IMG/VR virus record: IMGVR_UViG_3300025141_016305 | Location: 64,001 to 128,000 of that record | Source: a virus | Strand: one strand, 5' to 3' | Length of the DNA stretch: 64,000 nt | In this document: positions 1 to 64,000 of the stretch, piece by piece | Numbering within the stretch: the first letter of the stretch is position 1 | Layout of the letters: the number at the start of each line of letters is the position of its first letter | Notes under the pieces: generated by a model | Databases searched by the model: none | Seen by the model: only the letters and a program-made list of their open reading frames with translations | What the model was told of the DNA's origin: nothing | Translations under genes and position numbers: made by a program

Positions 1-1985
1 CTTTCAAAAAGATTGTTTATTTCTTTTTCGTTGCGCAGCAACTTCAGCTCTTCTAATTTATAATTAGTATTTTCTTCTGCATATACCCTTGTTCCTCGGG
101 CTAGACCCGCAAGTTCGTCATATCCAGGTAAAGTTTTTCTGATTGAGCCCACCTCCGGAGAGGCTGCTCTATTCATGTTCTTTTTTCTTGGCCCAGAGCT
201 TTTTCGACGGTCGCCGGCGGCTTTCAGGCTGCGGGGCTCATACCATCCGTGAGATTTATCTGTGGTTGTTCTCCCCTTTTTATCGGTCACCTTTCCGGGC
301 GTGTCATCTCTCTTGGCTGGGGGCGCGGCAAGTAAATCACCCTCTTCTGGACCTGTAGGTTCTGCTGGTTCTGTGCCTGTATCGTCTGGGGTTGGCTCTC
401 CTGCTCTGAGATCTGCTTCTGCACCGACTGTTCCTACGCCGCCGGGAACGCCGGCGTCTCCACCCTCTAGTCCCAGATCATCAACCCCAGCATCTAAGCC
501 AGCAGTGGCCTCAGCCTGTTCGGCTTCTGCGGCGGTTTCTAGGGCCGCCTCAAACTTGCGATCATAGAACATTTCTCTTCTATTTCTGACGAAATCATCA
601 TCTGACATGCCAAACAGTGTTTTTGACAGCCATTGCTTTGAAAAGAAACCTTCAGTTGCTGAAGATGCTATATCAAATTTAGATTTCCAATGTTCAAGCT
701 CTTGCATTTCTGCAATTTTAGAAGGATTATTTAATTGACAAGTAAAAGAAACTAGATCCTCATCTCTATAACCCATGGTGTATAAATGAATAATTCCGAT
801 CTTTTCTAACTCTGTTATAATCGACCTTTGCAACCTTTGAATAGTTCTTGCAAAGCGAATATCTTTTTGTGCCAAAGTAGTTTTATCTTCTTGAATATTT
901 TCCCCATCCGATGAAATATAAGACGCGGGGACCTTTAATGCTGAAAATAGTTTGTCTCTTAAGTATTTTACGTCATCAATGTCTCCAGTATATTGTCCAC
1001 CTTGTACAGACTCTATTTTCGTTCCAGTGGTCTGGCCGCGGACTGGAATGAAGTAATCTTCTTCAACGGACAATGGATTGTATCTCAGATCCACTCGGCC
1101 AGTAGAACTATCAACAACTTGGTTTCTCTTCATGGTTGTCATTACTTTCTGCATATATTGTTCTACATCTTGAGGGGCTATATTTCCAACATCAACATAA
1201 AAAGCTCTCCTCTCTGGTGATCGGACTATGCGATAAGCCATCATCGCGTCTTCAAGTAATGTTAGTTGGCGCCAGATGCGACGGGCCGGCTCTAGGACTG
1301 AAGTTCCATATGGACTATATTTGTCTTGGCCAAGGACCCTAAAGTGACCTACTTGCCAATTCTCAAAAGTTAATCCGGCGGAGTTCCACTGGTATTGTAC
1401 ATAATTTGGGTTTGTTTTATCCTCTCCTTCTAACCTCTCTACCTCTTGGGTCGGAAGACCGATAACTGAGGTGATTCCTAATTTTTCATCCAAATCTAAA
1501 TACAAAAAGAAATCACCATATTTACACATCGTTCTACACCAAGCAAAAAGATTGTGATTAATGTTAAGAACATCGTGGTACATAGAGTCTAATATTGCTC
1601 GAATCTCTTCATTTTCGCACACAACTTTAAGCATTGGAGTTAAAGCTGAGTATGTTGTCATTTCATCTGCATAAATATCTAGTGCAGATGCTATTTCTGG
1701 TGTGTATTCCATCTGGTCAAAGTCGACATACCTTTCTGTTCTCTGTTGGCTAGCCATAACATTTGCTTGCAAGTTATCGTAAGGATTATAGGCAGTTTTC
1801 TTAAAATCTCTTCCGGAAGCCGATGTGAATTTGGATGAGAACTTGTCCAAATCTATTCTTCTTAGTCTGTGATTTGTCTGAGTTCTGTAATTTGTTAGAG
1901 GACCCGAGAGTAACCTGGTCAGCCTTCTGAAAAGCAAACTTTGCGGATTTCTTGTGTTTTTCTTATTCTTGCTGTTGTCAGCCAT
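1..1985 (-). CDS. Portal protein, T4 gp20-like; 3' end runs off the window (not in the ORF track)
   Basis: Hand translation from ATG 1985 (MADNSKNKKNTRNPQ...) stays open to the window edge. It contains gp20-type motifs: MEYTPEIASALDIYADE, EDAMMAYRIVRSPERRAFYVDVGNI, EDYFIPVRG, DIDDVKYLRDKLFSALKVP, DIRFARTIQRLQ. It lies directly downstream of terL. Confidence 0.93.
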   Translation of the reverse strand, partial: MADNSKNKKNTRNPQSLLFRRLTRLLSGPLTNYRTQTNHRLRRIDLDKFSSKFTSASGRDFKKTAYNPYDNLQANVMASQQRTERYVDFDQMEYTPEIASALDIYADEMTTYSALTPMLKVVCENEEIRAILDSMYHDVLNINHNLFAWCRTMCKYGDFFLYLDLDEKLGITSVIGLPTQEVERLEGEDKTNPNYVQYQWNSAGLTFENWQVGHFRVLGQDKYSPYGTSVLEPARRIWRQLTLLEDAMMAYRIVRSPERRAFYVDVGNIAPQDVEQYMQKVMTTMKRNQVVDSSTGRVDLRYNPLSVEEDYFIPVRGQTTGTKIESVQGGQYTGDIDDVKYLRDKLFSALKVPASYISSDGENIQEDKTTLAQKDIRFARTIQRLQRSIITELEKIGIIHLYTMGYRDEDLVSFTCQLNNPSKIAEMQELEHWKSKFDIASSATEGFFSKQWLSKTLFGMSDDDFVRNRREMFYDRKFEAALETAAEAEQAEATAGLDAGVDDLGLEGGDAGVPGGVGTVGAEADLRAGEPTPDDTGTEPAEPTGPEEGDLLAAPPAKRDDTPGKVTDKKGRTTTDKSHGWYEPRSLKAAGDRRKSSGPRKKNMNRAASPEVGSIRKTLPGYDELAGLARGTRVYAEENTNYKLEELKLLRNEKEINNLFE

Positions 1986-1994
1986 TATTTATAC

Positions 1995-3581
1995 CTACCC
2001 TTTAAATAGCCATGGAAAATCTGTTACGGCCGATTGGTGTTTATTCATTGTCTCTTTCATCTTAAGGTTCTTAATACCTATCATACCATTTATTCTGGTG
2101 TCTAATTCGTTTGATGATTTAGTTATTGCACCAATAAAGGCTTTATTATAATCTGACTGAAGCTTGTTTGCGGACAGGGCCGTGTCTCGAACCCAACACC
2201 CGACGGCGCACGACATTATCAGATCGTCATTATAAGATCTCATAGCTTCTGGTCTTCCATTGTTCCAAATAAACGTCTTCATCTCAGATAAAAGTCTGGA
2301 AGAATATATCTTAATTAGATTGTTTCTTATGAATTCCTCCATCTTTGCCACGATTAGAGGCCTTGTTTTCGATGTAGTAGTAAATCCAGCTACTGCGTTT
2401 GACATTTGTTCTGCTTTGTACTCTTCAACAAACTCATGAGTTGATTTAACTGAAAAATATAAATTTGGATATCTCATTTCCTTTAATTTTTCCAAAACTG
2501 CAAAGCCAACCGAATTGTTCTCTACAACCAAAAGCCCATTACCATACTCTTGCCCCAAGTCAAACAACACGCGTGAAAATATATCTGGTGTTACTTTTCC
2601 TTGATATTCTGCTATAATTTCCATGGTTTCTAAATTTAAAACATGCGCAACGGAATAGTCTTTTCCGTCGCCGCGGGCGACATCGGCAGAAATGAGGTAC
2701 GTATTTTGCGGATTTCTTTCTTCCCATATCCACAGATTTCTATCAAACCCAGTTCTATACTTTGGTTCTTTTATCATGTTAAAATATGTTTCTATATTTT
2801 CTGGTCCAAAGACTGTTTCACCAGACATATTAAAATTACATTCTAACTCTTGCGCGATTTCTCTGCGAGACATATTTCTTGTCTCTTTTTCAAACCAAGT
2901 TTGATCCCGGTCGGGATGAACGTCCCAGGGTAACTTAGTATGGTGAAAATCATTCGACATGTTTTCTGATTCTGTATATACTTTATGAAACCAATTCCCA
3001 ACACCGTTTGGTGTAGACAAAGCTATACAGCGACCACCGGTGGAGAGCGTAGGGTAAAGACCCATCCACAAATCATCTAGACCTTCGACGTGGGCGGCCT
3101 CGTCAATCACCAACAAAGATAGAGCTTCAGATCGGCCTGCATCGCCGCTTGTTGAAGATGCCTTAATTTGGGAACCATTTGATAAGATAAAAGAGGTTCT
3201 ATTATCTATTTCTACATTGGAAATTGTTAGCCATTTTGGTAAGTTTTTAATAATAGCTTTAACTTTCTTTACTAAATTAGCTGCCGTATTGAACTTTGTT
3301 GCTATAACTAAAACATTCTTTTCTCGATGAAACATCATAAGCCAAGCAACGTATGCAGCACTTATTGTTGAAATCCCAAGTTGCCTGGCCTTTAATATAA
3401 CATTAAACCTATGGTCTTCAAAATCTTCTAATAAGTCTTTTTGAAAAGGGTACAAATGAAAAGGTATCAAGCCTTTCATCGGGTGAGTAATTTTTGCATA
3501 AGTATTTATAAAATATTCGGGCTTCTTTCCACACCGAACTATTTCTTTCATTACTTCTTGCTTAGTTAATTTTAGTGACAT
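1995..3581 (-). CDS. terL: Terminase large subunit (T4 gp17-like)
   Basis: LYPFQ adenine motif, Walker A KARQLGIST, Walker B LLVIDEAAH, motif III STPNG, RNase H-type nuclease DVARGDGKDYS...NDDLIMS. Confidence 0.96.
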   Translation of the reverse strand: MSLKLTKQEVMKEIVRCGKKPEYFINTYAKITHPMKGLIPFHLYPFQKDLLEDFEDHRFNVILKARQLGISTISAAYVAWLMMFHREKNVLVIATKFNTAANLVKKVKAIIKNLPKWLTISNVEIDNRTSFILSNGSQIKASSTSGDAGRSEALSLLVIDEAAHVEGLDDLWMGLYPTLSTGGRCIALSTPNGVGNWFHKVYTESENMSNDFHHTKLPWDVHPDRDQTWFEKETRNMSRREIAQELECNFNMSGETVFGPENIETYFNMIKEPKYRTGFDRNLWIWEERNPQNTYLISADVARGDGKDYSVAHVLNLETMEIIAEYQGKVTPDIFSRVLFDLGQEYGNGLLVVENNSVGFAVLEKLKEMRYPNLYFSVKSTHEFVEEYKAEQMSNAVAGFTTTSKTRPLIVAKMEEFIRNNLIKIYSSRLLSEMKTFIWNNGRPEAMRSYNDDLIMSCAVGCWVRDTALSANKLQSDYNKAFIGAITKSSNELDTRINGMIGIKNLKMKETMNKHQSAVTDFPWLFKG

Positions 3582-3588
3582 TTAACTC

Positions 3589-4089
3589 TCAGCTTTTAAG
3601 GCCGCCGAGTGATAACCACTTGCGAGTTGCTGAGTCTAATTGTTCTTCAGATTCCGGTGTATTTTCTTCTGCTTCTCCGCCGCCAATAACCCAACACTTA
3701 TGGACCTTTACGCTGCAGCGGATTCGGGAAATATATTCAACAAATACATCAACTTCGGATGGGTCCGATAAGGAAAGGGCGCTCTTTTTGATCTTTTTGT
3801 ACTCCTTTTGGATAAAGGATTTTACTTTTTCTATCATAGATTCCATTTCTCCTTCAAAATCGTTGTTATGAACTTCCTTAAGAGGTATTTCAGAGTGATA
3901 TTTGATGTGAAGGCGGTCTCCGGAAACGTGGGCGCCGAAGCCGTCCATAACCCTAGAATCTACTAGTGCGTTCCCTTCTTCCCTTCTTAGGCCTATTTTA
4001 ATAGGTTCTCCCTTTTCATCTAACGCGCCATCGTGGGAATTAGATACCACCTGAGAGATACAGTTAATAATTTCTAAAGTTGTTGCCAT
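3589..4089 (-). CDS. Hypothetical protein (166 aa) upstream of terL
   Basis: ORF with a GAGGA RBS and two late-type motifs upstream; no family recognised. Confidence 0.75.
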   Translation of the reverse strand: MATTLEIINCISQVVSNSHDGALDEKGEPIKIGLRREEGNALVDSRVMDGFGAHVSGDRLHIKYHSEIPLKEVHNNDFEGEMESMIEKVKSFIQKEYKKIKKSALSLSDPSEVDVFVEYISRIRCSVKVHKCWVIGGGEAEENTPESEEQLDSATRKWLSLGGLKS

Positions 4090-4106
4090 TGTTTAAAATC
4101 CTCTAC

Positions 4107-4134
4107 TATAAATAGCTTGCTAGTAATAAATAGT
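4107..4134 (-). promoter_or_regulatory. Tandem candidate late-promoter motifs (sense ACTATTTATT and GCTATTTATA)
   Basis: Two copies of the recurring CTAWTTAWA-type motif in a 44-bp intergenic gap; the nearer copy is 17 nt upstream of ATG 4089. Confidence 0.6.
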
Positions 4135-4502
4135 TAGTTATTTGGTCTCCAGCCAGTTTTCCATCTTTCTTCTCGGTCTTCCACATGTTGAATGTAACAA
4201 TCAAAACAGCATTCGAATTTATTCATATATAAGTCGTCACTTGCAGAGAAAGAATACGAAGTACAAATAGGACATATTCTTTCAGCCTTATTTTGCTTTC
4301 TCTTCTCTCTGACGACAAAACCCTCTAATTCTGTGGTTTGTTTTTTACTTTTTTCATTCTTATAAAATTCTTTTAAGTCTTCTAGGTATTTCTTTTCTTT
4401 TTCTTCGTCCCAGTGTTTTTTAGGGTTTTGTATTGCATCGTCGCCATACTTTTCTTTTATGACTTTCTCTATTTTTGCAATATCATTTAAATCTTTTTTC
4501 AT
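4134..4502 (-). CDS. Hypothetical protein with C-terminal Cys cluster (putative Zn-binding)
   Basis: CPIC...CCFDC; highly charged N-terminus. Confidence 0.75.
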   Translation of the reverse strand: MKKDLNDIAKIEKVIKEKYGDDAIQNPKKHWDEEKEKKYLEDLKEFYKNEKSKKQTTELEGFVVREKRKQNKAERICPICTSYSFSASDDLYMNKFECCFDCYIQHVEDREERWKTGWRPNN

Positions 4503-4503
4503 A

Positions 4504-4971
4504 TCAATTCATTGTACTCAAAGCAATGCCGTTAGCTATGGCGGTGCCGACATAGTAAACGGCCAAAGTGGCCACCGCGCCGGCGCCGAACCACAGATAC
4601 CAATAGTCATTTGGCCTCTTAAGTGCGATCTCTTCAAGTCTTTGATTTTCCGTTTTAAGAGCAATAATAGTTTTTGCAGAGACTTCTTTGTGATATTCTA
4701 AATCTGCAGTAAGTGTCCCAATCTGTAAATCAAAATCTGCTTTTTGCTTTTCAAGCTTTTCAGACAATTTAAGTTGGCACCGTTCTTCTTCGGTTTCCTT
4801 ATCCGCAATCAATTTAGCTATTGCTGGAACATTAAAACACCATGCCTTGAAGGGAACTTCGTCACCTTTTGATAGTTCAGCTATTGTTGGCTCTGATGCT
4901 ATACTAGTTGTTGTAAAACTAACCAGTAACAGCAAAACCAAAAAGTTCTTCGAGTTTGTTGTTAATTTCAT
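4504..4971 (-). CDS. Membrane protein (signal peptide, coiled coil, C-terminal TM); spanin-like candidate
   Basis: FLVLLLLVSFTTTSIA signal, heptad-rich middle, C-terminal hydrophobic YWYLWFGAGAVATLAVYYVG; overlaps the upstream gene by 53 nt. Confidence 0.55.
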   Translation of the reverse strand: MKLTTNSKNFLVLLLLVSFTTTSIASEPTIAELSKGDEVPFKAWCFNVPAIAKLIADKETEEERCQLKLSEKLEKQKADFDLQIGTLTADLEYHKEVSAKTIIALKTENQRLEEIALKRPNDYWYLWFGAGAVATLAVYYVGTAIANGIALSTMN

Positions 4972-5305
4972 TGGGGCTACTTTCTGCTTTCTTAATAATC
5001 TCTTTAACTTTTTTCTTTTCTTTTCTTGAAAGCTCTTTTTCTTTTATTGCATATTTCTCTTCTATTTTAACAAGAGTTTCTTGATATTTTAAGGTAAGTT
5101 CTTCTCTTTTTTGTATCTCTACATTTCTTGCATCTTGGAGAGCCTGTATCTGACTTTCATAAGACTTCTTTCTAACCTCCATTGTTTCAATGGCTGCTTG
5201 ATTGTTTTTACGTGCAAAGATAAAAATACCGATTGACCAAATCGCCATGGCAAAAACCTTCCAATGTTCTTTGACAAAGAGCCATGCTAGCTTTATTTTT
5301 ATCAT
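4919..5305 (-). CDS. N-terminal TM plus coiled-coil protein; i-spanin (Rz)-like candidate
   Basis: Start moved to ATG 5305 (ATGA overlap with the upstream stop). TM segment VFAMAIWSIGIFIFA is followed by a long charged coiled coil. Confidence 0.55.
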   Translation of the reverse strand: MIKIKLAWLFVKEHWKVFAMAIWSIGIFIFARKNNQAAIETMEVRKKSYESQIQALQDARNVEIQKREELTLKYQETLVKIEEKYAIKEKELSRKEKKKVKEIIKKAESSPNEINNKLEELFGFAVTG

Positions 5306-5508
5306 CGTTCGGTGGATCCATGCTTCCATTTAACAGCCATATCAACAAGAGCTTGGGTTCCAATATATGCTAATGTGATAGCTGTCCAATTATCGCTCGT
5401 TACGGTACCGTACGCACAGAGTCCGGTTGCTGTAATCCATGCTAAAAACTTGCGAGAAATAAATCTCTCTGTATATTTGTCTGCAAAAGCCTTTACCGCG
5501 GTCATCAT
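5302..5508 (-). CDS. Small two-TM holin-like protein
   Basis: 68 aa; ISRKF followed by two hydrophobic segments and a basic C-tail; GGAGG RBS; tandem Met start. Confidence 0.55.
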   Translation of the reverse strand: MMTAVKAFADKYTERFISRKFLAWITATGLCAYGTVTSDNWTAITLAYIGTQALVDMAVKWKHGSTER

Positions 5509-5517
5509 AATTTCCTC

Positions 5518-8500
5518 CTAGATATTTACATGTGCAAATCCAGATTTCTTTTCAATATTAATCTGCATATCTACACAGTCCTTTAAACTATCTAGGTGCG
5601 AGATAAGAATAACTGTCTTAAAATAACCCTTTACCATGTCTAAAATGCGAACAAAGCCCTCCATATTTTCTTCGTCTAACGCGGTACCGGGTTCGTCGAG
5701 AATGAATAAGTCTGATTTAGGCAAGCTGGATACAGTTAAAAAAGCTAGACGGATAGCCATAGAGGCTATTGTCTTTTCTGCTCCAGACCCCATCTCTAAT
5801 GGTCTGGGGTCGTACTCTGGGTGCTTGATGAAAATATCTAACTTGTCGTCGCTATTTGAAATAAAGATTTCAAAATCCACAATATTCGTTAAGATTTTTG
5901 CAATCTCCTGATTTATGAACGGAAGTCTCTCTTTGATAATATCATAAGAAACTCCACTTGGATGACAACAAGTCATCAGCAAGTGATATGCTGCGAAGTC
6001 TTCCTTTAAGGTTTCGTATTCTTCCAATTGCTGTTGCATATGTATCAACTTCTGTTCCAGGGAACCATGCTTTTTGTGGAGGTTCATGATCCGGTTTTCG
6101 CACAGGGCAGATTCCTTTTCCCCTTTTTTAATATCTACATCTAAAGCGCTTTGCTTTCTTAGCAGATCCTTAAGATTCTCAATAGACTCCTTGTTAATTT
6201 CGTATTCTTCACTTTTCTTCTGCAGGTTCTCTAGTTCCACCTGTTCTTTAAACAGCAGACTATCGGCTCGCTCCACAGTCAAGCGGTTGCTGGTTATCGA
6301 TGTCGCAAACTTGTTCCTCTTTTCTACCAAAAGATTGTAGTTCTCAATATGAGATTCCACCTCTTCTGGTGATAAGTCTGAAATCTCTTTCCCTAGACGA
6401 TTCACATTAAGTGATAAGTCTCTCTGTTTTACTTCTGTAATTTGAATAAGGTCGATGGCGGAATGGGCATCTTTAATAAATTTACAAGTGGGGTACTGAG
6501 ACCCGCATGGAACCTCCAAGAGAAGATCTTGCTTCTTTCTGCCGGTGATGATTTCATCGCTACTCTTTCTGATTTCTTGCAAAAAATTTCTAAGCTCGTC
6601 TTTTTTGGAGTCAATAATTTCCTTTTTCTCTTCAAAAGAAGTGATATCAAAACCTTCTAAGAAATCAGAAATCTTCTTAAACACAACCTCTTCTGATTCT
6701 AACGCCTTGAGAGAGTCTGTCTTTTTAGAAGTCAAAGACAAAATAGAATTCTTCTTTACTTCTATTTCTTTCATGGTCATAACAGGATCGATGATTTCGG
6801 CCGGAACTGAGTCTATCTTTTCCTGGATTTGTCCTAACTCTTCTGTTAGAAGCGCAGTGTTGTCTTTTAGAGCCAAACAAAGGGCCCTGTTCTTCTCTAT
6901 TGAAAGCCCACTCTTAGCTATATCTCCTTTGATTCCCTTTATCTCAGTATCAAAATCAATATGATCAATTCTCTTAAGTGCTATCTTTGTTGCAGCAGAC
7001 TCTTCTTTTGCCAGTTTGAACTTCTTATCAAAGAGTTCCAAATCCAAAAACTTCGCCAAAAACTCTTTGCGTTTAGTTGAACCTTCGTTTATGAAAGATA
7101 AGGCCTCAAGCTGACTGGCCATCGAAGTCATTAGAAAATCACTGTGGGTTCCAAAGTATTTTCTTACGTTTTTATCTGTATCTTGGCGGGATGTTCCATT
7201 GAGGCTAGTGTTATTGCCAATCAGGTCTTGCTTATAGAACTCCAGATCAGTACTAGCTTCTTGCGTTTCCTCTCCCTTTAGGCGCTTAACATACTTCTTA
7301 GACGACCTTTCCACTATATATTCTTCATCGTGAACCTTAATTGTTGCCCGAGAGCGGCACTCATCCTTATTTTGATTGATTATGTTTAGGTTTTTTCTGA
7401 TAGATTTAGACGTGGTATTATATAAGGAATATAGCAGACTATCAACAATCGAAGATTTACCTGAATAGTTCTTGCCAAAAATGCCTACTATGCCTTCAAG
7501 ATTTGTAAAATCAATTCTGTTTCCCTCGCCATAGTTAAACAGATTGTCCCATTCGAGAGTTTGAAGCGACCAATGTACATTTCTCATTACGTCTTCACCC
7601 TCTTCAATCTGGGTATTATATTTCTTATTGAGTTCATACACTCGTTTCATTACTTCTTCGGAGGCGTTGAATTCCTCTAGGTAATCTGCAATGAGATCTT
7701 CTTGTGTCTTTATACTTCTCAGGTCCCTCTTTTCAATACCATCGGCAGAAGGGACTGTAACTTGCTTTCCTGCCGCTCTATTCAAGTATGTGACCGACTC
7801 AGGCTTGTACTTATACTTTGCTATGTCTACTGCTTTTCGGACCTTCTCAAGCGAGACATTGTTCTTAGATACAATCCTAAGCCTCGCGCCCAAAGGAGGC
7901 ACCGGTCGCGGCAAGTTACCCTTCTCGGTCAAGGAGATTGTAACGAAAGGCTTAGGATTGTTGAATGTGATCAGTTTATTGGTAAAGTTATTTTTGTCTT
8001 GGATATCCCAGAGCAAATAACCTTTCTCTAATGATTCCCCGAAGTTCTGCTGTACGGTCGACCCAGCATACCAGATTCTACCTTCCTTATCTAGCTGCTG
8101 AGTTTTGTGGATATCCCCCAAGAAGGCAAAGTCAAACTCATCAAAAATTTCAATATTGTGATCTCCGCCTAGGGTCCAGTTCTGATCCGTCTTTGATTTG
8201 TCTATCGCGCCGTGATACAAGGCGATATTAACTGCTTCTGGGTTTGTAGGTTCAATCCAATTCTCTTCATCAAAGACAGAAAGAACATTTAAGCAAAACT
8301 GATTGTTTAATTTTGCTTCTCCGGCGGTTTTGAGCAAAATAAGATTTGGTGAATTAATTGCTTTCACAATCGGTGATAAAGCATCTTGCCTAGAGTCATT
8401 CCTCAAATTGCCATCATGATTGCCTAATATAACATAGGTGGGTGCAATGGCTGCCAAGTTCTCGAAGAAGTCTCGACACATATCTACGAATTCTGGTGAT

Positions 8501-8655
8501 ATCTGTGTCTTCGTATGGGCTATATCTCCGCAGTGGATAATATAATCTACGTTTTCTTCTTTTAGTGATTTATAAAGTTGTTTGAACACTTCTCTATATT
8601 CGAAGTGGTATTTTAAATTACGGATATGGGTATCCGCAATATGAGCAAATCTCAT
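5518..8655 (-). CDS. Fused Mre11/SbcD nuclease and Rad50/SbcC ATPase (gp47+gp46-like)
   Basis: Phosphoesterase motifs DTH, GDIAH, GNHD, YHG, GDIH; then Walker A GKNYSGKSS, coiled coils around a Cys pair, signature GSGAE, Walker B FILDEP and H-loop ISH, all in one 1045-aa ORF. Confidence 0.93.
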   Translation of the reverse strand: MRFAHIADTHIRNLKYHFEYREVFKQLYKSLKEENVDYIIHCGDIAHTKTQISPEFVDMCRDFFENLAAIAPTYVILGNHDGNLRNDSRQDALSPIVKAINSPNLILLKTAGEAKLNNQFCLNVLSVFDEENWIEPTNPEAVNIALYHGAIDKSKTDQNWTLGGDHNIEIFDEFDFAFLGDIHKTQQLDKEGRIWYAGSTVQQNFGESLEKGYLLWDIQDKNNFTNKLITFNNPKPFVTISLTEKGNLPRPVPPLGARLRIVSKNNVSLEKVRKAVDIAKYKYKPESVTYLNRAAGKQVTVPSADGIEKRDLRSIKTQEDLIADYLEEFNASEEVMKRVYELNKKYNTQIEEGEDVMRNVHWSLQTLEWDNLFNYGEGNRIDFTNLEGIVGIFGKNYSGKSSIVDSLLYSLYNTTSKSIRKNLNIINQNKDECRSRATIKVHDEEYIVERSSKKYVKRLKGEETQEASTDLEFYKQDLIGNNTSLNGTSRQDTDKNVRKYFGTHSDFLMTSMASQLEALSFINEGSTKRKEFLAKFLDLELFDKKFKLAKEESAATKIALKRIDHIDFDTEIKGIKGDIAKSGLSIEKNRALCLALKDNTALLTEELGQIQEKIDSVPAEIIDPVMTMKEIEVKKNSILSLTSKKTDSLKALESEEVVFKKISDFLEGFDITSFEEKKEIIDSKKDELRNFLQEIRKSSDEIITGRKKQDLLLEVPCGSQYPTCKFIKDAHSAIDLIQITEVKQRDLSLNVNRLGKEISDLSPEEVESHIENYNLLVEKRNKFATSITSNRLTVERADSLLFKEQVELENLQKKSEEYEINKESIENLKDLLRKQSALDVDIKKGEKESALCENRIMNLHKKHGSLEQKLIHMQQQLEEYETLKEDFAAYHLLMTCCHPSGVSYDIIKERLPFINQEIAKILTNIVDFEIFISNSDDKLDIFIKHPEYDPRPLEMGSGAEKTIASMAIRLAFLTVSSLPKSDLFILDEPGTALDEENMEGFVRILDMVKGYFKTVILISHLDSLKDCVDMQINIEKKSGFAHVNI

Positions 8656-8680
8656 CTATTCTCCATGAGTAGTTTTGATT

Positions 8681-8709
8681 AGTATAACAGGATCTGATGT
8701 GGTCGTCAA
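8681..8709 (-). promoter_or_regulatory. Sigma70-type promoter for the Mre11-Rad50 gene
   Basis: TTGACG (8709-8704), 17-nt spacer, TATACT (8686-8681) with extended -10 TG; GGAG RBS before ATG 8655. Confidence 0.8.
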
Positions 8710-8712
8710 GAA

Positions 8713-9147
8713 CTATTTAGGGAATGCGTGCTTGCTGGTCTGATACAGGAATTGCCTAAAAGCTTCACTGTTTGTTCCTAGTTTTCTGGCTTTCCAAGCC
8801 TCAACTGCAGCGATATGTAGTGATTTTCTCGCAGTGGCAGATGGAATTGCTCGAAAAGCTCGTGTTGCGGCGTTGACTGCGGCCCGCTCTACGGCGTACT
8901 GCGTCGGCAGCGCTGCAGCTGGGACACCAAGTACGCCCAAGACGGCCGCGGCGGCGGCGCCTTGGCCGGTGCCAACATCTTTCACAAATTGCACTGCTTT
9001 AGCTATCTCATCTGGGTCCCCGTCTTTTAGTCTTGTTTGAAGGTTCTGGTGTGCTCCTGCTTCAATTGGATCGTCGAGCATATATAGTTCTTTTAAGGTA
9101 TTTCTAATTTCTTCTTTTATAATTTTAATAAGGTCTGATTTTTTCAT
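8713..9147 (-). CDS. Hypothetical Ala-rich protein with an N-terminal L-x-x-I-I-x-E-E leader
   Basis: Begins MKKSDLIKIIKEEI; gene body is more GC-rich than its neighbours. Confidence 0.75.
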   Translation of the reverse strand: MKKSDLIKIIKEEIRNTLKELYMLDDPIEAGAHQNLQTRLKDGDPDEIAKAVQFVKDVGTGQGAAAAAVLGVLGVPAAALPTQYAVERAAVNAATRAFRAIPSATARKSLHIAAVEAWKARKLGTNSEAFRQFLYQTSKHAFPK

Positions 9148-9153
9148 TGGTTA

Positions 9154-9324
9154 TTAAAATCTCCTTAATCCAAGTTTTTCTAGCTGATCTGAAGTAAGCT
9201 TTTCAAGAATAATGGCGAAAGCTTTCTTCTCAGCTTCTGTGATCATGTTTAGATCCCCAGTGTCAGCAAGATGTTGCATTTCTTCCGCTATGATTTCTTT
9301 AAGTCTTCTTTTGGTAAGTTCCAT
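9154..9324 (-). CDS. Small protein (56 aa, below the ORF-track cutoff) with the same leader
   Basis: MELTKRRLKEIIAEEMQHLADTGDLNMITEAEKKAFAIILEKLTSDQLEKLGLRRF*; GAGGA RBS; fills the gap between its neighbours. Confidence 0.8.
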   Translation of the reverse strand: MELTKRRLKEIIAEEMQHLADTGDLNMITEAEKKAFAIILEKLTSDQLEKLGLRRF

Positions 9325-9334
9325 ATTTTAATCC

Positions 9335-10252
9335 TCAAAAATTAAGTTTGTATTTTAAATAGTCCAAATCTGAAACAAAATCCGCATTTTGTTTCCTCTT
9401 TTCGACCTCTTCCTTTGGCATTTCGCCAATGTCTGCGAAAGGTGTTATCGAAAACGTCTTCACAGATATATTGTATTCTCTCAGTTTTTTGGCAATTCTC
9501 AGCTCTTTATCTTTTGCATCTTCGTCCAAAGAGATATAAACATCTGGCTGTCTGTCACATATTTTTTGAAATAGTTTTGATTTCTCTCTCAGAGTTGAAC
9601 CAAGCAGGGGGATTGCATTTTTGCACTTCATCGCATCAAACACGCCCTCTACTAAAAGTATATCATCATCCCAATCGATATTTAAGTCATTGAAAATAAT
9701 GTCCTTACTAACTTGAGGATTTTTGTATTTGGCCCAATCGTCTGCGTAAGACCTAGCGATAAAAAAGTTTAGATTTCCGAGATGGTCAAAAGATGGAACG
9801 ATTACTCTGTCCTTGTATTCACCATAGTTACAAAACCCAACTTTCCACTTGAGAATATCCAGATCGGTATATCCTCGCGCATACATATAATTTAAAGCCT
9901 TCCTTTTGACAGGGGTCTTTTTTCCTGTTAAAGTCTGAAAATGCTCTGGTAAATCAATAATTTGTGGTGGAGGCTTTATTTCTTCTGCGAAGATCGTGTC
10001 ATATTTGGAAAGATCAACTTCTCCTTCTAGTAGTCTCCAGTCCGCATAATAAGACGGAGCATACCGCCGGATCAGTGGAGATATTTTTGTTCCAGAGTAA
10101 TCGCATATCCAGCACTTAAACACTCCCTTTTCAGGATTAACTGAAAGCTTTAGCTTGTGGTGATTACACTTTGGACAATGAAAAAGGTGCTCTTCTCCGT
10201 TTGACCAGCATCGCCCTAGGGCTTTTTTAAGTAGTTTCAGCTTGTCCGACAA
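9335..10252 (-). CDS. DNA primase (zinc finger plus TOPRIM)
   Basis: CPKC...CWIC zinc finger; RVIVP/FIARS catalytic core; TOPRIM LVEGVFD, LGS, SLDED; TTG start. Confidence 0.9.
   Translation of the reverse strand: MSDKLKLLKKALGRCWSNGEEHLFHCPKCNHHKLKLSVNPEKGVFKCWICDYSGTKISPLIRRYAPSYYADWRLLEGEVDLSKYDTIFAEEIKPPPQIIDLPEHFQTLTGKKTPVKRKALNYMYARGYTDLDILKWKVGFCNYGEYKDRVIVPSFDHLGNLNFFIARSYADDWAKYKNPQVSKDIIFNDLNIDWDDDILLVEGVFDAMKCKNAIPLLGSTLREKSKLFQKICDRQPDVYISLDEDAKDKELRIAKKLREYNISVKTFSITPFADIGEMPKEEVEKRKQNADFVSDLDYLKYKLNF
9354..9363 (-). promoter_or_regulatory. Candidate late-promoter motif (sense ACTATTTAAA) in the 3' end of the primase gene
   Basis: Matches the recurring motif, 29 nt upstream of ATG 9324. 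Confidence 0.5.
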
Positions 10253-10766
10253 GTTTTGACCCCGCTAATCCAATTACAATACTGTCACACATGTCATAAG
10301 TCCCGGGTTTGGGATTTCCATGTTTTGTATATTCTATCGTAATTTGAGGGTAGTTGTCAAGGACAAATTGCAACACTTTTTCTTTGGCGATTTCTCCGCG
10401 ATGAATTTTAACCCCAGCAACCTTTCGGGCCGAAGTTGCTGCTATCATTTCCGGCTTCATTCCGAAAATTTCATAACATTGCCATGATACAATACCATTG
10501 AAGCGAGAAAGTGTCGATAATGTACGAGCAGAGGAAAAACCACTACGAAAAGATTGCAAGGATTGTTCAACGTATATATTTGTTATGTTATGGTTTTTTT
10601 TAATTTTCAACAAATCATCCTTTAAAAGGTCGGCTTTCTCATATAAAGTAGGAAACTTTCGCTTATTTCTAGTATCCCAAATGAAGCTTTCGATTATTTT
10701 ATTATCTTCTATTATAGAAGCTCCCGTAATAGATGTTGATATATCAAGTCCTAGAATTTTTTTCAT
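10227..10766 (-). CDS. RuvC-like Holliday junction resolvase
   Basis: ILGLDISTSITG, IYVEQ and DMCDSIVIG give the D-E-D-D acidic tetrad in a 179-aa RNase H-type fold. Confidence 0.85.
   Translation of the reverse strand: MKKILGLDISTSITGASIIEDNKIIESFIWDTRNKRKFPTLYEKADLLKDDLLKIKKNHNITNIYVEQSLQSFRSGFSSARTLSTLSRFNGIVSWQCYEIFGMKPEMIAATSARKVAGVKIHRGEIAKEKVLQFVLDNYPQITIEYTKHGNPKPGTYDMCDSIVIGLAGSKLVGQAETT
10331..10360 (-). promoter_or_regulatory. Sigma70-type promoter embedded in the resolvase gene, upstream of primase
   Basis: TTGACA (10360-10355), 18-nt spacer, TAGAAT (10336-10331), about 80 nt before the primase start. Confidence 0.55.
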
Positions 10767-11415
10767 ATAATATTTTTAACAACCTCTCTAAAGTGTTTTC
10801 TTTTTTTTCTTCATCTTCAGAAAAATACCATTTCCACACCAATGTTGATTCTATCATATGTAATTGCCTTTTGATATCATTTATTTTTTGTTGTGTTAAT
10901 TTTATTTTTGCCTCCGGGACAACTGGTATGTCTATTCCCAATTCTAGGGCGACATCTGCTAAAGTGACCAAATTATCGTCTTCCATGGCAGCGATAGCCT
11001 TTTTAAAAAGAGCTTCTTTTTCTTTTTTAGTTTCCCCCTCCAAAGAACTAGTTTTGTCAGGATGTATTTTTGATGCGATTTTTTTAAAAAGCTTTTTAAC
11101 TTCAGGATCCTTTGATTTATCCTGCTCTACTTTCTTTTTGCTTATTTCTTCTGGTGTTGGGCCAGGGGTTGGCGGACGTTGATGGGATTGTTGATTTGGA
11201 TCAGGCTTTGCAACTTGCCTGATCTTATCGCTCTCTGGTTCGTCATCTTCTTTGATGTCTTCTAAATTTTCGGCCGAAGTTGAAAATTTATTCTGATAGA
11301 TAGTATCAACTTCCTTTGCTGCACTGTTAAATATTTCCTTGGCAACGGCAAGTTCTGATGTTAAAGATCCCAACTTAACAGACAAAAGTTTTATCTTTCT
11401 ATGAGCGGGAGACAC
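10744..11415 (-). CDS. J-domain (DnaJ-like) protein
   Basis: EVKKLFKKIASKIHPDK...LFKKAIAA: helix II, HPD, helix III of a J domain, flanked by coiled coils. Confidence 0.8.
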   Translation of the reverse strand: MSPAHRKIKLLSVKLGSLTSELAVAKEIFNSAAKEVDTIYQNKFSTSAENLEDIKEDDEPESDKIRQVAKPDPNQQSHQRPPTPGPTPEEISKKKVEQDKSKDPEVKKLFKKIASKIHPDKTSSLEGETKKEKEALFKKAIAAMEDDNLVTLADVALELGIDIPVVPEAKIKLTQQKINDIKRQLHMIESTLVWKWYFSEDEEKKENTLERLLKILYEKNSRT

Positions 11416-12629
11416 TAAAAGTCCAGCCGCAACTTAAACATATAATCTTTATATTCACTTTTCTTTACAGGATTTGCCAATGACGCGACGGCTATTAAGT
11501 TTTTATGTTCATCATATATTCCTATTTTCGAAATATATGTTACGTTCTCAAATCTCGAATCATAACCAGTAAATCCAGAATTCTTAACATTTTTTATTTG
11601 GCCAGGAGACTCTATAAACCCTGCTTGGTCTAAACTACCTGATGCTTTATTGTTTTTGTCAATAAACGTTGGGTTATTAGAGTAGTTAAATTCCGAAGCG
11701 TCGGCGTGGGCTAGCATTGTAATTGTCGGTATCTTATTGGTTCCCTTAAACTTTACTTCGTACGAGGAATCAATTACATCGCCATGGGTAATTTTTGTTC
11801 CCACCATATCAAGGCCGGTTCCGAAAGATAGCCAATTGGGTGCAGAGTTACTCCCGGGTGCTAGGTATTTATCTTGATATGTACTGTTTTGGGCCAAGGC
11901 GCCTGTCAATAGCATAATCCCTTGATTGTATAATACCATGCCAATTTGTGACCCGGAATGAATTCCATGAGTTGATATCAGTTCTCCGTTACCGTAAATA
12001 TCTTTTGCTTGAGATGTTAAAGATCCGGTCACATAAAAATTCAATTCTACCGTCTCTTTTATCATTTCAGATCCATAAAATATAGATGGAACACAAATCA
12101 TGTTAACCTTGCTGGTTCCCAAGGTGCTATATTTAACGGCTGTTTTTGTCAAGGGGTTTTGAGTGTTTATGACATTTTTTAAAGCCCGAATATATTTTTT
12201 GTTATCTGCCGCAAAAGATGGATTCCCAGCGCCCTGTGCAGAAAAAGTATTTTCATCAAACTCTTGGCCGGTGTCGATGTATATTCTACTAATCGAGGCT
12301 GTTAAAGGCAAGGTGTGAGTCAGAGTGTCTCCATTGGAAAACTGGCTTGAATCATCAAATTGTGTTGCACTAATAGATCTAAACGCATACCTTGTTGTAT
12401 CTTTTGAAACAAATTGACTAACCAGGGAATTTGCGGGGCGATTAATATTAAGCTCGTATAAACTAACATTGCCCTGTTCCATATGTTTTACATTGTTTTC
12501 AAAGCTACCGCTAAAATTTTCTTCGTAATTTAGATATACATTGTTGTTGTTGATTATGAAGTTAAACTCGGGCTTTGCGACAATTGTGCTGTAAACAATG
12601 TCCCTTGTTTTAAACTTCTTGAAAGACAT
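11415..12629 (-). CDS. Virion structural protein (tail-collar/baseplate-like), paralogue of 12632..13999
   Basis: Shares EFNYSxNPT, Y(I/V)xx(I/V)GxY...NxLxAVAxLxxPxxK and a terminal L-x-x-RLD(F/Y) with the neighbouring gene. Confidence 0.65.
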   Translation of the reverse strand: MSFKKFKTRDIVYSTIVAKPEFNFIINNNNVYLNYEENFSGSFENNVKHMEQGNVSLYELNINRPANSLVSQFVSKDTTRYAFRSISATQFDDSSQFSNGDTLTHTLPLTASISRIYIDTGQEFDENTFSAQGAGNPSFAADNKKYIRALKNVINTQNPLTKTAVKYSTLGTSKVNMICVPSIFYGSEMIKETVELNFYVTGSLTSQAKDIYGNGELISTHGIHSGSQIGMVLYNQGIMLLTGALAQNSTYQDKYLAPGSNSAPNWLSFGTGLDMVGTKITHGDVIDSSYEVKFKGTNKIPTITMLAHADASEFNYSNNPTFIDKNNKASGSLDQAGFIESPGQIKNVKNSGFTGYDSRFENVTYISKIGIYDEHKNLIAVASLANPVKKSEYKDYMFKLRLDF

Positions 12630-12631
12630 TT

Positions 12632-13999
12632 TTAGTAATCCAGTCTAACCCTCAGAGTTAGCTCATTAGTAGGGTCTTTGCGCAAAGGCTCAGAAAGCTT
12701 TGCAACAGCTAACAATTCATTGTCAGCAGAATACATACCCACAGTCGTAACATAGGATCTGGGTAGAGCATCATACTCTCCGCCTTTGACTCTTATTTGT
12801 GACCCAGTTAAGTACGTAGGATTAGAACTATAATTAAATTCATTGTGATTTCCTCTGCAAAAATAAATAGTAGAATTTAATTCTGTTGTATTGTTGAACT
12901 GTATATTACAAATTCTGTGACGGTAATTATCACACATATCATTTATTGTACCAGATGCAAGCAAATTTTGAATCGGTGCATTAAGCGCGACACCATCTGT
13001 AGGGTATCTCGTGGCTGAGCTGGTCAAATTCATTGCTGCATTTACGCTTAACAAGCCGTCCATATCACGTTGGGCGTCGATATATCCGCCGACGGGATCA
13101 TCGGATGGTGAGGCCGCGTTGTACCCACCAACGTTGTGTAATCTTGAGTGGTCCAGCACCACAATTCCTGCTTGATAATATATTAAACCAACATTTAATC
13201 CAGTTCCACCGTTGGCAGAATTTGAAATTTGTATATGCCAAATTGTGTCTCCGCTTATTTCTGATGCTTTTAAAATTCCATACTCGCCGGCGGGTGAATT
13301 AATTTTATAGCTAGACTCTGCACCCGAATCAGAAATTCTTATTTGAGGACCTTTGGGTCCTTGAGGCAATGCGGTTGTCTTGTCATAACGGCCGACACCA
13401 TAATCGAACTGAAATGACCCTTTCTTTATTTCATCCTTAACAAGCAGTCTGGAAAAATTAATGAAAACTGGATCTAGAATTTTTTGTTGCAAGCGCCCAA
13501 AGGCACCGCGTCTGCCGTCGGCATCGGATGTAATGTCTGAATCGTTAAAATTTCCGTCTCTGTCAAACACTCTTATGTCGCCGTTTGAATCATAGCCGAG
13601 TAGTTGCTGAGCCATTTGATTGTATATATTGACTCTTTTGTTTGCTTGACCCAAACCAGAACCCGTAACGACTCTTTCATACAGTTGATCAGCATGTTCG
13701 TATACGCCCTCGAAGGAAGTCGCCATAGAGCCAGTGTTGGGAATTTTTCTGACTATACCACACGTGAGATCAAATAAATGATTTGCCGATGAACTAACAC
13801 ATGGATAGTCATATACAGACTGAAACATACCGTGAGTAAATGTTTTAATGTTATTCCCTCTCACTACAGTGTCAGTGCCTGCAGACTCTGCATAGGTGCC
13901 TGAAACCAATGTACCTGTAATTGGGATTGCCTCGTGAAGAAGCGTTCTGGAGTGGGCTCTTTCTGATTCCCCTAAACTTTTAAAAAATGTATTGGCCAT
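12632..13999 (-). CDS. Virion structural protein (tail-collar/baseplate-like)
   Basis: C-terminus YVTTVGMYSADNELLAVAKLSEPLRKD...LRVRLDY resembles the C-half of the P2 gpH-type tail-collar domain (DUF3751). Confidence 0.65.
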   Translation of the reverse strand: MANTFFKSLGESERAHSRTLLHEAIPITGTLVSGTYAESAGTDTVVRGNNIKTFTHGMFQSVYDYPCVSSSANHLFDLTCGIVRKIPNTGSMATSFEGVYEHADQLYERVVTGSGLGQANKRVNIYNQMAQQLLGYDSNGDIRVFDRDGNFNDSDITSDADGRRGAFGRLQQKILDPVFINFSRLLVKDEIKKGSFQFDYGVGRYDKTTALPQGPKGPQIRISDSGAESSYKINSPAGEYGILKASEISGDTIWHIQISNSANGGTGLNVGLIYYQAGIVVLDHSRLHNVGGYNAASPSDDPVGGYIDAQRDMDGLLSVNAAMNLTSSATRYPTDGVALNAPIQNLLASGTINDMCDNYRHRICNIQFNNTTELNSTIYFCRGNHNEFNYSSNPTYLTGSQIRVKGGEYDALPRSYVTTVGMYSADNELLAVAKLSEPLRKDPTNELTLRVRLDY

Positions 14000-14018
14000 T
14001 ATGTTCTCCTAACTTATG

Positions 14019-15056
14019 TTAAACCTTTTTTATTATTCTTATCGGTACATCAATCGACTGCCCTGTCGTAACACCTACAACATTTATACTAGTGTCTATG
14101 TATTTGTAACTGGCAATAGATGCGCCGGATCCGTCGAATAAAGATATTGCAGCGGAAGAATCATTACCAAACTTATTGAATAAGGACATAGAATTTCTTA
14201 TATTGGGGGCAGCTTTAGGTCGGATACTCAGAACAGTGCCGAGTGGGCCGTCGAAACGCTCCACTTCTTTTGCACGATCTAAAGCGTCCGAGTCCATAGT
14301 TCTACTGATTTTCTTCCTCTTTCTTATATTTGCTCTGGGACCATATACTGTTCCTCTGGTATTGTCGCCCAAAGCAAAATAATATGTAGCCATAGAATCA
14401 TCATCCACAAATTGTGGTGCTAGCGCTGGTAACTCTCCGGAGCCAACATACTCACTTAACCTTATCAAGCGATGATCTACTCTTACCAAGAACGCTGTTT
14501 CCAACAGATCGGCAGGCATTTCATCAACAATGCTCAAGCCCGAAGATGATGCATCTCCTTGGATTCCTGTATCTACCGATATGCCTTTGCACAAATCATA
14601 TGGTGAATCGTCACCCAGTAAAACCCCCACTTTGGAACGACCTATGTTCGAAGCGTTGCCATTTGTTGTCGTGTTATAATCAGCAGTCAAAATGTAACCT
14701 TCCAAACTAAAACTTGTTCTTGCAGACATGTTACCAGCTATTTTTTGGCCGGTGCCTCCGTCACTTAACTTGAATGTCGGCATATATAATATATTGTTTC
14801 TATTGATTGTAACCAGCTTACTCTTCATAAGAGATGTGTTATTGGTAAAGGCTTCCAAAATTGGCGTCTGCATAACTTCAAGATCATAAAAGGCGGATCC
14901 ACTTGGGTGTGAAGAATTGTATATACCATAATTTATTTCTTCATCACCAAAAGCAAACTTAACAATCTTAAAATTTCCTTTTGCTAATCTTTGGCGGCCG
15001 GCGTCGGTGAGAACCGCGTCTAATATAATATCGCCCGAGTTATCTAAAAATGCCAT
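14019..15056 (-). CDS. Virion structural protein with a tail-collar-like N-terminus
   Basis: DAVLTDAGRQRLAKGNFKIVKFAFGDEEINY; same N-terminal motif as 21400..22236. Confidence 0.65.
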   Translation of the reverse strand: MAFLDNSGDIILDAVLTDAGRQRLAKGNFKIVKFAFGDEEINYGIYNSSHPSGSAFYDLEVMQTPILEAFTNNTSLMKSKLVTINRNNILYMPTFKLSDGGTGQKIAGNMSARTSFSLEGYILTADYNTTTNGNASNIGRSKVGVLLGDDSPYDLCKGISVDTGIQGDASSSGLSIVDEMPADLLETAFLVRVDHRLIRLSEYVGSGELPALAPQFVDDDSMATYYFALGDNTRGTVYGPRANIRKRKKISRTMDSDALDRAKEVERFDGPLGTVLSIRPKAAPNIRNSMSLFNKFGNDSSAAISLFDGSGASIASYKYIDTSINVVGVTTGQSIDVPIRIIKKV

Positions 15057-15085
15057 TAATATACTCCTTTTTACACAAAATCAAT

Positions 15086-15095
15086 TATAAATAGT
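15086..15095 (-). promoter_or_regulatory. Candidate late-promoter motif (sense ACTATTTATA)
   Basis: In a 101-bp intergenic gap, 29 nt upstream of ATG 15056, followed by an AAGGAG RBS. Confidence 0.6.
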
Positions 15096-15157
15096 ATTTT
15101 ACCTCTAATAATTCTATTTTATTTTACTAACAAGACTTACAATTACTGTTCGCTTTG

Positions 15158-18100
15158 CTATCCTATAATGTTACCGTCCTCATCTATCATGTTACCGTAT
15201 TGATCTCTTCTAATGACCGGGCCCGATCGGCCAGACACAACACCAATCACCGCCTCTTTTGGTGGCTCAGTTTTTCCGGTGGCTTTTCTGATCTGTTTTT
15301 GCAATTTCATAACTTCCTTTACAGTCTCCTGTTCAGCGTTTAAAACTAATTTTTTTTCTCTTTTAAATTTAAAATTAATATCTATTTTTTTACTAGTTGT
15401 TTTTGATTTAATCCTTAGCTTAAAATTCTTATCCCAAACTTTGCCTTTATCTTCTCCTGTTTCTAGATTTCGTTCTATAGGGTGGCCTATTTCGAAATTA
15501 TCTATACTTGGAGCGCTGGCGTAGAAATCTCTTAGCTGTTCTGGACTTACATTATCTAAATCAATATCGGGAAACGCGAGAGCGCGCTGTCTAAATGCTG
15601 GCTCTATTTTGATTATTTTTTGAAAATACATCGGATCTAAACTTCTAGGCTTCCTCAATTCTATCGCCTCCATATCTAAAAATATACCATTCTGATAGCT
15701 AACCATTCGGGCGCGGAAAACCTCTGTGGGATTTGAAATTCCGCCATCGTCGATGGCTCTGAAGCAAAAATAATATTGTTTATTGGGTTCAACTGAGAAA
15801 GATACAAAACCTGTTTTTCCTGTTGCGACTGTGCGAACAGATCTAGAATTCTTAAAATCTTGATAACTAGTTGGCAAATAATCTAAAACCAAAACTTCAA
15901 ATTGTGTTGGCAAACTATCAGACCCAAAACCTAATTTATCTTGGGCGGTTTTTCCTTGATTTTCTGCCATAAAATCATGGACTTCTCTGTCTGTCTCTTT
16001 TATTTTCACAACCTCTTCTGTGACCCGGCCGGCATTCGATTGCAATAAAACCGATATCTTATCATCTTTCCCTTGATATGGGAGAAACGTGACTTGAGGG
16101 AACATAGGGGGCTTATCAAAAACTGTAATTTGTTTTTCAAAAAAAGGTGTTTCTATTATATTGAATCGAGTGTTCGACAAGACAGTAACTTTGGTTTTAA
16201 GCAATGTTGGGCCAGGAGACGGAGAACTTGTGCCCTCTTCTTTCTTCTCTTGTTTTCCAGAATTATCAGCCTCTTTTTCTTTTTCTTCTAGTAATTCTGC
16301 TGCCTCTTCATCTGTATACTCTATTACTGCAATTGTACCATCCGGTTTTCTGACTGTTGCTTTTATCGGGGTGCCACTAAATTGATCATAAATAATCTCT
16401 ATTATTGTATATTGGTTTTCATCTGCTTCGTCTTTTGCAACAAATCTATCACCTCCTGCACTTGATGGCGCCGTTTGTGCCACCTGTGTTTCGCCAGAAG
16501 GTGTTGTATTGGGAAGTCTATATGCATAGTCTGTTGCAATTACAAAGTTAATTGCATTAACTCTATAGATGTATTTTTTACCGGTAATGATTTGTGTGTC
16601 TATAAAGTTTATTTCCAAAACTTCTCCACTATCTGAAAAATAAAAATCTTGCATAACTTCGTTGGTATTTGCATTTATTTTTTCGACGTGATAAGCTACA
16701 ATTTCTGAGTGTGCTTTTTTCCCTTCTAAAATCTCTGCGAATGTTCTTGTAAGGTTATTCTGCTTCACATATTTTCTGAGGTCGTTTAAAAATATTTGGC
16801 TTGAGATCGCATCTTCGAACTTTAATAATCTTTCAGGCTTGTCATCTCCGTAATGTCCTAAAGGATATTGAGCTTGGTTTGAGGCGTAACCTCCTCCTGT
16901 GGAGGATAGATGTTTTAGCTTTTGTTCAAAGTTCATCCATGTTCTGCCTCTTATGCCTGATCGAAAGCGATCGTTTAGAGTTTGTTCCTTGGGGGCAGAA
17001 TTCTTATAATAAATCGTCTCGTCATTAACTTGAGCAAACACTCTATCACGGGCCGGCCAATCATTATTTATCGGAGATATTAAGTCTAACAAATGGCGAT
17101 CCATTTTTGTATTTCTTAAAAATTGTGCAATTGTATTATCCTGTTTTGTATTTATCGCAATAGATACCGAGTTTGCTGCAGTATATTCTAGCTCGGAGTT
17201 TGCCTCTGTGAATAGTTCCACCTTATCGCTAGTAAATTTGTGCACAGTTTCTGATGGTGCTTGTTCCTGTTCTGAGTTGTTTGGTGTTAGAACCGTATCA
17301 TTGTCTGCTTTTTTTGATTTACTTTTTTTATTAAAAATCTCGTATAATGACGGTATTTGATATTCGTCTCTAACTTCGTTTCCAAGCTTGTCCGATAATA
17401 CTACTCTATTTTCAGATAAAGAAATATCAACTACATTAAAGCCAGGAGAGTGAAGGTTCTGTGTCTCCTTCTCTGATATCGGCAGACCTGCTTCAAAAAC
17501 AGAATCGCAATAATAGGGCATTGTATTAAATAAGCCAAACCTATATTCTCTATGCTTATTCTCGTCATAATATGCAGATGACTTGCCGTACATATAAACA
17601 TCAAAAAATATACCGGGCTGGTTTCTAAAATCTCGATAATTTTCTGTTTTAAATTTAGTCCAATATGCATCTAAAGTGACATCGAACATTGTAATAAAAT
17701 CTAAATTTGTGGCAGAATCATCGGTACGAGTTGCACCCATCTTTACATCAAAAGGTATTCCAAGATCTCTTCTTTCGTCTTCATCACCATTCAAAGTGTT
17801 AAGAAATTTTAAAGGATTTTCCTGATACCACATACTGAGGTTGCTAGCTCGGAAATAATCCATTTCCAGTTGTTGCAGTGTAGATCTTTTGCTTTTTATA
17901 ATCGCGGTGGCCGTTCTGATTCCTTCAGCCGGTTGAGGTATCGGTGAAGATATAAAGTATTCTTCATTAACCATCGATATAGTTCTATCTGCGCTGTTCA
18001 CTGGCTCGTGGGGGTCGATTGTTTCCGAAACGTAAAACGCTTCGACTCGGACTTGCGCTTGTTGAACCTCGTCTAAATCTGGATCAATAGTCGGGGGCGT

Positions 18101-18178
18101 ATTCTGACCCGGGACAGTCTCTGCCACTTCGGCCAAAGGCTCTAAATCTAAATCTTTACATGGGTCTGTTATAGACAT
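15158..18178 (-). CDS. Large putative virion protein (1006 aa) with two FN3-like segments
   Basis: FIDTQIITGKKYIYRVNAIN and VEPNKQYYFCFRAIDDGGISNPT resemble FN3 C-terminal strands; lies within the structural module. Confidence 0.6.
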   Translation of the reverse strand: MSITDPCKDLDLEPLAEVAETVPGQNTPPTIDPDLDEVQQAQVRVEAFYVSETIDPHEPVNSADRTISMVNEEYFISSPIPQPAEGIRTATAIIKSKRSTLQQLEMDYFRASNLSMWYQENPLKFLNTLNGDEDERRDLGIPFDVKMGATRTDDSATNLDFITMFDVTLDAYWTKFKTENYRDFRNQPGIFFDVYMYGKSSAYYDENKHREYRFGLFNTMPYYCDSVFEAGLPISEKETQNLHSPGFNVVDISLSENRVVLSDKLGNEVRDEYQIPSLYEIFNKKSKSKKADNDTVLTPNNSEQEQAPSETVHKFTSDKVELFTEANSELEYTAANSVSIAINTKQDNTIAQFLRNTKMDRHLLDLISPINNDWPARDRVFAQVNDETIYYKNSAPKEQTLNDRFRSGIRGRTWMNFEQKLKHLSSTGGGYASNQAQYPLGHYGDDKPERLLKFEDAISSQIFLNDLRKYVKQNNLTRTFAEILEGKKAHSEIVAYHVEKINANTNEVMQDFYFSDSGEVLEINFIDTQIITGKKYIYRVNAINFVIATDYAYRLPNTTPSGETQVAQTAPSSAGGDRFVAKDEADENQYTIIEIIYDQFSGTPIKATVRKPDGTIAVIEYTDEEAAELLEEKEKEADNSGKQEKKEEGTSSPSPGPTLLKTKVTVLSNTRFNIIETPFFEKQITVFDKPPMFPQVTFLPYQGKDDKISVLLQSNAGRVTEEVVKIKETDREVHDFMAENQGKTAQDKLGFGSDSLPTQFEVLVLDYLPTSYQDFKNSRSVRTVATGKTGFVSFSVEPNKQYYFCFRAIDDGGISNPTEVFRARMVSYQNGIFLDMEAIELRKPRSLDPMYFQKIIKIEPAFRQRALAFPDIDLDNVSPEQLRDFYASAPSIDNFEIGHPIERNLETGEDKGKVWDKNFKLRIKSKTTSKKIDINFKFKREKKLVLNAEQETVKEVMKLQKQIRKATGKTEPPKEAVIGVVSGRSGPVIRRDQYGNMIDEDGNIIG

Positions 18179-18194
18179 AATATATTACTCACCT

Positions 18195-21100
18195 TTAAGA
18201 TGTTAAAAAAACGTTATTAACAAGAACGCCCAAATTATTGCCCGCAACTTTAGGTACATATTGTATCAATGCAATAGTGCCCGCTACTGGAGCTTGTTTT
18301 ATCGGAACTCCAGACTTTTTGCCTGGCTGTATTTCTAGGGGTTCTAGTTTATTTTCCTCGAATAATCCCTTTGCTTTATCAGCAGCTTTAACTGATTTGG
18401 AAACCTGATCCTTGCCAGTGTTTGCGATTGATTTCCAATCTCTACTTCCTTTTGATATATTAGTTAAAGTATTTAAATCATTACTAATTTTTTGCATATC
18501 ATCATGTATGCTCCCTAGCAAATCTATCGTAAGTACATTCGACTTATATTCGCTTGTTATTGATTTTATAAATTCTTTTCTTTCTGGTTCTTTCAGTGCG
18601 GCTTCGCAAAGAACCTTCTCTAACTCTAGGCTTAGTTTTTCCGGTGACCTAAGCTTTGTAGGAGTGTTTGATTCTTTCCTTTGTTGGGCCTTTTTTAGTC
18701 TTTGGTTTGACTTTGGCAAACTATAGCTTATTGTTGCTCCTAGCTGTTTCTCTAGCGACTGCTTTCCTGTCAAAGAATCGGGCTTAAAAACGCTAGTTTT
18801 AGGAGTCAAAGATCCTTTAGTGTCGCTTTGATCATGCAATGTCGACATTAATTGTGCAGAAAGAGAATTATATCTATTTGTAGCTGTGATCCCAGGGTTT
18901 AAAGAAACAGCGGGAAACCTAACGGCTTGATTTGCGGTTACTGTAAAATAAAAAGCTGGAGCGATCGAGACAGCTGGGACAATTGTCGATGGAAAACATG
19001 TGTGTATCGATGTTGCAATAGCCGGTGTCCTATTTAAGTCTCCGTAATAACTTTGTTGATTTTGTTGTGCTGTGACGAGTGCGGTAGCGATCGTCCCAAC
19101 TGCAGTTGCAGCGGTGGCTGCCATACTAATTGGAGGCGGCTGAGGTTGAGTTTTTATCGGAGGTTCATACAATATTTCTGCACCCGTAAGAGCTGTCACA
19201 ACTTCTGGGATTTGTGCGGACAAACTTATAATTCCAGGAGTTAAATTTGGAGACAAACTCCTTAAAATTGATGCTGTGTTAATATCTGCCTCTGCATCTC
19301 CGGTCATACTTTTAACTATCTCATCACTAACATCTATTTGGCCATCGACTGCGATTTGATTTACAGCTGACTCCAACCTATTACACATATCTGTAAATCT
19401 TTCTATTCCCCCAGGAAGAACAGAAGAGGGGTGTATTAAGTTGCGCAAGTTTTCTTTCAAAGTTTCTAAATCCCCGGAACCTTTAAAGATTATTTCATAA
19501 CACGATACAAAAGTATCGATTATGCTATTTATTTTCGTCTCCATATTTCTTTCTGTCGATTGCCTAAATTTGCTTGTATATTCATTTTTCATAGGATCAA
19601 AACTACCCACTGACACTAATTCCTCTTTGCTTTCGACACTTTCCGACCTTCTCGCGATGCCGTCTTCAGAGTTATCATCATGCTGACCTAGGGACTGCTC
19701 TTTTACTGAAAGGATGAACGATCTCTCTTGGGTTGTTGTATATTTACTAGGAATGTTTGCATATCTCGCGTACTCTGTTAAGCCAATTCTAGCTGTTTTG
19801 AAGGCGGTAAATCTTTCTTTTATTGTCTTTTTTATTCCATCGATTATATCCATATCTAACACATACTTATAGTTCCCGAAATTAACATTGTTATATAAGT
19901 CGAAATCCTTTAAAAGAAATGATCTATAAAATTTTTTACCAATCTCCGATGGATCTTGTCTTAGATTCAACTCTTGCATGTATGCGTATTTTGTTTCCTT
20001 TTTTAACAAAACCCTAGGAGTAGAGCCCAGTATGTTGTCAGCAGTATCTATTAAACAAGTAGGCTCTCTTTCGGTTTCGTGAATTTCATACTCTGGAACA
20101 CCTGCTGCATTTGCACTAGTTGGTGAGTTTGTCATTCTTACTCTGCTAACTTTAAATCTTAAATGTTTGGTGCGATCTACAAACTCCTCAATTAAACTTG
20201 CATTAGGCTTGTCTGCTGAGAGGTGATATTCAAAAAGCCACCCTAAAGGCGAGTTTAAAGAAAGAAGGTTCCCATACTCCAAACTAAAACCTACGCCATG
20301 GTGAGATTCAGCTGATCTGATAGGTATTGTTAATCCATCGTTAGTTGTTTCATTAGCTGTTTCGACTCTGATAAAATGAGTTACTGCCGAAATTAAAATA
20401 TTAGATTTATTTAATTGAGAATAATACAAACATGCTCGCTTTTTTGCATTCCTAGCTTTGTCTATATTGTCAGAGAACGATAATATACTGTTGTCAGTAA
20501 CTTGCAATTTTCGCACCTGCTTCGCAAGATCTCCACCGGTTGACTCGGAAGTGGCATCTAATGTTGAAAATTCATACGGCATAGAACCATTGAAGCCAGA
20601 TGCAAACCCTTCATCATCAATGTGACCCGGGGCGGAGACTTTTATGTATGAAACCTTTTTAGAATTAAGGGGTGGGCCCATGGAATCTGGATGGTCAGCA
20701 TAGCCGGCCATCCAACCCACATATTCAATCCCTCCGACCTTTGGGCCCGGTTTAGACGGCGAATGATAATGTGCGGGTCCAAAATACGGTGTCCCGTCTA
20801 GGGAATATAAAATATCAACCGTCTTTGGCACTCTCAACCTTCCACTCTTTACTTCGAAAAGAGCATCGAACGTCGCGTTGCCTCCCAAGCCCAACAATCC
20901 ATCAGGAACTTGGTATTCAGACGCGAGGGCTTGCATGTCCAAGTGAACAAAGCCAAATATAAAATGCGCCATCGTTGCCTTTGGCAGAGCATCAATATCA
21001 ACTTCAAAGTAAAGATTATTAACCATGGTTCCATTAAAGGAGTCGATATCAGATACCGAACCAACATAATCCTGTTGCAGTATTTCAGACAAAGAGATCT

Positions 21101-21380
21101 CTGCCATTTCATAGCTGTTCTTTAGAGCAGTAAGATCACTTTGAGATGAAAACCTAGTTTCTGGATTCATCATTCGCAACGCGGAGTTCTTTTGAGATTC
21201 AGGCACCAAGAGAAAGAATATCTTTATATATTGCTTAAAACGACTGCTGCCAATCCAAGATGAACTATCATTATTATCTTTAGTTGATAGAAATGATTGG
21301 ATTGTTATCTTGTCTTGACCAACAACAATCCTTTTTGTTCTCAATACTGGAAATATGTCAAAACTATCTATTAAGGACAT
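18195..21380 (-). CDS. Large hypothetical protein (1061 aa), probably virion-associated
   Basis: Long ORF with GGAG RBS in the structural module; no recognised domain. Confidence 0.7.
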   Translation of the reverse strand: MSLIDSFDIFPVLRTKRIVVGQDKITIQSFLSTKDNNDSSSWIGSSRFKQYIKIFFLLVPESQKNSALRMMNPETRFSSQSDLTALKNSYEMAEISLSEILQQDYVGSVSDIDSFNGTMVNNLYFEVDIDALPKATMAHFIFGFVHLDMQALASEYQVPDGLLGLGGNATFDALFEVKSGRLRVPKTVDILYSLDGTPYFGPAHYHSPSKPGPKVGGIEYVGWMAGYADHPDSMGPPLNSKKVSYIKVSAPGHIDDEGFASGFNGSMPYEFSTLDATSESTGGDLAKQVRKLQVTDNSILSFSDNIDKARNAKKRACLYYSQLNKSNILISAVTHFIRVETANETTNDGLTIPIRSAESHHGVGFSLEYGNLLSLNSPLGWLFEYHLSADKPNASLIEEFVDRTKHLRFKVSRVRMTNSPTSANAAGVPEYEIHETEREPTCLIDTADNILGSTPRVLLKKETKYAYMQELNLRQDPSEIGKKFYRSFLLKDFDLYNNVNFGNYKYVLDMDIIDGIKKTIKERFTAFKTARIGLTEYARYANIPSKYTTTQERSFILSVKEQSLGQHDDNSEDGIARRSESVESKEELVSVGSFDPMKNEYTSKFRQSTERNMETKINSIIDTFVSCYEIIFKGSGDLETLKENLRNLIHPSSVLPGGIERFTDMCNRLESAVNQIAVDGQIDVSDEIVKSMTGDAEADINTASILRSLSPNLTPGIISLSAQIPEVVTALTGAEILYEPPIKTQPQPPPISMAATAATAVGTIATALVTAQQNQQSYYGDLNRTPAIATSIHTCFPSTIVPAVSIAPAFYFTVTANQAVRFPAVSLNPGITATNRYNSLSAQLMSTLHDQSDTKGSLTPKTSVFKPDSLTGKQSLEKQLGATISYSLPKSNQRLKKAQQRKESNTPTKLRSPEKLSLELEKVLCEAALKEPERKEFIKSITSEYKSNVLTIDLLGSIHDDMQKISNDLNTLTNISKGSRDWKSIANTGKDQVSKSVKAADKAKGLFEENKLEPLEIQPGKKSGVPIKQAPVAGTIALIQYVPKVAGNNLGVLVNNVFLTS

Positions 21381-21399
21381 TTATTAATCTGTCTCCTGC

Positions 21400-22236
21400 T
21401 TAAACATTAGTGTTTTTATCTTTTTCTTGTAACTCTATCAAATCTATCGCATCGTCGACGTAAATGTTAAAAAACTTAAATATCTCTTCTCTGTCATCTA
21501 TTGGTATAAATACACCAGAACCTTTGCTAGTTTCTTTTAATATTTCTATTTCAAAATTTTCATCACCAAAAAGCGTACTATATTCTTCAACGTCTATTAC
21601 TAAATCTTCTTTATGTTTTTTGATTTTACTATTATCAGTAAATGTGACAACATCAGTTGTTAAGTCTATAAAAGAACTAGGTAAAACCGGTGGTGCCGTA
21701 TTGTTTGTTTCTGTTCTATCTACAATATAAGTATATTCTGGGTTTATTGTTATTTGCGGGGTACTGTTTATGACTCCGCTTGTGTGTAATACTTCTCCGC
21801 TACTGTGTAAATATGTTAAAGATCCTGTTATAGGGGCGCCATAGCTTTTAAGCGAAAAACTTGGAGCTGTCTGAGTTCCAAGATTACAAGATCCCAAAGG
21901 GTACTTTAATATTCTATCATTTTCTATAGGGTCTGAATATCTAGATATTTGATTAAAGACCCCTCTCTTTTCTTGTTTGATTAGTTCTGACTGATAATCA
22001 TAACTTGTCTCTATTCCTGTTGTCAAATACTGGTTCTTTAATCTAATGTCGTCTTTTATTCTTTGCTCTATATCGTTTTGGATCTCTTCTTTTCCTGTAT
22101 AAGATAAATCATATATTATATCGTCGTCGAAAAATTGATAATACACGGGCTTAAATGCGCCGCGGGCGAGAAGACTCCTGCCGAAGCGCGTTAGCTCTAT
22201 ATCAATAACTTCTTCTTTCTTGTTAAAAAAGCCCAT
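21400..22236 (-). CDS. Virion structural protein with a tail-collar-like N-terminus
   Basis: DIELTRFGRSLLARGAFKPVYYQFFDDDIIY matches the N-terminus of 14019..15056. Confidence 0.65.
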   Translation of the reverse strand: MGFFNKKEEVIDIELTRFGRSLLARGAFKPVYYQFFDDDIIYDLSYTGKEEIQNDIEQRIKDDIRLKNQYLTTGIETSYDYQSELIKQEKRGVFNQISRYSDPIENDRILKYPLGSCNLGTQTAPSFSLKSYGAPITGSLTYLHSSGEVLHTSGVINSTPQITINPEYTYIVDRTETNNTAPPVLPSSFIDLTTDVVTFTDNSKIKKHKEDLVIDVEEYSTLFGDENFEIEILKETSKGSGVFIPIDDREEIFKFFNIYVDDAIDLIELQEKDKNTNV

Positions 22237-24407
22237 TACTGCTTATATCCTAGCCCATAAAAATCAACTTTACTTTCAAGTTTAATTAGTTCTACAAAAG
22301 AAAAGTAATCATAAGGCCAGTTATATGCTACCCTAGAATTAAAGCCGGCTTGGCCATTTATAATATCAACCACGCTCTTGCCACCTTGGCGAAATCTTTC
22401 AAAATGATGTATAGGGTCAATAGACTTTTTTACCAAGTATTGATAATCACTAATTCCCCTATACTTACACTTAAAAACAATCCACCTCACTTCCTTCTCT
22501 AAAAATTCTCTTGGACTTTCATAAGTCGAATGATTGCCGCCGGCGCCCATAATATTGAGAATAGTAGAATCTAAGATATGAGAACAATAAACAGAGTCTG
22601 GATTGTTGAATGTCATTGGATTAGAATATTGTGTATGCGCTGTGGATTCTGGACTTTCTGGGTATAAATTTTGCCACATATTTGATAAATCAGTTGCATT
22701 TAACTTTGCATTAAATTCAAAGAAATATATCATAAACGGTTCAATATCTTCTATTGCCAAAAAGTCAAAAGAAGGTGGCAAAATATATCGTTGCATCATT
22801 CTTAACTGATAGGCGATACTATCTACTGCATTTGTCCCTGCCATCGACGACTTTCTTTCGTAATCTTTTATCAATGCGAAAATATCATCCCTGTCTGCCA
22901 TTGTAGATGCTTGCGTGATGTAGTCATCCAAAGCTCGATTATTTAATTTTTTTGCCTTAGCAAAGTGTTTTTTATTCAACTCAAAAAATTTAACTTTGCA
23001 ATCCTTGGTCGTATAATAAGGTATTGCAAGAACCGCCTCTTTTACTGTTTTTTCAAATGCCAATTGACCTAGTTTAATAGTCTTTCTGGTGCTGGTGGAT
23101 TGCCTTAATAGACCTTTCTTTTTTCTAGGGTCGAGTTGAGTTCTTGGTTGTTCTTTTAAGAATCCAACTGCTGATGCTAAGCCGTAAGCTCCCTGGTCTT
23201 GTATTCTTAAATAATACCCTTTGCTTCCTGTAGTGGGTACTCCGTATTGATGCCACATTCCCGTTGAAGAAGTCACCATATTTATTGAGCTTGTGGCATT
23301 TAACATAAAATAATCATTCCATGAGCCACGCTCACGATACGGCGAACCTTTAACCTTCATTGTAGTTTGACCACCGGCAACGATATCATCGTTATTAGCA
23401 CTTACATTAGCTATCACTGTTGTTTCCGCATCAGCAAAGTCATGTATGGGGGTTTCCCATTTGGGCTGGATTACCCACCTGTATCCGAAATCTGCAAAGT
23501 CGCTATCTTCTCCTGTTACAGCACTAGCTTTGGTCGTGCCAAAGGGATCTTGACGGTGATATTTATCACGATCTAACTTTACAATTGTATTAAAATTCAA
23601 GGAGGCACCCACGCCCATAGAAGCAGAATAGTTCAGTTTTCCAACATCTATGCTCGGGGAATCCGCATTTAAGAATAAACTAAAATTTTGATAGGAAGCT
23701 GTTAAGTTATTAACAATCTCTGGTGCGGAATAAAACCTTGTTTCTGGTGGTGTAAATGTTAATTCCACATATGGCATCGCGTTTTGGTCCAAATACGGCG
23801 GGACGTATGGCATGTGTCCGTGTTGTTTTGTATGAGTTGTATAAGAATATTTGACAGTGGAGCCGTCCATTTGTTCAGTTCCGCCGTCCGTAATGGGTAT
23901 AATTCTTTTTGTGTCGTTTGCATCACAAGGGGGCCCAAAAGCAGAATGTCTATCATACATCATAAAGTTATTATTCTCTATATATACCCTCATCTTATAT
24001 TGTTTATCGGCAACAAGTTGTGCCTTTACCGGAGGTGACACGAGAGTTTGAAGGCTTTCATCTTCTAAGAAAAAGGAAACTGTTTCTGCTGCAAAATTAT
24101 TAAATGCAGATCTAAAGGGGAGCATTGCGTAAGTGAATGCTGCAGCATTCGTGCTAAAATCTAATTGAAGTTGCCGCGGGACACTATAGTCGTTAAGATT
24201 ACCAAATCTAAACGGCCTTTCAATTACCATATTGAAGAGCCTATTACCATACAACAAACTAGCAGATGTATGAGGCTCGTTATCATAAAGCCTTTCGTCA
24301 AACATGGATTCGATATTTAGTATATTATCAAACGTATACCTTTTTATCGGCATTGATGCTGTGGCAAATCTAAAATGTGATCCACGTGCTTTTCTGTTAC
24401 TTGCCAT
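22236..24407 (-). CDS. Putative virion structural protein (723 aa)
   Basis: AAGGA RBS; directly follows the 3357-aa gene; aromatic C-terminal motif YNWPYDYFSFVEL. Confidence 0.7.
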   Translation of the reverse strand: MASNRKARGSHFRFATASMPIKRYTFDNILNIESMFDERLYDNEPHTSASLLYGNRLFNMVIERPFRFGNLNDYSVPRQLQLDFSTNAAAFTYAMLPFRSAFNNFAAETVSFFLEDESLQTLVSPPVKAQLVADKQYKMRVYIENNNFMMYDRHSAFGPPCDANDTKRIIPITDGGTEQMDGSTVKYSYTTHTKQHGHMPYVPPYLDQNAMPYVELTFTPPETRFYSAPEIVNNLTASYQNFSLFLNADSPSIDVGKLNYSASMGVGASLNFNTIVKLDRDKYHRQDPFGTTKASAVTGEDSDFADFGYRWVIQPKWETPIHDFADAETTVIANVSANNDDIVAGGQTTMKVKGSPYRERGSWNDYFMLNATSSINMVTSSTGMWHQYGVPTTGSKGYYLRIQDQGAYGLASAVGFLKEQPRTQLDPRKKKGLLRQSTSTRKTIKLGQLAFEKTVKEAVLAIPYYTTKDCKVKFFELNKKHFAKAKKLNNRALDDYITQASTMADRDDIFALIKDYERKSSMAGTNAVDSIAYQLRMMQRYILPPSFDFLAIEDIEPFMIYFFEFNAKLNATDLSNMWQNLYPESPESTAHTQYSNPMTFNNPDSVYCSHILDSTILNIMGAGGNHSTYESPREFLEKEVRWIVFKCKYRGISDYQYLVKKSIDPIHHFERFRQGGKSVVDIINGQAGFNSRVAYNWPYDYFSFVELIKLESKVDFYGLGYKQ

Positions 24408-24460
24408 AATAAAATTCCTTTTCCAAAATCAAAATTTACCCAATACGAACACTCAAGGGA

Positions 24461-27400
24461 TTAGCCACTACCTTCAGGCAAGCCCAAGTACCAGAAAGCG
24501 TTACATACTTGCGGGCCATAATAAAGGGTGTATGTCTCCGGCTTTATCGGTTCTTGTAGGTTTGAGTCGGCCGGGAAATCCTCTACTATAAAATTATTGG
24601 GCACCCTTGATAAAATTCCCTTCTTTTCATCTCTTATGTAGTAGGGATTATCAACATCATAAGAATAGACACCCCCATGTAACCTAGGTATGCCTTCATC
24701 TGTTGTTCTGTTTAATAACGACCCTGTGAATCCGGCGGTATAAATAGTTCCTAGGCTGCTCATAAAGTGCCATGTCGAAGAATCGGATGAGCCGCTTGTC
24801 GTCAGTGAAACTACTGGGTCACCCATAACACCTTTAAATTGATACAAATAATCAGTACCTGTAAGGTCAGCAATTTTTTCGGTGGCTGAACCTGAGCAAA
24901 TATGCGTATGGGCGACGTCGGCGAAACAGGCCATTTGGCAGGATTCGGTGAGAATCCATTCAGTTGCCAATATATTAGTGAGGCAATAATCACCAGTCGC
25001 GCCGGGAAAGGGGTTTCCACCTTCCGGAACAAACTGACTCTTTCCTTGGCCTGGGCCGACATCTCTTATTGGTAACATGGGATAATCAACTGCGAGGCCG
25101 GCCTTGATTGAGTTCATTAAAATGCCCGGGCCGAATATTAGTTTCATTGCCTGCTGCTTCGAGGCCCTTATTCTATGATCTAGCAAGTTATATCTTGCAT
25201 GATTTGGAAGGCCACCAGTGATATAACTGTTTGGTGCTGCAGAGTAAGACCCGCTCTTTAAGTAATTATCATGGAATATTTCACCCAATTGCATAATTCG
25301 CTCTGCCGGATAAAAGCCTCGATAGGGTAAAAACCTCTTAACTGCCTGGCACCTAAGTGTTAGTTTTGTCGGAACCATTCCTCCGGCATAAGGCTTATCA
25401 AACTTTTCCTGAACGTCTAAGCGCTCTGTTACTACTCCGAAATATTTCATAAAATCGGAGGTACCATAAGTCTTAAAAAATTGAGATCCAACTTGTATAT
25501 CACCCGAAGAATGTTGATGTATCGCTCCAGTCAGTGATAAAAAGTCATCTTTAATACAACTTATATCTGAAAAAGAGTCCAAATCGAAAAACTTTTCAAC
25601 ATACTCACTAATTCTGAATTCGGGAACAATGGAGTGATCTTGTCCCACTCTGCGCATCTCGTCTCTATACTCTTCATAAGAGTTGAAAAACGGCTTTGGC
25701 TTGTTATCTGCCGCGGACCAGATTGCCTCGCCGGCGAGGTACTCTTCTCCGGCCGTGCCGGCGTCCGCAGCTCGGATGTAAGCAGTTTGAGGTATCTTCC
25801 TGTTATAAACAATAGACGGAGGCGGGGTGCCATAAATTAAATTAAGTCCGCATGGCCAATTTCCAAAATCGTTTTGGAACATCCCTTGGCCGCGGCCACC
25901 TTGGCCGCCGCCTTTGTTAAGCGAACCTGCACTATCAGAGCGCTGATCCATCCGGTTTCTCATCCAAGTCTTTAGAGTGTAGCCTGAAGACGGGCCACGG
26001 AGACCCCAGCTGTGGATCTGGGCGATGCCCGTGTAATTTCCTCCCCAGGTATTTTGTATTTCTACAGGGTCCATCAAAGGTCCATCCAGTGGCCAGGAAC
26101 TCATTGTCATGGCAGTGAGACTAAGTGCTGTGTAATCGAGGTCGCCTAGGGAAATAGAGTCATCATGTATTTGTCTTGCATTGATGTATTGATACGAACC
26201 AAAAAAAGTATGTTGAAAATGATTTTTTTCATTTATTTCCGTATTAAGCATCCGTTCTGGCCAGATTTGGTGGCGGCCGGGGACGGAAATAGATTTTTTG
26301 TAAGTTTTTATTATTGGTAGCACCATTGGACTCATGTCCGCAAAGGTTCCACTAACTGTATATCTGTATTGCCAATAATCCGGCCTTTGAATCGTTGTAT
26401 GGCGGTAGGACGTGTTATCACTCCAACCTCCTATAACGTTATCATTGGTTGGGGTTTTGTGTTCTGGTGCTCTGGTATATGTTCTATCTGCTCTTACAGC
26501 TGTTGGGTACCCATGAAAAACAAAACCTTCTCTTGTTCTTGCATTCTTTGTGAACGTATTTTCTTCTCTTGGATATATCGTTTCGATATAATTAAGCTCT
26601 CTTAACTCTCTATCCTTATTCTGCGCGGTAGATTCTGGGAACCAAGTTTCATAAATAGCATCAAATCGATGGGGCTTGATTTCATCGACATTTAAATCTT
26701 TTATAATCTCTGGATTTGCATAAGTTGTTAGTTCATTCTGAAATGAAACCCTTAAGGATACTGAACCATGCATAACTTCTCTTATTGACTGTATTGAATC
26801 CACATCAAAAATAAAGTTTTCAGTTGCATCCCCCTCTTCAGAGAATCTCTCTTGCAAAAGACCCAACTCCTGAGAGGGATCAGTTGCAACGTTGTAATAA
26901 TATTCGTCAGCGTTCCACATCTGATGTTCGACAAGTTGACTTGTAGCATTGCCGCGAATCATCAAAGTTCCAAGCTCAGCAAAAGCAGAATCAGTTGGGC
27001 GCTTCATTCTATGTTTTGTCAGGGTTAATGGATTAAAGCGATTTGTTGCAAAAATATCTTTATAATTCTCAACCGTTCTTGCACTAGTCTTTGTGGTGAC
27101 CGGCACAGCACCTGTTTCAGAGCCAGTGCCATCCTTATTAGCATTTGGAACATTTATCTGCTCAGCAGGGTGGAATGAAAAGTGATAATCCATCAAGGAT
27201 GAAACGTTAAAGCTTGTCCCCCTACGAACAATTGAGAAAGTGTTATTCTTTCTGTGATGTCTCATCACTGGATGTGAGCCACCCCTTGTTTGTTTCCAAG
27301 AAGGCCAACCATATGGACCTTGACGATTAAGAATGATAGAATTTAAAACTAGGCCGGCGCCATCGCCCGACAGGCCTGCGAGGTCCTTGCCGGCCTGCGC

Positions 27401-30400
27401 GTGGCCAGAGCCTCCCAAAAAGGGGCCCGCGACTATCTCATCGTTTATATAATTGATCCAGCCGATGTGCGGCGATGAGCCCTGGGTGATAGTAAAACTT
27501 TCATGACCGAGAGAATTAGCTGATGAAGAAAGCGGTTCTCTAACTATTGTATTAAGACCAGCAAAATCAACGAACAAATGGCTGCGCCAGGAGGTGGGAG
27601 AAAATACTGATGGTGCATTCAAGCCATAAACCAAACCCAGCTGACCGGGATACTCTACAACGCCAAACTCAGATTGACTTAAAAATTGAATTGATTCTGC
27701 TGAACTAATTGTTTTATTACTTCTTGTAGTATCAGTGTTTAATTTTCTATTTTCAGCATGATGTGGTCCATACGTTGTCACATCTCCACCAATAAATTGA
27801 TGCCTAAAGCCGCCATTTCGCAGTAGAAAATATGACCCAGGATTAAGGTAGCTGGTGTCGGGATATATAACCTGTGAAGTTCTAATCCAACTGTAGCCCA
27901 AATCATAACTTGGTATTTCTCCTTGTACAAAACCGTTATACTTTGAGTACCTATCTAAAAAAGGATTACCAGCAATAGACTTATATGCAGAATGTACTCC
28001 AAAGGTGTCACCAAAAGTCGATGGTTTCGGAATTACTTCGCCGTTGGCATGCCGGGGGCGGTGGTCGATTACTGCATTACCCCGAGATCTTGCATAACCT
28101 CCAGTTGGGAGTAATGTATAAGTCTGAGCGAAAGGCTGGGCAGAATCATAATTTAAATCAGTTCGAACCCTAAGATTTCTGTAGTTCATTGTGCTATATA
28201 CGGAAAGCTCTCCTGATGCTTTATCATACTTGTATGAGTCTGCCCCTATGGCGCTACCAGATGGGTCGAAACTAGCTTCATGGGCAGAGAACCGATTTAC
28301 AATAACATGTTCGGTACGACCTCTATCTGGTAGGGCATAGTCTCTTTCAGGGTGATTTATAAACTGTGTTCTAACTGAAGATCCTGCAAAGAATTTACCT
28401 CCTGAAAAGCCCGTAATGGAATCAGTCCAAGCGCCGGTCCTTGAAAGCACAGTGTTGCCGTCTGGGCCGGCAGATGCTTGTGTTATGGTCAGAGTGCCAG
28501 TATTGACATTCCCCCCGTTTGTATGAACCACTGTCACTGTTGATCCGTGATTTGCATCGATGGCAGTCTTAAGATTATCTATCGATGCCCGGGCGTTGGC
28601 GCCTCTTGTCACTGTAATCTTTGGTGCCGAAGCAGAAACGCCTTCGTCCCGAAATTCATATGTCTTATCTACGCCTGTAGCGCTGATTATATTTACCTGG
28701 TTGCCAGAAGCGGGATTAGCATCGTATACAATCGTACCAACGGCTGCGAGTGGCTGAGCATTTGGCTGAGGTTGTTCTCTAGGTTCTCGTAAGTTTCTGG
28801 AAGTTCCGTACGGCTCTGTTCCAATAAAAGATCCTTCATTATCAATGAAATAATTGTTATTTGAGGCCCGGGCATTAGTTATGACAACTTCATAATCTTT
28901 GTTATAGTTGCCCAACAACAAAGAGCTAGTAGTATGTTTTATGTTTGCAATATTCATAAAACGCATACTTCCTAGATCTCGATGGAACATTGATTTAGGA
29001 GTGGAATTCATACCAGGAGATTTAACGGTTATTGAGCCGGCTGCCTCGACTATGTCATACCCCTCTGGCCGGTTTTGTTCCGGTGTGCCAAAGGGTACCC
29101 TTCTGTGGGGCATGCCTCCGACGTGAGCCCTAGTAAATGGACCCTGAAGGGCAGTTATGGAATCCTCATCATCATGGTTGTTTGTTATTGCTAGCTTTTC
29201 TTTAAAGTCGCTAAAGTCATTTCCTACAGAGGAACTATGCAAAGTAAAAGGTAGAATCAAATCTGCATCAGCGTCGAGATACCCATCTGTGTCGGAAGTA
29301 TCTGTTTTTGCTGTATATATCTTTTTCTTATTTGGGTCTAAAATATCATCGCACTTTTTAAAGTCATATATGTCGTTTGCGCTAATGCTAATTTCTTTCC
29401 CACTATTAATAACCTTATACAGGCCGTCAATTTTATTAGCTTTTCTGTTTGAACCTGGGATTAGAAAATCTTGTCTATCGACAGAGAATTTATACGGCTT
29501 TGTCAAACTTCGAAGCACATAAGTAGAACCCTCTACATCTTTTGTTATAATATTGTTTAATGTCTGGCGGCCTGCGGTGTTTTCTCTTTCTTTTCTTTCT
29601 TTCTGCCATAGGCAATTGTTAGCCTCATTGTCCGCCGAGTGGCCATGTTCCCAATCATATAAAAGCTCGTTAATGCCTAAGAATGGCGTTTCAGGCAAAG
29701 AAGGCTCTTTAAACTCAAGCGTTGGAGCTTTGTGTTGATACTTGTTTCTTTCTAGTGCGTGACTTTCTACAACGTTTTTTAAATCTGCCCTAAGATTGGA
29801 GCTAGCCGGTTGCAACTCGTACAACATTCTCCCTAGTGATGCATCAATCCATTTATAATAGTTAACAAACTGATCTAAATCAACGTCATTTTGAACTCTT
29901 GAAAAGAATTTTTCTTTTACCTTTTCAAGCATCTTGTAGTTTGGTCGATATTTATTAACAGGCTCACCAAGCATATTGTTAAAAGAAACTAAACCTGCTA
30001 CAAAATTGAGCATTTCTTTAGAAATAATTTGATACATGCTCTTCTCAAAAGCAAAATCATATGTTATTGGCCTACTGTCAGTTGTGAATTTATCAATTTC
30101 TTGATCTTTTATCTTAACCCTATCGCTAGTGTATGCATTATCAAGTTCCACATATTCCACACTTTGAAGATAATCTTGTACTATTGCAGTATTTTGATTG
30201 GTAAAGTTCTCAGAAATACCTGGATACTTATACCCTACAACTTCTCCATATTTTTCAACATCTCCCAAACTACCACTGGCAAAATCAACTATTGATAAAA
30301 CCGAAGAGCTGAATGCTGGGTTGTTGTCAAATTGCCAACTAAGTGCTAAAGTGTTAAGGTTTAATCTATTACTTCCAGTATTATGCGCATTTACAAGTTG

Positions 30401-33400
30401 AGGGTTTTCTCTTCCATAATTATTTACATTTAGAGCATGCTCTTTTATTTCATTGTGATTAAGCTTGTCCGTCCAAACATTTAAGAAAATGCCTCTTGTA
30501 TCTGCAGAATTAACAATGGCTCCAGTCAAATGGGTTCTCTCTGCTCCCATGTAGAAAGACTTGTTAAATTTAGACCAATACTCATATTCAGTTTGGTTTA
30601 TCGCAGAAGTTAAGTGAAAACTATTTCTCAACACATCTACATCATATTGCTTTCCTATGAATTCTACTTTGTATCCGTAATCATCTATTTCTCCAAATGG
30701 CACAGAACTATCTTTTGAAGCTATAACTGCAAAATTCCATCGAGAGTTATTATACACTTGTTGGTAATAACTGGAGGTGATTTCATGAAATTGGCCAAGA
30801 GAACTTGTTAATTTAAAGTAAGCTGTGTCGTCTTTGTTTGGATGTTTTATGGCTGACACATTGAAAGATAACTGATTTGAAAGATCTCCTCCTGTGTGTG
30901 TCGAAGGAGTTCCATCAGAGCCACTGTGCATACCAACACCAACCTGAGATGCGCCCCCGCCGACATTGTTGACTACAATGGCCTGATTTCCAGCTGCTCC
31001 ATTATTTTGGTTTTGAATATTGACGACTGTATTATCTAGTGTAGCATCGAAATTGGCCGGCAGGTTGTTTATTATTCTTTGTATTTGCGATGCGATTTCA
31101 GTATTTGTTAAATACCCCGTGTTCGATGGGCCGGCGAGTGAGGAACTTTGAGGGACGCCGCCCGGGGCAAAGATCCAATCTTGACTGTCAAAGCTGGCCG
31201 TCAGGACACGCTGTGTGGCTGCGGTGGCGATTTGAGGGCCGTTGCCGTTCCAATAGTGCTCCGGAGAGCTGTCACCGTCCTCACCACCATTAAGTCTCAA
31301 ACTCCCAGAAGCGAGCTGAGTCCAAGTGTCTTCTCCCGCGTATTGTGCGATGCGTACGCCCAGCGGCTGGCCAGTGCCGGCTCCCAAAGTGTTGTCGTCT
31401 GCTTTAACTTGCATCGTGCCCTGTACAATGCCCGCGTTCATAGGTGAGTAATAAGAAATACTGGCCGCTTCTGTAATGTTGTTCGCTCTCTGGTCTCCTG
31501 CTGCGTCCATGAGTTCAGTATTTTGTAACTTTATGTGCCCTCTTTGTGCAGCGTCCGTTATCGCCATGCCGACATTATAGAACCACTCGGTAATATGGCC
31601 GCCGGCGGCTGCAACTAAACTAAACTGAGAAGCCACAGAGTAGTCGTTATCCGAGTTTCTTCTAACTCTATTTTGGTAGGCAGTTTTTGTTCCTCCGCCA
31701 GAAGCAGTGATGCTTACGATGTTTGTCGAAAAAGAGCCGGTATCAACAAAATTAATCTTTAATATTTTTGTGTTTGCATCGAGGATCTGAATTTGGATTG
31801 GCTCAGACTTTCCAGATGACCAATGAGTCCTCCACATTCCATTGTATGTGCCAGAATCAGTACCTATCTGCAGCGGGTACAAGTAAAATTGAGCATAGCC
31901 GCCTGGAAATTCATGGTCGGAACCGTCGCCGCCAAAGTTGTTTCCTTTTTGAACTCTTGCATATACTGGTATGTTGTTCCAAGAAATATTATCGCCTCGA
32001 AGATAATTTGTTTTTGAATCATCATGTCTTGCTTCAAGCACTATCGTGTTTAAATCGTCATCATCACTAGCGCCGTCGATAATAGTGATCGTCGAACCAG
32101 TTGGAGGCGAAGATGCTATTGATATATAGCCGGATGACGAGGTAGCCGCAACGGCCGGTGTTGTAACTACAGGAGCGGAATCATAAGTTGGGCCGCAGCC
32201 ATAAAGGGAAGAATTAGTTATGGCTGCGGGTACATTAAGTTTTGGAAAAATAAAAGAACCCTCAGCTGTCCAAGGCGTCATCAAATAAGTTGAACCAGAC
32301 ATAAACTTTCTAGTCTCTTCTTCATTAGAGGCTGAACTTGTTTGTATTATATTTGCGTCTTTATTAACCCCTTCGAAAGAGATCGTTTTCTTCTTTACAG
32401 CAGTATAAACTGGTTCGTTTAAAATCTCTCTTTCTTCGTTGTTTGCATATACATTAAGGCGTATAAGATTTTCGTCAATACCAAAGCACCTTATAAGGTT
32501 TCTGTATGAAGCTTCTGTTCCTTTAGATTTAAAAATATGATTTAAATTTCTATAAATATTTTTAAGAATCTTATTTTTAATATCATACGTATTTTGTTCA
32601 AAAAGAATAGAAGGAGATTGGGGGTCTCCTTGTCCATAAAACATCTCTTCGATAGTTTCATATCTAGATAGCGCTGATTCTGTATAGTTCGATCCCTTTG
32701 GAGGATCCACATTAAAGCCGCGGCCCATGAGCTGTAATCTTGCAAGCTTTGAATTATCTTCAAACCCTGCAGAATTAACTGAAAATTCATTTGCGCAACC
32801 AAACAAATATTGATCATCAGAAAATACATAATTTGAACCTGTAACGTTTGTAAATTCTGTTAATTCTGACGATTTAATTCTTGTCAGATTATCGATATAA
32901 GATTTAATGCTATCGAATTCTGAGGCCATGGCCTGTAGGAGAATCCCCATCTGACTCTTTATATTACTCGACCCCTCTCCGTCAGAATCGTACGCCCATT
33001 GTGGGACACTTTTCGCTAATGCTGTATGGTTTTGTGAATCATATCCTTTGCCGATCTTAATATATTCTTGCAGTGTACCCCTCGTTAGAGCCTCATACAT
33101 TACTGGGTCGGCGGATTCGTTATTAACTGCAGCGGAATCAGTTATAGCAGATCCGGCTACTCTAGAGGTGCTATTATAGCCAACAAATAAACCATTGGCT
33201 ATTCTTCCGGAATAGTCCAATATTATATTATCTGTCGAGTCTTGGCCTAAAATTCCTTCATTAAATTTATAATATAGCCCTAGGCCCGGGGCATGAGTGA
33301 TATCATCAACAGTTGCACCATATACCGGTTTGTCATAATAGACGCCTATTTCCCTTGCGTTTCGCTCAGTTTTCCAAAACCTAAAATCATCCACTGATCC

Positions 33401-34534
33401 GGATAATTTTCCCCAACCTAGGCCGGCTTGGGTAGTGGTTGTAACAGTAGAGACGGGTGCGGCTGCTGCACCAATAGTACCAGACATTGTTAATAACACT
33501 CTACCAACATTTGTACTATTCTTGATTGTCTCTTGTGGGTGGCCGGCAGTGTCTTTCTCCAAAACACCATCAACATAAAGTCTAGCTTTTAGAGCGCTGC
33601 CAGTATTTGCTACAGATACAGCATAGTGATGCCATTTACCATCAGCTACCTGGCCAGAAGTTAGATTAGTGGTTATTTGTCGACTTGAAAAGCCTACGTT
33701 GCCAGACAGATATGTAACCAAAAAAGGGTTAGAGCTAGATCCAGTTAATTCGACCAAAAATCGCCCATGGCCGGTATTAGCTGGAAGTGGTGAATTTACT
33801 GTGTATGAATCAAATACAACTTCTCTTTTGGATGCGTCTTCAAATTTAGATTTTTTCAACCAAAATTCAACAGTATTTCCATGTTCACCATCTATCTCTA
33901 TGTTGTTGGTCATCCTCAGCGAGGGAAGATATCTAGTATTAGGATTCACCCCACCATCAAAAGCAATATATTCTAATTTATCTGTAAGGTTATAATATGT
34001 AGAATTGGAACTTATAGAACCAGTATCACTTAAAGAAAAATTAACGTACCCAGTGGCTTTCGGATAAACATGTCTAAGAACTGAAACGTCTAACGCTGAA
34101 GCGCTCAATAACCACTCCAGCCTTTCGGCCCTTGAACCATCATAAGGATAAGTCTCTGTTATCCTATAAAACGCATCTCTATAATATTGTTCCGCGGAGC
34201 CATAACAAGCAAAAGTTGAAGGATCCTTAAAATCAACACTTGGCCTGATTAAGTTTTGAAGCTTGTGATGGGCGCTTATAAACCTATTTGACTCTATATC
34301 ATTCTCAATATTGCTGCCAATAGTGTCACTTATTCCCATACCGTGCTGAGGGCCTAAATACTGAGGGTTACCTATCGGCCTTGGTTCTTCCACTTCTGGG
34401 AGTCTATTCTGAATTCCTGATTCTGTATTTGCCCTGCCAGAAGGAGCACCAGGATTAAGATCCCTGTTGGTCTCTTCTTCTAAACCGGTAGCTCTGGTTC
34501 TTGGCGGGGGGAGGTTGTTGTTGTCATGACTCAT
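24461..34534 (-). CDS. Giant tail/baseplate-associated protein (3357 aa) with LamG/concanavalin-like domains
   Basis: LamG signature at about 33190-33880: TVEFW...DGKWHHYAVS...LYVDG...SGSVDDFRFW...LYYKFNE. IFKSKGTEASYRNLIRCFG resembles the KGT motif of baseplate wedge/P2 gpI-like proteins. A second LamG-like domain is interrupted. Confidence 0.75.
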   Translation of the reverse strand: MSHDNNNLPPPRTRATGLEEETNRDLNPGAPSGRANTESGIQNRLPEVEEPRPIGNPQYLGPQHGMGISDTIGSNIENDIESNRFISAHHKLQNLIRPSVDFKDPSTFACYGSAEQYYRDAFYRITETYPYDGSRAERLEWLLSASALDVSVLRHVYPKATGYVNFSLSDTGSISSNSTYYNLTDKLEYIAFDGGVNPNTRYLPSLRMTNNIEIDGEHGNTVEFWLKKSKFEDASKREVVFDSYTVNSPLPANTGHGRFLVELTGSSSNPFLVTYLSGNVGFSSRQITTNLTSGQVADGKWHHYAVSVANTGSALKARLYVDGVLEKDTAGHPQETIKNSTNVGRVLLTMSGTIGAAAAPVSTVTTTTQAGLGWGKLSGSVDDFRFWKTERNAREIGVYYDKPVYGATVDDITHAPGLGLYYKFNEGILGQDSTDNIILDYSGRIANGLFVGYNSTSRVAGSAITDSAAVNNESADPVMYEALTRGTLQEYIKIGKGYDSQNHTALAKSVPQWAYDSDGEGSSNIKSQMGILLQAMASEFDSIKSYIDNLTRIKSSELTEFTNVTGSNYVFSDDQYLFGCANEFSVNSAGFEDNSKLARLQLMGRGFNVDPPKGSNYTESALSRYETIEEMFYGQGDPQSPSILFEQNTYDIKNKILKNIYRNLNHIFKSKGTEASYRNLIRCFGIDENLIRLNVYANNEEREILNEPVYTAVKKKTISFEGVNKDANIIQTSSASNEEETRKFMSGSTYLMTPWTAEGSFIFPKLNVPAAITNSSLYGCGPTYDSAPVVTTPAVAATSSSGYISIASSPPTGSTITIIDGASDDDDLNTIVLEARHDDSKTNYLRGDNISWNNIPVYARVQKGNNFGGDGSDHEFPGGYAQFYLYPLQIGTDSGTYNGMWRTHWSSGKSEPIQIQILDANTKILKINFVDTGSFSTNIVSITASGGGTKTAYQNRVRRNSDNDYSVASQFSLVAAAGGHITEWFYNVGMAITDAAQRGHIKLQNTELMDAAGDQRANNITEAASISYYSPMNAGIVQGTMQVKADDNTLGAGTGQPLGVRIAQYAGEDTWTQLASGSLRLNGGEDGDSSPEHYWNGNGPQIATAATQRVLTASFDSQDWIFAPGGVPQSSSLAGPSNTGYLTNTEIASQIQRIINNLPANFDATLDNTVVNIQNQNNGAAGNQAIVVNNVGGGASQVGVGMHSGSDGTPSTHTGGDLSNQLSFNVSAIKHPNKDDTAYFKLTSSLGQFHEITSSYYQQVYNNSRWNFAVIASKDSSVPFGEIDDYGYKVEFIGKQYDVDVLRNSFHLTSAINQTEYEYWSKFNKSFYMGAERTHLTGAIVNSADTRGIFLNVWTDKLNHNEIKEHALNVNNYGRENPQLVNAHNTGSNRLNLNTLALSWQFDNNPAFSSSVLSIVDFASGSLGDVEKYGEVVGYKYPGISENFTNQNTAIVQDYLQSVEYVELDNAYTSDRVKIKDQEIDKFTTDSRPITYDFAFEKSMYQIISKEMLNFVAGLVSFNNMLGEPVNKYRPNYKMLEKVKEKFFSRVQNDVDLDQFVNYYKWIDASLGRMLYELQPASSNLRADLKNVVESHALERNKYQHKAPTLEFKEPSLPETPFLGINELLYDWEHGHSADNEANNCLWQKERKERENTAGRQTLNNIITKDVEGSTYVLRSLTKPYKFSVDRQDFLIPGSNRKANKIDGLYKVINSGKEISISANDIYDFKKCDDILDPNKKKIYTAKTDTSDTDGYLDADADLILPFTLHSSSVGNDFSDFKEKLAITNNHDDEDSITALQGPFTRAHVGGMPHRRVPFGTPEQNRPEGYDIVEAAGSITVKSPGMNSTPKSMFHRDLGSMRFMNIANIKHTTSSLLLGNYNKDYEVVITNARASNNNYFIDNEGSFIGTEPYGTSRNLREPREQPQPNAQPLAAVGTIVYDANPASGNQVNIISATGVDKTYEFRDEGVSASAPKITVTRGANARASIDNLKTAIDANHGSTVTVVHTNGGNVNTGTLTITQASAGPDGNTVLSRTGAWTDSITGFSGGKFFAGSSVRTQFINHPERDYALPDRGRTEHVIVNRFSAHEASFDPSGSAIGADSYKYDKASGELSVYSTMNYRNLRVRTDLNYDSAQPFAQTYTLLPTGGYARSRGNAVIDHRPRHANGEVIPKPSTFGDTFGVHSAYKSIAGNPFLDRYSKYNGFVQGEIPSYDLGYSWIRTSQVIYPDTSYLNPGSYFLLRNGGFRHQFIGGDVTTYGPHHAENRKLNTDTTRSNKTISSAESIQFLSQSEFGVVEYPGQLGLVYGLNAPSVFSPTSWRSHLFVDFAGLNTIVREPLSSSANSLGHESFTITQGSSPHIGWINYINDEIVAGPFLGGSGHAQAGKDLAGLSGDGAGLVLNSIILNRQGPYGWPSWKQTRGGSHPVMRHHRKNNTFSIVRRGTSFNVSSLMDYHFSFHPAEQINVPNANKDGTGSETGAVPVTTKTSARTVENYKDIFATNRFNPLTLTKHRMKRPTDSAFAELGTLMIRGNATSQLVEHQMWNADEYYYNVATDPSQELGLLQERFSEEGDATENFIFDVDSIQSIREVMHGSVSLRVSFQNELTTYANPEIIKDLNVDEIKPHRFDAIYETWFPESTAQNKDRELRELNYIETIYPREENTFTKNARTREGFVFHGYPTAVRADRTYTRAPEHKTPTNDNVIGGWSDNTSYRHTTIQRPDYWQYRYTVSGTFADMSPMVLPIIKTYKKSISVPGRHQIWPERMLNTEINEKNHFQHTFFGSYQYINARQIHDDSISLGDLDYTALSLTAMTMSSWPLDGPLMDPVEIQNTWGGNYTGIAQIHSWGLRGPSSGYTLKTWMRNRMDQRSDSAGSLNKGGGQGGRGQGMFQNDFGNWPCGLNLIYGTPPPSIVYNRKIPQTAYIRAADAGTAGEEYLAGEAIWSAADNKPKPFFNSYEEYRDEMRRVGQDHSIVPEFRISEYVEKFFDLDSFSDISCIKDDFLSLTGAIHQHSSGDIQVGSQFFKTYGTSDFMKYFGVVTERLDVQEKFDKPYAGGMVPTKLTLRCQAVKRFLPYRGFYPAERIMQLGEIFHDNYLKSGSYSAAPNSYITGGLPNHARYNLLDHRIRASKQQAMKLIFGPGILMNSIKAGLAVDYPMLPIRDVGPGQGKSQFVPEGGNPFPGATGDYCLTNILATEWILTESCQMACFADVAHTHICSGSATEKIADLTGTDYLYQFKGVMGDPVVSLTTSGSSDSSTWHFMSSLGTIYTAGFTGSLLNRTTDEGIPRLHGGVYSYDVDNPYYIRDEKKGILSRVPNNFIVEDFPADSNLQEPIKPETYTLYYGPQVCNAFWYLGLPEGSG
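28398..28750 (-). repeat. Protein-level repeat module (A-x-G-x-I...T-Q...G-N-T...F-x-G-G), copy inside the 3357-aa protein
   Basis: Aligns by eye with copies at about 30900-32160 and 35452-35829. Confidence 0.65.
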
Positions 34535-36399
34535 GGATTCACTCTAAACTTAAACTTTTCTTTTTGCTCAACAAAATCAGTACTATCTTTGTAGAGAAAA
34601 CTTATTTCATATAAATAGTTTGGCTCTAAAATTGACATATCTAAATCGAAAAATAAACCTTTTTCATCATAAGATAATGAAGAAAAGCTAGGAGAACTAC
34701 CAGTGGAATAAGGTATAATCTCTAAATTGTCTGATACTCTCACAACTCTGTAATAGGCATCTTTTATAATCGTGGCTGTTGCTGTATTGCTAGCAACTGT
34801 ATAAATATTTGGTTGCCATGATTTATCTCTAGTAAAAATCCTAAAAGTATAAACTTCATTTTTGTCATATGAAGATTTTAAATTAGTAATATTTGTAAGA
34901 TAAGAAGGTATCTCCATATAGGAGCCAGGAGACTCAGTTGTTACCGTAAAGCCCGAACCTGTAAAAATTTGTTCGTGCCCTGAACTGCCTGTTGTACTCC
35001 AGACGTCTATCAACTTTGTCTCCGTGCCTGCATATGCAAACTCTGCTTTATATATCCCCTTGGAAGCTCTACTAGCGGTTATATGACTCAGGTTGATAGT
35101 AGTCACGCCACCGCCTTGAGAAAGGGCTTCAGCCGGGGCGGAGGCAGATGTATGCAATTGTACTAAGAGGGCTGACCCCGTATTTGGAATATCTACCAAA
35201 TTGTTTCTTCTTCTGTTATAGAGATAAATATTATTAAGATTATCTGCAGGGGGAGCTAAAGAGCTAGATTTTATAACACTGCTTCTGTCATCTTTAGTGG
35301 AAGCATCCCACTGTGCCTCTATAACCGGTCTTTTGAAAAAATTGTGAGAAGATCTTGCAAAAAACTTCTTAGTATAAAAAGATCTTAACTGTGCTCCATC
35401 TTCATATGAGCCGCTTAATCTTAATACAAAACCATTATTTGGGGCGCCTGTTCCGCCATTAAAGCTATTAAGTACAGCAACAGCTTCAGCCACACTTGAA
35501 GAAAGTGTTGTGTTTCCATAAAATCCCCTAATATTTTGGGTTAAGCTAGCAGTTACCTCTGAGGCGTTTTCATTTGCTCCGACTTTTGTTGCAGAAATGG
35601 CTGATCCTAAACCACTATTGTTTATCTCTTGAACTAAACTCTCGACAGATCCAGTGAGACCGGTCGACCCGATTGGGACCAAGACTGTTTTTCCAACAGA
35701 GCCACTAGTGTTAGAAAATTTAAATATTCTATGATCTCCCTCGTGAGAGTATATTTTAAATTCACTATCAACGGATACAGGCGTTGCAAGATTAGCCCCT
35801 TTAAAAACAATCGAACCAGTAGCTGCTGTTGATAACCCTTTGTAATCTTTTATGAATTCTTCTGTTATAGCTGTGACGTCGATTATAAAATCTTCCGTTC
35901 CGATATCAAACCCAGCTTGATAGTCTAATGGTGCCAATGGATTGTGTATAATTGCCGGGTCTGCGTAGTCGCTCCCCTGATTGTGCCAAGCTAAACCGGT
36001 ACTACATGAAACCCAGTTACTATTTCCAACATCTGTGAAGGATTCCATGTCGAGACCAGTACCCTCACTCCAATCCCTAACTAAAGGATGTGCAGTTACT
36101 GAAAACTTTTCGGGAGTAGTCTGCCCATGGGCAGCGTTAAAGAGTTTTAACTTAAAAGTAACGGATCCAGAACCCAGCATATATGCACTATCTCTATCAT
36201 TTGAAATTCCACTGACTGGGATTTGTACCAAAATTCTAGATTGCTCTAGTGAAGAAGTGTTGGATTGGCCAAATATTGAAAAAATCTCTACTATATCTGA
36301 AGAACCCATATTGGCCAGGGTCGCTCTGTTACTTAAATTTGTTTTAAAAGCAGAAGAAATGGTGTTGTCTTTTCCAGCTATATATCTTTTTATAGACAT
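34531..36399 (-). CDS. Virion structural protein (622 aa) with a DNRLRE-like N-terminal beta domain
   Basis: KDNTI...N.G...VEI...SRILVQ...KLKLF...WSEG...W...NNGFVL...RP.IE pattern; very rich in TGS/SGS. Confidence 0.6.
   Translation of the reverse strand: MSIKRYIAGKDNTISSAFKTNLSNRATLANMGSSDIVEIFSIFGQSNTSSLEQSRILVQIPVSGISNDRDSAYMLGSGSVTFKLKLFNAAHGQTTPEKFSVTAHPLVRDWSEGTGLDMESFTDVGNSNWVSCSTGLAWHNQGSDYADPAIIHNPLAPLDYQAGFDIGTEDFIIDVTAITEEFIKDYKGLSTAATGSIVFKGANLATPVSVDSEFKIYSHEGDHRIFKFSNTSGSVGKTVLVPIGSTGLTGSVESLVQEINNSGLGSAISATKVGANENASEVTASLTQNIRGFYGNTTLSSSVAEAVAVLNSFNGGTGAPNNGFVLRLSGSYEDGAQLRSFYTKKFFARSSHNFFKRPVIEAQWDASTKDDRSSVIKSSSLAPPADNLNNIYLYNRRRNNLVDIPNTGSALLVQLHTSASAPAEALSQGGGVTTINLSHITASRASKGIYKAEFAYAGTETKLIDVWSTTGSSGHEQIFTGSGFTVTTESPGSYMEIPSYLTNITNLKSSYDKNEVYTFRIFTRDKSWQPNIYTVASNTATATIIKDAYYRVVRVSDNLEIIPYSTGSSPSFSSLSYDEKGLFFDLDMSILEPNYLYEISFLYKDSTDFVEQKEKFKFRVNP
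34610..34620 (-). promoter_or_regulatory. Candidate late-promoter motif (sense AACTATTTATA) upstream of the 3357-aa gene
   Basis: Exact motif in the 3' end of the upstream gene, 75 nt before ATG 34534. Confidence 0.45.
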
Positions 36400-36412
36400 T
36401 CAATCAATCCCT

Positions 36413-38269
36413 TTAATAATTTCTTTTTCCATTGTATTGTTTCATCACTATATCCGATGGTCTCTTGATTTCCCATATATGATCCGGGTCGATTTTCAAA
36501 GATTCCATGGGTCTTAATTTGCCTCTAGTGTCATACAAATTTCCTTCGTAACCTGTACCAGCTTTGGAAACCAAATTGACTGAACGTACCATACTAACGC
36601 CCGGAAAGTTTTGGATTATAGACCAAACCTTTGAAATATTGAAATGTTCTCCGATTTCTGGTGGGTTCATTGTTAATTCTTTATACAAAGTGTCCCTTAA
36701 TGGGCCTGTTAATCTTTCTCTGCTTGTGTTGCCCTCTGCTACAATATCATATTCTATTCCCAAATTTACTATATATGCGGGAAAAAGATCAACACTGTCT
36801 GATATCATTCTTCTAGTATTCAGAAAGGTTTTCAAATTTGCATATAAAGAAGGTGTTGGAGCCTGCAACTTTCCATCCGGACCTTCAGCGATAATGTACA
36901 TGTTTAAGTTTCGTCTAAAATCGTTATCGTCTCTTATAACTGTCGCTCTTTTGATTTTTCCATAGCGCGGTGGCATAGCATAAACCGCAGCTGCATAATC
37001 CTGCAGTGTGACTGCTCTCTTTTGTGCTGCGAAAGCCCCGCGGTGGCGGTGCTTCATCTCATTTGTCGACATCATGGAAACATCACCATTTATTGGGTTT
37101 GGGTTTCTTACCCTTATGCTATCTCTTACATACTTAATATAAGAGGGGTTCAGCAAATGCTCACTCTTAAACGTCATCCCAGTACTTAAAACTTGATTAC
37201 ATGCACCGGCAGCGACATTTACATTGCTTTTTTCATTATATTTATATTTTATTGTTAATGTTGTGTTGATTGGAGAAACCCCTAATTTATCGTTAGAGAC
37301 TAATTTGGTAGGATCGACAGATCTTGTACCATCCAAAGTACTTTTTCCGCTCATTTTTATCGCTAAATTGCTAGGATCTGCAACTGCATCTTCTTTAATC
37401 TTGTTAGCAGATCCAAAAGAAAATTCTAAAAATGTTTTTCCTCTTCTTTTTCTAACTACAAATCTTCTCATAACTGCCTCTGGGCGCATTATAGAAGATA
37501 CTTGAGTATTTGTATCTGAGATATTTGGTATGCTTTTCAACATAGAATTGGAAGTTAATGAATCTAGTTGGTGATATTCGTTGCCCTCTGAATCCGTTAC
37601 GCTTACAATTCCACTTACGTTTGGATGCCTCACTTCAATAATTGGTGACCTTGTAGGAACACCAACCACAGTGGATTGTTGCGCAATTTGACCAGAAGTT
37701 ACAGGAATTGACAACTTTGCAAGAAAAACTTTAACTTTAGATCCGTCGATTTCGGCAACTTCAGTGTTTGTGAAGTCAACCAAAACATCTTGAATTGTTA
37801 TATCATTGTCCAAAGTGAAAGTCTGACCACTTTCTGTGGCCAACAACATAAAAGGAGAAGAGTCACCTGCGTGCAAAACACCATCAAGATACGTACTATC
37901 TGGCTGGCCGTTGGCATCAGCCGGGATGGATAGGATCATTTCTAACGTTGTTGAGACTCTGGCCGCCAAGTCAAACTCTGCGCCATGCTCCTCCGCGAGG
38001 TCCCTAACGCTATTCTCTTCCTGCGCAGTAACCAGATTTGATTCTGCTGCGATATAATCTGTATAAAACGCTAATTGATCTCCAACATAAGACACCAGAT
38101 CAAACATCAAAGACCCAAAAGATGAAGCATTAAAATCTTGATATGTGTCTGGGTAATTTACTTTTACATACTCTACGAGTCTTTGTTTTATTGTGTCAAA
38201 ATCTCTAGCAGTATAATCTATAAAATTTTTAGGCACATTAATTGCGCGGTTGTTTATTCTTATTCCCAT
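36413..38269 (-). CDS. Baseplate wedge protein (T4 gp6 / baseplate J-like)
   Basis: DYTARDFDTIKQRL...YPDTYQDFN...YVGDQLAFYTD N-terminus and QKRAVTLQDY motif; adjacent to the gp25-like gene. Confidence 0.85.
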   Translation of the reverse strand: MGIRINNRAINVPKNFIDYTARDFDTIKQRLVEYVKVNYPDTYQDFNASSFGSLMFDLVSYVGDQLAFYTDYIAAESNLVTAQEENSVRDLAEEHGAEFDLAARVSTTLEMILSIPADANGQPDSTYLDGVLHAGDSSPFMLLATESGQTFTLDNDITIQDVLVDFTNTEVAEIDGSKVKVFLAKLSIPVTSGQIAQQSTVVGVPTRSPIIEVRHPNVSGIVSVTDSEGNEYHQLDSLTSNSMLKSIPNISDTNTQVSSIMRPEAVMRRFVVRKRRGKTFLEFSFGSANKIKEDAVADPSNLAIKMSGKSTLDGTRSVDPTKLVSNDKLGVSPINTTLTIKYKYNEKSNVNVAAGACNQVLSTGMTFKSEHLLNPSYIKYVRDSIRVRNPNPINGDVSMMSTNEMKHRHRGAFAAQKRAVTLQDYAAAVYAMPPRYGKIKRATVIRDDNDFRRNLNMYIIAEGPDGKLQAPTPSLYANLKTFLNTRRMISDSVDLFPAYIVNLGIEYDIVAEGNTSRERLTGPLRDTLYKELTMNPPEIGEHFNISKVWSIIQNFPGVSMVRSVNLVSKAGTGYEGNLYDTRGKLRPMESLKIDPDHIWEIKRPSDIVMKQYNGKRNY

Positions 38270-38271
38270 TT

Positions 38272-38736
38272 TTAATAATCCCTATTAATAGTAGATTCTA
38301 TTTTTGTGTTTTGCTGTACCATATCCTCACTGTCATTAGCAACTGTCCAGCCGTCTGTGCCGACGTTCATGGATCCTTGTAAATTTAAGCGCTTAACATA
38401 ATAATGTATTGTAATATGCGCTTGGCTGATGTCGATTAACTCCGGGTCAGATTTAACATCTACTGACGTTATTTGTATTGCTGGTAGGTACCTTTTTACT
38501 TGTTGTTTTATTTTTCCTACAACTGCCATAAACTCTTGAGAATTTGCAGTTTCAAATAAATATTTTGTCAAACCCACTCCCAGAGCAGGTCTCATGGGCC
38601 ACTCGCCAGGTATTGTTCTTAAAAGAAACAAGAGGTCTTGATGTAGAGACCGGGCGACTTCCTCTCTCTCGATTGCCATATATGGCCCGTGTTCGAGATT
38701 CTTTTTTAATGGCCATACAGGCTGCAACAAGCTCAC
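38272..38736 (-). CDS. Baseplate protein, gp25/GPW-like
   Basis: LLFLLRTIPGEWPMRPALGVGLTKYLFE...IKQQVKRYLPAIQI; start moved to GTG 38736 after a GGAGG RBS. Confidence 0.85.
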   Translation of the reverse strand: MSLLQPVWPLKKNLEHGPYMAIEREEVARSLHQDLLFLLRTIPGEWPMRPALGVGLTKYLFETANSQEFMAVVGKIKQQVKRYLPAIQITSVDVKSDPELIDISQAHITIHYYVKRLNLQGSMNVGTDGWTVANDSEDMVQQNTKIESTINRDY

Positions 38737-38752
38737 AAAACTATCCTCCAGA

Positions 38753-38762
38753 TATAAATAGT
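38753..38762 (-). promoter_or_regulatory. Candidate late-promoter motif (sense ACTATTTATA)
   Basis: Intergenic, immediately upstream of the GGAGG RBS of the gp25-like gene (16 nt before GTG). Confidence 0.6.
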
Positions 38763-38801
38763 GATTTATCAATATTCTTTGCAAATAAGTTTGTTTACAT
38801 T

Positions 38802-41800
38802 TTACTCTTCACTCTCATCGCACAAATCATCTTCGTCAAGTAGATCTGAACAATTCTTCTTTACCAGCTCTCTTTCTCCTTTTATTTCCGGAGTAGCTAA
38901 GGCTAAATTAGTAAATACTGTCATTGGATGTCCATAACGACCGTATTGACCTATTTTCCACTTAAGGTCCCAACCCACATCTACTTCCATACACGGGGCC
39001 GCGAAAGCAAAAGAAAGGTCCATCATAGACAGGGGGCCACCGATGGAATAAGACAACATTCTACTAACAGTAGTTCCAAGTGCTTCCCACCCGGATGTGT
39101 TACTAGGGCCATGGGATAGTAATTCGCGACTAGTCGCGAACGGCTTGGGCGTAAGCAAATACGCAGATAGATACATATCTGCTAGAGCCGTTGGAAAAAT
39201 AGGGGCATATTTGCCATGGCCGGAGCCTCCTTCTTGTCTTCTTCGAGTCCTATCTATTAGGCCGGCCGGCATTTCATTCGTATTTCCGGCTGTAATAAAC
39301 TTTAGATCTGAATTTCTAAGATTCTTTAGATTACAATTTGAGTAATGATATCTCATCTCTTTATATGCAGGGTCTAAAACATTAGCAATTCCGCGCAAAA
39401 CTATCGATGGCATTTGCTTTATAATTTCATACAAATCCTCCACAAACATCTTAAGTAGATCTGTATCAAAAGGAAAATCAAAACAAGGCAAATTCGATCC
39501 GTCTGATAATGAACTTTGCAAATTCATCTTTAACATTTCTGATTGTGTAACATCCGACATGAAATTTAATTTTTCTTTTGGTGATAGCGAGCATACAAGA
39601 AAAACACTAGCTAGACTAGATTTTGCACCGGTGAGCAGACCGCCGGCGGTACGTGGGTCAGCCGGAATCTTTCCATATCCTCCTAGAATACTAGTGGAAA
39701 AAACTGTGGCTATAGACATATACCTTTTTACTGGAAAAATGTATTCTAAAGCCAACTTGCATTCTGGCTTTTCTATTAGCTTATGTAGCCTTTCGTTTTT
39801 AGAATGAATGTACTGATTTTGTATATTTACAATCGAAAAATTTTGAAAACCTACATCCTCTTCATGTGAAGCTAACGGGTGACTATATAAATATTTCTGT
39901 TCACCTTCTCTCGCCACTGTCTTATAACACCTCTCCTCGTTGGAAAGGTTACCATATGCTTCAGATCCGACCTTTTCTATTATTGATTCAAACAGAGCAG
40001 TTGAATCTTCACTAGGTGTATTGTGCATCAGGCGAACTCCGTAATTCACAACGGAGGAATCAAAAAGTGAATCAGTTTGTCGATATAATTCTGTCATGAA
40101 AGTATCTTTAAATTTATTATAAAAATAATAAACCCCTGTTTCTTCTAAAGCGCACACCCAAGAATCGTGCTGTTTTTGTATGCTTCTTCTTAAAAAGGTT
40201 TTCGCATGGCGCTGTATGTGATTTGTATAGCTGTTTCCAAAACCAAAACGATACAGGTGGTAATAATTAGATATTGTTGCAGCTCGGATTTTATCTCTTA
40301 CAAGATTATATTTGTCGCGACTAAAAAAGGTAGCTATCTTTTGATGCCTCTCCATTCCAGGAAAGCCGTTGAGCGCGATATCATTTAAATTGGTAAAGTC
40401 CAAAACATGATTTAGTGGATCTACAGCTGGTTGCCCATTCGGCAGGCGAGGTACTGATGATTCAAGACTGTTCATCAAATATAAATTAATCTCTGTGAAG
40501 TGATCTTTGAATCTTATTAATTCTGTTGGCAAATCAGTGTTGTTTGCTGTAAAAATATCATCAACAAACCGACTACTATTTATTCTATCTTCAACGATGA
40601 ATTCAAAATTTTGAAGCTGCTTTTTCAAAAATCTAAACACCAGCAACATATCATCCCTATATCTTATAAACGCTGGTGAAGTTAAAATACGTTGGGATGC
40701 TAAATTGATTAGCAGCGAGTCTTTATTCATTCTATGAGATTTGTACGCTTCAAAAAACTCATCGGGATTATAGCGGTCGTCGCCTAAAAATGGTGAGAAG
40801 CCACACATCATGTCTGGAATCTCAACGGAAGGAATTATATGTTCCACTTGTGCCCTTGTGCTGTTATTATCCCAATTTGTACTATACCGAGATTGGGATA
40901 TGTCCACTAACCCTCTCTCAACTCGGACTTGCTCTTCAACCAAGTCTGCATAAAATATCTCTGGGTCGACGCCATCTGCAAAGCCCTGGATTCTCCTGAT
41001 CAGCGGCGATGATAAATCTTCGAAATCAAGACCAGTGTCCTCCTCGAAAGCATTTGCTTGATGTCTAGAGGCGGCATCTAAGCGATCTGCGTCTTCGCGA
41101 ATGATACCTGATCTTATCCTGCCAGCGCTAGGTAATAATATATCTCTCACTCTTTCGAACTGTGCTTGTGTGATTTCTATGAATCGACCTTGGGGGCCCA
41201 TGTATTGGCCTCCCAATTGTGGAGTTCCAGTTTCGTCTCCAACATAATAACCGTAGCGACCCGTTCCAGTAACTGTATACTCGTCACCACCTAAAACATC
41301 ACTCTTTTCTGGGAGCCAACTTGGCATTGTTGTTCTTCCCCAAAAAGACTCCACTCTTCTCTGTTTAAACCAGTGTAATATATTTGCAATTGAAATGGCC
41401 AACTTATTTCTTAATCTTGCCGGTTGAAGAGGGGTAGCAACTATAGTGTTACCAGTTCTTTGCAATCTATCTGGTAGAGTATTCATGTTTAGTGCCGTAT
41501 TATAAAGAAAGTTTAAACCATACCTTTGTTGGCTTTTTAAGTTTTTAAAATGCTCTCTTCTCTTTCCCAATTCATCAGTAAAGATTACTTCTTCTACAGT
41601 TCCCAAAGCATAATTTATATTTCCCAAATTCGCCCGGGTTGGATCTGCGTCGGGGTTTCCAAGAAAAGCGTTTTCTACTTGTTCAAATATTTTCCTAGAT
41701 GCGCTTAGAAAATTAATTCCAGTGTCTTCCTCAAATTGTTCCATTGATGCCGCAGCGGCAGCAGAAAGGGCTTGACCCTCTGCAATATTTCTGGCCTCTG

Positions 41801-44800
41801 GAGATAATATGTCTCTTATTCTTTGAAATTGTTCCTCTGTAAGCTCTTTGAATTCACCACCCTCTATGTAACCCCTTCTTCCTGTTGTGTGGCTGCTAGT
41901 CTCTTCGCCAGGGTTTGTATAAAACAAATAATTTGGTGGTCTCTTAAGAATATTTTTATTATCTTTCATGAGATAGCCACAATCCGCAAACAACTTATCT
42001 ATGTCTGCTTGATTGTTCGAGAAATTGCCTAGGCCTTCGTCTGCTTCTATTTTACATGCGTAGGAATATATTTTTGACACGGAACAAAAAGACTTTCTAT
42101 TGTTATCCCTTTTTTGTAAGTTACTTTGTCTTATGAAGTAAGGAAAATTTGAAATTCTCTCGATTACATCATTGTATTTTTTTGACCTAGTTTGATCAGT
42201 AGAGTCTGGATTCATTGTCGCATATGCGTTTTCTATCATTTCAATATACTCATCAATGACCTTTTTAATCGCCCTCTTTAATAAGTCTTTTCGAAAATCT
42301 ACGGATGAAGTGTCTGAAAACTCCATCACTCTTGGTGTTACAACTTTTGAAAACACCTCTTTTATTGCGCCATCTCTATCATCTACGACTTGTGTAATCA
42401 AAATTCTAACTGGTACAATGTAGTCATTTACACCTAGGACCTTTTGGTTCGGAGGGTTTAGTCCCCGGTCAGTAGCCGAGAATTTCCCAGTTGTTATGTT
42501 ACGCGCAAACTCTTCTATTTTGTTAAACAAGACTTGGCGATCGAACCTTCTAACTTGATTCCCAACTCGAACTTCAGAAGAAATGTAAGGATTGTACCCC
42601 ATAGAGTGTGCTAATCCCACAGAGGTTATATTTTCTCTTGCACCCTTTGTGCATAGAACTAAATTTTGCAATTCTGCATTGCCAGGATTTATAATTTTTT
42701 CAATATACTGACCTTTGCGGGCTTCATCAGGGGGCGTGCCGGCATGTAAATCAGTCTCTTCCTCTAGATAATCTAACAGCTTCTTAAACGATTGTGTAAC
42801 TGGATCATCTGGCATCTGCGATGGCCATGTTGAGATAGCTTGATCATCACTGGCGCCAGGAGAATTAAAAATTATTGATGAATGACCTTTTAAATCAACC
42901 ACTGTCTCAACCCATCTCTCGGTGAAACCCTTTTCTGGGAGATCTTCTGTGTTTTCTTGTTCGGCATCTGTAATGGTTGAGTATAATGTTTCCAATTCAT
43001 TAAAATCTTGTTCTGGCATTTCTCCATAAACATTTAAGAAAACGGTCTTACCATTGCGAAGCTTGATCCAATCGTTTGGAAAGTTGTTATTGTTTATTAT
43101 TACTCTAGTCCCATCGGCGCCGTATCTATAAACATTAAGCCAAGGAGCATCTGGATCCAAAGGAGTGTGGTTAGTATTTCCAATTCCCAACATCTTATAT
43201 CCGCGGGAGATGGTATTAGAATCCTGGTCTGGATGGTCGACATTGTAAAGAGACTTTAAAAGTGCTCGGTCGGTCAAACCCTGAAATGTTATTTCTCTTT
43301 CGTCTGAAGTGTAATCTACTGTTGTTTCTCCATCCATAGGAATAAGATAAAATCTATTGCTTTCTTTTGTAAAACTATTTGGTAGAAATAATTTTTGCAT
43401 TTGCCTTGTAATCGTTCCAGCGGTGGACAAAGAGAGATCAAGATCTTGAGTATTAAAAAGCGAAGAGATATCTTCTTGTTTGTGATCGAAAAAATCGTAT
43501 GGATTGCCAGCATTTGATACGTTTAAAACCTGCCGCTGCCTTTTTATAAACCGGCCAGGGGACCTTTTAATGACCTCTGCTAAGTGATGAGCCTTGCTTT
43601 CAAGATTTTCAGTGGAAATAAAGCCGAACTTTGGTAAAATTGCATTGTCATATCTTCTTGTTAGTCCGTTAATTTGAGTAAATAAATTTTTTAAATCTTC
43701 TATACTATATATTTCTTGGTTTTTCCAAGCTTCAAGAGGATCCTCTGTCCCATCCAGAAAAGACAAGTCAGGAGCAAAGTCACCGCCTTGCATACTTAAA
43801 CTTAATAGACTATCAGGGAGAGCCTTAAGGATCCCGCCAGATGGTGGAAAAATACTATCTGTTGTTTGTTTTAAGGTTAAGTTTGTTGATGGGTCCTCTT
43901 CTGTTTCTATTACCGCCAGAAACTCATCAAAAGCCCTAGTCGTATCAAGCGTTAAATTGCTAAAATCTGCAAGCCCACCTTCTACTCTAATATAATGTTC
44001 GATTGATAGAAATGGATCATTTAAAATTTCAGTTTCAGGAATCGATGTTTTCCAAAGTTGCCGGTTGCCAAAAATCTCCTCAGTAATATCGCTAGATACG
44101 TCGACGTTTGGAATATTGTTTATGAACCAATCGCGATAAGAAACAGAAACATTATTATATATCTTTTTAGATAAATCTGGCATCAACAACAATTCGGTGG
44201 ATACCATCTTATCTACTGCTTTCTGGCCATCAGAAATGTTTGTTATTTTTTCCGCTACTGGTCTCCATATGTCTTTTAGAGATTGGCTTTTTTGTAATTC
44301 ACTATAGACGTATCTGGAGATAAAATCACTGTAAAACTGATCACCTAATACACCTTCGACATCCCATTCTGAATATGGTATTGAGCCCTTTAGCATAAGC
44401 TCGATCAAACAGATTCGAACAAAACCTTTCAGCGTTGCCACCTGTATAGCACTCTCTATGGGTCCGGGTTTTGAATAGTCTAAATTTTGTGGCTGATTTT
44501 CTGGCTTTGCAAGTTCTGTTGCTACAAGATCCGGAATCTCTTCTATCACCATTTTATCGAAAGATAAAATTCCATAATGACTTAGGTTAAATCGATTTCT
44601 AAGGCAGCCAGTAGTTTCATCTATATATCTGCCGCGGATACGATCACCAACGCGTTGGCCATAAGCCTCATCAAACATTCTAGAGCCCCTCAATTTAAAG
44701 AATATTTGTTCCATGATTCCTTCGAAACTCTTCTGATAGAGAGAATCGGTACCGGGGCCGTATATTAAATTCCTCGCGTCACTGTCACTTGGCATTGCAT

Positions 44801-47800
44801 ATTGTACATTGGAGTCGTAACTGTATCTACTTAAGTCTTCGTTGATTTTACTTAAGTATTGCTGAGCGAAAACCTCTCTTTTGGATATAATTTCCTGCTG
44901 TGGCGAAGGTTCGATTGACCTAAGCAGAAGATTTTGAAACTCTTCTGGAATGGGGTCACAATATCTAAAGTGCTGTTCTTCTGGGAAGAGCTTGTTGTCT
45001 TTTACGATTATGACTTGCGAGTCTTTATCCAGATAAGTTCCAAACTCCTTTAAAGAAATTTCTGGACCGAAGTCCTTCACCTCTCTTGGGAACTTAAGAG
45101 TCAAAACATTCTCAACAGATGTGCTAATTACGGATTGACGACCTTCATACTCTCGCCTATTTTCTTGGGCAATATCATGTACATCCTTTAGAAATACCAT
45201 ATATTCCGATTTTGTTTGTGTGGCAAAAACCTTTGGTGCTTCTCTTTCCAATATTTGTGATAATTCTCTGAGTCTTTCAAGTAATTTATTTTGCTTTTCT
45301 GGTAGTGTGATTTTATCCCCTACAAACTCATTTTCTTGCCCTTCTGCCAAGCGAATATTCGCGGCATCTTCCGAAAAGAAGTCCTTAAAAACCAACAAAT
45401 CTTTGAAATTTTGAGTTTCTGCAGTTGTGACCTCTTCCCCAAACCCAATTGGTGATAGAACCACTTGTAATGCCGCGGAGTCTTCCGGGCTTAGGTTCTT
45501 TAGTTGCTCTACGCTTATGACCGTTGGTGGCGAAAAGTTTTCTCTATACTTAACAGTTACAAAACTTCTCTCCTCAGTTGAAGGATCAATGTATTCTGCT
45601 GCCTCATAAACACTATATAAAATCTGGAACTGTTCCTCTATCGACTCTTGTGTTATAACTTGCTGAAATCTATCTCCTTGACTAGCATATCTTCTTATTG
45701 ATTCTGCTGCAGATTCGAACCTCAAGACTGCAGTGGCGTTGAAATTTGGATCTCCAGGGCGGGCGACACTCGGTACTTCTGTTGATAAGTTTGGAACAAA
45801 GGCTCCAAGAGAATTAACATAGGATGATTTTGCTTTTTCAAAAACACCTTTTGTTGTTCTTTCAATTGCCTCATTTAAACTATTTGGAAAAGAATTGAAC
45901 AGTGCATTTGAGTCGCCAACTCTAAATAGTTCTTCAGCTATTGGAGCTAAGCCATTTTCAGATAGGGCCTTTTGAGCTTCGAATTCGTCCAAAAGGTTCT
46001 GCTCTGCTAACTCTAAAGCTCTCCTAATTTCGTCATCTTGGACATTATCATTAGCCATAATCTTACGACGAATTTCATTCAACACTTCTGTTGTGGTTTC
46101 GCAAGTTGCGGCGCCAGCTATAGTACTGGTGGCTTGCAAGGCATCACACAGCGTAGATGGGACAAATGAACTAATAGTGTCAAAAAACTCAATTATATCT
46201 TCGTGAGTTTGAAAGCTATTCTGTAAATCAAATGTTTGAGAGAGGCGCCCAAGTATTCCCACCGCAGAGGGAGGGATTGGCTCACCAGAAAAAAGTCTAC
46301 ACAACTCTTCCCCTGAAAGTGTCCTCAAGGAAGCGTCTATGAAATCTGCGGCCTTCTCTCTATCTTCGTTTTCTAGTCGCAAATTAAACATTGCATCAGC
46401 CAGTGCTTTTTGTACAAAAGGAGACAAGCCTTCACCGCTTCCAAATGTGTTGGAAAACTGATCGGCACAGAATGGAAATTCTAAAAATTGAAGTATGGTA
46501 CGTAAAAATGTGCATATCAATCTATTAATAATCTCTTGCAATTTTTTATATAAAAGATCAAGAAAATCCACATCAAAACCAAAAATTGGTATTCTATCTG
46601 GTATTGGTATATTAAAGTTTGGTATTTTTATTGAAAACCCCGGAAGTTTTGCACACTTTAAATAATCACAAAGCAAACCAGTTAAATTAAGCTTTTTAAA
46701 AATCTCCTCTTTTAAGAGGTGTGCATTACATGTATCACCAAGCATGCTCAGTATCTCGTCTTTACCATAAGGGGTATCTGCAACATTTTTTGTTAGAAAA
46801 TTAATTTCTGTTAGTTTTTCTGCCCATTCAACTTGTGCTTGTGCGCCTTGTTTGGCCCACGAGCCAGCTTTGTGCCAATAGGCTTCATCCTCGTTTGTGC
46901 TTGTTCCGCTAGCGGAGATTCCCAGATTAAATGTGTGCTCCAACAAATAAGCAATTCCATTTTTTGGATCAAAAAGATCAGCGCAGCCGAAACCACCAGT
47001 ATCAACTTGATTTGATATATTGTCTGTAATTCCACTCACAATTGGAATTGGAGTGCTTGTCATTTGTCTGATTCTTGCCAAATACCCGACAGCATATGGT
47101 TTCATAAACTCCGTCGGCGCATGTACCTCTCTTGACCTAGGTGTCATACCGGGGGCGCGGGGTGCCATAACTGCAGTGTCTTCATATATAATTGCATTGC
47201 TTGTGACTATTTTGCTTATTATGATCACCGGGGATTTTGAAATAATTCGCTCCCGGGCGCGGTCTGTTTCGTAGTCTCCTAGTAAGCCCAAGCCTTCATT
47301 GCCCGGAATTGTAAAATCAAAATGAATTGTTATTTCTGGTGCGAATAGACCTAAATCAGCCCTGGGTGTGTTTGTTGTTATGAAACTAGGATCTCTTTCA
47401 TTGACAAGTGCCTTGATTTGATCCACAAGCATTTGTAAATTATTTGCCTCTTGCAAGGGGTCAAATCCACTGGGGTCAAACTGAAATCGTGCCTCTTTTG
47501 CTTGTTTTGCAGCTTCCCTTATATCTTCTTTGGCCACCTGCAATCTTCTGTCCAACTCTGCGATATCTATGGAAATAGAAAGGGGCGTTGTTTGAAAAGT
47601 GTTCAAAAAATCTGATGCTTTCGGATCAGAATCTGCAGCTAATTTAGACAAAGAGACAAGCGATTCGCCAATTATCTCGCTACCGTCAAATCTACCAAAC
47701 GGACCTAGGTCAATATCTATTCGAGACCTTTCTTGTGCTGACAATTCAGAATCTTCACGTGAAACTTTTAGGGCGGCCTCTCTAAATCTTCTGACTATTT

Positions 47801-49622
47801 CTCTTCTGTTTGCTGCAGCGTACGCTCTATATTCTTTAAATCTTCTTTTGTTTTCTTCTGGGGATAAATCTTCGCATGCCTCATCAATCCTAGCCGCTAG
47901 AGGATCCGGGACAGTATCTGTATAAGAGGACTCTTCTGGGTCGAGTGCAGGAGCTTCTTGAGTTGATATTGAGTACCCTTCCGTTATTAGATTTAATTTA
48001 TCTACATTTATTTCAAAATAGGCACGATAAGGGTCCCCGGTACGAAACGAAGGGGTTCGATATTGAATGAATTTAATTAATGGCTCTTGAAGGTTCAAAC
48101 CCTCTATTTCATCATAAAACTGAACTTCTGATTCTACTATTTCATTTGATTTTGAAAGATTTTCCCTTGTTGTTAATACCCAATATTTAGATCTATCTTC
48201 ACTTGCTATATCGTGCGGAAGCATGTTTGAATGTTCTGGCTGTGGTATGTCCGAGCCCACTACAAAATACTCATCCAAAAACTCTATTTTATCTTTATAT
48301 ATGTACCAGATATCTGGCTTATTATAAAAATCTAACACTTTACTTAAGGCTTTGTCTTCCAAAGATTTTATTGTTTCGGGATCATAATTAAAAATATTTT
48401 CAAAAGTAAACTCTGTGATATCGAAAAATCCAACTGTTTTACTATTCACAACAAATGGATCCGGATCTGTCAGGGGGTCTGGTTGCAAAGCTCTCTCTAT
48501 GTAACCTCTTGCTTGTTCTAAATCAATCGTAGGATCTATTTCATCCTCTGCAATCATTTCCATTGTTTTTACGGCGGCATCATATAATATACTAGCCTTT
48601 GCGGAATCTTGGCCGGTGGCTTTTGGTCTTGCCTTATAAATTATAGAAGCAGCAGACATAGAAATACTTTCTTCCGTCCCGCCAGAACGAACAGCTTCGG
48701 CGCTTGGAGAATCTTGCCCTAAGCGGCTGGCACTTTGCAGCACGGGACCCCTAGGGCGGATTGGGTCCCAATCATAAGAAGCTGGTGCCTTTTCTTTGAA
48801 AATAGCAACGTGGCCTTGGTTGTCTTTTAATGAATTCAAAACGTCTAGAGAGGCGAGCGGAAATGCAGGGGCGAATATTGCTCCTTGGCTTTCTGCAGAG
48901 TCTGGGCGTTGCGCTAAGAGGAGACTAACAAACCGGTTAAATAATTCATATGGTATTATATCTACAACTAGGCCCCCTTCCGCTGTCCCAAAACTTACTT
49001 CTTGTACTGTCCCATCCAAAACTATTGGTCTGGTTATAACATCCTCTCTATGGTAGTACCCTTCATTTGAAAGACCGGAAGCCTGAGGGAGCCATCCATG
49101 CATAACTGCAAGAGTCGCTTCTCCAAGTTGGCCATACTCTCTTTCAAACAAAGTTATAATTGAATCAATAACCTGCAAAGTTAGTGATTCTTTTCTTGCA
49201 ATTTTGCTAGCATTTGAAAGATCATTATACTCAACACCTTTTTCCAACTCGTTCAATTCAGCTATCATTCTATTGACACCAAATTTGTTAAAAAGATAAC
49301 AAAGTATAAAAAACTGGTTATCTAGTTGATATTTCATTATTCGAGATTGCAGGTCTTTATTGAAGGTTGCAACATCTCTAGGCGTAGAGCCAACTCCGGA
49401 AACACAGTCAAACCACCCATTTGGATCGTATGCTACGCCCTCATTTGCTTCTTCTTGTGGAGGTAGGTCTTGGGCTCTAACGACGGACCCTAAAGCTAAT
49501 TTAACAGCGGATATGTCACTACCGATATCGCCTATTTTTCGAGGTCCGAAAGATAAAGTTCTCTCTCCCTTGTCTGTAGTGTGCGTTACTTCTAGCTTGA
49601 ATGATCTGATCGTACTAGACAT
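38802..49622 (-). CDS. Giant acidic protein (3606 aa) with a degenerate N-terminal peptidoglycan-binding-like motif
   Basis: Single 10.8-kb ORF with GGAG RBS between the gp5-like and gp25-like genes; GDIGSDISAVKLAL...FNKDLQSRIMKYQ...GQLGEATLAVM. Confidence 0.7.
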   Translation of the reverse strand: MSSTIRSFKLEVTHTTDKGERTLSFGPRKIGDIGSDISAVKLALGSVVRAQDLPPQEEANEGVAYDPNGWFDCVSGVGSTPRDVATFNKDLQSRIMKYQLDNQFFILCYLFNKFGVNRMIAELNELEKGVEYNDLSNASKIARKESLTLQVIDSIITLFEREYGQLGEATLAVMHGWLPQASGLSNEGYYHREDVITRPIVLDGTVQEVSFGTAEGGLVVDIIPYELFNRFVSLLLAQRPDSAESQGAIFAPAFPLASLDVLNSLKDNQGHVAIFKEKAPASYDWDPIRPRGPVLQSASRLGQDSPSAEAVRSGGTEESISMSAASIIYKARPKATGQDSAKASILYDAAVKTMEMIAEDEIDPTIDLEQARGYIERALQPDPLTDPDPFVVNSKTVGFFDITEFTFENIFNYDPETIKSLEDKALSKVLDFYNKPDIWYIYKDKIEFLDEYFVVGSDIPQPEHSNMLPHDIASEDRSKYWVLTTRENLSKSNEIVESEVQFYDEIEGLNLQEPLIKFIQYRTPSFRTGDPYRAYFEINVDKLNLITEGYSISTQEAPALDPEESSYTDTVPDPLAARIDEACEDLSPEENKRRFKEYRAYAAANRREIVRRFREAALKVSREDSELSAQERSRIDIDLGPFGRFDGSEIIGESLVSLSKLAADSDPKASDFLNTFQTTPLSISIDIAELDRRLQVAKEDIREAAKQAKEARFQFDPSGFDPLQEANNLQMLVDQIKALVNERDPSFITTNTPRADLGLFAPEITIHFDFTIPGNEGLGLLGDYETDRARERIISKSPVIIISKIVTSNAIIYEDTAVMAPRAPGMTPRSREVHAPTEFMKPYAVGYLARIRQMTSTPIPIVSGITDNISNQVDTGGFGCADLFDPKNGIAYLLEHTFNLGISASGTSTNEDEAYWHKAGSWAKQGAQAQVEWAEKLTEINFLTKNVADTPYGKDEILSMLGDTCNAHLLKEEIFKKLNLTGLLCDYLKCAKLPGFSIKIPNFNIPIPDRIPIFGFDVDFLDLLYKKLQEIINRLICTFLRTILQFLEFPFCADQFSNTFGSGEGLSPFVQKALADAMFNLRLENEDREKAADFIDASLRTLSGEELCRLFSGEPIPPSAVGILGRLSQTFDLQNSFQTHEDIIEFFDTISSFVPSTLCDALQATSTIAGAATCETTTEVLNEIRRKIMANDNVQDDEIRRALELAEQNLLDEFEAQKALSENGLAPIAEELFRVGDSNALFNSFPNSLNEAIERTTKGVFEKAKSSYVNSLGAFVPNLSTEVPSVARPGDPNFNATAVLRFESAAESIRRYASQGDRFQQVITQESIEEQFQILYSVYEAAEYIDPSTEERSFVTVKYRENFSPPTVISVEQLKNLSPEDSAALQVVLSPIGFGEEVTTAETQNFKDLLVFKDFFSEDAANIRLAEGQENEFVGDKITLPEKQNKLLERLRELSQILEREAPKVFATQTKSEYMVFLKDVHDIAQENRREYEGRQSVISTSVENVLTLKFPREVKDFGPEISLKEFGTYLDKDSQVIIVKDNKLFPEEQHFRYCDPIPEEFQNLLLRSIEPSPQQEIISKREVFAQQYLSKINEDLSRYSYDSNVQYAMPSDSDARNLIYGPGTDSLYQKSFEGIMEQIFFKLRGSRMFDEAYGQRVGDRIRGRYIDETTGCLRNRFNLSHYGILSFDKMVIEEIPDLVATELAKPENQPQNLDYSKPGPIESAIQVATLKGFVRICLIELMLKGSIPYSEWDVEGVLGDQFYSDFISRYVYSELQKSQSLKDIWRPVAEKITNISDGQKAVDKMVSTELLLMPDLSKKIYNNVSVSYRDWFINNIPNVDVSSDITEEIFGNRQLWKTSIPETEILNDPFLSIEHYIRVEGGLADFSNLTLDTTRAFDEFLAVIETEEDPSTNLTLKQTTDSIFPPSGGILKALPDSLLSLSMQGGDFAPDLSFLDGTEDPLEAWKNQEIYSIEDLKNLFTQINGLTRRYDNAILPKFGFISTENLESKAHHLAEVIKRSPGRFIKRQRQVLNVSNAGNPYDFFDHKQEDISSLFNTQDLDLSLSTAGTITRQMQKLFLPNSFTKESNRFYLIPMDGETTVDYTSDEREITFQGLTDRALLKSLYNVDHPDQDSNTISRGYKMLGIGNTNHTPLDPDAPWLNVYRYGADGTRVIINNNNFPNDWIKLRNGKTVFLNVYGEMPEQDFNELETLYSTITDAEQENTEDLPEKGFTERWVETVVDLKGHSSIIFNSPGASDDQAISTWPSQMPDDPVTQSFKKLLDYLEEETDLHAGTPPDEARKGQYIEKIINPGNAELQNLVLCTKGARENITSVGLAHSMGYNPYISSEVRVGNQVRRFDRQVLFNKIEEFARNITTGKFSATDRGLNPPNQKVLGVNDYIVPVRILITQVVDDRDGAIKEVFSKVVTPRVMEFSDTSSVDFRKDLLKRAIKKVIDEYIEMIENAYATMNPDSTDQTRSKKYNDVIERISNFPYFIRQSNLQKRDNNRKSFCSVSKIYSYACKIEADEGLGNFSNNQADIDKLFADCGYLMKDNKNILKRPPNYLFYTNPGEETSSHTTGRRGYIEGGEFKELTEEQFQRIRDILSPEARNIAEGQALSAAAAASMEQFEEDTGINFLSASRKIFEQVENAFLGNPDADPTRANLGNINYALGTVEEVIFTDELGKRREHFKNLKSQQRYGLNFLYNTALNMNTLPDRLQRTGNTIVATPLQPARLRNKLAISIANILHWFKQRRVESFWGRTTMPSWLPEKSDVLGGDEYTVTGTGRYGYYVGDETGTPQLGGQYMGPQGRFIEITQAQFERVRDILLPSAGRIRSGIIREDADRLDAASRHQANAFEEDTGLDFEDLSSPLIRRIQGFADGVDPEIFYADLVEEQVRVERGLVDISQSRYSTNWDNNSTRAQVEHIIPSVEIPDMMCGFSPFLGDDRYNPDEFFEAYKSHRMNKDSLLINLASQRILTSPAFIRYRDDMLLVFRFLKKQLQNFEFIVEDRINSSRFVDDIFTANNTDLPTELIRFKDHFTEINLYLMNSLESSVPRLPNGQPAVDPLNHVLDFTNLNDIALNGFPGMERHQKIATFFSRDKYNLVRDKIRAATISNYYHLYRFGFGNSYTNHIQRHAKTFLRRSIQKQHDSWVCALEETGVYYFYNKFKDTFMTELYRQTDSLFDSSVVNYGVRLMHNTPSEDSTALFESIIEKVGSEAYGNLSNEERCYKTVAREGEQKYLYSHPLASHEEDVGFQNFSIVNIQNQYIHSKNERLHKLIEKPECKLALEYIFPVKRYMSIATVFSTSILGGYGKIPADPRTAGGLLTGAKSSLASVFLVCSLSPKEKLNFMSDVTQSEMLKMNLQSSLSDGSNLPCFDFPFDTDLLKMFVEDLYEIIKQMPSIVLRGIANVLDPAYKEMRYHYSNCNLKNLRNSDLKFITAGNTNEMPAGLIDRTRRRQEGGSGHGKYAPIFPTALADMYLSAYLLTPKPFATSRELLSHGPSNTSGWEALGTTVSRMLSYSIGGPLSMMDLSFAFAAPCMEVDVGWDLKWKIGQYGRYGHPMTVFTNLALATPEIKGERELVKKNCSDLLDEDDLCDESEE
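40960..41885 (-). repeat. Two diverged internal repeats (about 70-80 aa) in the 3606-aa protein
   Basis: GEFKELTEEQFQRIRDILSP...FEEDTGINF versus GRFIEITQAQFERVRDILLP...FEEDTGLDF. Confidence 0.8.
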
Positions 49623-49637
49623 ATTTTATATTCTCCG

Positions 49638-51032
49638 TTAATTAACAGTGTTATATTTGCTGTTAATGTATTCCTCTGATTCGTGATCTAAAAATCTTAT
49701 TTTAAATTGGGCTAAGTTCAACTTGTTAAATGTACATTGCAAGTCCCCTGTTGTCAAGAGTGCAAGATCAGTTGAAATTCCCTTTGCCGCATTCATAAGA
49801 TTCCACAGGGCTGGGCCTGTTGCTGTCTCATGATGGTGCATCGCTAACGTTCGGTTAAATTCGGTCTGAAATGTTATGACATTGTTGATTATTCTTGTTG
49901 TCTCTTCAACTAATTTCACAATTTGCTCAAGTGCCATTTCCAAATTAGACCCAAGAACCATTGGTTGTTGAGGCAGGTCCTGGTCGGGGTGAGTTACTTT
50001 TTTCCCATTATTAGCAACCAGATGAATACCAACATCTGATGCATTGATTTGGTTGCCTTGCGAATTCACGGTCTCATGATTTCCTCTGGTTATAAATTTA
50101 ATATTTTGCCTTGCATGCATCCTTACTCTATCTGCTTTGAGCATAATGGCAGAAGCTGGTGCACCAGGATTATCAATTTTTGTATTTCTATAGGAAAGGA
50201 GCCCAAAGTCATCATATGCGACCATCTCTTTCTTTAGCGGTTTTGAGATTTTAAAATATTCATCAACATCTGTCATTTGACTTATATATATGCGGGCTGC
50301 GTCCATCATCATCCCGGGGTGAATTCCATCACTTAAACGCTTCCCTTGCAAGGAATTGGATCTAACAGTATTATATAAAGGACCAAGAACAATTGGCTTT
50401 CCAGTTCCAAAATCAGCTACTGGGAAAGGTGACATTCTACCTGCCACAATATCAATTGCACCAGCGGCCATATGGTCAGAATATCCAGATTTTTCGCTGC
50501 GGCTAAGAGAATCAGGTGACCAGTTTTCTGTTCTATCCGCCGGGTTCCTATCTCTACCTAAGCAGATCAAAGTATTATTCGCTCCTTGAAGTACAGTATC
50601 CGTTTCCCTATTAAAAAACTCCGGTATTACATGACTTTCGTCAAGTGGCCTATTTCCACTACCATCTGCGGGGGTGTCCGAGGGTCCAGCTAAAAACGAA
50701 AAAGCAGAATCCAAAGGCTTAAAAGAAAAATGGTTTCTCGGTATGCCTTTTGTTTGTACCTTTTTTGTACTATTTTCTGGTGTCCTCTCTTGTGGGCCGG
50801 ATCCAGGGGAAGATGCTGGCGGCTCGTCAGGTGGTGGGCTTTCTCCTCGCAATTTCGCGCCATGAGCCATGGCCCGATCAAAATCTTCTCTCCTGGCTTG
50901 GGCCGCGGTCTCTCTACGCTCAGCGCTTCGCCGCGCAGATTGTTCGAGGCGCAAATCTTCCATAGCATCAGCCTCTGCCTGTGCGGCTCTAGACTTAAAA
51001 TCGTTACCGTTATTGTTGTCGTTATCTGCCAT
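49638..51032 (-). CDS. Baseplate spike/hub protein (gp5/gpV-like C-terminal part)
   Basis: DTVLQGANNTLICLG, AIMLKADRVRMHARQNIKF, QPMVLGxxL and a C-terminal HHHETATGP (HxH metal site of phage spikes). Confidence 0.6.
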   Translation of the reverse strand: MADNDNNNGNDFKSRAAQAEADAMEDLRLEQSARRSAERRETAAQARREDFDRAMAHGAKLRGESPPPDEPPASSPGSGPQERTPENSTKKVQTKGIPRNHFSFKPLDSAFSFLAGPSDTPADGSGNRPLDESHVIPEFFNRETDTVLQGANNTLICLGRDRNPADRTENWSPDSLSRSEKSGYSDHMAAGAIDIVAGRMSPFPVADFGTGKPIVLGPLYNTVRSNSLQGKRLSDGIHPGMMMDAARIYISQMTDVDEYFKISKPLKKEMVAYDDFGLLSYRNTKIDNPGAPASAIMLKADRVRMHARQNIKFITRGNHETVNSQGNQINASDVGIHLVANNGKKVTHPDQDLPQQPMVLGSNLEMALEQIVKLVEETTRIINNVITFQTEFNRTLAMHHHETATGPALWNLMNAAKGISTDLALLTTGDLQCTFNKLNLAQFKIRFLDHESEEYINSKYNTVN

Positions 51033-51044
51033 TTTCTTTCTCTT

Positions 51045-51725
51045 TTATCTGATCGATTTTAAGATGCCAATACTAAAATTGTGTTTATTGGGAAATTCAA
51101 CTGCAGCCATCGCGCCGTTGCGAAGTCCATCAGCTTTATTAACGGAATAGAATCTAGGAAACCTATCCAATCTTTTAATTTGTTTTGGTACAGTTTTATA
51201 CCACTCTGGAGGCACAACTGCACCGGTGGCGTCTTTCTCGACGTACTCATCAGCGTCCATCTCAATACCTTCAAGAGTAAACAAGCCGGAATCGGCCACA
51301 CTACTAAATGGTTTGTCTGGATTAAGAATCGACGCGTCCGAGGGATCCATCAAAGTCATTTCTGAAATAAATCTATCAATTAATTTCATTTCTGGCAACG
51401 GCAAGCATCCTGAAATTTCTGGTATATACACTATTGCCTCTACTATGTTTGCATCTTTTGCATCTTCTGGTGTTTTGCTGCCCATCACCAAAGACAAGAA
51501 TGTATTATCATGTTTTTCCCAAAAAGTTTTATAATCCATATAAGACCAGTGCATGATTATGCCGTTGTAAGTTTGAGATGGCTTGTCTAGGCCCTTGGTA
51601 TTAGGGTGCCTAGGCTCTAACCCTTCTAAGGCATATCTCATAGGGTTGTATCTAAGATTCATCTGATCAGATGGTTGTCTTTTTTTGTCTCTTTCTTCTA
51701 CTGGGCCTGAACCGTAACCTGACAT
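51045..51725 (-). CDS. Hypothetical protein, possibly baseplate-associated
   Basis: 226-aa ORF with GAGGAG RBS upstream of the spike gene. Confidence 0.65.
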   Translation of the reverse strand: MSGYGSGPVEERDKKRQPSDQMNLRYNPMRYALEGLEPRHPNTKGLDKPSQTYNGIIMHWSYMDYKTFWEKHDNTFLSLVMGSKTPEDAKDANIVEAIVYIPEISGCLPLPEMKLIDRFISEMTLMDPSDASILNPDKPFSSVADSGLFTLEGIEMDADEYVEKDATGAVVPPEWYKTVPKQIKRLDRFPRFYSVNKADGLRNGAMAAVEFPNKHNFSIGILKSIR

Positions 51726-51726
51726 C

Positions 51727-52026
51727 TTACTCCTCCTCTTGATCCTGATTTATTAAATCAAAAAGTTCTTGCTTATCTTCTTCCGATATTCCTTCTTTGT
51801 TGTTTTCCTTCTTTTGCATTAAACCTGCCAACTTTACTAGTTGTTCATTTGATCTTTGTAGGGTTTCTAAGTATTTTGCAGCGATTAATCCAACTTCTTT
51901 ATGTCTATCATCAGATATCTGCATGTATTTTAAAAGATTCATAAGCAGGCTTTTTGTGGCTGCTCGATCATCAACTATGTTTTTCGTTGCATCTTCAATG
52001 AAGTCTATAACTGTCTTTTTTGCCAT
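51727..52026 (-). CDS. Hypothetical helical protein (99 aa)
   Basis: ORF immediately preceded by a late-motif variant (CTAATTAAAA) with no obvious RBS. Confidence 0.7.
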   Translation of the reverse strand: MAKKTVIDFIEDATKNIVDDRAATKSLLMNLLKYMQISDDRHKEVGLIAAKYLETLQRSNEQLVKLAGLMQKKENNKEGISEEDKQELFDLINQDQEEE

Positions 52027-52054
52027 ATTTTAATTAGGTATGTGCTAAATTTTA

Positions 52055-52750
52055 CTATTCTTTATCCCACTTTGTTTTAAACAATCTATACTTTTCTCTT
52101 AATTTATTTAGATTATTTACAACTTGTTTTGTATTAAGGCCTGTTAATTCTCTCAAGTACAAATAAACCGCCTTCTTGTTGAATATTTCAATGTCCTCTA
52201 TATTGTGCAGGAGAACTTTTACAGCCTCAAGAACAGATTTTTCGTTTGGTTTTAAATTGCCGTTGTCCCACTTGTCAACTTGGCTTAGCAAACTGTTCCA
52301 AAATTCTATCTCTGTGCGTCTTTCTATATATGAATCAACTTCTGTGTCGGAGGTTCCATTTAGGACATCGGCTCCTCCATTTTCTACAAGGTTCTCATAC
52401 GAAACCTCTCTTTTAATTTTTTTAGAATTCTTTTTTACTTTGTGAATAAACCAATTTTTTGTAACAACAGAGAAATAAGAAAAAGCTTTTGACCCCTTGT
52501 TTGGGTCATATTTTTCTAATATCGTAGTTAGCCAAACTTTACAATCTTCCCTTAAAGAATCAATATTTGGAAGTGTATTGAACTTATAAGTAAAAATGAT
52601 TTTATTAACCATCTCATCAAAAGCAGGCTGGATTAGAGATCCATATAGTTTTTCTCTTTCCTTTTTGCAATTAGTTGATGCATAGCTTACTATTGCATCT
52701 TCATGTAATTTTGTAAAATAATCATTTTTCTTACTTTTCCTTCTTCTCAT
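52055..52750 (-). CDS. Phage sigma factor, T4 gp55-like (late transcription)
   Basis: Region-2-like DCKVWLTTILEKYDPNKGSKAFSYFSVVTKN, comparable to the gp55-family FDPxK...FAYFT motif; C-terminal HTH-like YLYLRELTGLNTKQVVNNLNKLR. Confidence 0.75.
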   Translation of the reverse strand: MRRRKSKKNDYFTKLHEDAIVSYASTNCKKEREKLYGSLIQPAFDEMVNKIIFTYKFNTLPNIDSLREDCKVWLTTILEKYDPNKGSKAFSYFSVVTKNWFIHKVKKNSKKIKREVSYENLVENGGADVLNGTSDTEVDSYIERRTEIEFWNSLLSQVDKWDNGNLKPNEKSVLEAVKVLLHNIEDIEIFNKKAVYLYLRELTGLNTKQVVNNLNKLREKYRLFKTKWDKE

Positions 52751-53047
52751 TTAGTCTTCACCTAATCCAATTTCTTTTGTTTCTTTTGACTCGTTCAATA
52801 CCAAGTCCAGTCCACCTAGTATTGCTACTAACTCTCTACTATGCTCTAAAAGGTTGTGTAATGTGGTGTCACCATAAAACATTTCAAGTTCATGAATGCT
52901 ATTAATATGACTAGAAAAATCTGTGATCATCTCTGACAATGACTCCATATCTTGATTAGCTGTTGCTATAATTTGCAATAACCATCTTACATATAGCATT
53001 AAAACTAAAACTATCAATAAACTCACTATAAACAACCAAAACCACAT
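52751..53047 (-). CDS. Membrane-anchored hypothetical protein
   Basis: N-terminal TM (MWFWLFIVSLLIVLVLMLYV) followed by a helical domain. Confidence 0.7.
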   Translation of the reverse strand: MWFWLFIVSLLIVLVLMLYVRWLLQIIATANQDMESLSEMITDFSSHINSIHELEMFYGDTTLHNLLEHSRELVAILGGLDLVLNESKETKEIGLGED

Positions 53048-53295
53048 TACAATTCCTTATTTTTTAATTTTTGTTTTTCACTCTTCATTTCTTGCTTGGT
53101 TCTTTTGATATAATCATCTACAACCTGGCCAGTCTTTGAAGAATTAAAATTTGAAGTCTTTATGTCTAAAATTGCAGGGACCTTGTAAATATTTTCTCCT
53201 CCGCACAAAATGCACGCATTTTGCCCATCAAACATACTATGTTTCACTTCAAACGTTTCAAGACAATCCTTGCATTTATAAACATAGACCGGCAC
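53047..53295 (-). CDS. FmdB-family zinc-ribbon protein
   Basis: MPVYVYKCKDC..FE......CILCG signature. Confidence 0.85.
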   Translation of the reverse strand: MPVYVYKCKDCLETFEVKHSMFDGQNACILCGGENIYKVPAILDIKTSNFNSSKTGQVVDDYIKRTKQEMKSEKQKLKNKEL

Positions 53296-53516
53296 TAATC
53301 AGAGCCCACAGTAGTGTTGGTCTCTTCTAGGCGATGCAAACTATTTTCGTTTTCGACCTTAAAATTTGGAGGATTAGTAACAACAAGTTCGCTCTGACTT
53401 GGGTCACTTACCACAAAATTAAATGATCTTAATACCGGTACAATATCTGTTTGTTCTAGTAAAGATTTTTGTAGGGCCATCATGATGGCTCCCATTGCTT
53501 GGTCTGATAATTTCAT
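53295..53516 (-). CDS. Hypothetical protein (73 aa)
   Basis: Tightly packed ORF with an AGGAG RBS. Confidence 0.7.
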   Translation of the reverse strand: MKLSDQAMGAIMMALQKSLLEQTDIVPVLRSFNFVVSDPSQSELVVTNPPNFKVENENSLHRLEETNTTVGSD

Positions 53517-53517
53517 A

Positions 53518-54489
53518 TTACATATTCTCCTTTATCTTTTTGAAATCACTCTCATACATAATTTTGGCTAATTTCTTAAATGTTACTTTTGGCTGCCAAC
53601 CCAATACTCTTTTTGCCTTTGAACTATCGCCCAACAAAAGCGGTACTTCATGTGGTCTAAATAATCTTTCATCTATTTTAACATGCTTATCTACATCTAG
53701 GCCTGCTATAGTAAAAACTTCTTCCAAAAATTCTTTAACAGTATGTGTTTCCCCAGTTGAAATAACATAATCATCAGGGTATTTTTGTTGCAACATAAGC
53801 CACATTGCTTCAACATAGTCGCCGGCGAAACCCCAGTCACGTTTTGCTTCTAGGTTGCCCAAATATAAAGTATCCTGTAGGCCTAACTTGATCCTGGCTG
53901 CAGCAAGTGTTATCTTTCTAGTCACAAATGTTTCCCCTCGTTTAGGAGATTCGTGATTAAACAAGATACCAGAAGAAGCATGCATTCCGTACCCGGTCCT
54001 ATAATTATTCACTAAATTATGAGCAAACAATTTTGCACATGCATATGGAGATGCCGGCTGGAACGCTGTCTTTTCTGATTGTGGCACTTCTGGATTATCT
54101 CCAAACATCTCAGACGATGAGGCTTGATAGAATTTGCAATTCGGCCGGAGTTCTCTTAGTGCATTTAAAATTTTTAATGTGCCCATCGCGATGCCGTCGA
54201 CCGTATTTTCAGGTATATCGAAAGATACTCTAACGTGAGATTGTGCCGCAAGATTGTAGAATTCATCTGGCTTGTATTTATTGATTAATTTCCACACAGA
54301 CCCTGCATCATTTAGATCAAAAAACTCCATATGAAACCTGGGGTGACCGAAGACATGATCTACTCTTCCAGTGTTGAAAGAGGAGCTTCTTCTTTTGAGA
54401 CCTATAACTCTATATTTTTTATTCAATAAAAATTCGGCCAGATAGGCGCCGTCTTGGCCTGTGATTCCTGTGATCAATGCTGTTTTCAT
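53518..54489 (-). CDS. gmd: GDP-mannose 4,6-dehydratase
   Basis: [62 protein letters not shown]. Confidence 0.96.
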
Positions 54490-54491
54490 CT

Positions 54492-55493
54492 TTATTCCTT
54501 ATTTAGTTCTTCATTTAAAATATCTACAATTTTATCTGCGGAATTGCCGTCACCATATGGACATGGTAAATCTATAGACCAATCTGATTTTACCTTTTCA
54601 AAGGCCCTCTTTAGTTCCTTGGGCTTGGCGCACATAAACGCAAAACTACCTATACCCTCTAACCTCTCTGTCTGTTCTCTACAAACAATGCATTTTTTTT
54701 TCAGAAACGATGTTTCTTCTTGTAATCCGCCTGAGTCTGTTATGACAAACCTTGTTGTTGCCAAAATAGATATAAATTCACTATACTCCATTGGCTCGAT
54801 AATATTAACGTCTGATAGTAGATGTTTATGTTTTTGTACATTTGGATTAGGGTGTAAGGGTATTATAAAATCTAAATGCTTGTTATTTTTTGCAATATTG
54901 TTTATTTCTTTAAACCACATGTGCATTTGTTGATGGTTTTCTCTTCTATGCATAGTTACTACAACTTTATTAGAATAAGTTGGAACTAGATCTTTCAAAT
55001 TATCTAAAACTGTATTGCCTACTACTTCAATTCTTCCCTGCGTGGATTCATCGAGAAGAAATTTTTTCGATGTCTCAGTTGGGCACAGGTGTAAATCAGC
55101 AATTCTAGAAATAGCCTGCCTATTAAACTCTTCTGGATATGGTTGTAATTTATTATAAGTTCTTAGACCTGCTTCGAGATGTACAACTTTTATCTTTCTG
55201 TGAAATGCAGCCAAGGCCACCGCAAAGGCCGAGGTAGTGTCTCCTTGTACTAGTACCGCCTTTACGCCTTTGAACACTTCGTCTTGGTTCATTATGGAAG
55301 ACACAATTGAATCAAGTCTATTTTTTCCATGAACAATAGATAATCTAATTATATCCCCTTCCTCTGCTATAATCTTTCGTAGCAAATCTTCATGTTGCCC
55401 TGTAAACAACAATTTATAAGGCAGATTAATCTTGGCCAATATTGGTTTAATTTTTATAAACTCGGGCCTAGTCCCAAAAGATACTAATATCAC
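54492..55493 (-). CDS. wecB: UDP-N-acetylglucosamine 2-epimerase (non-hydrolysing type)
   Basis: [46 protein letters not shown], TERxE, PYGDG; start moved to GTG 55493. Confidence 0.92.
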
Positions 55494-55494
55494 T

Positions 55495-55800
55495 TTATAA
55501 CTCTTCTTCAAAAAAAGTATCAGAAGTAATTGCCTTATCACATATGAATAAATCATAGATCGGCTTCTTTAAAATTAGGTCATGATACTTAACACCCCAC
55601 TTTTTAAATTGTTTTTGTGTTGTTTCTGTCCAGTCTATACCTGAACCAGTGCCGCGGGCGGTCCAATAAATAATCTGATTACCTTGGTCAAAAAGTTCGT
55701 TTATTTTTGATATGCGATTCTTCAGCGGTGTAGCTTTTGAATAATCTCTATTCGGCGGTGAGGAACAAATTGTCTCATCTATATCAACATAAATTATCAT
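55495..55800 (-). CDS. Small HAD-family phosphatase (capsule-biosynthesis type)
   Basis: YVDIDETI (DxD), YWTARG, KP...ICDKA. Confidence 0.8.
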   Translation of the reverse strand: MIIYVDIDETICSSPPNRDYSKATPLKNRISKINELFDQGNQIIYWTARGTGSGIDWTETTQKQFKKWGVKYHDLILKKPIYDLFICDKAITSDTFFEEEL

Positions 55801-56621
55801 TATTTTCCTCTTAGGCTTTCTCTTTTGGAAAGCTCTGAACCCAATACTTGTCTTGGGCCGGGATTTCCAAAAGATTTTTCAATATCTCTGATTCCTTTTA
55901 CAAGCTTCATTAAGCCAATTGGTTCTACTGACGCCATCTGATCGCTGCCCCACATTGTTCTGTCTAAAGTTATGTGTCGTTCGACCCATGTGCAGCCCAT
56001 GGCGACTGCTGCAAATGTGGTAACTAAACCATATTCATGGCCGCTATAGCCTATATCTTTATTGACGTTTTTACTGGAAAGGTGATGAATATAGTTCAGG
56101 TTTAATTCTTCTATTTTTGAAGGGTAGGAAGAGTTTGTATGCATTATAACATCCGGATCGCAAACATCTACGCACAATGAAATTTCCTCCTCCGTACTCA
56201 TTCCTGTGGAAATTATCAAATTATCACAATTTTGTCTTGCGTATAAACAAAGTTCAAGATCGGTTATAAGTGCAGATGGGATTTTCATTATAGAAGTATA
56301 TTGTTTCATGAAATCAACTGATGGCTTATCCCATACAGATGCGAATAATTTTACTTTCTTAGTTTCTGCATATTTATACAAATCATCATATTGTTCTTTT
56401 TCAAATTCGATCCTATTTTTATAATCAATATATTTCATCTCGCCCCAGGGTGTAGAGCGCATTTTATCTTTCTGATGTTCTGGGACGCAAAGTTCTGGTG
56501 TTCTTTTTTGAAACTTTGCATAATCACATCCGGAAACTTCGGCCAAATCAATTAGCTTTTTTGCCAATTCAATATCGCCATTGTGGTTTATTCCAATTTC
56601 TGCTATTATTTTAACTGCCAT
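55800..56621 (-). CDS. neuB: Nonulosonic (sialic) acid synthase, NeuB family, lacking the C-terminal antifreeze-like domain
   Basis: IAEIGINHNGD, AKFQK, KIPS, ISTGMS, HxxSxYP, GYSGHE, VERHITLDR, GSDQ; only 273 aa. Confidence 0.92.
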   Translation of the reverse strand: MAVKIIAEIGINHNGDIELAKKLIDLAEVSGCDYAKFQKRTPELCVPEHQKDKMRSTPWGEMKYIDYKNRIEFEKEQYDDLYKYAETKKVKLFASVWDKPSVDFMKQYTSIMKIPSALITDLELCLYARQNCDNLIISTGMSTEEEISLCVDVCDPDVIMHTNSSYPSKIEELNLNYIHHLSSKNVNKDIGYSGHEYGLVTTFAAVAMGCTWVERHITLDRTMWGSDQMASVEPIGLMKLVKGIRDIEKSFGNPGPRQVLGSELSKRESLRGK

Positions 56622-57255
56622 GTTTATTCTTGAATTCCTCTAAATCACTAAGAGTATCTATATCAATAACTTTTGGTATCTTGTAATATAAAGTATCTTT
56701 ATTATACAGGTTGTTGTTTAGGTTTTTAATCTCATTTGTTTTAAATATACTAATCATATGACATATTTTAAAACATTTGGGATAATCTTGCCTCCTATAG
56801 TAATCGTGCGGGACTATTTGAGAGCCCCTATTGTTATCCTCTTCTTTTAGAAATAAATAAGGACTAACATCTATTTCTTCTCTGCACAATAAAGATAGAG
56901 CTTTATTGCACTTAAACCATTCATACGCCTTCAATACATCTTCCCATTTTCTTTCTGGGTATGTCAAATACAGCATTATTACATCTCCAGATAATTGACA
57001 ATCTTCAACAACTTCCTCGACACACTGTAATGTGGAAGCTGTGTCTTTTGCGCTTTTAGCACTACGATTGTGAATATTGCACATTGCAAAATCACTGCGT
57101 ACGCGGGCAATAATCGATGGATCATCTGTACTAACAAAGACCTTATCACGATATTGTTTTGGGATCTTATTTAGCGTGGCATCTAACAGTATTTGATTTT
57201 TTTTTGGCAGGCCTTTGGAGCCCTTTCTGGCTGGTATGATAATGTTGAAGTTCAT
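56611..57255 (-). CDS. neuA: CMP-nonulosonic acid synthetase (acylneuraminate cytidylyltransferase)
   Basis: IIPARKGSKGLPKKN, VSTDD, RRQD, IDIDTLSD. Confidence 0.88.
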   Translation of the reverse strand: MNFNIIIPARKGSKGLPKKNQILLDATLNKIPKQYRDKVFVSTDDPSIIARVRSDFAMCNIHNRSAKSAKDTASTLQCVEEVVEDCQLSGDVIMLYLTYPERKWEDVLKAYEWFKCNKALSLLCREEIDVSPYLFLKEEDNNRGSQIVPHDYYRRQDYPKCFKICHMISIFKTNEIKNLNNNLYNKDTLYYKIPKVIDIDTLSDLEEFKNKHGS

Positions 57256-57258
57256 TTT

Positions 57259-57903
57259 TCATCTATTTGCTTTTTCATATATGGGAAACTGTGATAAGTC
57301 TTTATGAATCCCTGAAGTTTCTAGATCTTCATTGTAATCCTCTATATTTTTGAATAGCTCCAAGCCCTCTGCCGCTTGTTCCGGGGGCATATACATATTC
57401 CACCCTATCATGTCGAAAGAGTCGTCCTTGTAAAGTTTATCTATATGGCGACCTTCATATCTAGCTACCTTGAACCAGTCGTATGCTTTTTTATCGTTTG
57501 TAAGAATCATTCCACCTTTGCCAATTGGAATATGTTTTCTGCGGTGAAAAGAGAGACAATAATAAGAATCTTGCACGTACATGTCTTTTCTCATTCTGGT
57601 TGCTGCATCATAAACTGGGTATGGAGATAATTGATATTCTCCTGACCAATCTATATCTTTAAATTTTACCTGACAACCTGCGTGAATCACTGTGCACGGG
57701 ACGGATACATAGGTTCTTTTTGGGAGCGTAATTTCTCCTTCTGCTTTTAAATACTTTAAGCACAAAAACATCGCATCAGTACAATTATCAATGGCTACAG
57801 CATATTTGCTTCCCGCGTAATTTGCCATCTTCTTTTCAAAAAGATCGACCACATCCCATGGATCAGATAAATTATAATCCTTTATATACTTTTCTACTAA
57901 CAT
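57259..57903 (-). CDS. Short DegT/DnrJ/EryC1/StrS-family PLP aminotransferase
   Basis: YAVAIDNCTDAM, DAA, CLSFHRRKHIPIGKGGMILT (PLP Lys), GWNMYM. Start probably ATG 57903 (about 214 aa). Confidence 0.8.
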   Translation of the reverse strand: MLVEKYIKDYNLSDPWDVVDLFEKKMANYAGSKYAVAIDNCTDAMFLCLKYLKAEGEITLPKRTYVSVPCTVIHAGCQVKFKDIDWSGEYQLSPYPVYDAATRMRKDMYVQDSYYCLSFHRRKHIPIGKGGMILTNDKKAYDWFKVARYEGRHIDKLYKDDSFDMIGWNMYMPPEQAAEGLELFKNIEDYNEDLETSGIHKDLSQFPIYEKANR

Positions 57904-57905
57904 AA

Positions 57906-58568
57906 TTATTGCGGGTCTTCTACTCGTATTAACAAATTGCATGCATCGGCTTGATTAAAACATCGATCGATAATGCACTGCTCGTCAGTAAAGCGACCAG
58001 CAGCGTCGACGCAGTTTGCCCTAACACAATTAGCAAAGTTGATATAGGCATTCTGTGCAGCTGCACTATACCGGTCCATGCACATGCGGCTGCATTCCAC
58101 TTGTTCTTCTTCCATCATATATTGGCCACAATTTTCCTGATCAAAACAACCAACCAATTCAAGACACTCAGCTGCTACGGCGCGATCTACTCCGGTGTCG
58201 GGAAACTGACTATCACTGCCGGTGGATGGCTGATCCTCTTCTACTGCCGGAGTGAAGTCGCTCATCGGTGCGGTACCGCCTGTTGGCTCGGCGGATTCTT
58301 CTTCGGTCATAATTCCTGCCATGACGCTAGGGGAGTTTGGAGTTTCTTGGCCGGCCGAGGGAATGTATTCATTAACAGGTGGGGTTTGCGTGTTGCTTGG
58401 CGTACATCCGTACCGGCTGCCTTCGAGAGTTAATTGTTCAGTACACTCAAGCCCATCGCCACAGTCGAAATCGCCAGCATTGCAGTTGCCGCTAGGAATG
58501 TGCCTTTTTTCTTTTTCGCACCCAAAAAGAAAAATAAGTGTTGTTAATAGTATAAAAATTAATTTCAT
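57906..58568 (-). CDS. Cys-rich putative lipoprotein
   Basis: MKLIFILLTTLIFLFGC lipobox; small Cys cluster, acidic Pro/Thr linker, C-terminal helical domain with ten Cys. Confidence 0.75.
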   Translation of the reverse strand: MKLIFILLTTLIFLFGCEKEKRHIPSGNCNAGDFDCGDGLECTEQLTLEGSRYGCTPSNTQTPPVNEYIPSAGQETPNSPSVMAGIMTEEESAEPTGGTAPMSDFTPAVEEDQPSTGSDSQFPDTGVDRAVAAECLELVGCFDQENCGQYMMEEEQVECSRMCMDRYSAAAQNAYINFANCVRANCVDAAGRFTDEQCIIDRCFNQADACNLLIRVEDPQ

Positions 58569-58571
58569 TTT

Positions 58572-59228
58572 TTATCCTTTTTTTCTTGTCATCTTATCAT
58601 AATATTCGCCAACTTTAAATGATTTACCCGTGGTCGCAGTAGTGCCCGCGAAATCTTCATCATAGGCAAAACCAGGAATAACTCTAAAATCAAAACTAAC
58701 TCTTGTCGCACCTGTCTTATTGGTTTTGTTTCCGTGGCGGACTTGATTTAAATAAGCAAACAAAAATTCGCCATATTCCAACTCTATTGGCTTAAAGTCT
58801 CCTAGGCCTGGTAGGGTTTCTGACCAGATTGTATTAGTTCCGTAACATTTAGTGATGGGCAAAAAGATATTTACCTCTCCTAATGGGTGCTTATGGTTAG
58901 AATCCCCATCGCAGTGCCAAAGATAGACTGCTTTTGCCCCAGGTCTATGAAATCGAATGTTCGGATATTTTTGATATATAAGCGTATCGTCTTGAAACAA
59001 GGGAAATACAACCTTTCGAAGGAAAGAGGTATATAAGTTCTCGAATTCTGGCCAGCCATCATCAATCTTTTTATAGAAAGCTTTATGGAAAGGTGTGTGA
59101 GTATCCTCTCCTAGTGCCAAATTTTTCTTTCGATCGTGACTGTCTAAATCTTCTAGGGGCACCTCGTATAAGGCGCGTACAAGCTGGGAAAAAGGATATT
59201 TTTTTGTATCATACTTTATTATTTTCAT
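58572..59228 (-). CDS. 2OG-Fe(II) oxygenase (StrG-like)
   Basis: WHCD (HxD)...HGN...TRVSFDFR facial triad and 2OG-binding Arg. Confidence 0.75.
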   Translation of the reverse strand: MKIIKYDTKKYPFSQLVRALYEVPLEDLDSHDRKKNLALGEDTHTPFHKAFYKKIDDGWPEFENLYTSFLRKVVFPLFQDDTLIYQKYPNIRFHRPGAKAVYLWHCDGDSNHKHPLGEVNIFLPITKCYGTNTIWSETLPGLGDFKPIELEYGEFLFAYLNQVRHGNKTNKTGATRVSFDFRVIPGFAYDEDFAGTTATTGKSFKVGEYYDKMTRKKG

Positions 59229-59243
59229 TTATACTCTCCAATT

Positions 59244-60323
59244 TTAGTAATATTGTTTAGAAAATTTAATTATTTTTTCACAAATATAATCAATTTCTAA
59301 ATTTGTTAAATCCGGAAACGATGGAAAAACTACCACTTCCTTGTTTATCAATTTTGCATTTATATCTTTTCCGGAAAAATTTAAGTGTTTATGAGCCCTG
59401 TAGGAATAAAACATTGGCCTAGTATCGATTGCCGCGGCCATAAAGAAATCTTTTGCTACATCATATCCTTTTGAACCTGGTATTTTAATTCCGAACATCC
59501 ACTTTGAATGAGTAGTATTTTCTTCTTCTATTTGCAGTTTCACGTTGGGGATGTTTTTTAAATTTTCTTTGTACCTTGAAAAAATTCTTTTTTTACTTTC
59601 GATGATACTGTTGCTATCTTCTAATTGCCCAAGAAGCAGAGCAGCTTGTATATTCGTCATTCTATAGTTGTATCCTAATTCATCATGAATAAATCTGACT
59701 TCGCTCTGCCCTTGTCCTCTTAGTTTTGAAGCGTATTCATAAATATTTTTATCATTTGTCAAAAAAGCACCACCTTCACCACAAGTTATATTTTTATTGC
59801 CGTAAAAAGATAGTGAAGAACACAGGGATTGAGTACCAGAAGAATAGCCGGCATAAGACCCAAAAAAACCCTCACAGTTGTCTTCAATAATTGGACAATT
59901 AAATTTTTGTTTCAAATCTGGGACGTTTATTATGTTTCCCAAGTTATGTACAGCAAATATCGCGCTTCCCTCTTCAACCTTGTCTATTTCCATATTCCAA
60001 GTATTTAAATTCAGATCGACACACTCAACTGCCCATTCATTATTATCATACACTAGAGAATTGTAAGCTGCAACGTAACATGCACTAGGCACTATAATCT
60101 TTTTTATATCTGGGCGTGTTTTTTTTAGCGCTCTTACCACAAGGTGTGTGGCAGCGGTACCATTATTAGTAAGGAGTGCATATTTGTAGCCTCCTACTTC
60201 TGATAGTTTTTCTGAAGCTAAATCAACATATTTGCCTGTTGAAGATACCCAGGAAGACTTTATGGCATCATTAGCATAGTGCGCGCTTTTCGCGGAGATA
60301 GATGGCTTATATACCGGAATCAT
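59244..60323 (-). CDS. DegT-family sugar aminotransferase, perosamine-synthase-like
   Basis: WVSSTGKYV, NGTAATHL, IIEDNCE, SFYGNKNITCGEGG, GYNYRMTNIQAA, IDTRPMF. Confidence 0.88.
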   Translation of the reverse strand: MIPVYKPSISAKSAHYANDAIKSSWVSSTGKYVDLASEKLSEVGGYKYALLTNNGTAATHLVVRALKKTRPDIKKIIVPSACYVAAYNSLVYDNNEWAVECVDLNLNTWNMEIDKVEEGSAIFAVHNLGNIINVPDLKQKFNCPIIEDNCEGFFGSYAGYSSGTQSLCSSLSFYGNKNITCGEGGAFLTNDKNIYEYASKLRGQGQSEVRFIHDELGYNYRMTNIQAALLLGQLEDSNSIIESKKRIFSRYKENLKNIPNVKLQIEEENTTHSKWMFGIKIPGSKGYDVAKDFFMAAAIDTRPMFYSYRAHKHLNFSGKDINAKLINKEVVVFPSFPDLTNLEIDYICEKIIKFSKQYY

Positions 60324-60729
60324 TTTCTCTTCTCATAAAAATAGTATCTTCTGTTTCTTTAAACTTGCTGAATTCGAATGTTTCATATACATGAATTGCT
60401 CTTTCGTTGTCCCTATCCACTGACAAATATATCTCTCCAGAGTACGAATCTATAAGCTTTTTCATTATCTTTTTGCCATAACCCTTTCCATAATGACCTT
60501 CTTTCACACATATTCCAAGCCACACTTTGTCGGATGCGTGATCTAGATCTAGGTGACCATAGCCGATTGCGGCCGTATCTATCAAAAGAAAAGTGACAAT
60601 ATGGTTTTCAATCGCGGTTTCGGGTGTGCGATTAGAATAATATCTAAACTTTTTTTCAGACGAACCTATTGAATGTATAAAATTTCTCAAAGTAGAAATA
60701 TTATTCTGATCAATTTTTAAGAATTTCAT
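60307..60729 (-). CDS. GNAT acetyltransferase
   Basis: LGICVKEGHYGKGYGKKIM (motif A) and NERAIHVYETFEF (motif B). Confidence 0.85.
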   Translation of the reverse strand: MKFLKIDQNNISTLRNFIHSIGSSEKKFRYYSNRTPETAIENHIVTFLLIDTAAIGYGHLDLDHASDKVWLGICVKEGHYGKGYGKKIMKKLIDSYSGEIYLSVDRDNERAIHVYETFEFSKFKETEDTIFMRRENDSGI

Positions 60730-61678
60730 TTACCTCTTCTACACAAGTTTCAGCATGTTTTTTCGACCCTATTCGAGTATGGTTTTGAAAAGTCACCGCA
60801 TCCCATCCGGCTTCACTACACCTTTTTGATATGTGCGCGCACGAATCTTTAAAATTTTCAAAAGAAAATGCGGCTTCCTCTTCTTTGGATAAGATATGTA
60901 CATCTCCATAAAGGTTTGTTCTAGAACCTATAGTGTGATTTTCTTCTCCTGGTACGCCCATTCGCCCCTTATAGGCCAAAATGCTCTTTTGAGGTCTGAT
61001 TGCAACTCTGTTCGGATGATGTTTTAGAACATAATTAAAATAAAGCTCATAAGTTGTAAACAAAAGAGGTAACTTATCATGAGCCGGTTTTGGAGATGGT
61101 ATGCAGCGATACTCTTGTTGGGTAACTGAAATATCTGCCTTCCAAAATGGCATATTATGACGCTTTTCAACCCTTTCAAACATCTCTTTTAGAATATCTT
61201 TTTGAATCAACATATGATGACATATTCCAGAATATCTACTTTGCTTTGTCAGGCCGGGAATTAGCTTTTCCATATGTTCTAAATACGGGTGCTGAGTGAC
61301 ATGGCTTGGTATATCATAACTTGCATTGTAAAGAGCAATATCATCTTCATTTATAAATTCTGTTTCTTTTAAAAATATAGTGTCTGCATCACAAACGAGT
61401 ACATCTCTTTCCAAATCAGGAATAACTAGAGCCGAAGTTGTTTGTATAAGGCCTCCATAATAGTTAAAAGTTTTTCTATGGAATCCTACAATATCTCCAA
61501 CATCTGTAAAGGAAAACGGAAACTTCTCTTCTGAATAAAACTCAGCTTTATCTGTTAGCTTTTCTTTGGATACAACTATGATCCTTCTAACGTTTTTTAC
61601 ATTTTTTCTGATCCCGTCGATACACAGATCCAGAGTATCGGTGTCTTTTCTATGAGCGGGTATAACTACGTCTATCAT
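60710..61678 (-). CDS. GT-A fold glycosyltransferase-like protein
   Basis: DVVIPAH...RRIIVVS...LVCDADTIFLK (DxD); start moved to ATG 61678 (ATGA overlap). Confidence 0.65.
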   Translation of the reverse strand: MIDVVIPAHRKDTDTLDLCIDGIRKNVKNVRRIIVVSKEKLTDKAEFYSEEKFPFSFTDVGDIVGFHRKTFNYYGGLIQTTSALVIPDLERDVLVCDADTIFLKETEFINEDDIALYNASYDIPSHVTQHPYLEHMEKLIPGLTKQSRYSGICHHMLIQKDILKEMFERVEKRHNMPFWKADISVTQQEYRCIPSPKPAHDKLPLLFTTYELYFNYVLKHHPNRVAIRPQKSILAYKGRMGVPGEENHTIGSRTNLYGDVHILSKEEEAAFSFENFKDSCAHISKRCSEAGWDAVTFQNHTRIGSKKHAETCVEEVNEILKN

Positions 61679-62508
61679 ACTAATTTCCAAACATCATAAT
61701 AATCACTTTTCATATGATTCATATCGTGAAAAAACATCCCATTGCCAAAACTACTATACCATTTTTGATCTTCATGTTTAAACTGTTCAACAAAGTCTTT
61801 ACTGTGTATTATCTTTTTATGTTTTCCAATCATTCCGGCGGCGAGGACAAATGTGCTCGAACCTGCAATAAGTACGTCACACTCTGACAATATTGAGAAA
61901 TCTGCCATATAGTTGTTTTCTGGCTTGAAATAGAATCGAATGTTTTTGTTTTTTAAATATGTGTATGTTTCGTAAAAAGAAGGATAGTTTATATCTGGAT
62001 CATCCGTACAGAGCGCAAAAATGATATCATTATCATATTCTTTCAACACTGTGTCTATTGCTTTTATATAATATTCTGCAGGGTGTATTTCTCTCCCATT
62101 CATTCCATCAGCACCTCTGGTATCTCCTCCTCTTATGTGAATTCCCACCACCGCTTTTGAGTCGTGTATCAAAGATGCAGGATTCCTTAGTTTAATAAAA
62201 TCTCGGGGATCTTTTTTCGTTACTCGATAAAAAGGACCACACAGAGATAGTGTGTGTAATCTCCAGTTACCGCGGGAGTACGTGTCTATTAATTCTTCTT
62301 GATTTTTATATATTAAATCACCGAAGGGTATTTCTTCAGCTTCTATTTTGTCTTTTAAAATATCACAGGTTTGTTCAAAGCTATGATAACTATCCCACAT
62401 AGCTGTTGAGCATGGTTGCCCCAACATGCTCCCAAGCTGCATTAGAGTATTAAAATGAAAAATTTTGTTTCCATGTCTTCCTCTTGTCTGTTTGTCTATT
62501 ATAATCAT
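61675..62508 (-). CDS. GT11-like (alpha-1,2-fucosyltransferase-family) glycosyltransferase
   Basis: GRHGNKIF, VGIHIRGGD, YYIKAI, CTDD, DFSILSECD...STF; these motifs mark GDP-sugar-binding enzymes. Confidence 0.8.
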   Translation of the reverse strand: MIIIDKQTRGRHGNKIFHFNTLMQLGSMLGQPCSTAMWDSYHSFEQTCDILKDKIEAEEIPFGDLIYKNQEELIDTYSRGNWRLHTLSLCGPFYRVTKKDPRDFIKLRNPASLIHDSKAVVGIHIRGGDTRGADGMNGREIHPAEYYIKAIDTVLKEYDNDIIFALCTDDPDINYPSFYETYTYLKNKNIRFYFKPENNYMADFSILSECDVLIAGSSTFVLAAGMIGKHKKIIHSKDFVEQFKHEDQKWYSSFGNGMFFHDMNHMKSDYYDVWKLV

Positions 62509-62509
62509 T

Positions 62510-63169
62510 TTATTTATTCCATTCCGGTAGGTGTTCTACTTCCTTAATAGGGTACCAATAAGTTGTCATTGCAATGCGGATCCCTTCTGATATTTCTTTT
62601 CCTCTATGTACATACGTAGAATCAAATAAAACGCAAGTTCCGGCATTTCCTGTCACTTCTACTATCTTATCATCTCCAAAATTGTTGCGAATATAAGAAT
62701 CTTCAAGTCGAAGATTGGAAAAAAACGGCAACTCTGAATTTCGGGCCTTGGACCCCCTCAAGAACATAAACGGACCGTTTTCTGATTTGACATTTGTGAG
62801 ATATATCATTGATTTAAATTGTGCCGGCTTTTGACTATCCAGATGCCAGCCTCCCCCGGAGTCTGAGGGACTATCTTGTGCAAACTTTACAACATTTGAC
62901 TGTACATTTTCTGGGAGGTGGCAATTCGAATATTGCTTTGCTATATCATATATAAATTTGTCATTTTTGAAATCAGACGCACATAAACTATATGGCTCTG
63001 ATGGGCGAAGTCTGAGGTCTCCTCCTTGACCTGAAGAGAATGCTTCCAGAGGGGCTTTGGAAAGTTCCTTTATAGCCATGTCGCATTTTTCTTTGTTCCA
63101 ATAATCTCGAAGTATGCATATGCCTTCTTTTCGAAGAATATTTAGAACTTCATGTATCATGTGGTTCAT
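62510..63169 (-). CDS. PhyH-like 2OG-Fe(II) dioxygenase
   Basis: GWHLD, IYLTNV..ENGPF...GS, AGTCVLFD...HRG......R. Confidence 0.82.
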   Translation of the reverse strand: MNHMIHEVLNILRKEGICILRDYWNKEKCDMAIKELSKAPLEAFSSGQGGDLRLRPSEPYSLCASDFKNDKFIYDIAKQYSNCHLPENVQSNVVKFAQDSPSDSGGGWHLDSQKPAQFKSMIYLTNVKSENGPFMFLRGSKARNSELPFFSNLRLEDSYIRNNFGDDKIVEVTGNAGTCVLFDSTYVHRGKEISEGIRIAMTTYWYPIKEVEHLPEWNK

Positions 63170-63953
63170 TTATTTTTTTCCATTTCCATTTCCATCGATC
63201 TTCAATTTCTCTTAACTTTAGTGTTTTTTCAGAGTTGCTTAAAAGATGGTGCTTAATTGTATTTCCATAATTAGCACCATGGTGTTGGTGGTCCCAGGCT
63301 GCGCGGTCGCGATGAGACTCTCCAGAAGTAAAATAGTGACTTAACTTTCCATAATGTAATATTACTGGGTCTTTTTCTACATCTTCATAAGGTCTCGGGG
63401 TGTTGATAGGTTGATTTGACGGTCGTACTCTATGTTGAGTTATATCATACTTTAGAGTATGTCCGGGAATGTTTTTCACTAAAAAACCTTTCCTATAGGA
63501 CGTTCCTATTTCCCATGGGTCCCATCTTATAATTTGGCCATTATTTCCTACATAACTATCGACTCTGTAGTGGTTTTCGTCTCTCCATAAATGAATCCAT
63601 GGGAAAGTATACATATTGACATCGGGATCTAAGCCTCCATTTTTTATCCAATCTGCGAAATTAGCAGAAGGTATTTCGTCGGCATCTAAAAACAAAAAAT
63701 AATCCGGGTTATATTTGTAACAGCGATCTAATATTTCTTGTCTCTGCAGGCTGCCTTGCCTGTCTTTCCAGTCGTGTGGAGGTCTTTTGTATATTTCCAC
63801 GTTTGGATACTTTTTGCAAATCTCATATGTTTCATCATCACTTTGATCATCGCTAATCACTATTGCGTCACAAAATGTTGATAAAGCTTGTATTTGTTTA
63901 TCAGCTATATACGCGGCGTTTTTGGCTGGTATGCCTGCTACTATTTTAACCAT
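63150..63953 (-). CDS. GT2-family glycosyltransferase
   Basis: ISDDQSDDET, FLFLDADE, ILHYG. Confidence 0.82.
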   Translation of the reverse strand: MVKIVAGIPAKNAAYIADKQIQALSTFCDAIVISDDQSDDETYEICKKYPNVEIYKRPPHDWKDRQGSLQRQEILDRCYKYNPDYFLFLDADEIPSANFADWIKNGGLDPDVNMYTFPWIHLWRDENHYRVDSYVGNNGQIIRWDPWEIGTSYRKGFLVKNIPGHTLKYDITQHRVRPSNQPINTPRPYEDVEKDPVILHYGKLSHYFTSGESHRDRAAWDHQHHGANYGNTIKHHLLSNSEKTLKLREIEDRWKWKWKKINEPHDT

Positions 63954-64000
63954 TTATACTGCTCCAAATATTAGACACATAAAGACTTGGGTCTTCATCG

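What the first reader, a model, noticed from the sequence alone, without database searches (positions are those of the whole stretch)
11415..36399. [S/T]-[G/A/S]-S tripeptides saturate a subset of virion proteins: candidate sequon for phage-encoded virion O-glycosylation
Seen (hand counts): the 622-aa protein has about 15 motifs, including 6 TGS (ATGSI, LTGSV, NTGSA, TTGSS, FTGSG, STGSS) plus SGS, TAS, SAS, SSS and TSS. The 3357-aa protein has more than 30, the 723-aa about 7, and the 404- and 455-aa proteins about 5 each. In contrast, I found none in the equally long adjacent gp6-like wedge (618 aa) and only a handful in the 3606-aa protein. The motifs are dispersed, not tandem, and often follow a hydrophobic residue. 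The same genome region encodes at least three glycosyltransferases and pathways for GDP-deoxy-amino sugar and CMP-nonulosonate. Inference: the tripeptide is an acceptor sequon that coats exposed tail/baseplate proteins with a phage-made glycan, for shielding, stability or receptor mimicry.
Basis: partly seen in the sequence, partly recalled or inferred. Interest (0 to 1): 0.88.

Follow-up and report, generated by a model that had tools for sequence, protein, structure and literature searches.

The report
Ser/Thr-Gly-Ser tag on phage tail proteins
The outer tail and baseplate proteins of this 175-kb marine T4-like phage carry the tripeptide Ser/Thr-Gly/Ala/Ser-Ser three to six times more often than chance; the excess goes with a conserved pair of phage sugar-transferase genes, so it is probably where a phage-made sugar coat attaches, but no chemistry shows this.

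Summary
[ST][GAS]S occurs 15, 34, 7, 5 and 5 times in the 622-, 3357-, 723-, 455- and 404-aa proteins, 0 times in the gp6-like protein and 5 in the 3606-aa protein.

The excess survives global, local and dipeptide-aware nulls. It is directional and uses mixed codons, so it acts at protein level. TGS and SGS are the two most over-represented of all tripeptides in these proteins.

It is kept in 120 homologs of the 622-aa protein and in 51 related phage loci, while gp6/gp25/3606-aa homologs stay at or below expectation. Sites lie in mixed secondary-structure contexts.

The sugar cluster is a hypervariable island of soluble enzymes. At its edge, outside the window, sits a conserved, translationally coupled pair of GT4 glycosyltransferases. 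The pair is present in 16 of 17 relatives and is predicted to form a complex.

Four lineages with the pair, on three host phyla, show the excess. T4, two cyanophages, two siphoviruses and a megaphage with only one of the two GTs do not.

The sequon reading is therefore credible but circumstantial, confounded by shared ancestry and chemically untested. Follow-up reports of this scan reached the same reading on at least ten other phage genomes.

The parts
34531..36399 (-). 622-aa outer baseplate protein, a chain of beta-sandwich domains. It has 15 [ST][GAS]S sites, 9 of them [ST]GS.
   Evidence: 15 vs 5.1 expected, z 4.6. All 120 homologs are enriched: mean 16.4 vs 5.2 for the broad motif and 7.3 vs 1.3 for the core. 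Eleven sites are kept as the motif class in more than half of the homologs, ten of them in over 75%. AF2 model pLDDT 81; Foldseek matches only multi-Ig-like adhesins and antibodies. No Pfam or PHROG family.
24461..34534 (-). 3357-aa giant baseplate/fibre protein with a LamG-like lectin domain at residues 214-396. It has 34 sites, 18 of them [ST]GS.
   Evidence: 34 vs 12.3, z 6.2. Laminin_G_3 E 2e-10. 28 homologs in related loci total 928 vs 292 expected. Singleton sites are at chance (126 vs 139); the excess sits in about 53 sites shared by 5 or more of 23 sequences.
22236..24407 (-). 723-aa virion protein of no known family; 7 sites.
   Evidence: 7 vs 1.6, z 4.4, p 0.0005. No credible family hit.
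12632..13999 (-). 455-aa virion protein whose C-terminus is related to that of the 404-aa protein; 5 sites.
   Evidence: 5 vs 1.6, p 0.014. Paralogy with the 404-aa protein. Atlas neighbours are viral hypothetical proteins only.
11415..12629 (-). 404-aa virion protein; 5 sites, 4 of them [ST]GS.
   Evidence: 5 vs 1.7, p 0.03; core 4 vs 0.52, p 0.002.
36413..38269 (-). gp6-like inner baseplate wedge protein (618 aa); the contrast case with 0 sites.
   Evidence: 0 vs 1.6. PHROG baseplate wedge, E 1.5e-13. 52 homologs total 42 vs 83 for the broad motif and 8 vs 21.7 for the core.
38272..38784 (-). gp25-like baseplate wedge protein (170 aa); 0 sites.
   Evidence: Pfam GPW_gp25, E 2.4e-11. 29 homologs total 3 vs 4.9.
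38802..49622 (-). 3606-aa giant protein upstream of gp25; not enriched.
   Evidence: 5 vs 7.4. 10 homologs total 30 vs 44. No Pfam family.
53518..63953 (-). In-window part of a roughly 20-kb sugar island of soluble enzymes. It holds GDP-mannose 4,6-dehydratase, a NeuC-like 2-epimerase, NeuB, a cytidylyltransferase, two DegT aminotransferases, a GNAT, a GT11-like GT, a PhyH-like dioxygenase and a GT2.
   Evidence: Pfam and PHROG hits. The island continues to genome position 137764 with GT29-, GT17-, GT11-, GT2-, GT-D- and GT8-like enzymes. It ends at the conserved GT pair at genome 137761-141092, which would be window 73761-77092 and so lies outside the window. No polytopic membrane protein in its 28 ORFs.

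Best explanation
[ST]-[GAS]-S (core [ST]-G-S, with uncharged and often hydrophobic flanks) is most likely the acceptor or recognition motif of a cytoplasmic modification of outward-facing tail proteins, probably O-glycosylation. Shown: the motif is real, acts at protein level and is retained by selection at dozens of sites. It is confined to the peripheral baseplate and fibre proteins, the neck protein and the outer domains of the sheath. Shown: the phage encodes about 24 kb of soluble sugar-nucleotide enzymes and glycosyltransferases in a hypervariable slot. One edge of the slot holds a conserved, translationally coupled pair of GT4 (GT-B) enzymes, both with the E-x7-E signature. Here one of them is fused to a GT2 domain. 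Inferred: the two GT4 proteins form a heterodimer that primes Ser/Thr of the motif on newly made tail proteins. The variable enzymes of the island then build a strain-specific glycan, here probably containing a GDP-6-deoxy-amino sugar and a nonulosonic acid. The result would be virions whose tail surfaces carry a variable sugar coat. The purpose of such a coat is not addressed by any result here.
For: The motif statistics survive three kinds of null, and the motif is directional and codon-independent.

Conservation: all 120 homologs of the 622-aa protein are enriched, with swaps within the class at fixed columns (for example TGS 88, TSS 13, TAS 12 at one site). In 51 related loci the 622- and 3357-aa families run at 3.5x and 3.2x, while the gp6, gp25 and 3606-aa families run at 0.5-0.7x.

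Sites are not tied to one structural element.

In the sheath all 8 sites lie in residues 134-631 and none in the conserved C-terminal core 637-997. The same holds for phage immuto, where all 10 sites lie in residues 62-393 of 709.

Among five related sheaths only two motif columns are shared, yet counts stay at 6-13 against 2.9-4.4 expected.

The GT pair: Pfam GT4 and GT4+GT2. It is present in 16 of 17 relatives at 54-70% identity, with at least 7995 and 3956 metagenomic clusters.

Complex prediction supports binding: score 0.83, best of 3 controls 0.00. The mark was reached by 58 of 80 solved complexes and 2 of 110 mismatched pairs; runs agree in at least 97% of contacts; partner pLDDT is at least 88.

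Tracking, with [ST]GS observed/expected: the adjacent pair is present and the excess is seen in this family, in Flavobacterium phage immuto (42/18.5; one protein 12/1.3), in Rhodothermus phage RM378 (45/17.3) and in Microcystis phage Mel-JY01 (41/20.5; one protein 13/2.5).

No pair and no clear excess in T4 (11/14), cyanophages Bellamy (30/22.5) and S-MbCM100 (50/29.8), and siphoviruses phiPsal1 and TJE1. Megaphage LR756508 has one GT and no partner in its whole record; its two homologous sheaths carry 1 and 0 sites.

The island is all soluble, and the genome has no Wzx/Wzy-like protein. No thymidylate-synthase/dCMP-hydroxymethylase homolog was found.

In relatives the partner GT carries instead a Maf/MptE-like domain (PF01973), matched over its full length but below threshold in 8 of 8 tested. 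From my own knowledge, Maf proteins are the flagellin O-glycosyltransferases for nonulosonic acids.
Against: No glycan has been detected on any of these proteins.

All pair-bearing phages are each other's nearest relatives by sheath similarity, so co-occurrence may simply be co-inheritance.

In the 622- and 3357-aa families the whole excess sits in inherited sites. Lineage-specific sites are at chance, 0.96 and 0.91, as a structural constraint would also give.

Ser over Thr at position 3 is no stronger than at other conserved Ser columns of the same alignment.

The major capsid protein, portal and tube are not enriched, so this is not a whole-virion coat.

There is no proteome-wide avoidance of the motif; other proteins run at 0.76-1.67x.

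RM378's sheath is not enriched (2 vs 1.7), and Bellamy's, without the pair, is mildly so (6 vs 2.2).

Exposure of the sites could not be computed.

The GT pair could act on another cytoplasmic acceptor.
Confidence: 0.5

Rival explanations
1. Structural motif without modification. [ST]-small-S, flanked by hydrophobic residues, is a packing or hydrogen-bonding element of lineage-specific beta-sandwich and fibre domains. Two hydroxyls would face out and a small residue face in. It would be inherited with those domains, and the sugar island would serve something else.
For: The carriers are all-beta, Ig-like or LamG-like. The flank pattern fits in/out alternation of a strand. The excess comes from conserved sites, and new sites arise only at the chance rate. 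Some sites overlie a generally conserved Gly of the LamG fold; this rests on my own recollection of the Pfam consensus and was not tested. Immuto's fibre protein shows short six-residue periodic runs of [ST]GS-hydrophobic-x-x.
Against: Sites sit in strands, loops, helix N-caps and disordered loops in the same proportions as the chain as a whole. G, A and S swap at the same column, so a backbone-conformation need for Gly is unlikely. T4's beta-rich fibres, gp7, gp10, gp12 and the Ig-like Hoc show no excess. The homologous sheaths of megaphage LR756508 have 0-1 sites. Sheath sites turn over between close relatives while the count stays high. BLAST finds no shared paralogous domain among the carriers.
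Confidence: 0.27
2. The motif is read by something other than a glycosyltransferase. Candidates are another modification (phosphorylation, acylation), a tail-assembly chaperone, or a processing protease.
For: Any linear-motif reader would explain a conserved short motif that occurs in mixed structural contexts and only in a subset of virion proteins. Small residues at three successive positions resemble protease or peptidase sites in general; this is my own knowledge, not a test.
Against: Nothing of this kind turned up among the roughly 70 proteins scanned against Pfam or PHROGs, but no dedicated search for a kinase, acyltransferase or protease was made. The one enzyme set that tracks the motif is the GT pair. 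Fifteen to thirty-four cleavage sites per structural protein is implausible.
Confidence: 0.1
3. Chance, low-complexity composition, or a nucleotide-level signal.
For: The motif class was defined after looking at the data. The weaker carriers (404, 455 and 419 aa) are only nominally significant. The DnaB helicase's four hits are all SSS, SAS or TAS and look like chance.
Against: An unbiased tripeptide scan ranks TGS and SGS first and second of all tripeptides. Local and Markov nulls fail to remove the excess. Codons are mixed. The excess recurs in 120 homologs down to 46% identity and in 51 loci down to about 31%, and in three other phage lineages.
Confidence: 0.02

Closest known systems
GtfA/GtfB priming complex of serine-rich-repeat adhesins (Streptococcus, Staphylococcus, Limosilactobacillus; review PMC6973325)
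   Same: A cytoplasmic two-protein GT complex, conserved in every locus, is described as starting O-glycosylation of Ser/Thr. A variable number of further GTs then gives strain-specific glycans (PMC6973325). Here too a conserved, adjacent GT-B pair that is predicted to bind sits beside a hypervariable set of GTs. The acceptor class (S-A-S, S-S-S, S-G-S) resembles the Ser-X-Ser dipeptide repeats of these adhesins; that comparison is from my own knowledge.
   Different: There is no DUF1975 domain. Both phage proteins keep E-x7-E, so neither looks like a non-catalytic chaperone. The acceptors are dispersed tripeptides in folded beta-sandwich virion proteins, not long low-complexity repeats. There is no SecA2/Y2 export. 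Sequence similarity is only at the GT4 superfamily level.
Virion glycosylation of mycobacteriophages by phage-encoded glycosyltransferases (Freeman et al. 2023, Cell Host Microbe; known to me through PMC12619734; the paper itself is not held)
   Same: Phage-encoded GTs modify the phage's own structural proteins in the cytoplasm. It is the only documented case of tailed-phage virion glycosylation that my literature searches returned.
   Different: There the glycans sit at the C-termini of capsid and tail-tube subunits (PMC12619734). Here capsid and tube are not enriched, and the candidate sites are dispersed over tail periphery proteins. The phage lineage, hosts and GT genes differ. No sequon was reported, to my knowledge.
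Maf-type flagellin O-glycosylation with nonulosonic acids (Campylobacter, Aeromonas, Clostridium; Pfam PF01973)
   Same: A cytoplasmic CMP-nonulosonate pathway (NeuC/NeuB/cytidylyltransferase) lies next to a protein-directed transferase in a hypervariable glycosylation island. Multiple dispersed Ser/Thr sites on an exposed structural polymer are modified, with a preference for nearby hydrophobic residues (my own knowledge).
   Different: This phage's partner GT carries a GT2 domain, not a Maf domain. The Maf-like match is in relatives only and is below Pfam's threshold (16-26 bits against a cut-off of 34.6). Flagellin has no strict tripeptide sequon.
Flavobacterium phage vB_FspM_immuto_2-6A (NC_055915.1), Rhodothermus phage RM378 (NC_004735.1) and Microcystis phage Mel-JY01 (PP395634.1)
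   Same: These are cultured phages with the same adjacent GT pair and the same motif excess in a few virion proteins. They are the closest isolates by sheath similarity.
   Different: They are only 26-43% identical in shared proteins. The 622-aa protein has no match in any deposited phage record. Their deposited records list the carrier proteins only as hypothetical or structural proteins.

Membership tests
GtfA/GtfB-type two-component protein O-GlcNAc transferase | Two adjacent GT-B (GT4) proteins that form a complex | tested here: met
   Pfam Glycos_transf_1/Glyco_transf_4 in both proteins, with a 4-nt gene overlap. The complex model scores 0.83 against a best control of 0.00; the mark was reached by 58 of 80 solved complexes and 2 of 110 mismatched pairs. 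This is a model only, and solved GT-B heterodimers exist, so the pass may partly reflect likeness.
GtfA/GtfB-type two-component protein O-GlcNAc transferase | DUF1975 domain that mediates subunit and substrate contact (PMC6973325) | tested here: not met
   hmmscan of both proteins at E up to 1 lists no DUF1975 family.
GtfA/GtfB-type two-component protein O-GlcNAc transferase | One subunit catalytic, the other a non-catalytic chaperone | tested here: inconclusive
   Both proteins keep an E-x7-E stretch in the aligned C-terminal Rossmann domain. Activity cannot be judged from sequence.
GtfA/GtfB-type two-component protein O-GlcNAc transferase | Conserved priming pair plus variable extending GTs in one locus | tested here: met
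   The pair is found in 16 of 17 relatives. The GT genes of the island have no counterpart (E 1e-5) in four near-complete relatives; a few sugar-nucleotide enzymes (GDP-mannose dehydratase, an epimerase, an aminotransferase, NeuB) do. All five genomes carry sugar genes in the same slot.
GtfA/GtfB-type two-component protein O-GlcNAc transferase | Acceptor is a long serine-rich repeat region of a secreted adhesin | tested here: not met
   Sites are dispersed and not tandem, in folded virion proteins.
Mycobacteriophage-type virion glycosylation | Glycans on the C-termini of capsid and tail-tube subunits | tested here: not met
   Major capsid protein 2 vs 2.0 and tube 1 vs 0.5; neither is enriched.
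Mycobacteriophage-type virion glycosylation | Covalent glycan demonstrated on virion proteins | not testable with these tools
   This needs mass spectrometry or glycan staining of virions.
Maf (PF01973) flagellin nonulosonic-acid transferases | MptE-like/Maf catalytic domain | tested here: not met
   The domain is absent from this phage's pair, which has GT2 instead. Relatives give full-length matches below threshold in 8 of 8 cases.
Maf (PF01973) flagellin nonulosonic-acid transferases | Linked CMP-nonulosonate biosynthesis genes | tested here: met
   NeuC-like epimerase, NeuB and cytidylyltransferase at 54492-57255. NeuB occurs in only 2 of 17 relatives, so this sugar is not part of the conserved core.
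Bacteroidota general O-glycosylation, sequon D-[ST]-[AILVMT] (my own knowledge) | Asp before the acceptor; periplasmic transfer | tested here: not met
   Charged residues at position -1 are depleted to 6%. The trait also occurs in phages of Microcystis and Rhodothermus, so it is not tied to that host phylum.
T4-type DNA glucosylation | Hydroxymethyl-pyrimidine synthesis (a thymidylate-synthase-family hydroxymethylase) as the acceptor pathway | tested here: not met
   No PF00303 match in the 96%-complete genome. The Tet/JBP test was uninformative because its control did not ring.

The most novel reading that the evidence does not exclude
An abundant lineage of aquatic T4-like phages, with thousands of metagenomic clusters and hosts in at least three phyla, has a general sequon-directed O-glycosylation system. 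A conserved GT4 heterodimer would prime [ST]-[GAS]-S sites on the outward faces of sheath, neck, baseplate and fibres. A hypervariable island would then build strain-specific glycans, here with a nonulosonic acid. This would be the first sequon known for phage virion glycosylation.
Probability: 0.45. Interest if true: 0.85.

Novelty: new variant of a known kind. Interest (0 to 1): 0.68.

Why it matters
Virion glycosylation of tailed phages is documented so far only for mycobacteriophages. If the reading holds, it would also be a core, sequon-directed trait of a very abundant group of marine and freshwater phages.

The hypervariable sugar island would then be under the kind of diversifying pressure seen in O-antigen and flagellin-glycosylation loci. 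That would bear on host recognition, on escape from host or grazer recognition, on virion stickiness and decay in seawater, and on how "auxiliary metabolic" sugar genes in phage genomes are read.

The motif gives exact residues to test. Three cultured phages carry the system: immuto, RM378 and Mel-JY01. The question can therefore be tested directly.

Tried and rejected
- DNA-level motif: rejected, because codons are mixed.
- Local compositional bias: rejected by block shuffles.
- Dipeptide bias: rejected by a first-order Markov expectation.
- A shared paralogous domain among the carriers: none by all-against-all BLAST, except the C-termini of the 404- and 455-aa proteins.
- A single structural repeat or turn: rejected for the 622-aa model.
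- Host-phylum (Bacteroidota) explanation: rejected, because carriers also infect Microcystis and Rhodothermus.
- Proteome-wide avoidance of the motif, as a sign of off-target cost: not seen, 0.76-1.67x. The depletion in gp6/gp25/3606-aa homologs is therefore only family-level and is inflated by shared ancestry.
- Faster-than-chance gain of new sites: not seen in the 622- and 3357-aa families.
- Ser-versus-Thr specificity at position 3 as a chemical argument: no stronger than at other conserved Ser columns.
- A conserved GT inside the variable island: none found by BLAST or phmmer.
- Naming the carriers: PHROGs, Pfam and the protein atlas gave nothing useful for the 622-, 723-, 455- and 404-aa proteins. 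Foldseek gave only generic Ig-like matches.
- DNA and protein searches of deposited phages with the 622-aa region: no match.
- Solvent exposure of the sites: could not be computed, because model coordinates are not delivered to the script box.
- Freeman et al. 2023: could not be read.
- Tet/JBP search: uninformative.
- Megaphage LR756508: only 200 of its 484 kb were scanned for the motif, so its baseplate genes were not seen.

Full report
**Setting.** The window is positions 64001-128000 of a single 175,011-bp phage record with GC 0.39, which CheckV rates 96% complete. All large genes lie on the minus strand.

The gene order is that of a distant T4-like myovirus:
- a 3606-aa protein
- gp25-like (Pfam GPW_gp25)
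- gp6-like wedge (PHROG)
- the 622-aa protein
- the 3357-aa protein
- the 723-aa protein and smaller virion proteins

The sheath, tube, neck protein, major capsid protein, portal and terminase lie just upstream of the window or at its start. No deposited phage matches the 622-aa protein or its DNA. The nearest isolates by sheath are Microcystis phage Mel-JY01, Rhodothermus phage RM378, Flavobacterium phage immuto and an uncultured 484-kb phage.

| Protein | [ST][GAS]S observed | Expected from shuffles |
|---|---|---|
| 622 aa | 15 | 5.1 |
| 3357 aa | 34 | 12.3 |
| 723 aa | 7 | 1.6 |
| 455 aa | 5 | 1.6 |
| 404 aa | 5 | 1.7 |
| gp6-like, 618 aa | 0 | 1.6 |
| 3606 aa | 5 | 7.4 |

The excess survives every null I applied:
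- Shuffling inside blocks of 10, 20 or 40 residues leaves z between 4.0 and 5.8 for the three main carriers.
- Four of the five reordered motif classes reach only z 1.0-3.0. S[GAS][ST], which shares SGS, SAS and SSS with the motif, reaches 5.9, against 11.4 for the motif itself.
- Without any prior motif, TGS (27 vs 4.9) and SGS (22 vs 5.6) are the two most over-represented of all tripeptides in the carriers. They are at or below expectation in the other 46,000 residues of the genome.
- A first-order Markov expectation still leaves 2.3-2.5-fold excesses. [ST]G is followed by Ser 49 times and by Thr 13 times.
- Codons at the sites are mixed, with both serine codon families at both positions, so the signal is in the protein and not the DNA.
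- Compared with chance occurrences in other proteins of the same genome, carrier sites avoid charged flanks (6-7% vs 27%) and prefer a hydrophobic residue after the Ser (54% vs 29%).

Further carriers lie outside the window: a 777-aa protein next to the sheath (12 sites), the 1001-aa sheath (8) and the gp13-like neck protein (4). The capsid, portal, tube, hub and terminase are not enriched.

**Conservation.** The 622-aa protein has hundreds of marine homologs.
- All 120 best homologs, down to 46% identity, are enriched. The mean is 16.4 vs 5.2 for the broad motif and 7.3 vs 1.3 for [ST]GS.
- Eleven sites are kept as the motif class in more than half of the homologs, ten of them in over 75%, with swaps inside the class. 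One column reads SSS 61, TSS 30, SAS 14, SGS 6, TGS 4. Another reads TGS 88, TSS 13, TAS 12.
- In 51 related viral contigs the dichotomy repeats. Homologs of the 622- and 3357-aa proteins run at 3.5x and 3.2x. Homologs of gp6, gp25 and the 3606-aa protein run at 0.5x, 0.6x and 0.7x.
- In both large families the excess is carried by inherited sites. After masking recurrent sites, the remainder is at chance, 0.96 and 0.91. New sites therefore arise at the chance rate and are then retained.
- In the sheath only two motif columns are shared by five relatives. Counts nevertheless stay at 6-13 against 2.9-4.4 expected.

**Structure.** The AlphaFold2 model of the 622-aa protein (75-row alignment, pLDDT 81) is a chain of beta-sandwich domains. 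Foldseek returns only multi-Ig-like adhesins, complement and antibodies.

Motif residues split 23 coil, 18 strand and 4 helix, like the chain as a whole (333/247/42). They show no preference for strand starts, at 6 of 15 against a 0.39 background. So this is not one repeated turn.

In the sheath all sites lie in the large non-core part (residues 134-631), and none lie in the conserved C-terminal core. The same holds for immuto's sheath.

**Sugar genes.** The window holds GDP-mannose 4,6-dehydratase, a NeuC-like epimerase, NeuB, a cytidylyltransferase, two DegT aminotransferases, a GNAT, a PhyH-like dioxygenase and two GTs.

The cluster runs on past the window end. There it has GT29-, GT17-, GT11-, GT2-, GT-D- and GT8-like enzymes, a methyltransferase and an FdtA-epimerase fusion. 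None of its 28 ORFs is a polytopic membrane protein. The genome has no flippase- or polymerase-like protein and no thymidylate-synthase-family hydroxymethylase. This favours a cytoplasmic acceptor other than lipid-linked polysaccharide or hydroxymethylated DNA.

In four near-complete relatives the same slot, between conserved flanks, holds sugar genes. Their GTs show no detectable homology to this phage's; only a few sugar-nucleotide enzymes are shared. One relative, for example, has an NDP-hexose 2,3-dehydratase pathway. NeuB occurs in only 2 of 17 relatives.

**The conserved GT pair.** At the far edge of the island lie two genes that overlap by 4 nt. One encodes a 689-aa protein (GT4-like N-terminal part plus a GT2 domain) and the other a 421-aa GT4 enzyme. 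Both keep E-x7-E.
- The 421-aa enzyme is found in 16 of 17 relatives at 54-70% identity. Against the near-complete relatives it is 53-59% identical, where the sheath is 38-45%.
- It has at least 7995 metagenomic clusters, and its partner at least 3956.
- The partner occurs alone (about 425 aa), fused to GT2, or fused to a domain that matches the Maf/MptE-like family. That match covers the full length but is below threshold in 8 of 8 cases tested.
- A complex model supports binding. The score is 0.83 against a best control of 0.00. The mark was reached by 58 of 80 solved complexes and 2 of 110 mismatched pairs. Runs agree in at least 97% of contacts, and the partner pLDDT is at least 88. This supports binding but does not show it. 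Solved GT-B heterodimers exist, so likeness may contribute.

The lead to look for such a pair came from earlier notes of this scan on other genomes. I located and tested it here independently.

**Does the motif track the pair?** Only 12 of 50,697 deposited phage records hold a homolog of the 421-aa GT, and strong partner matches occur only in immuto and Mel-JY01. The adjacent pair is present in immuto, Mel-JY01 and RM378.

| Phage | GT status | [ST]GS observed/expected |
|---|---|---|
| Immuto | pair | 42/18.5; 373-aa protein 12/1.3; sheath 7/1.3 |
| RM378 | pair | 45/17.3; a block of six adjacent proteins enriched |
| Mel-JY01 | pair | 41/20.5; a structural protein 13/2.5 |
| T4 | none | 11/14, including its fibres and Hoc |
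| Cyanophage Bellamy | none | 30/22.5 |
| Cyanophage S-MbCM100 | none | 50/29.8; no protein above 2x |
| Siphovirus phiPsal1 | single distant GT4 | 5/6.4 |
| Siphovirus TJE1 | single distant GT4 | 13/10.1 |
| Megaphage LR756508 | one GT, no partner in the whole record | 49/30.0 over 200 kb; sheath paralogs 1 and 0 sites |

The megaphage sheath aligns with this phage's sheath over its full length. The hosts of the carriers span Bacteroidota, Rhodothermota and Cyanobacteriota, so the trait follows the phage lineage and the pair, not the host.

Caveats:
- The carriers are each other's closest relatives, so these are few independent contrasts.
- RM378's own sheath is not enriched, and Bellamy's is mildly so.
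- Only part of the megaphage was scanned.

**Reading.** The best-supported explanation is that the tripeptide marks sites of a cytoplasmic modification of outward-facing tail proteins. Most likely this is O-glycosylation primed by the GT4 pair and extended by the variable island.

The architecture parallels the GtfA/GtfB system of serine-rich-repeat adhesins, which has a conserved priming pair and variable extending GTs (PMC6973325). It also parallels flagellin glycosylation islands. It is not a member of either family: there is no DUF1975, both subunits look catalytic, the acceptors are dispersed, and this phage has no Maf domain.

The only documented virion glycosylation in tailed phages that my searches returned is in mycobacteriophages, on capsid and tube C-termini (PMC12619734). 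Here those proteins are not carriers.

A purely structural role for the motif remains a serious rival, because the excess lies in conserved sites and exposure is untested. I put the glycosylation reading at about 0.5, the structural reading at about 0.27, another reader or modification at about 0.1, and artefact at 0.02.

**Novelty.** My literature searches found no report of this motif or of glycosylated virions in this phage group. Within this scan the same motif and the same reading have been reported by follow-up agents on at least ten other phage genomes. This window is a further member of the group, not a first sighting.

Noticed in passing
window 52055-53047 and genome 137761-141092 (L003:9761-13092), with the same slot in G005, G006, G009 and G010: The sugar cluster occupies a hypervariable slot of 9-24 kb between conserved flanking genes in all five near-complete genomes. 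Each phage carries different GTs and mostly different sugar pathways, like an O-antigen or flagellin-glycosylation island.
   Followed up: partly
proteins P0252, P0254, P0258, P0263, P0270, P0291, P0297, P0305 (relatives of L003:9761-11830:-): In many relatives the partner GT4 is fused to a roughly 240-aa C-terminal domain instead of GT2. That domain matches the Maf/MptE-like family PF01973 over the full profile but below threshold (16-26 bits; cut-off 34.6). It may be a distant protein-directed nonulosonate transferase domain.
   Followed up: partly
L003:1282-1911:-, L003:1914-2591:-, L003:3322-4071:-, window 61675-62508: The island contains small soluble proteins that match eukaryote-type GT families at modest E-values: GT29 sialyltransferase, GT17 and GT11 fucosyltransferase. 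This is unusual for a bacteriophage.
   Followed up: no
window 62510-63169: A PhyH-like 2OG-Fe(II) dioxygenase sits inside the sugar island. It could hydroxylate a sugar or a protein side chain; its role is unknown.
   Followed up: no
L002:1601-4606:- (genome 45601-48606): The tail sheath is 1001 aa, with about 640 residues of extra domains ahead of the conserved C-terminal core. Megaphage LR756508 has two tandem 824-aa sheath paralogs related to it over their full length.
   Followed up: partly
window 24461-34534 and 38802-49622: Two giant virion genes (3357 and 3606 aa) flank the gp25/gp6/622-aa genes. Only the first carries the motif. The 3606-aa protein has no recognisable family at all.
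   Followed up: no
window 10733-11182 (+): A 149-aa ORF antisense to the 223-aa gene shows 4 motif hits (vs 1.8). It is probably not a gene; the hits are most likely just the reading of the opposite strand.
   Followed up: no
phage records MT889387.1, NC_031231.1, NC_048728.1 and others: Weak homologs (23-25% identity) of the partner GT are annotated glycosyltransferases in Arthrobacter and Streptomyces phages, which belong to the actinobacteriophage group where virion glycosylation is documented. In the five Arthrobacter phages they lie 15-16 kb into 58-61-kb genomes.
   Followed up: no
L099 (Pontimonas phage phiPsal1) 6979-9351: A GT4, a methyltransferase and a GT2 sit between the major capsid and neck genes of this small siphovirus, much as GTs are said to sit next to the capsid gene in mycobacteriophages. 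There is no [ST]GS excess in its proteins.
   Followed up: partly
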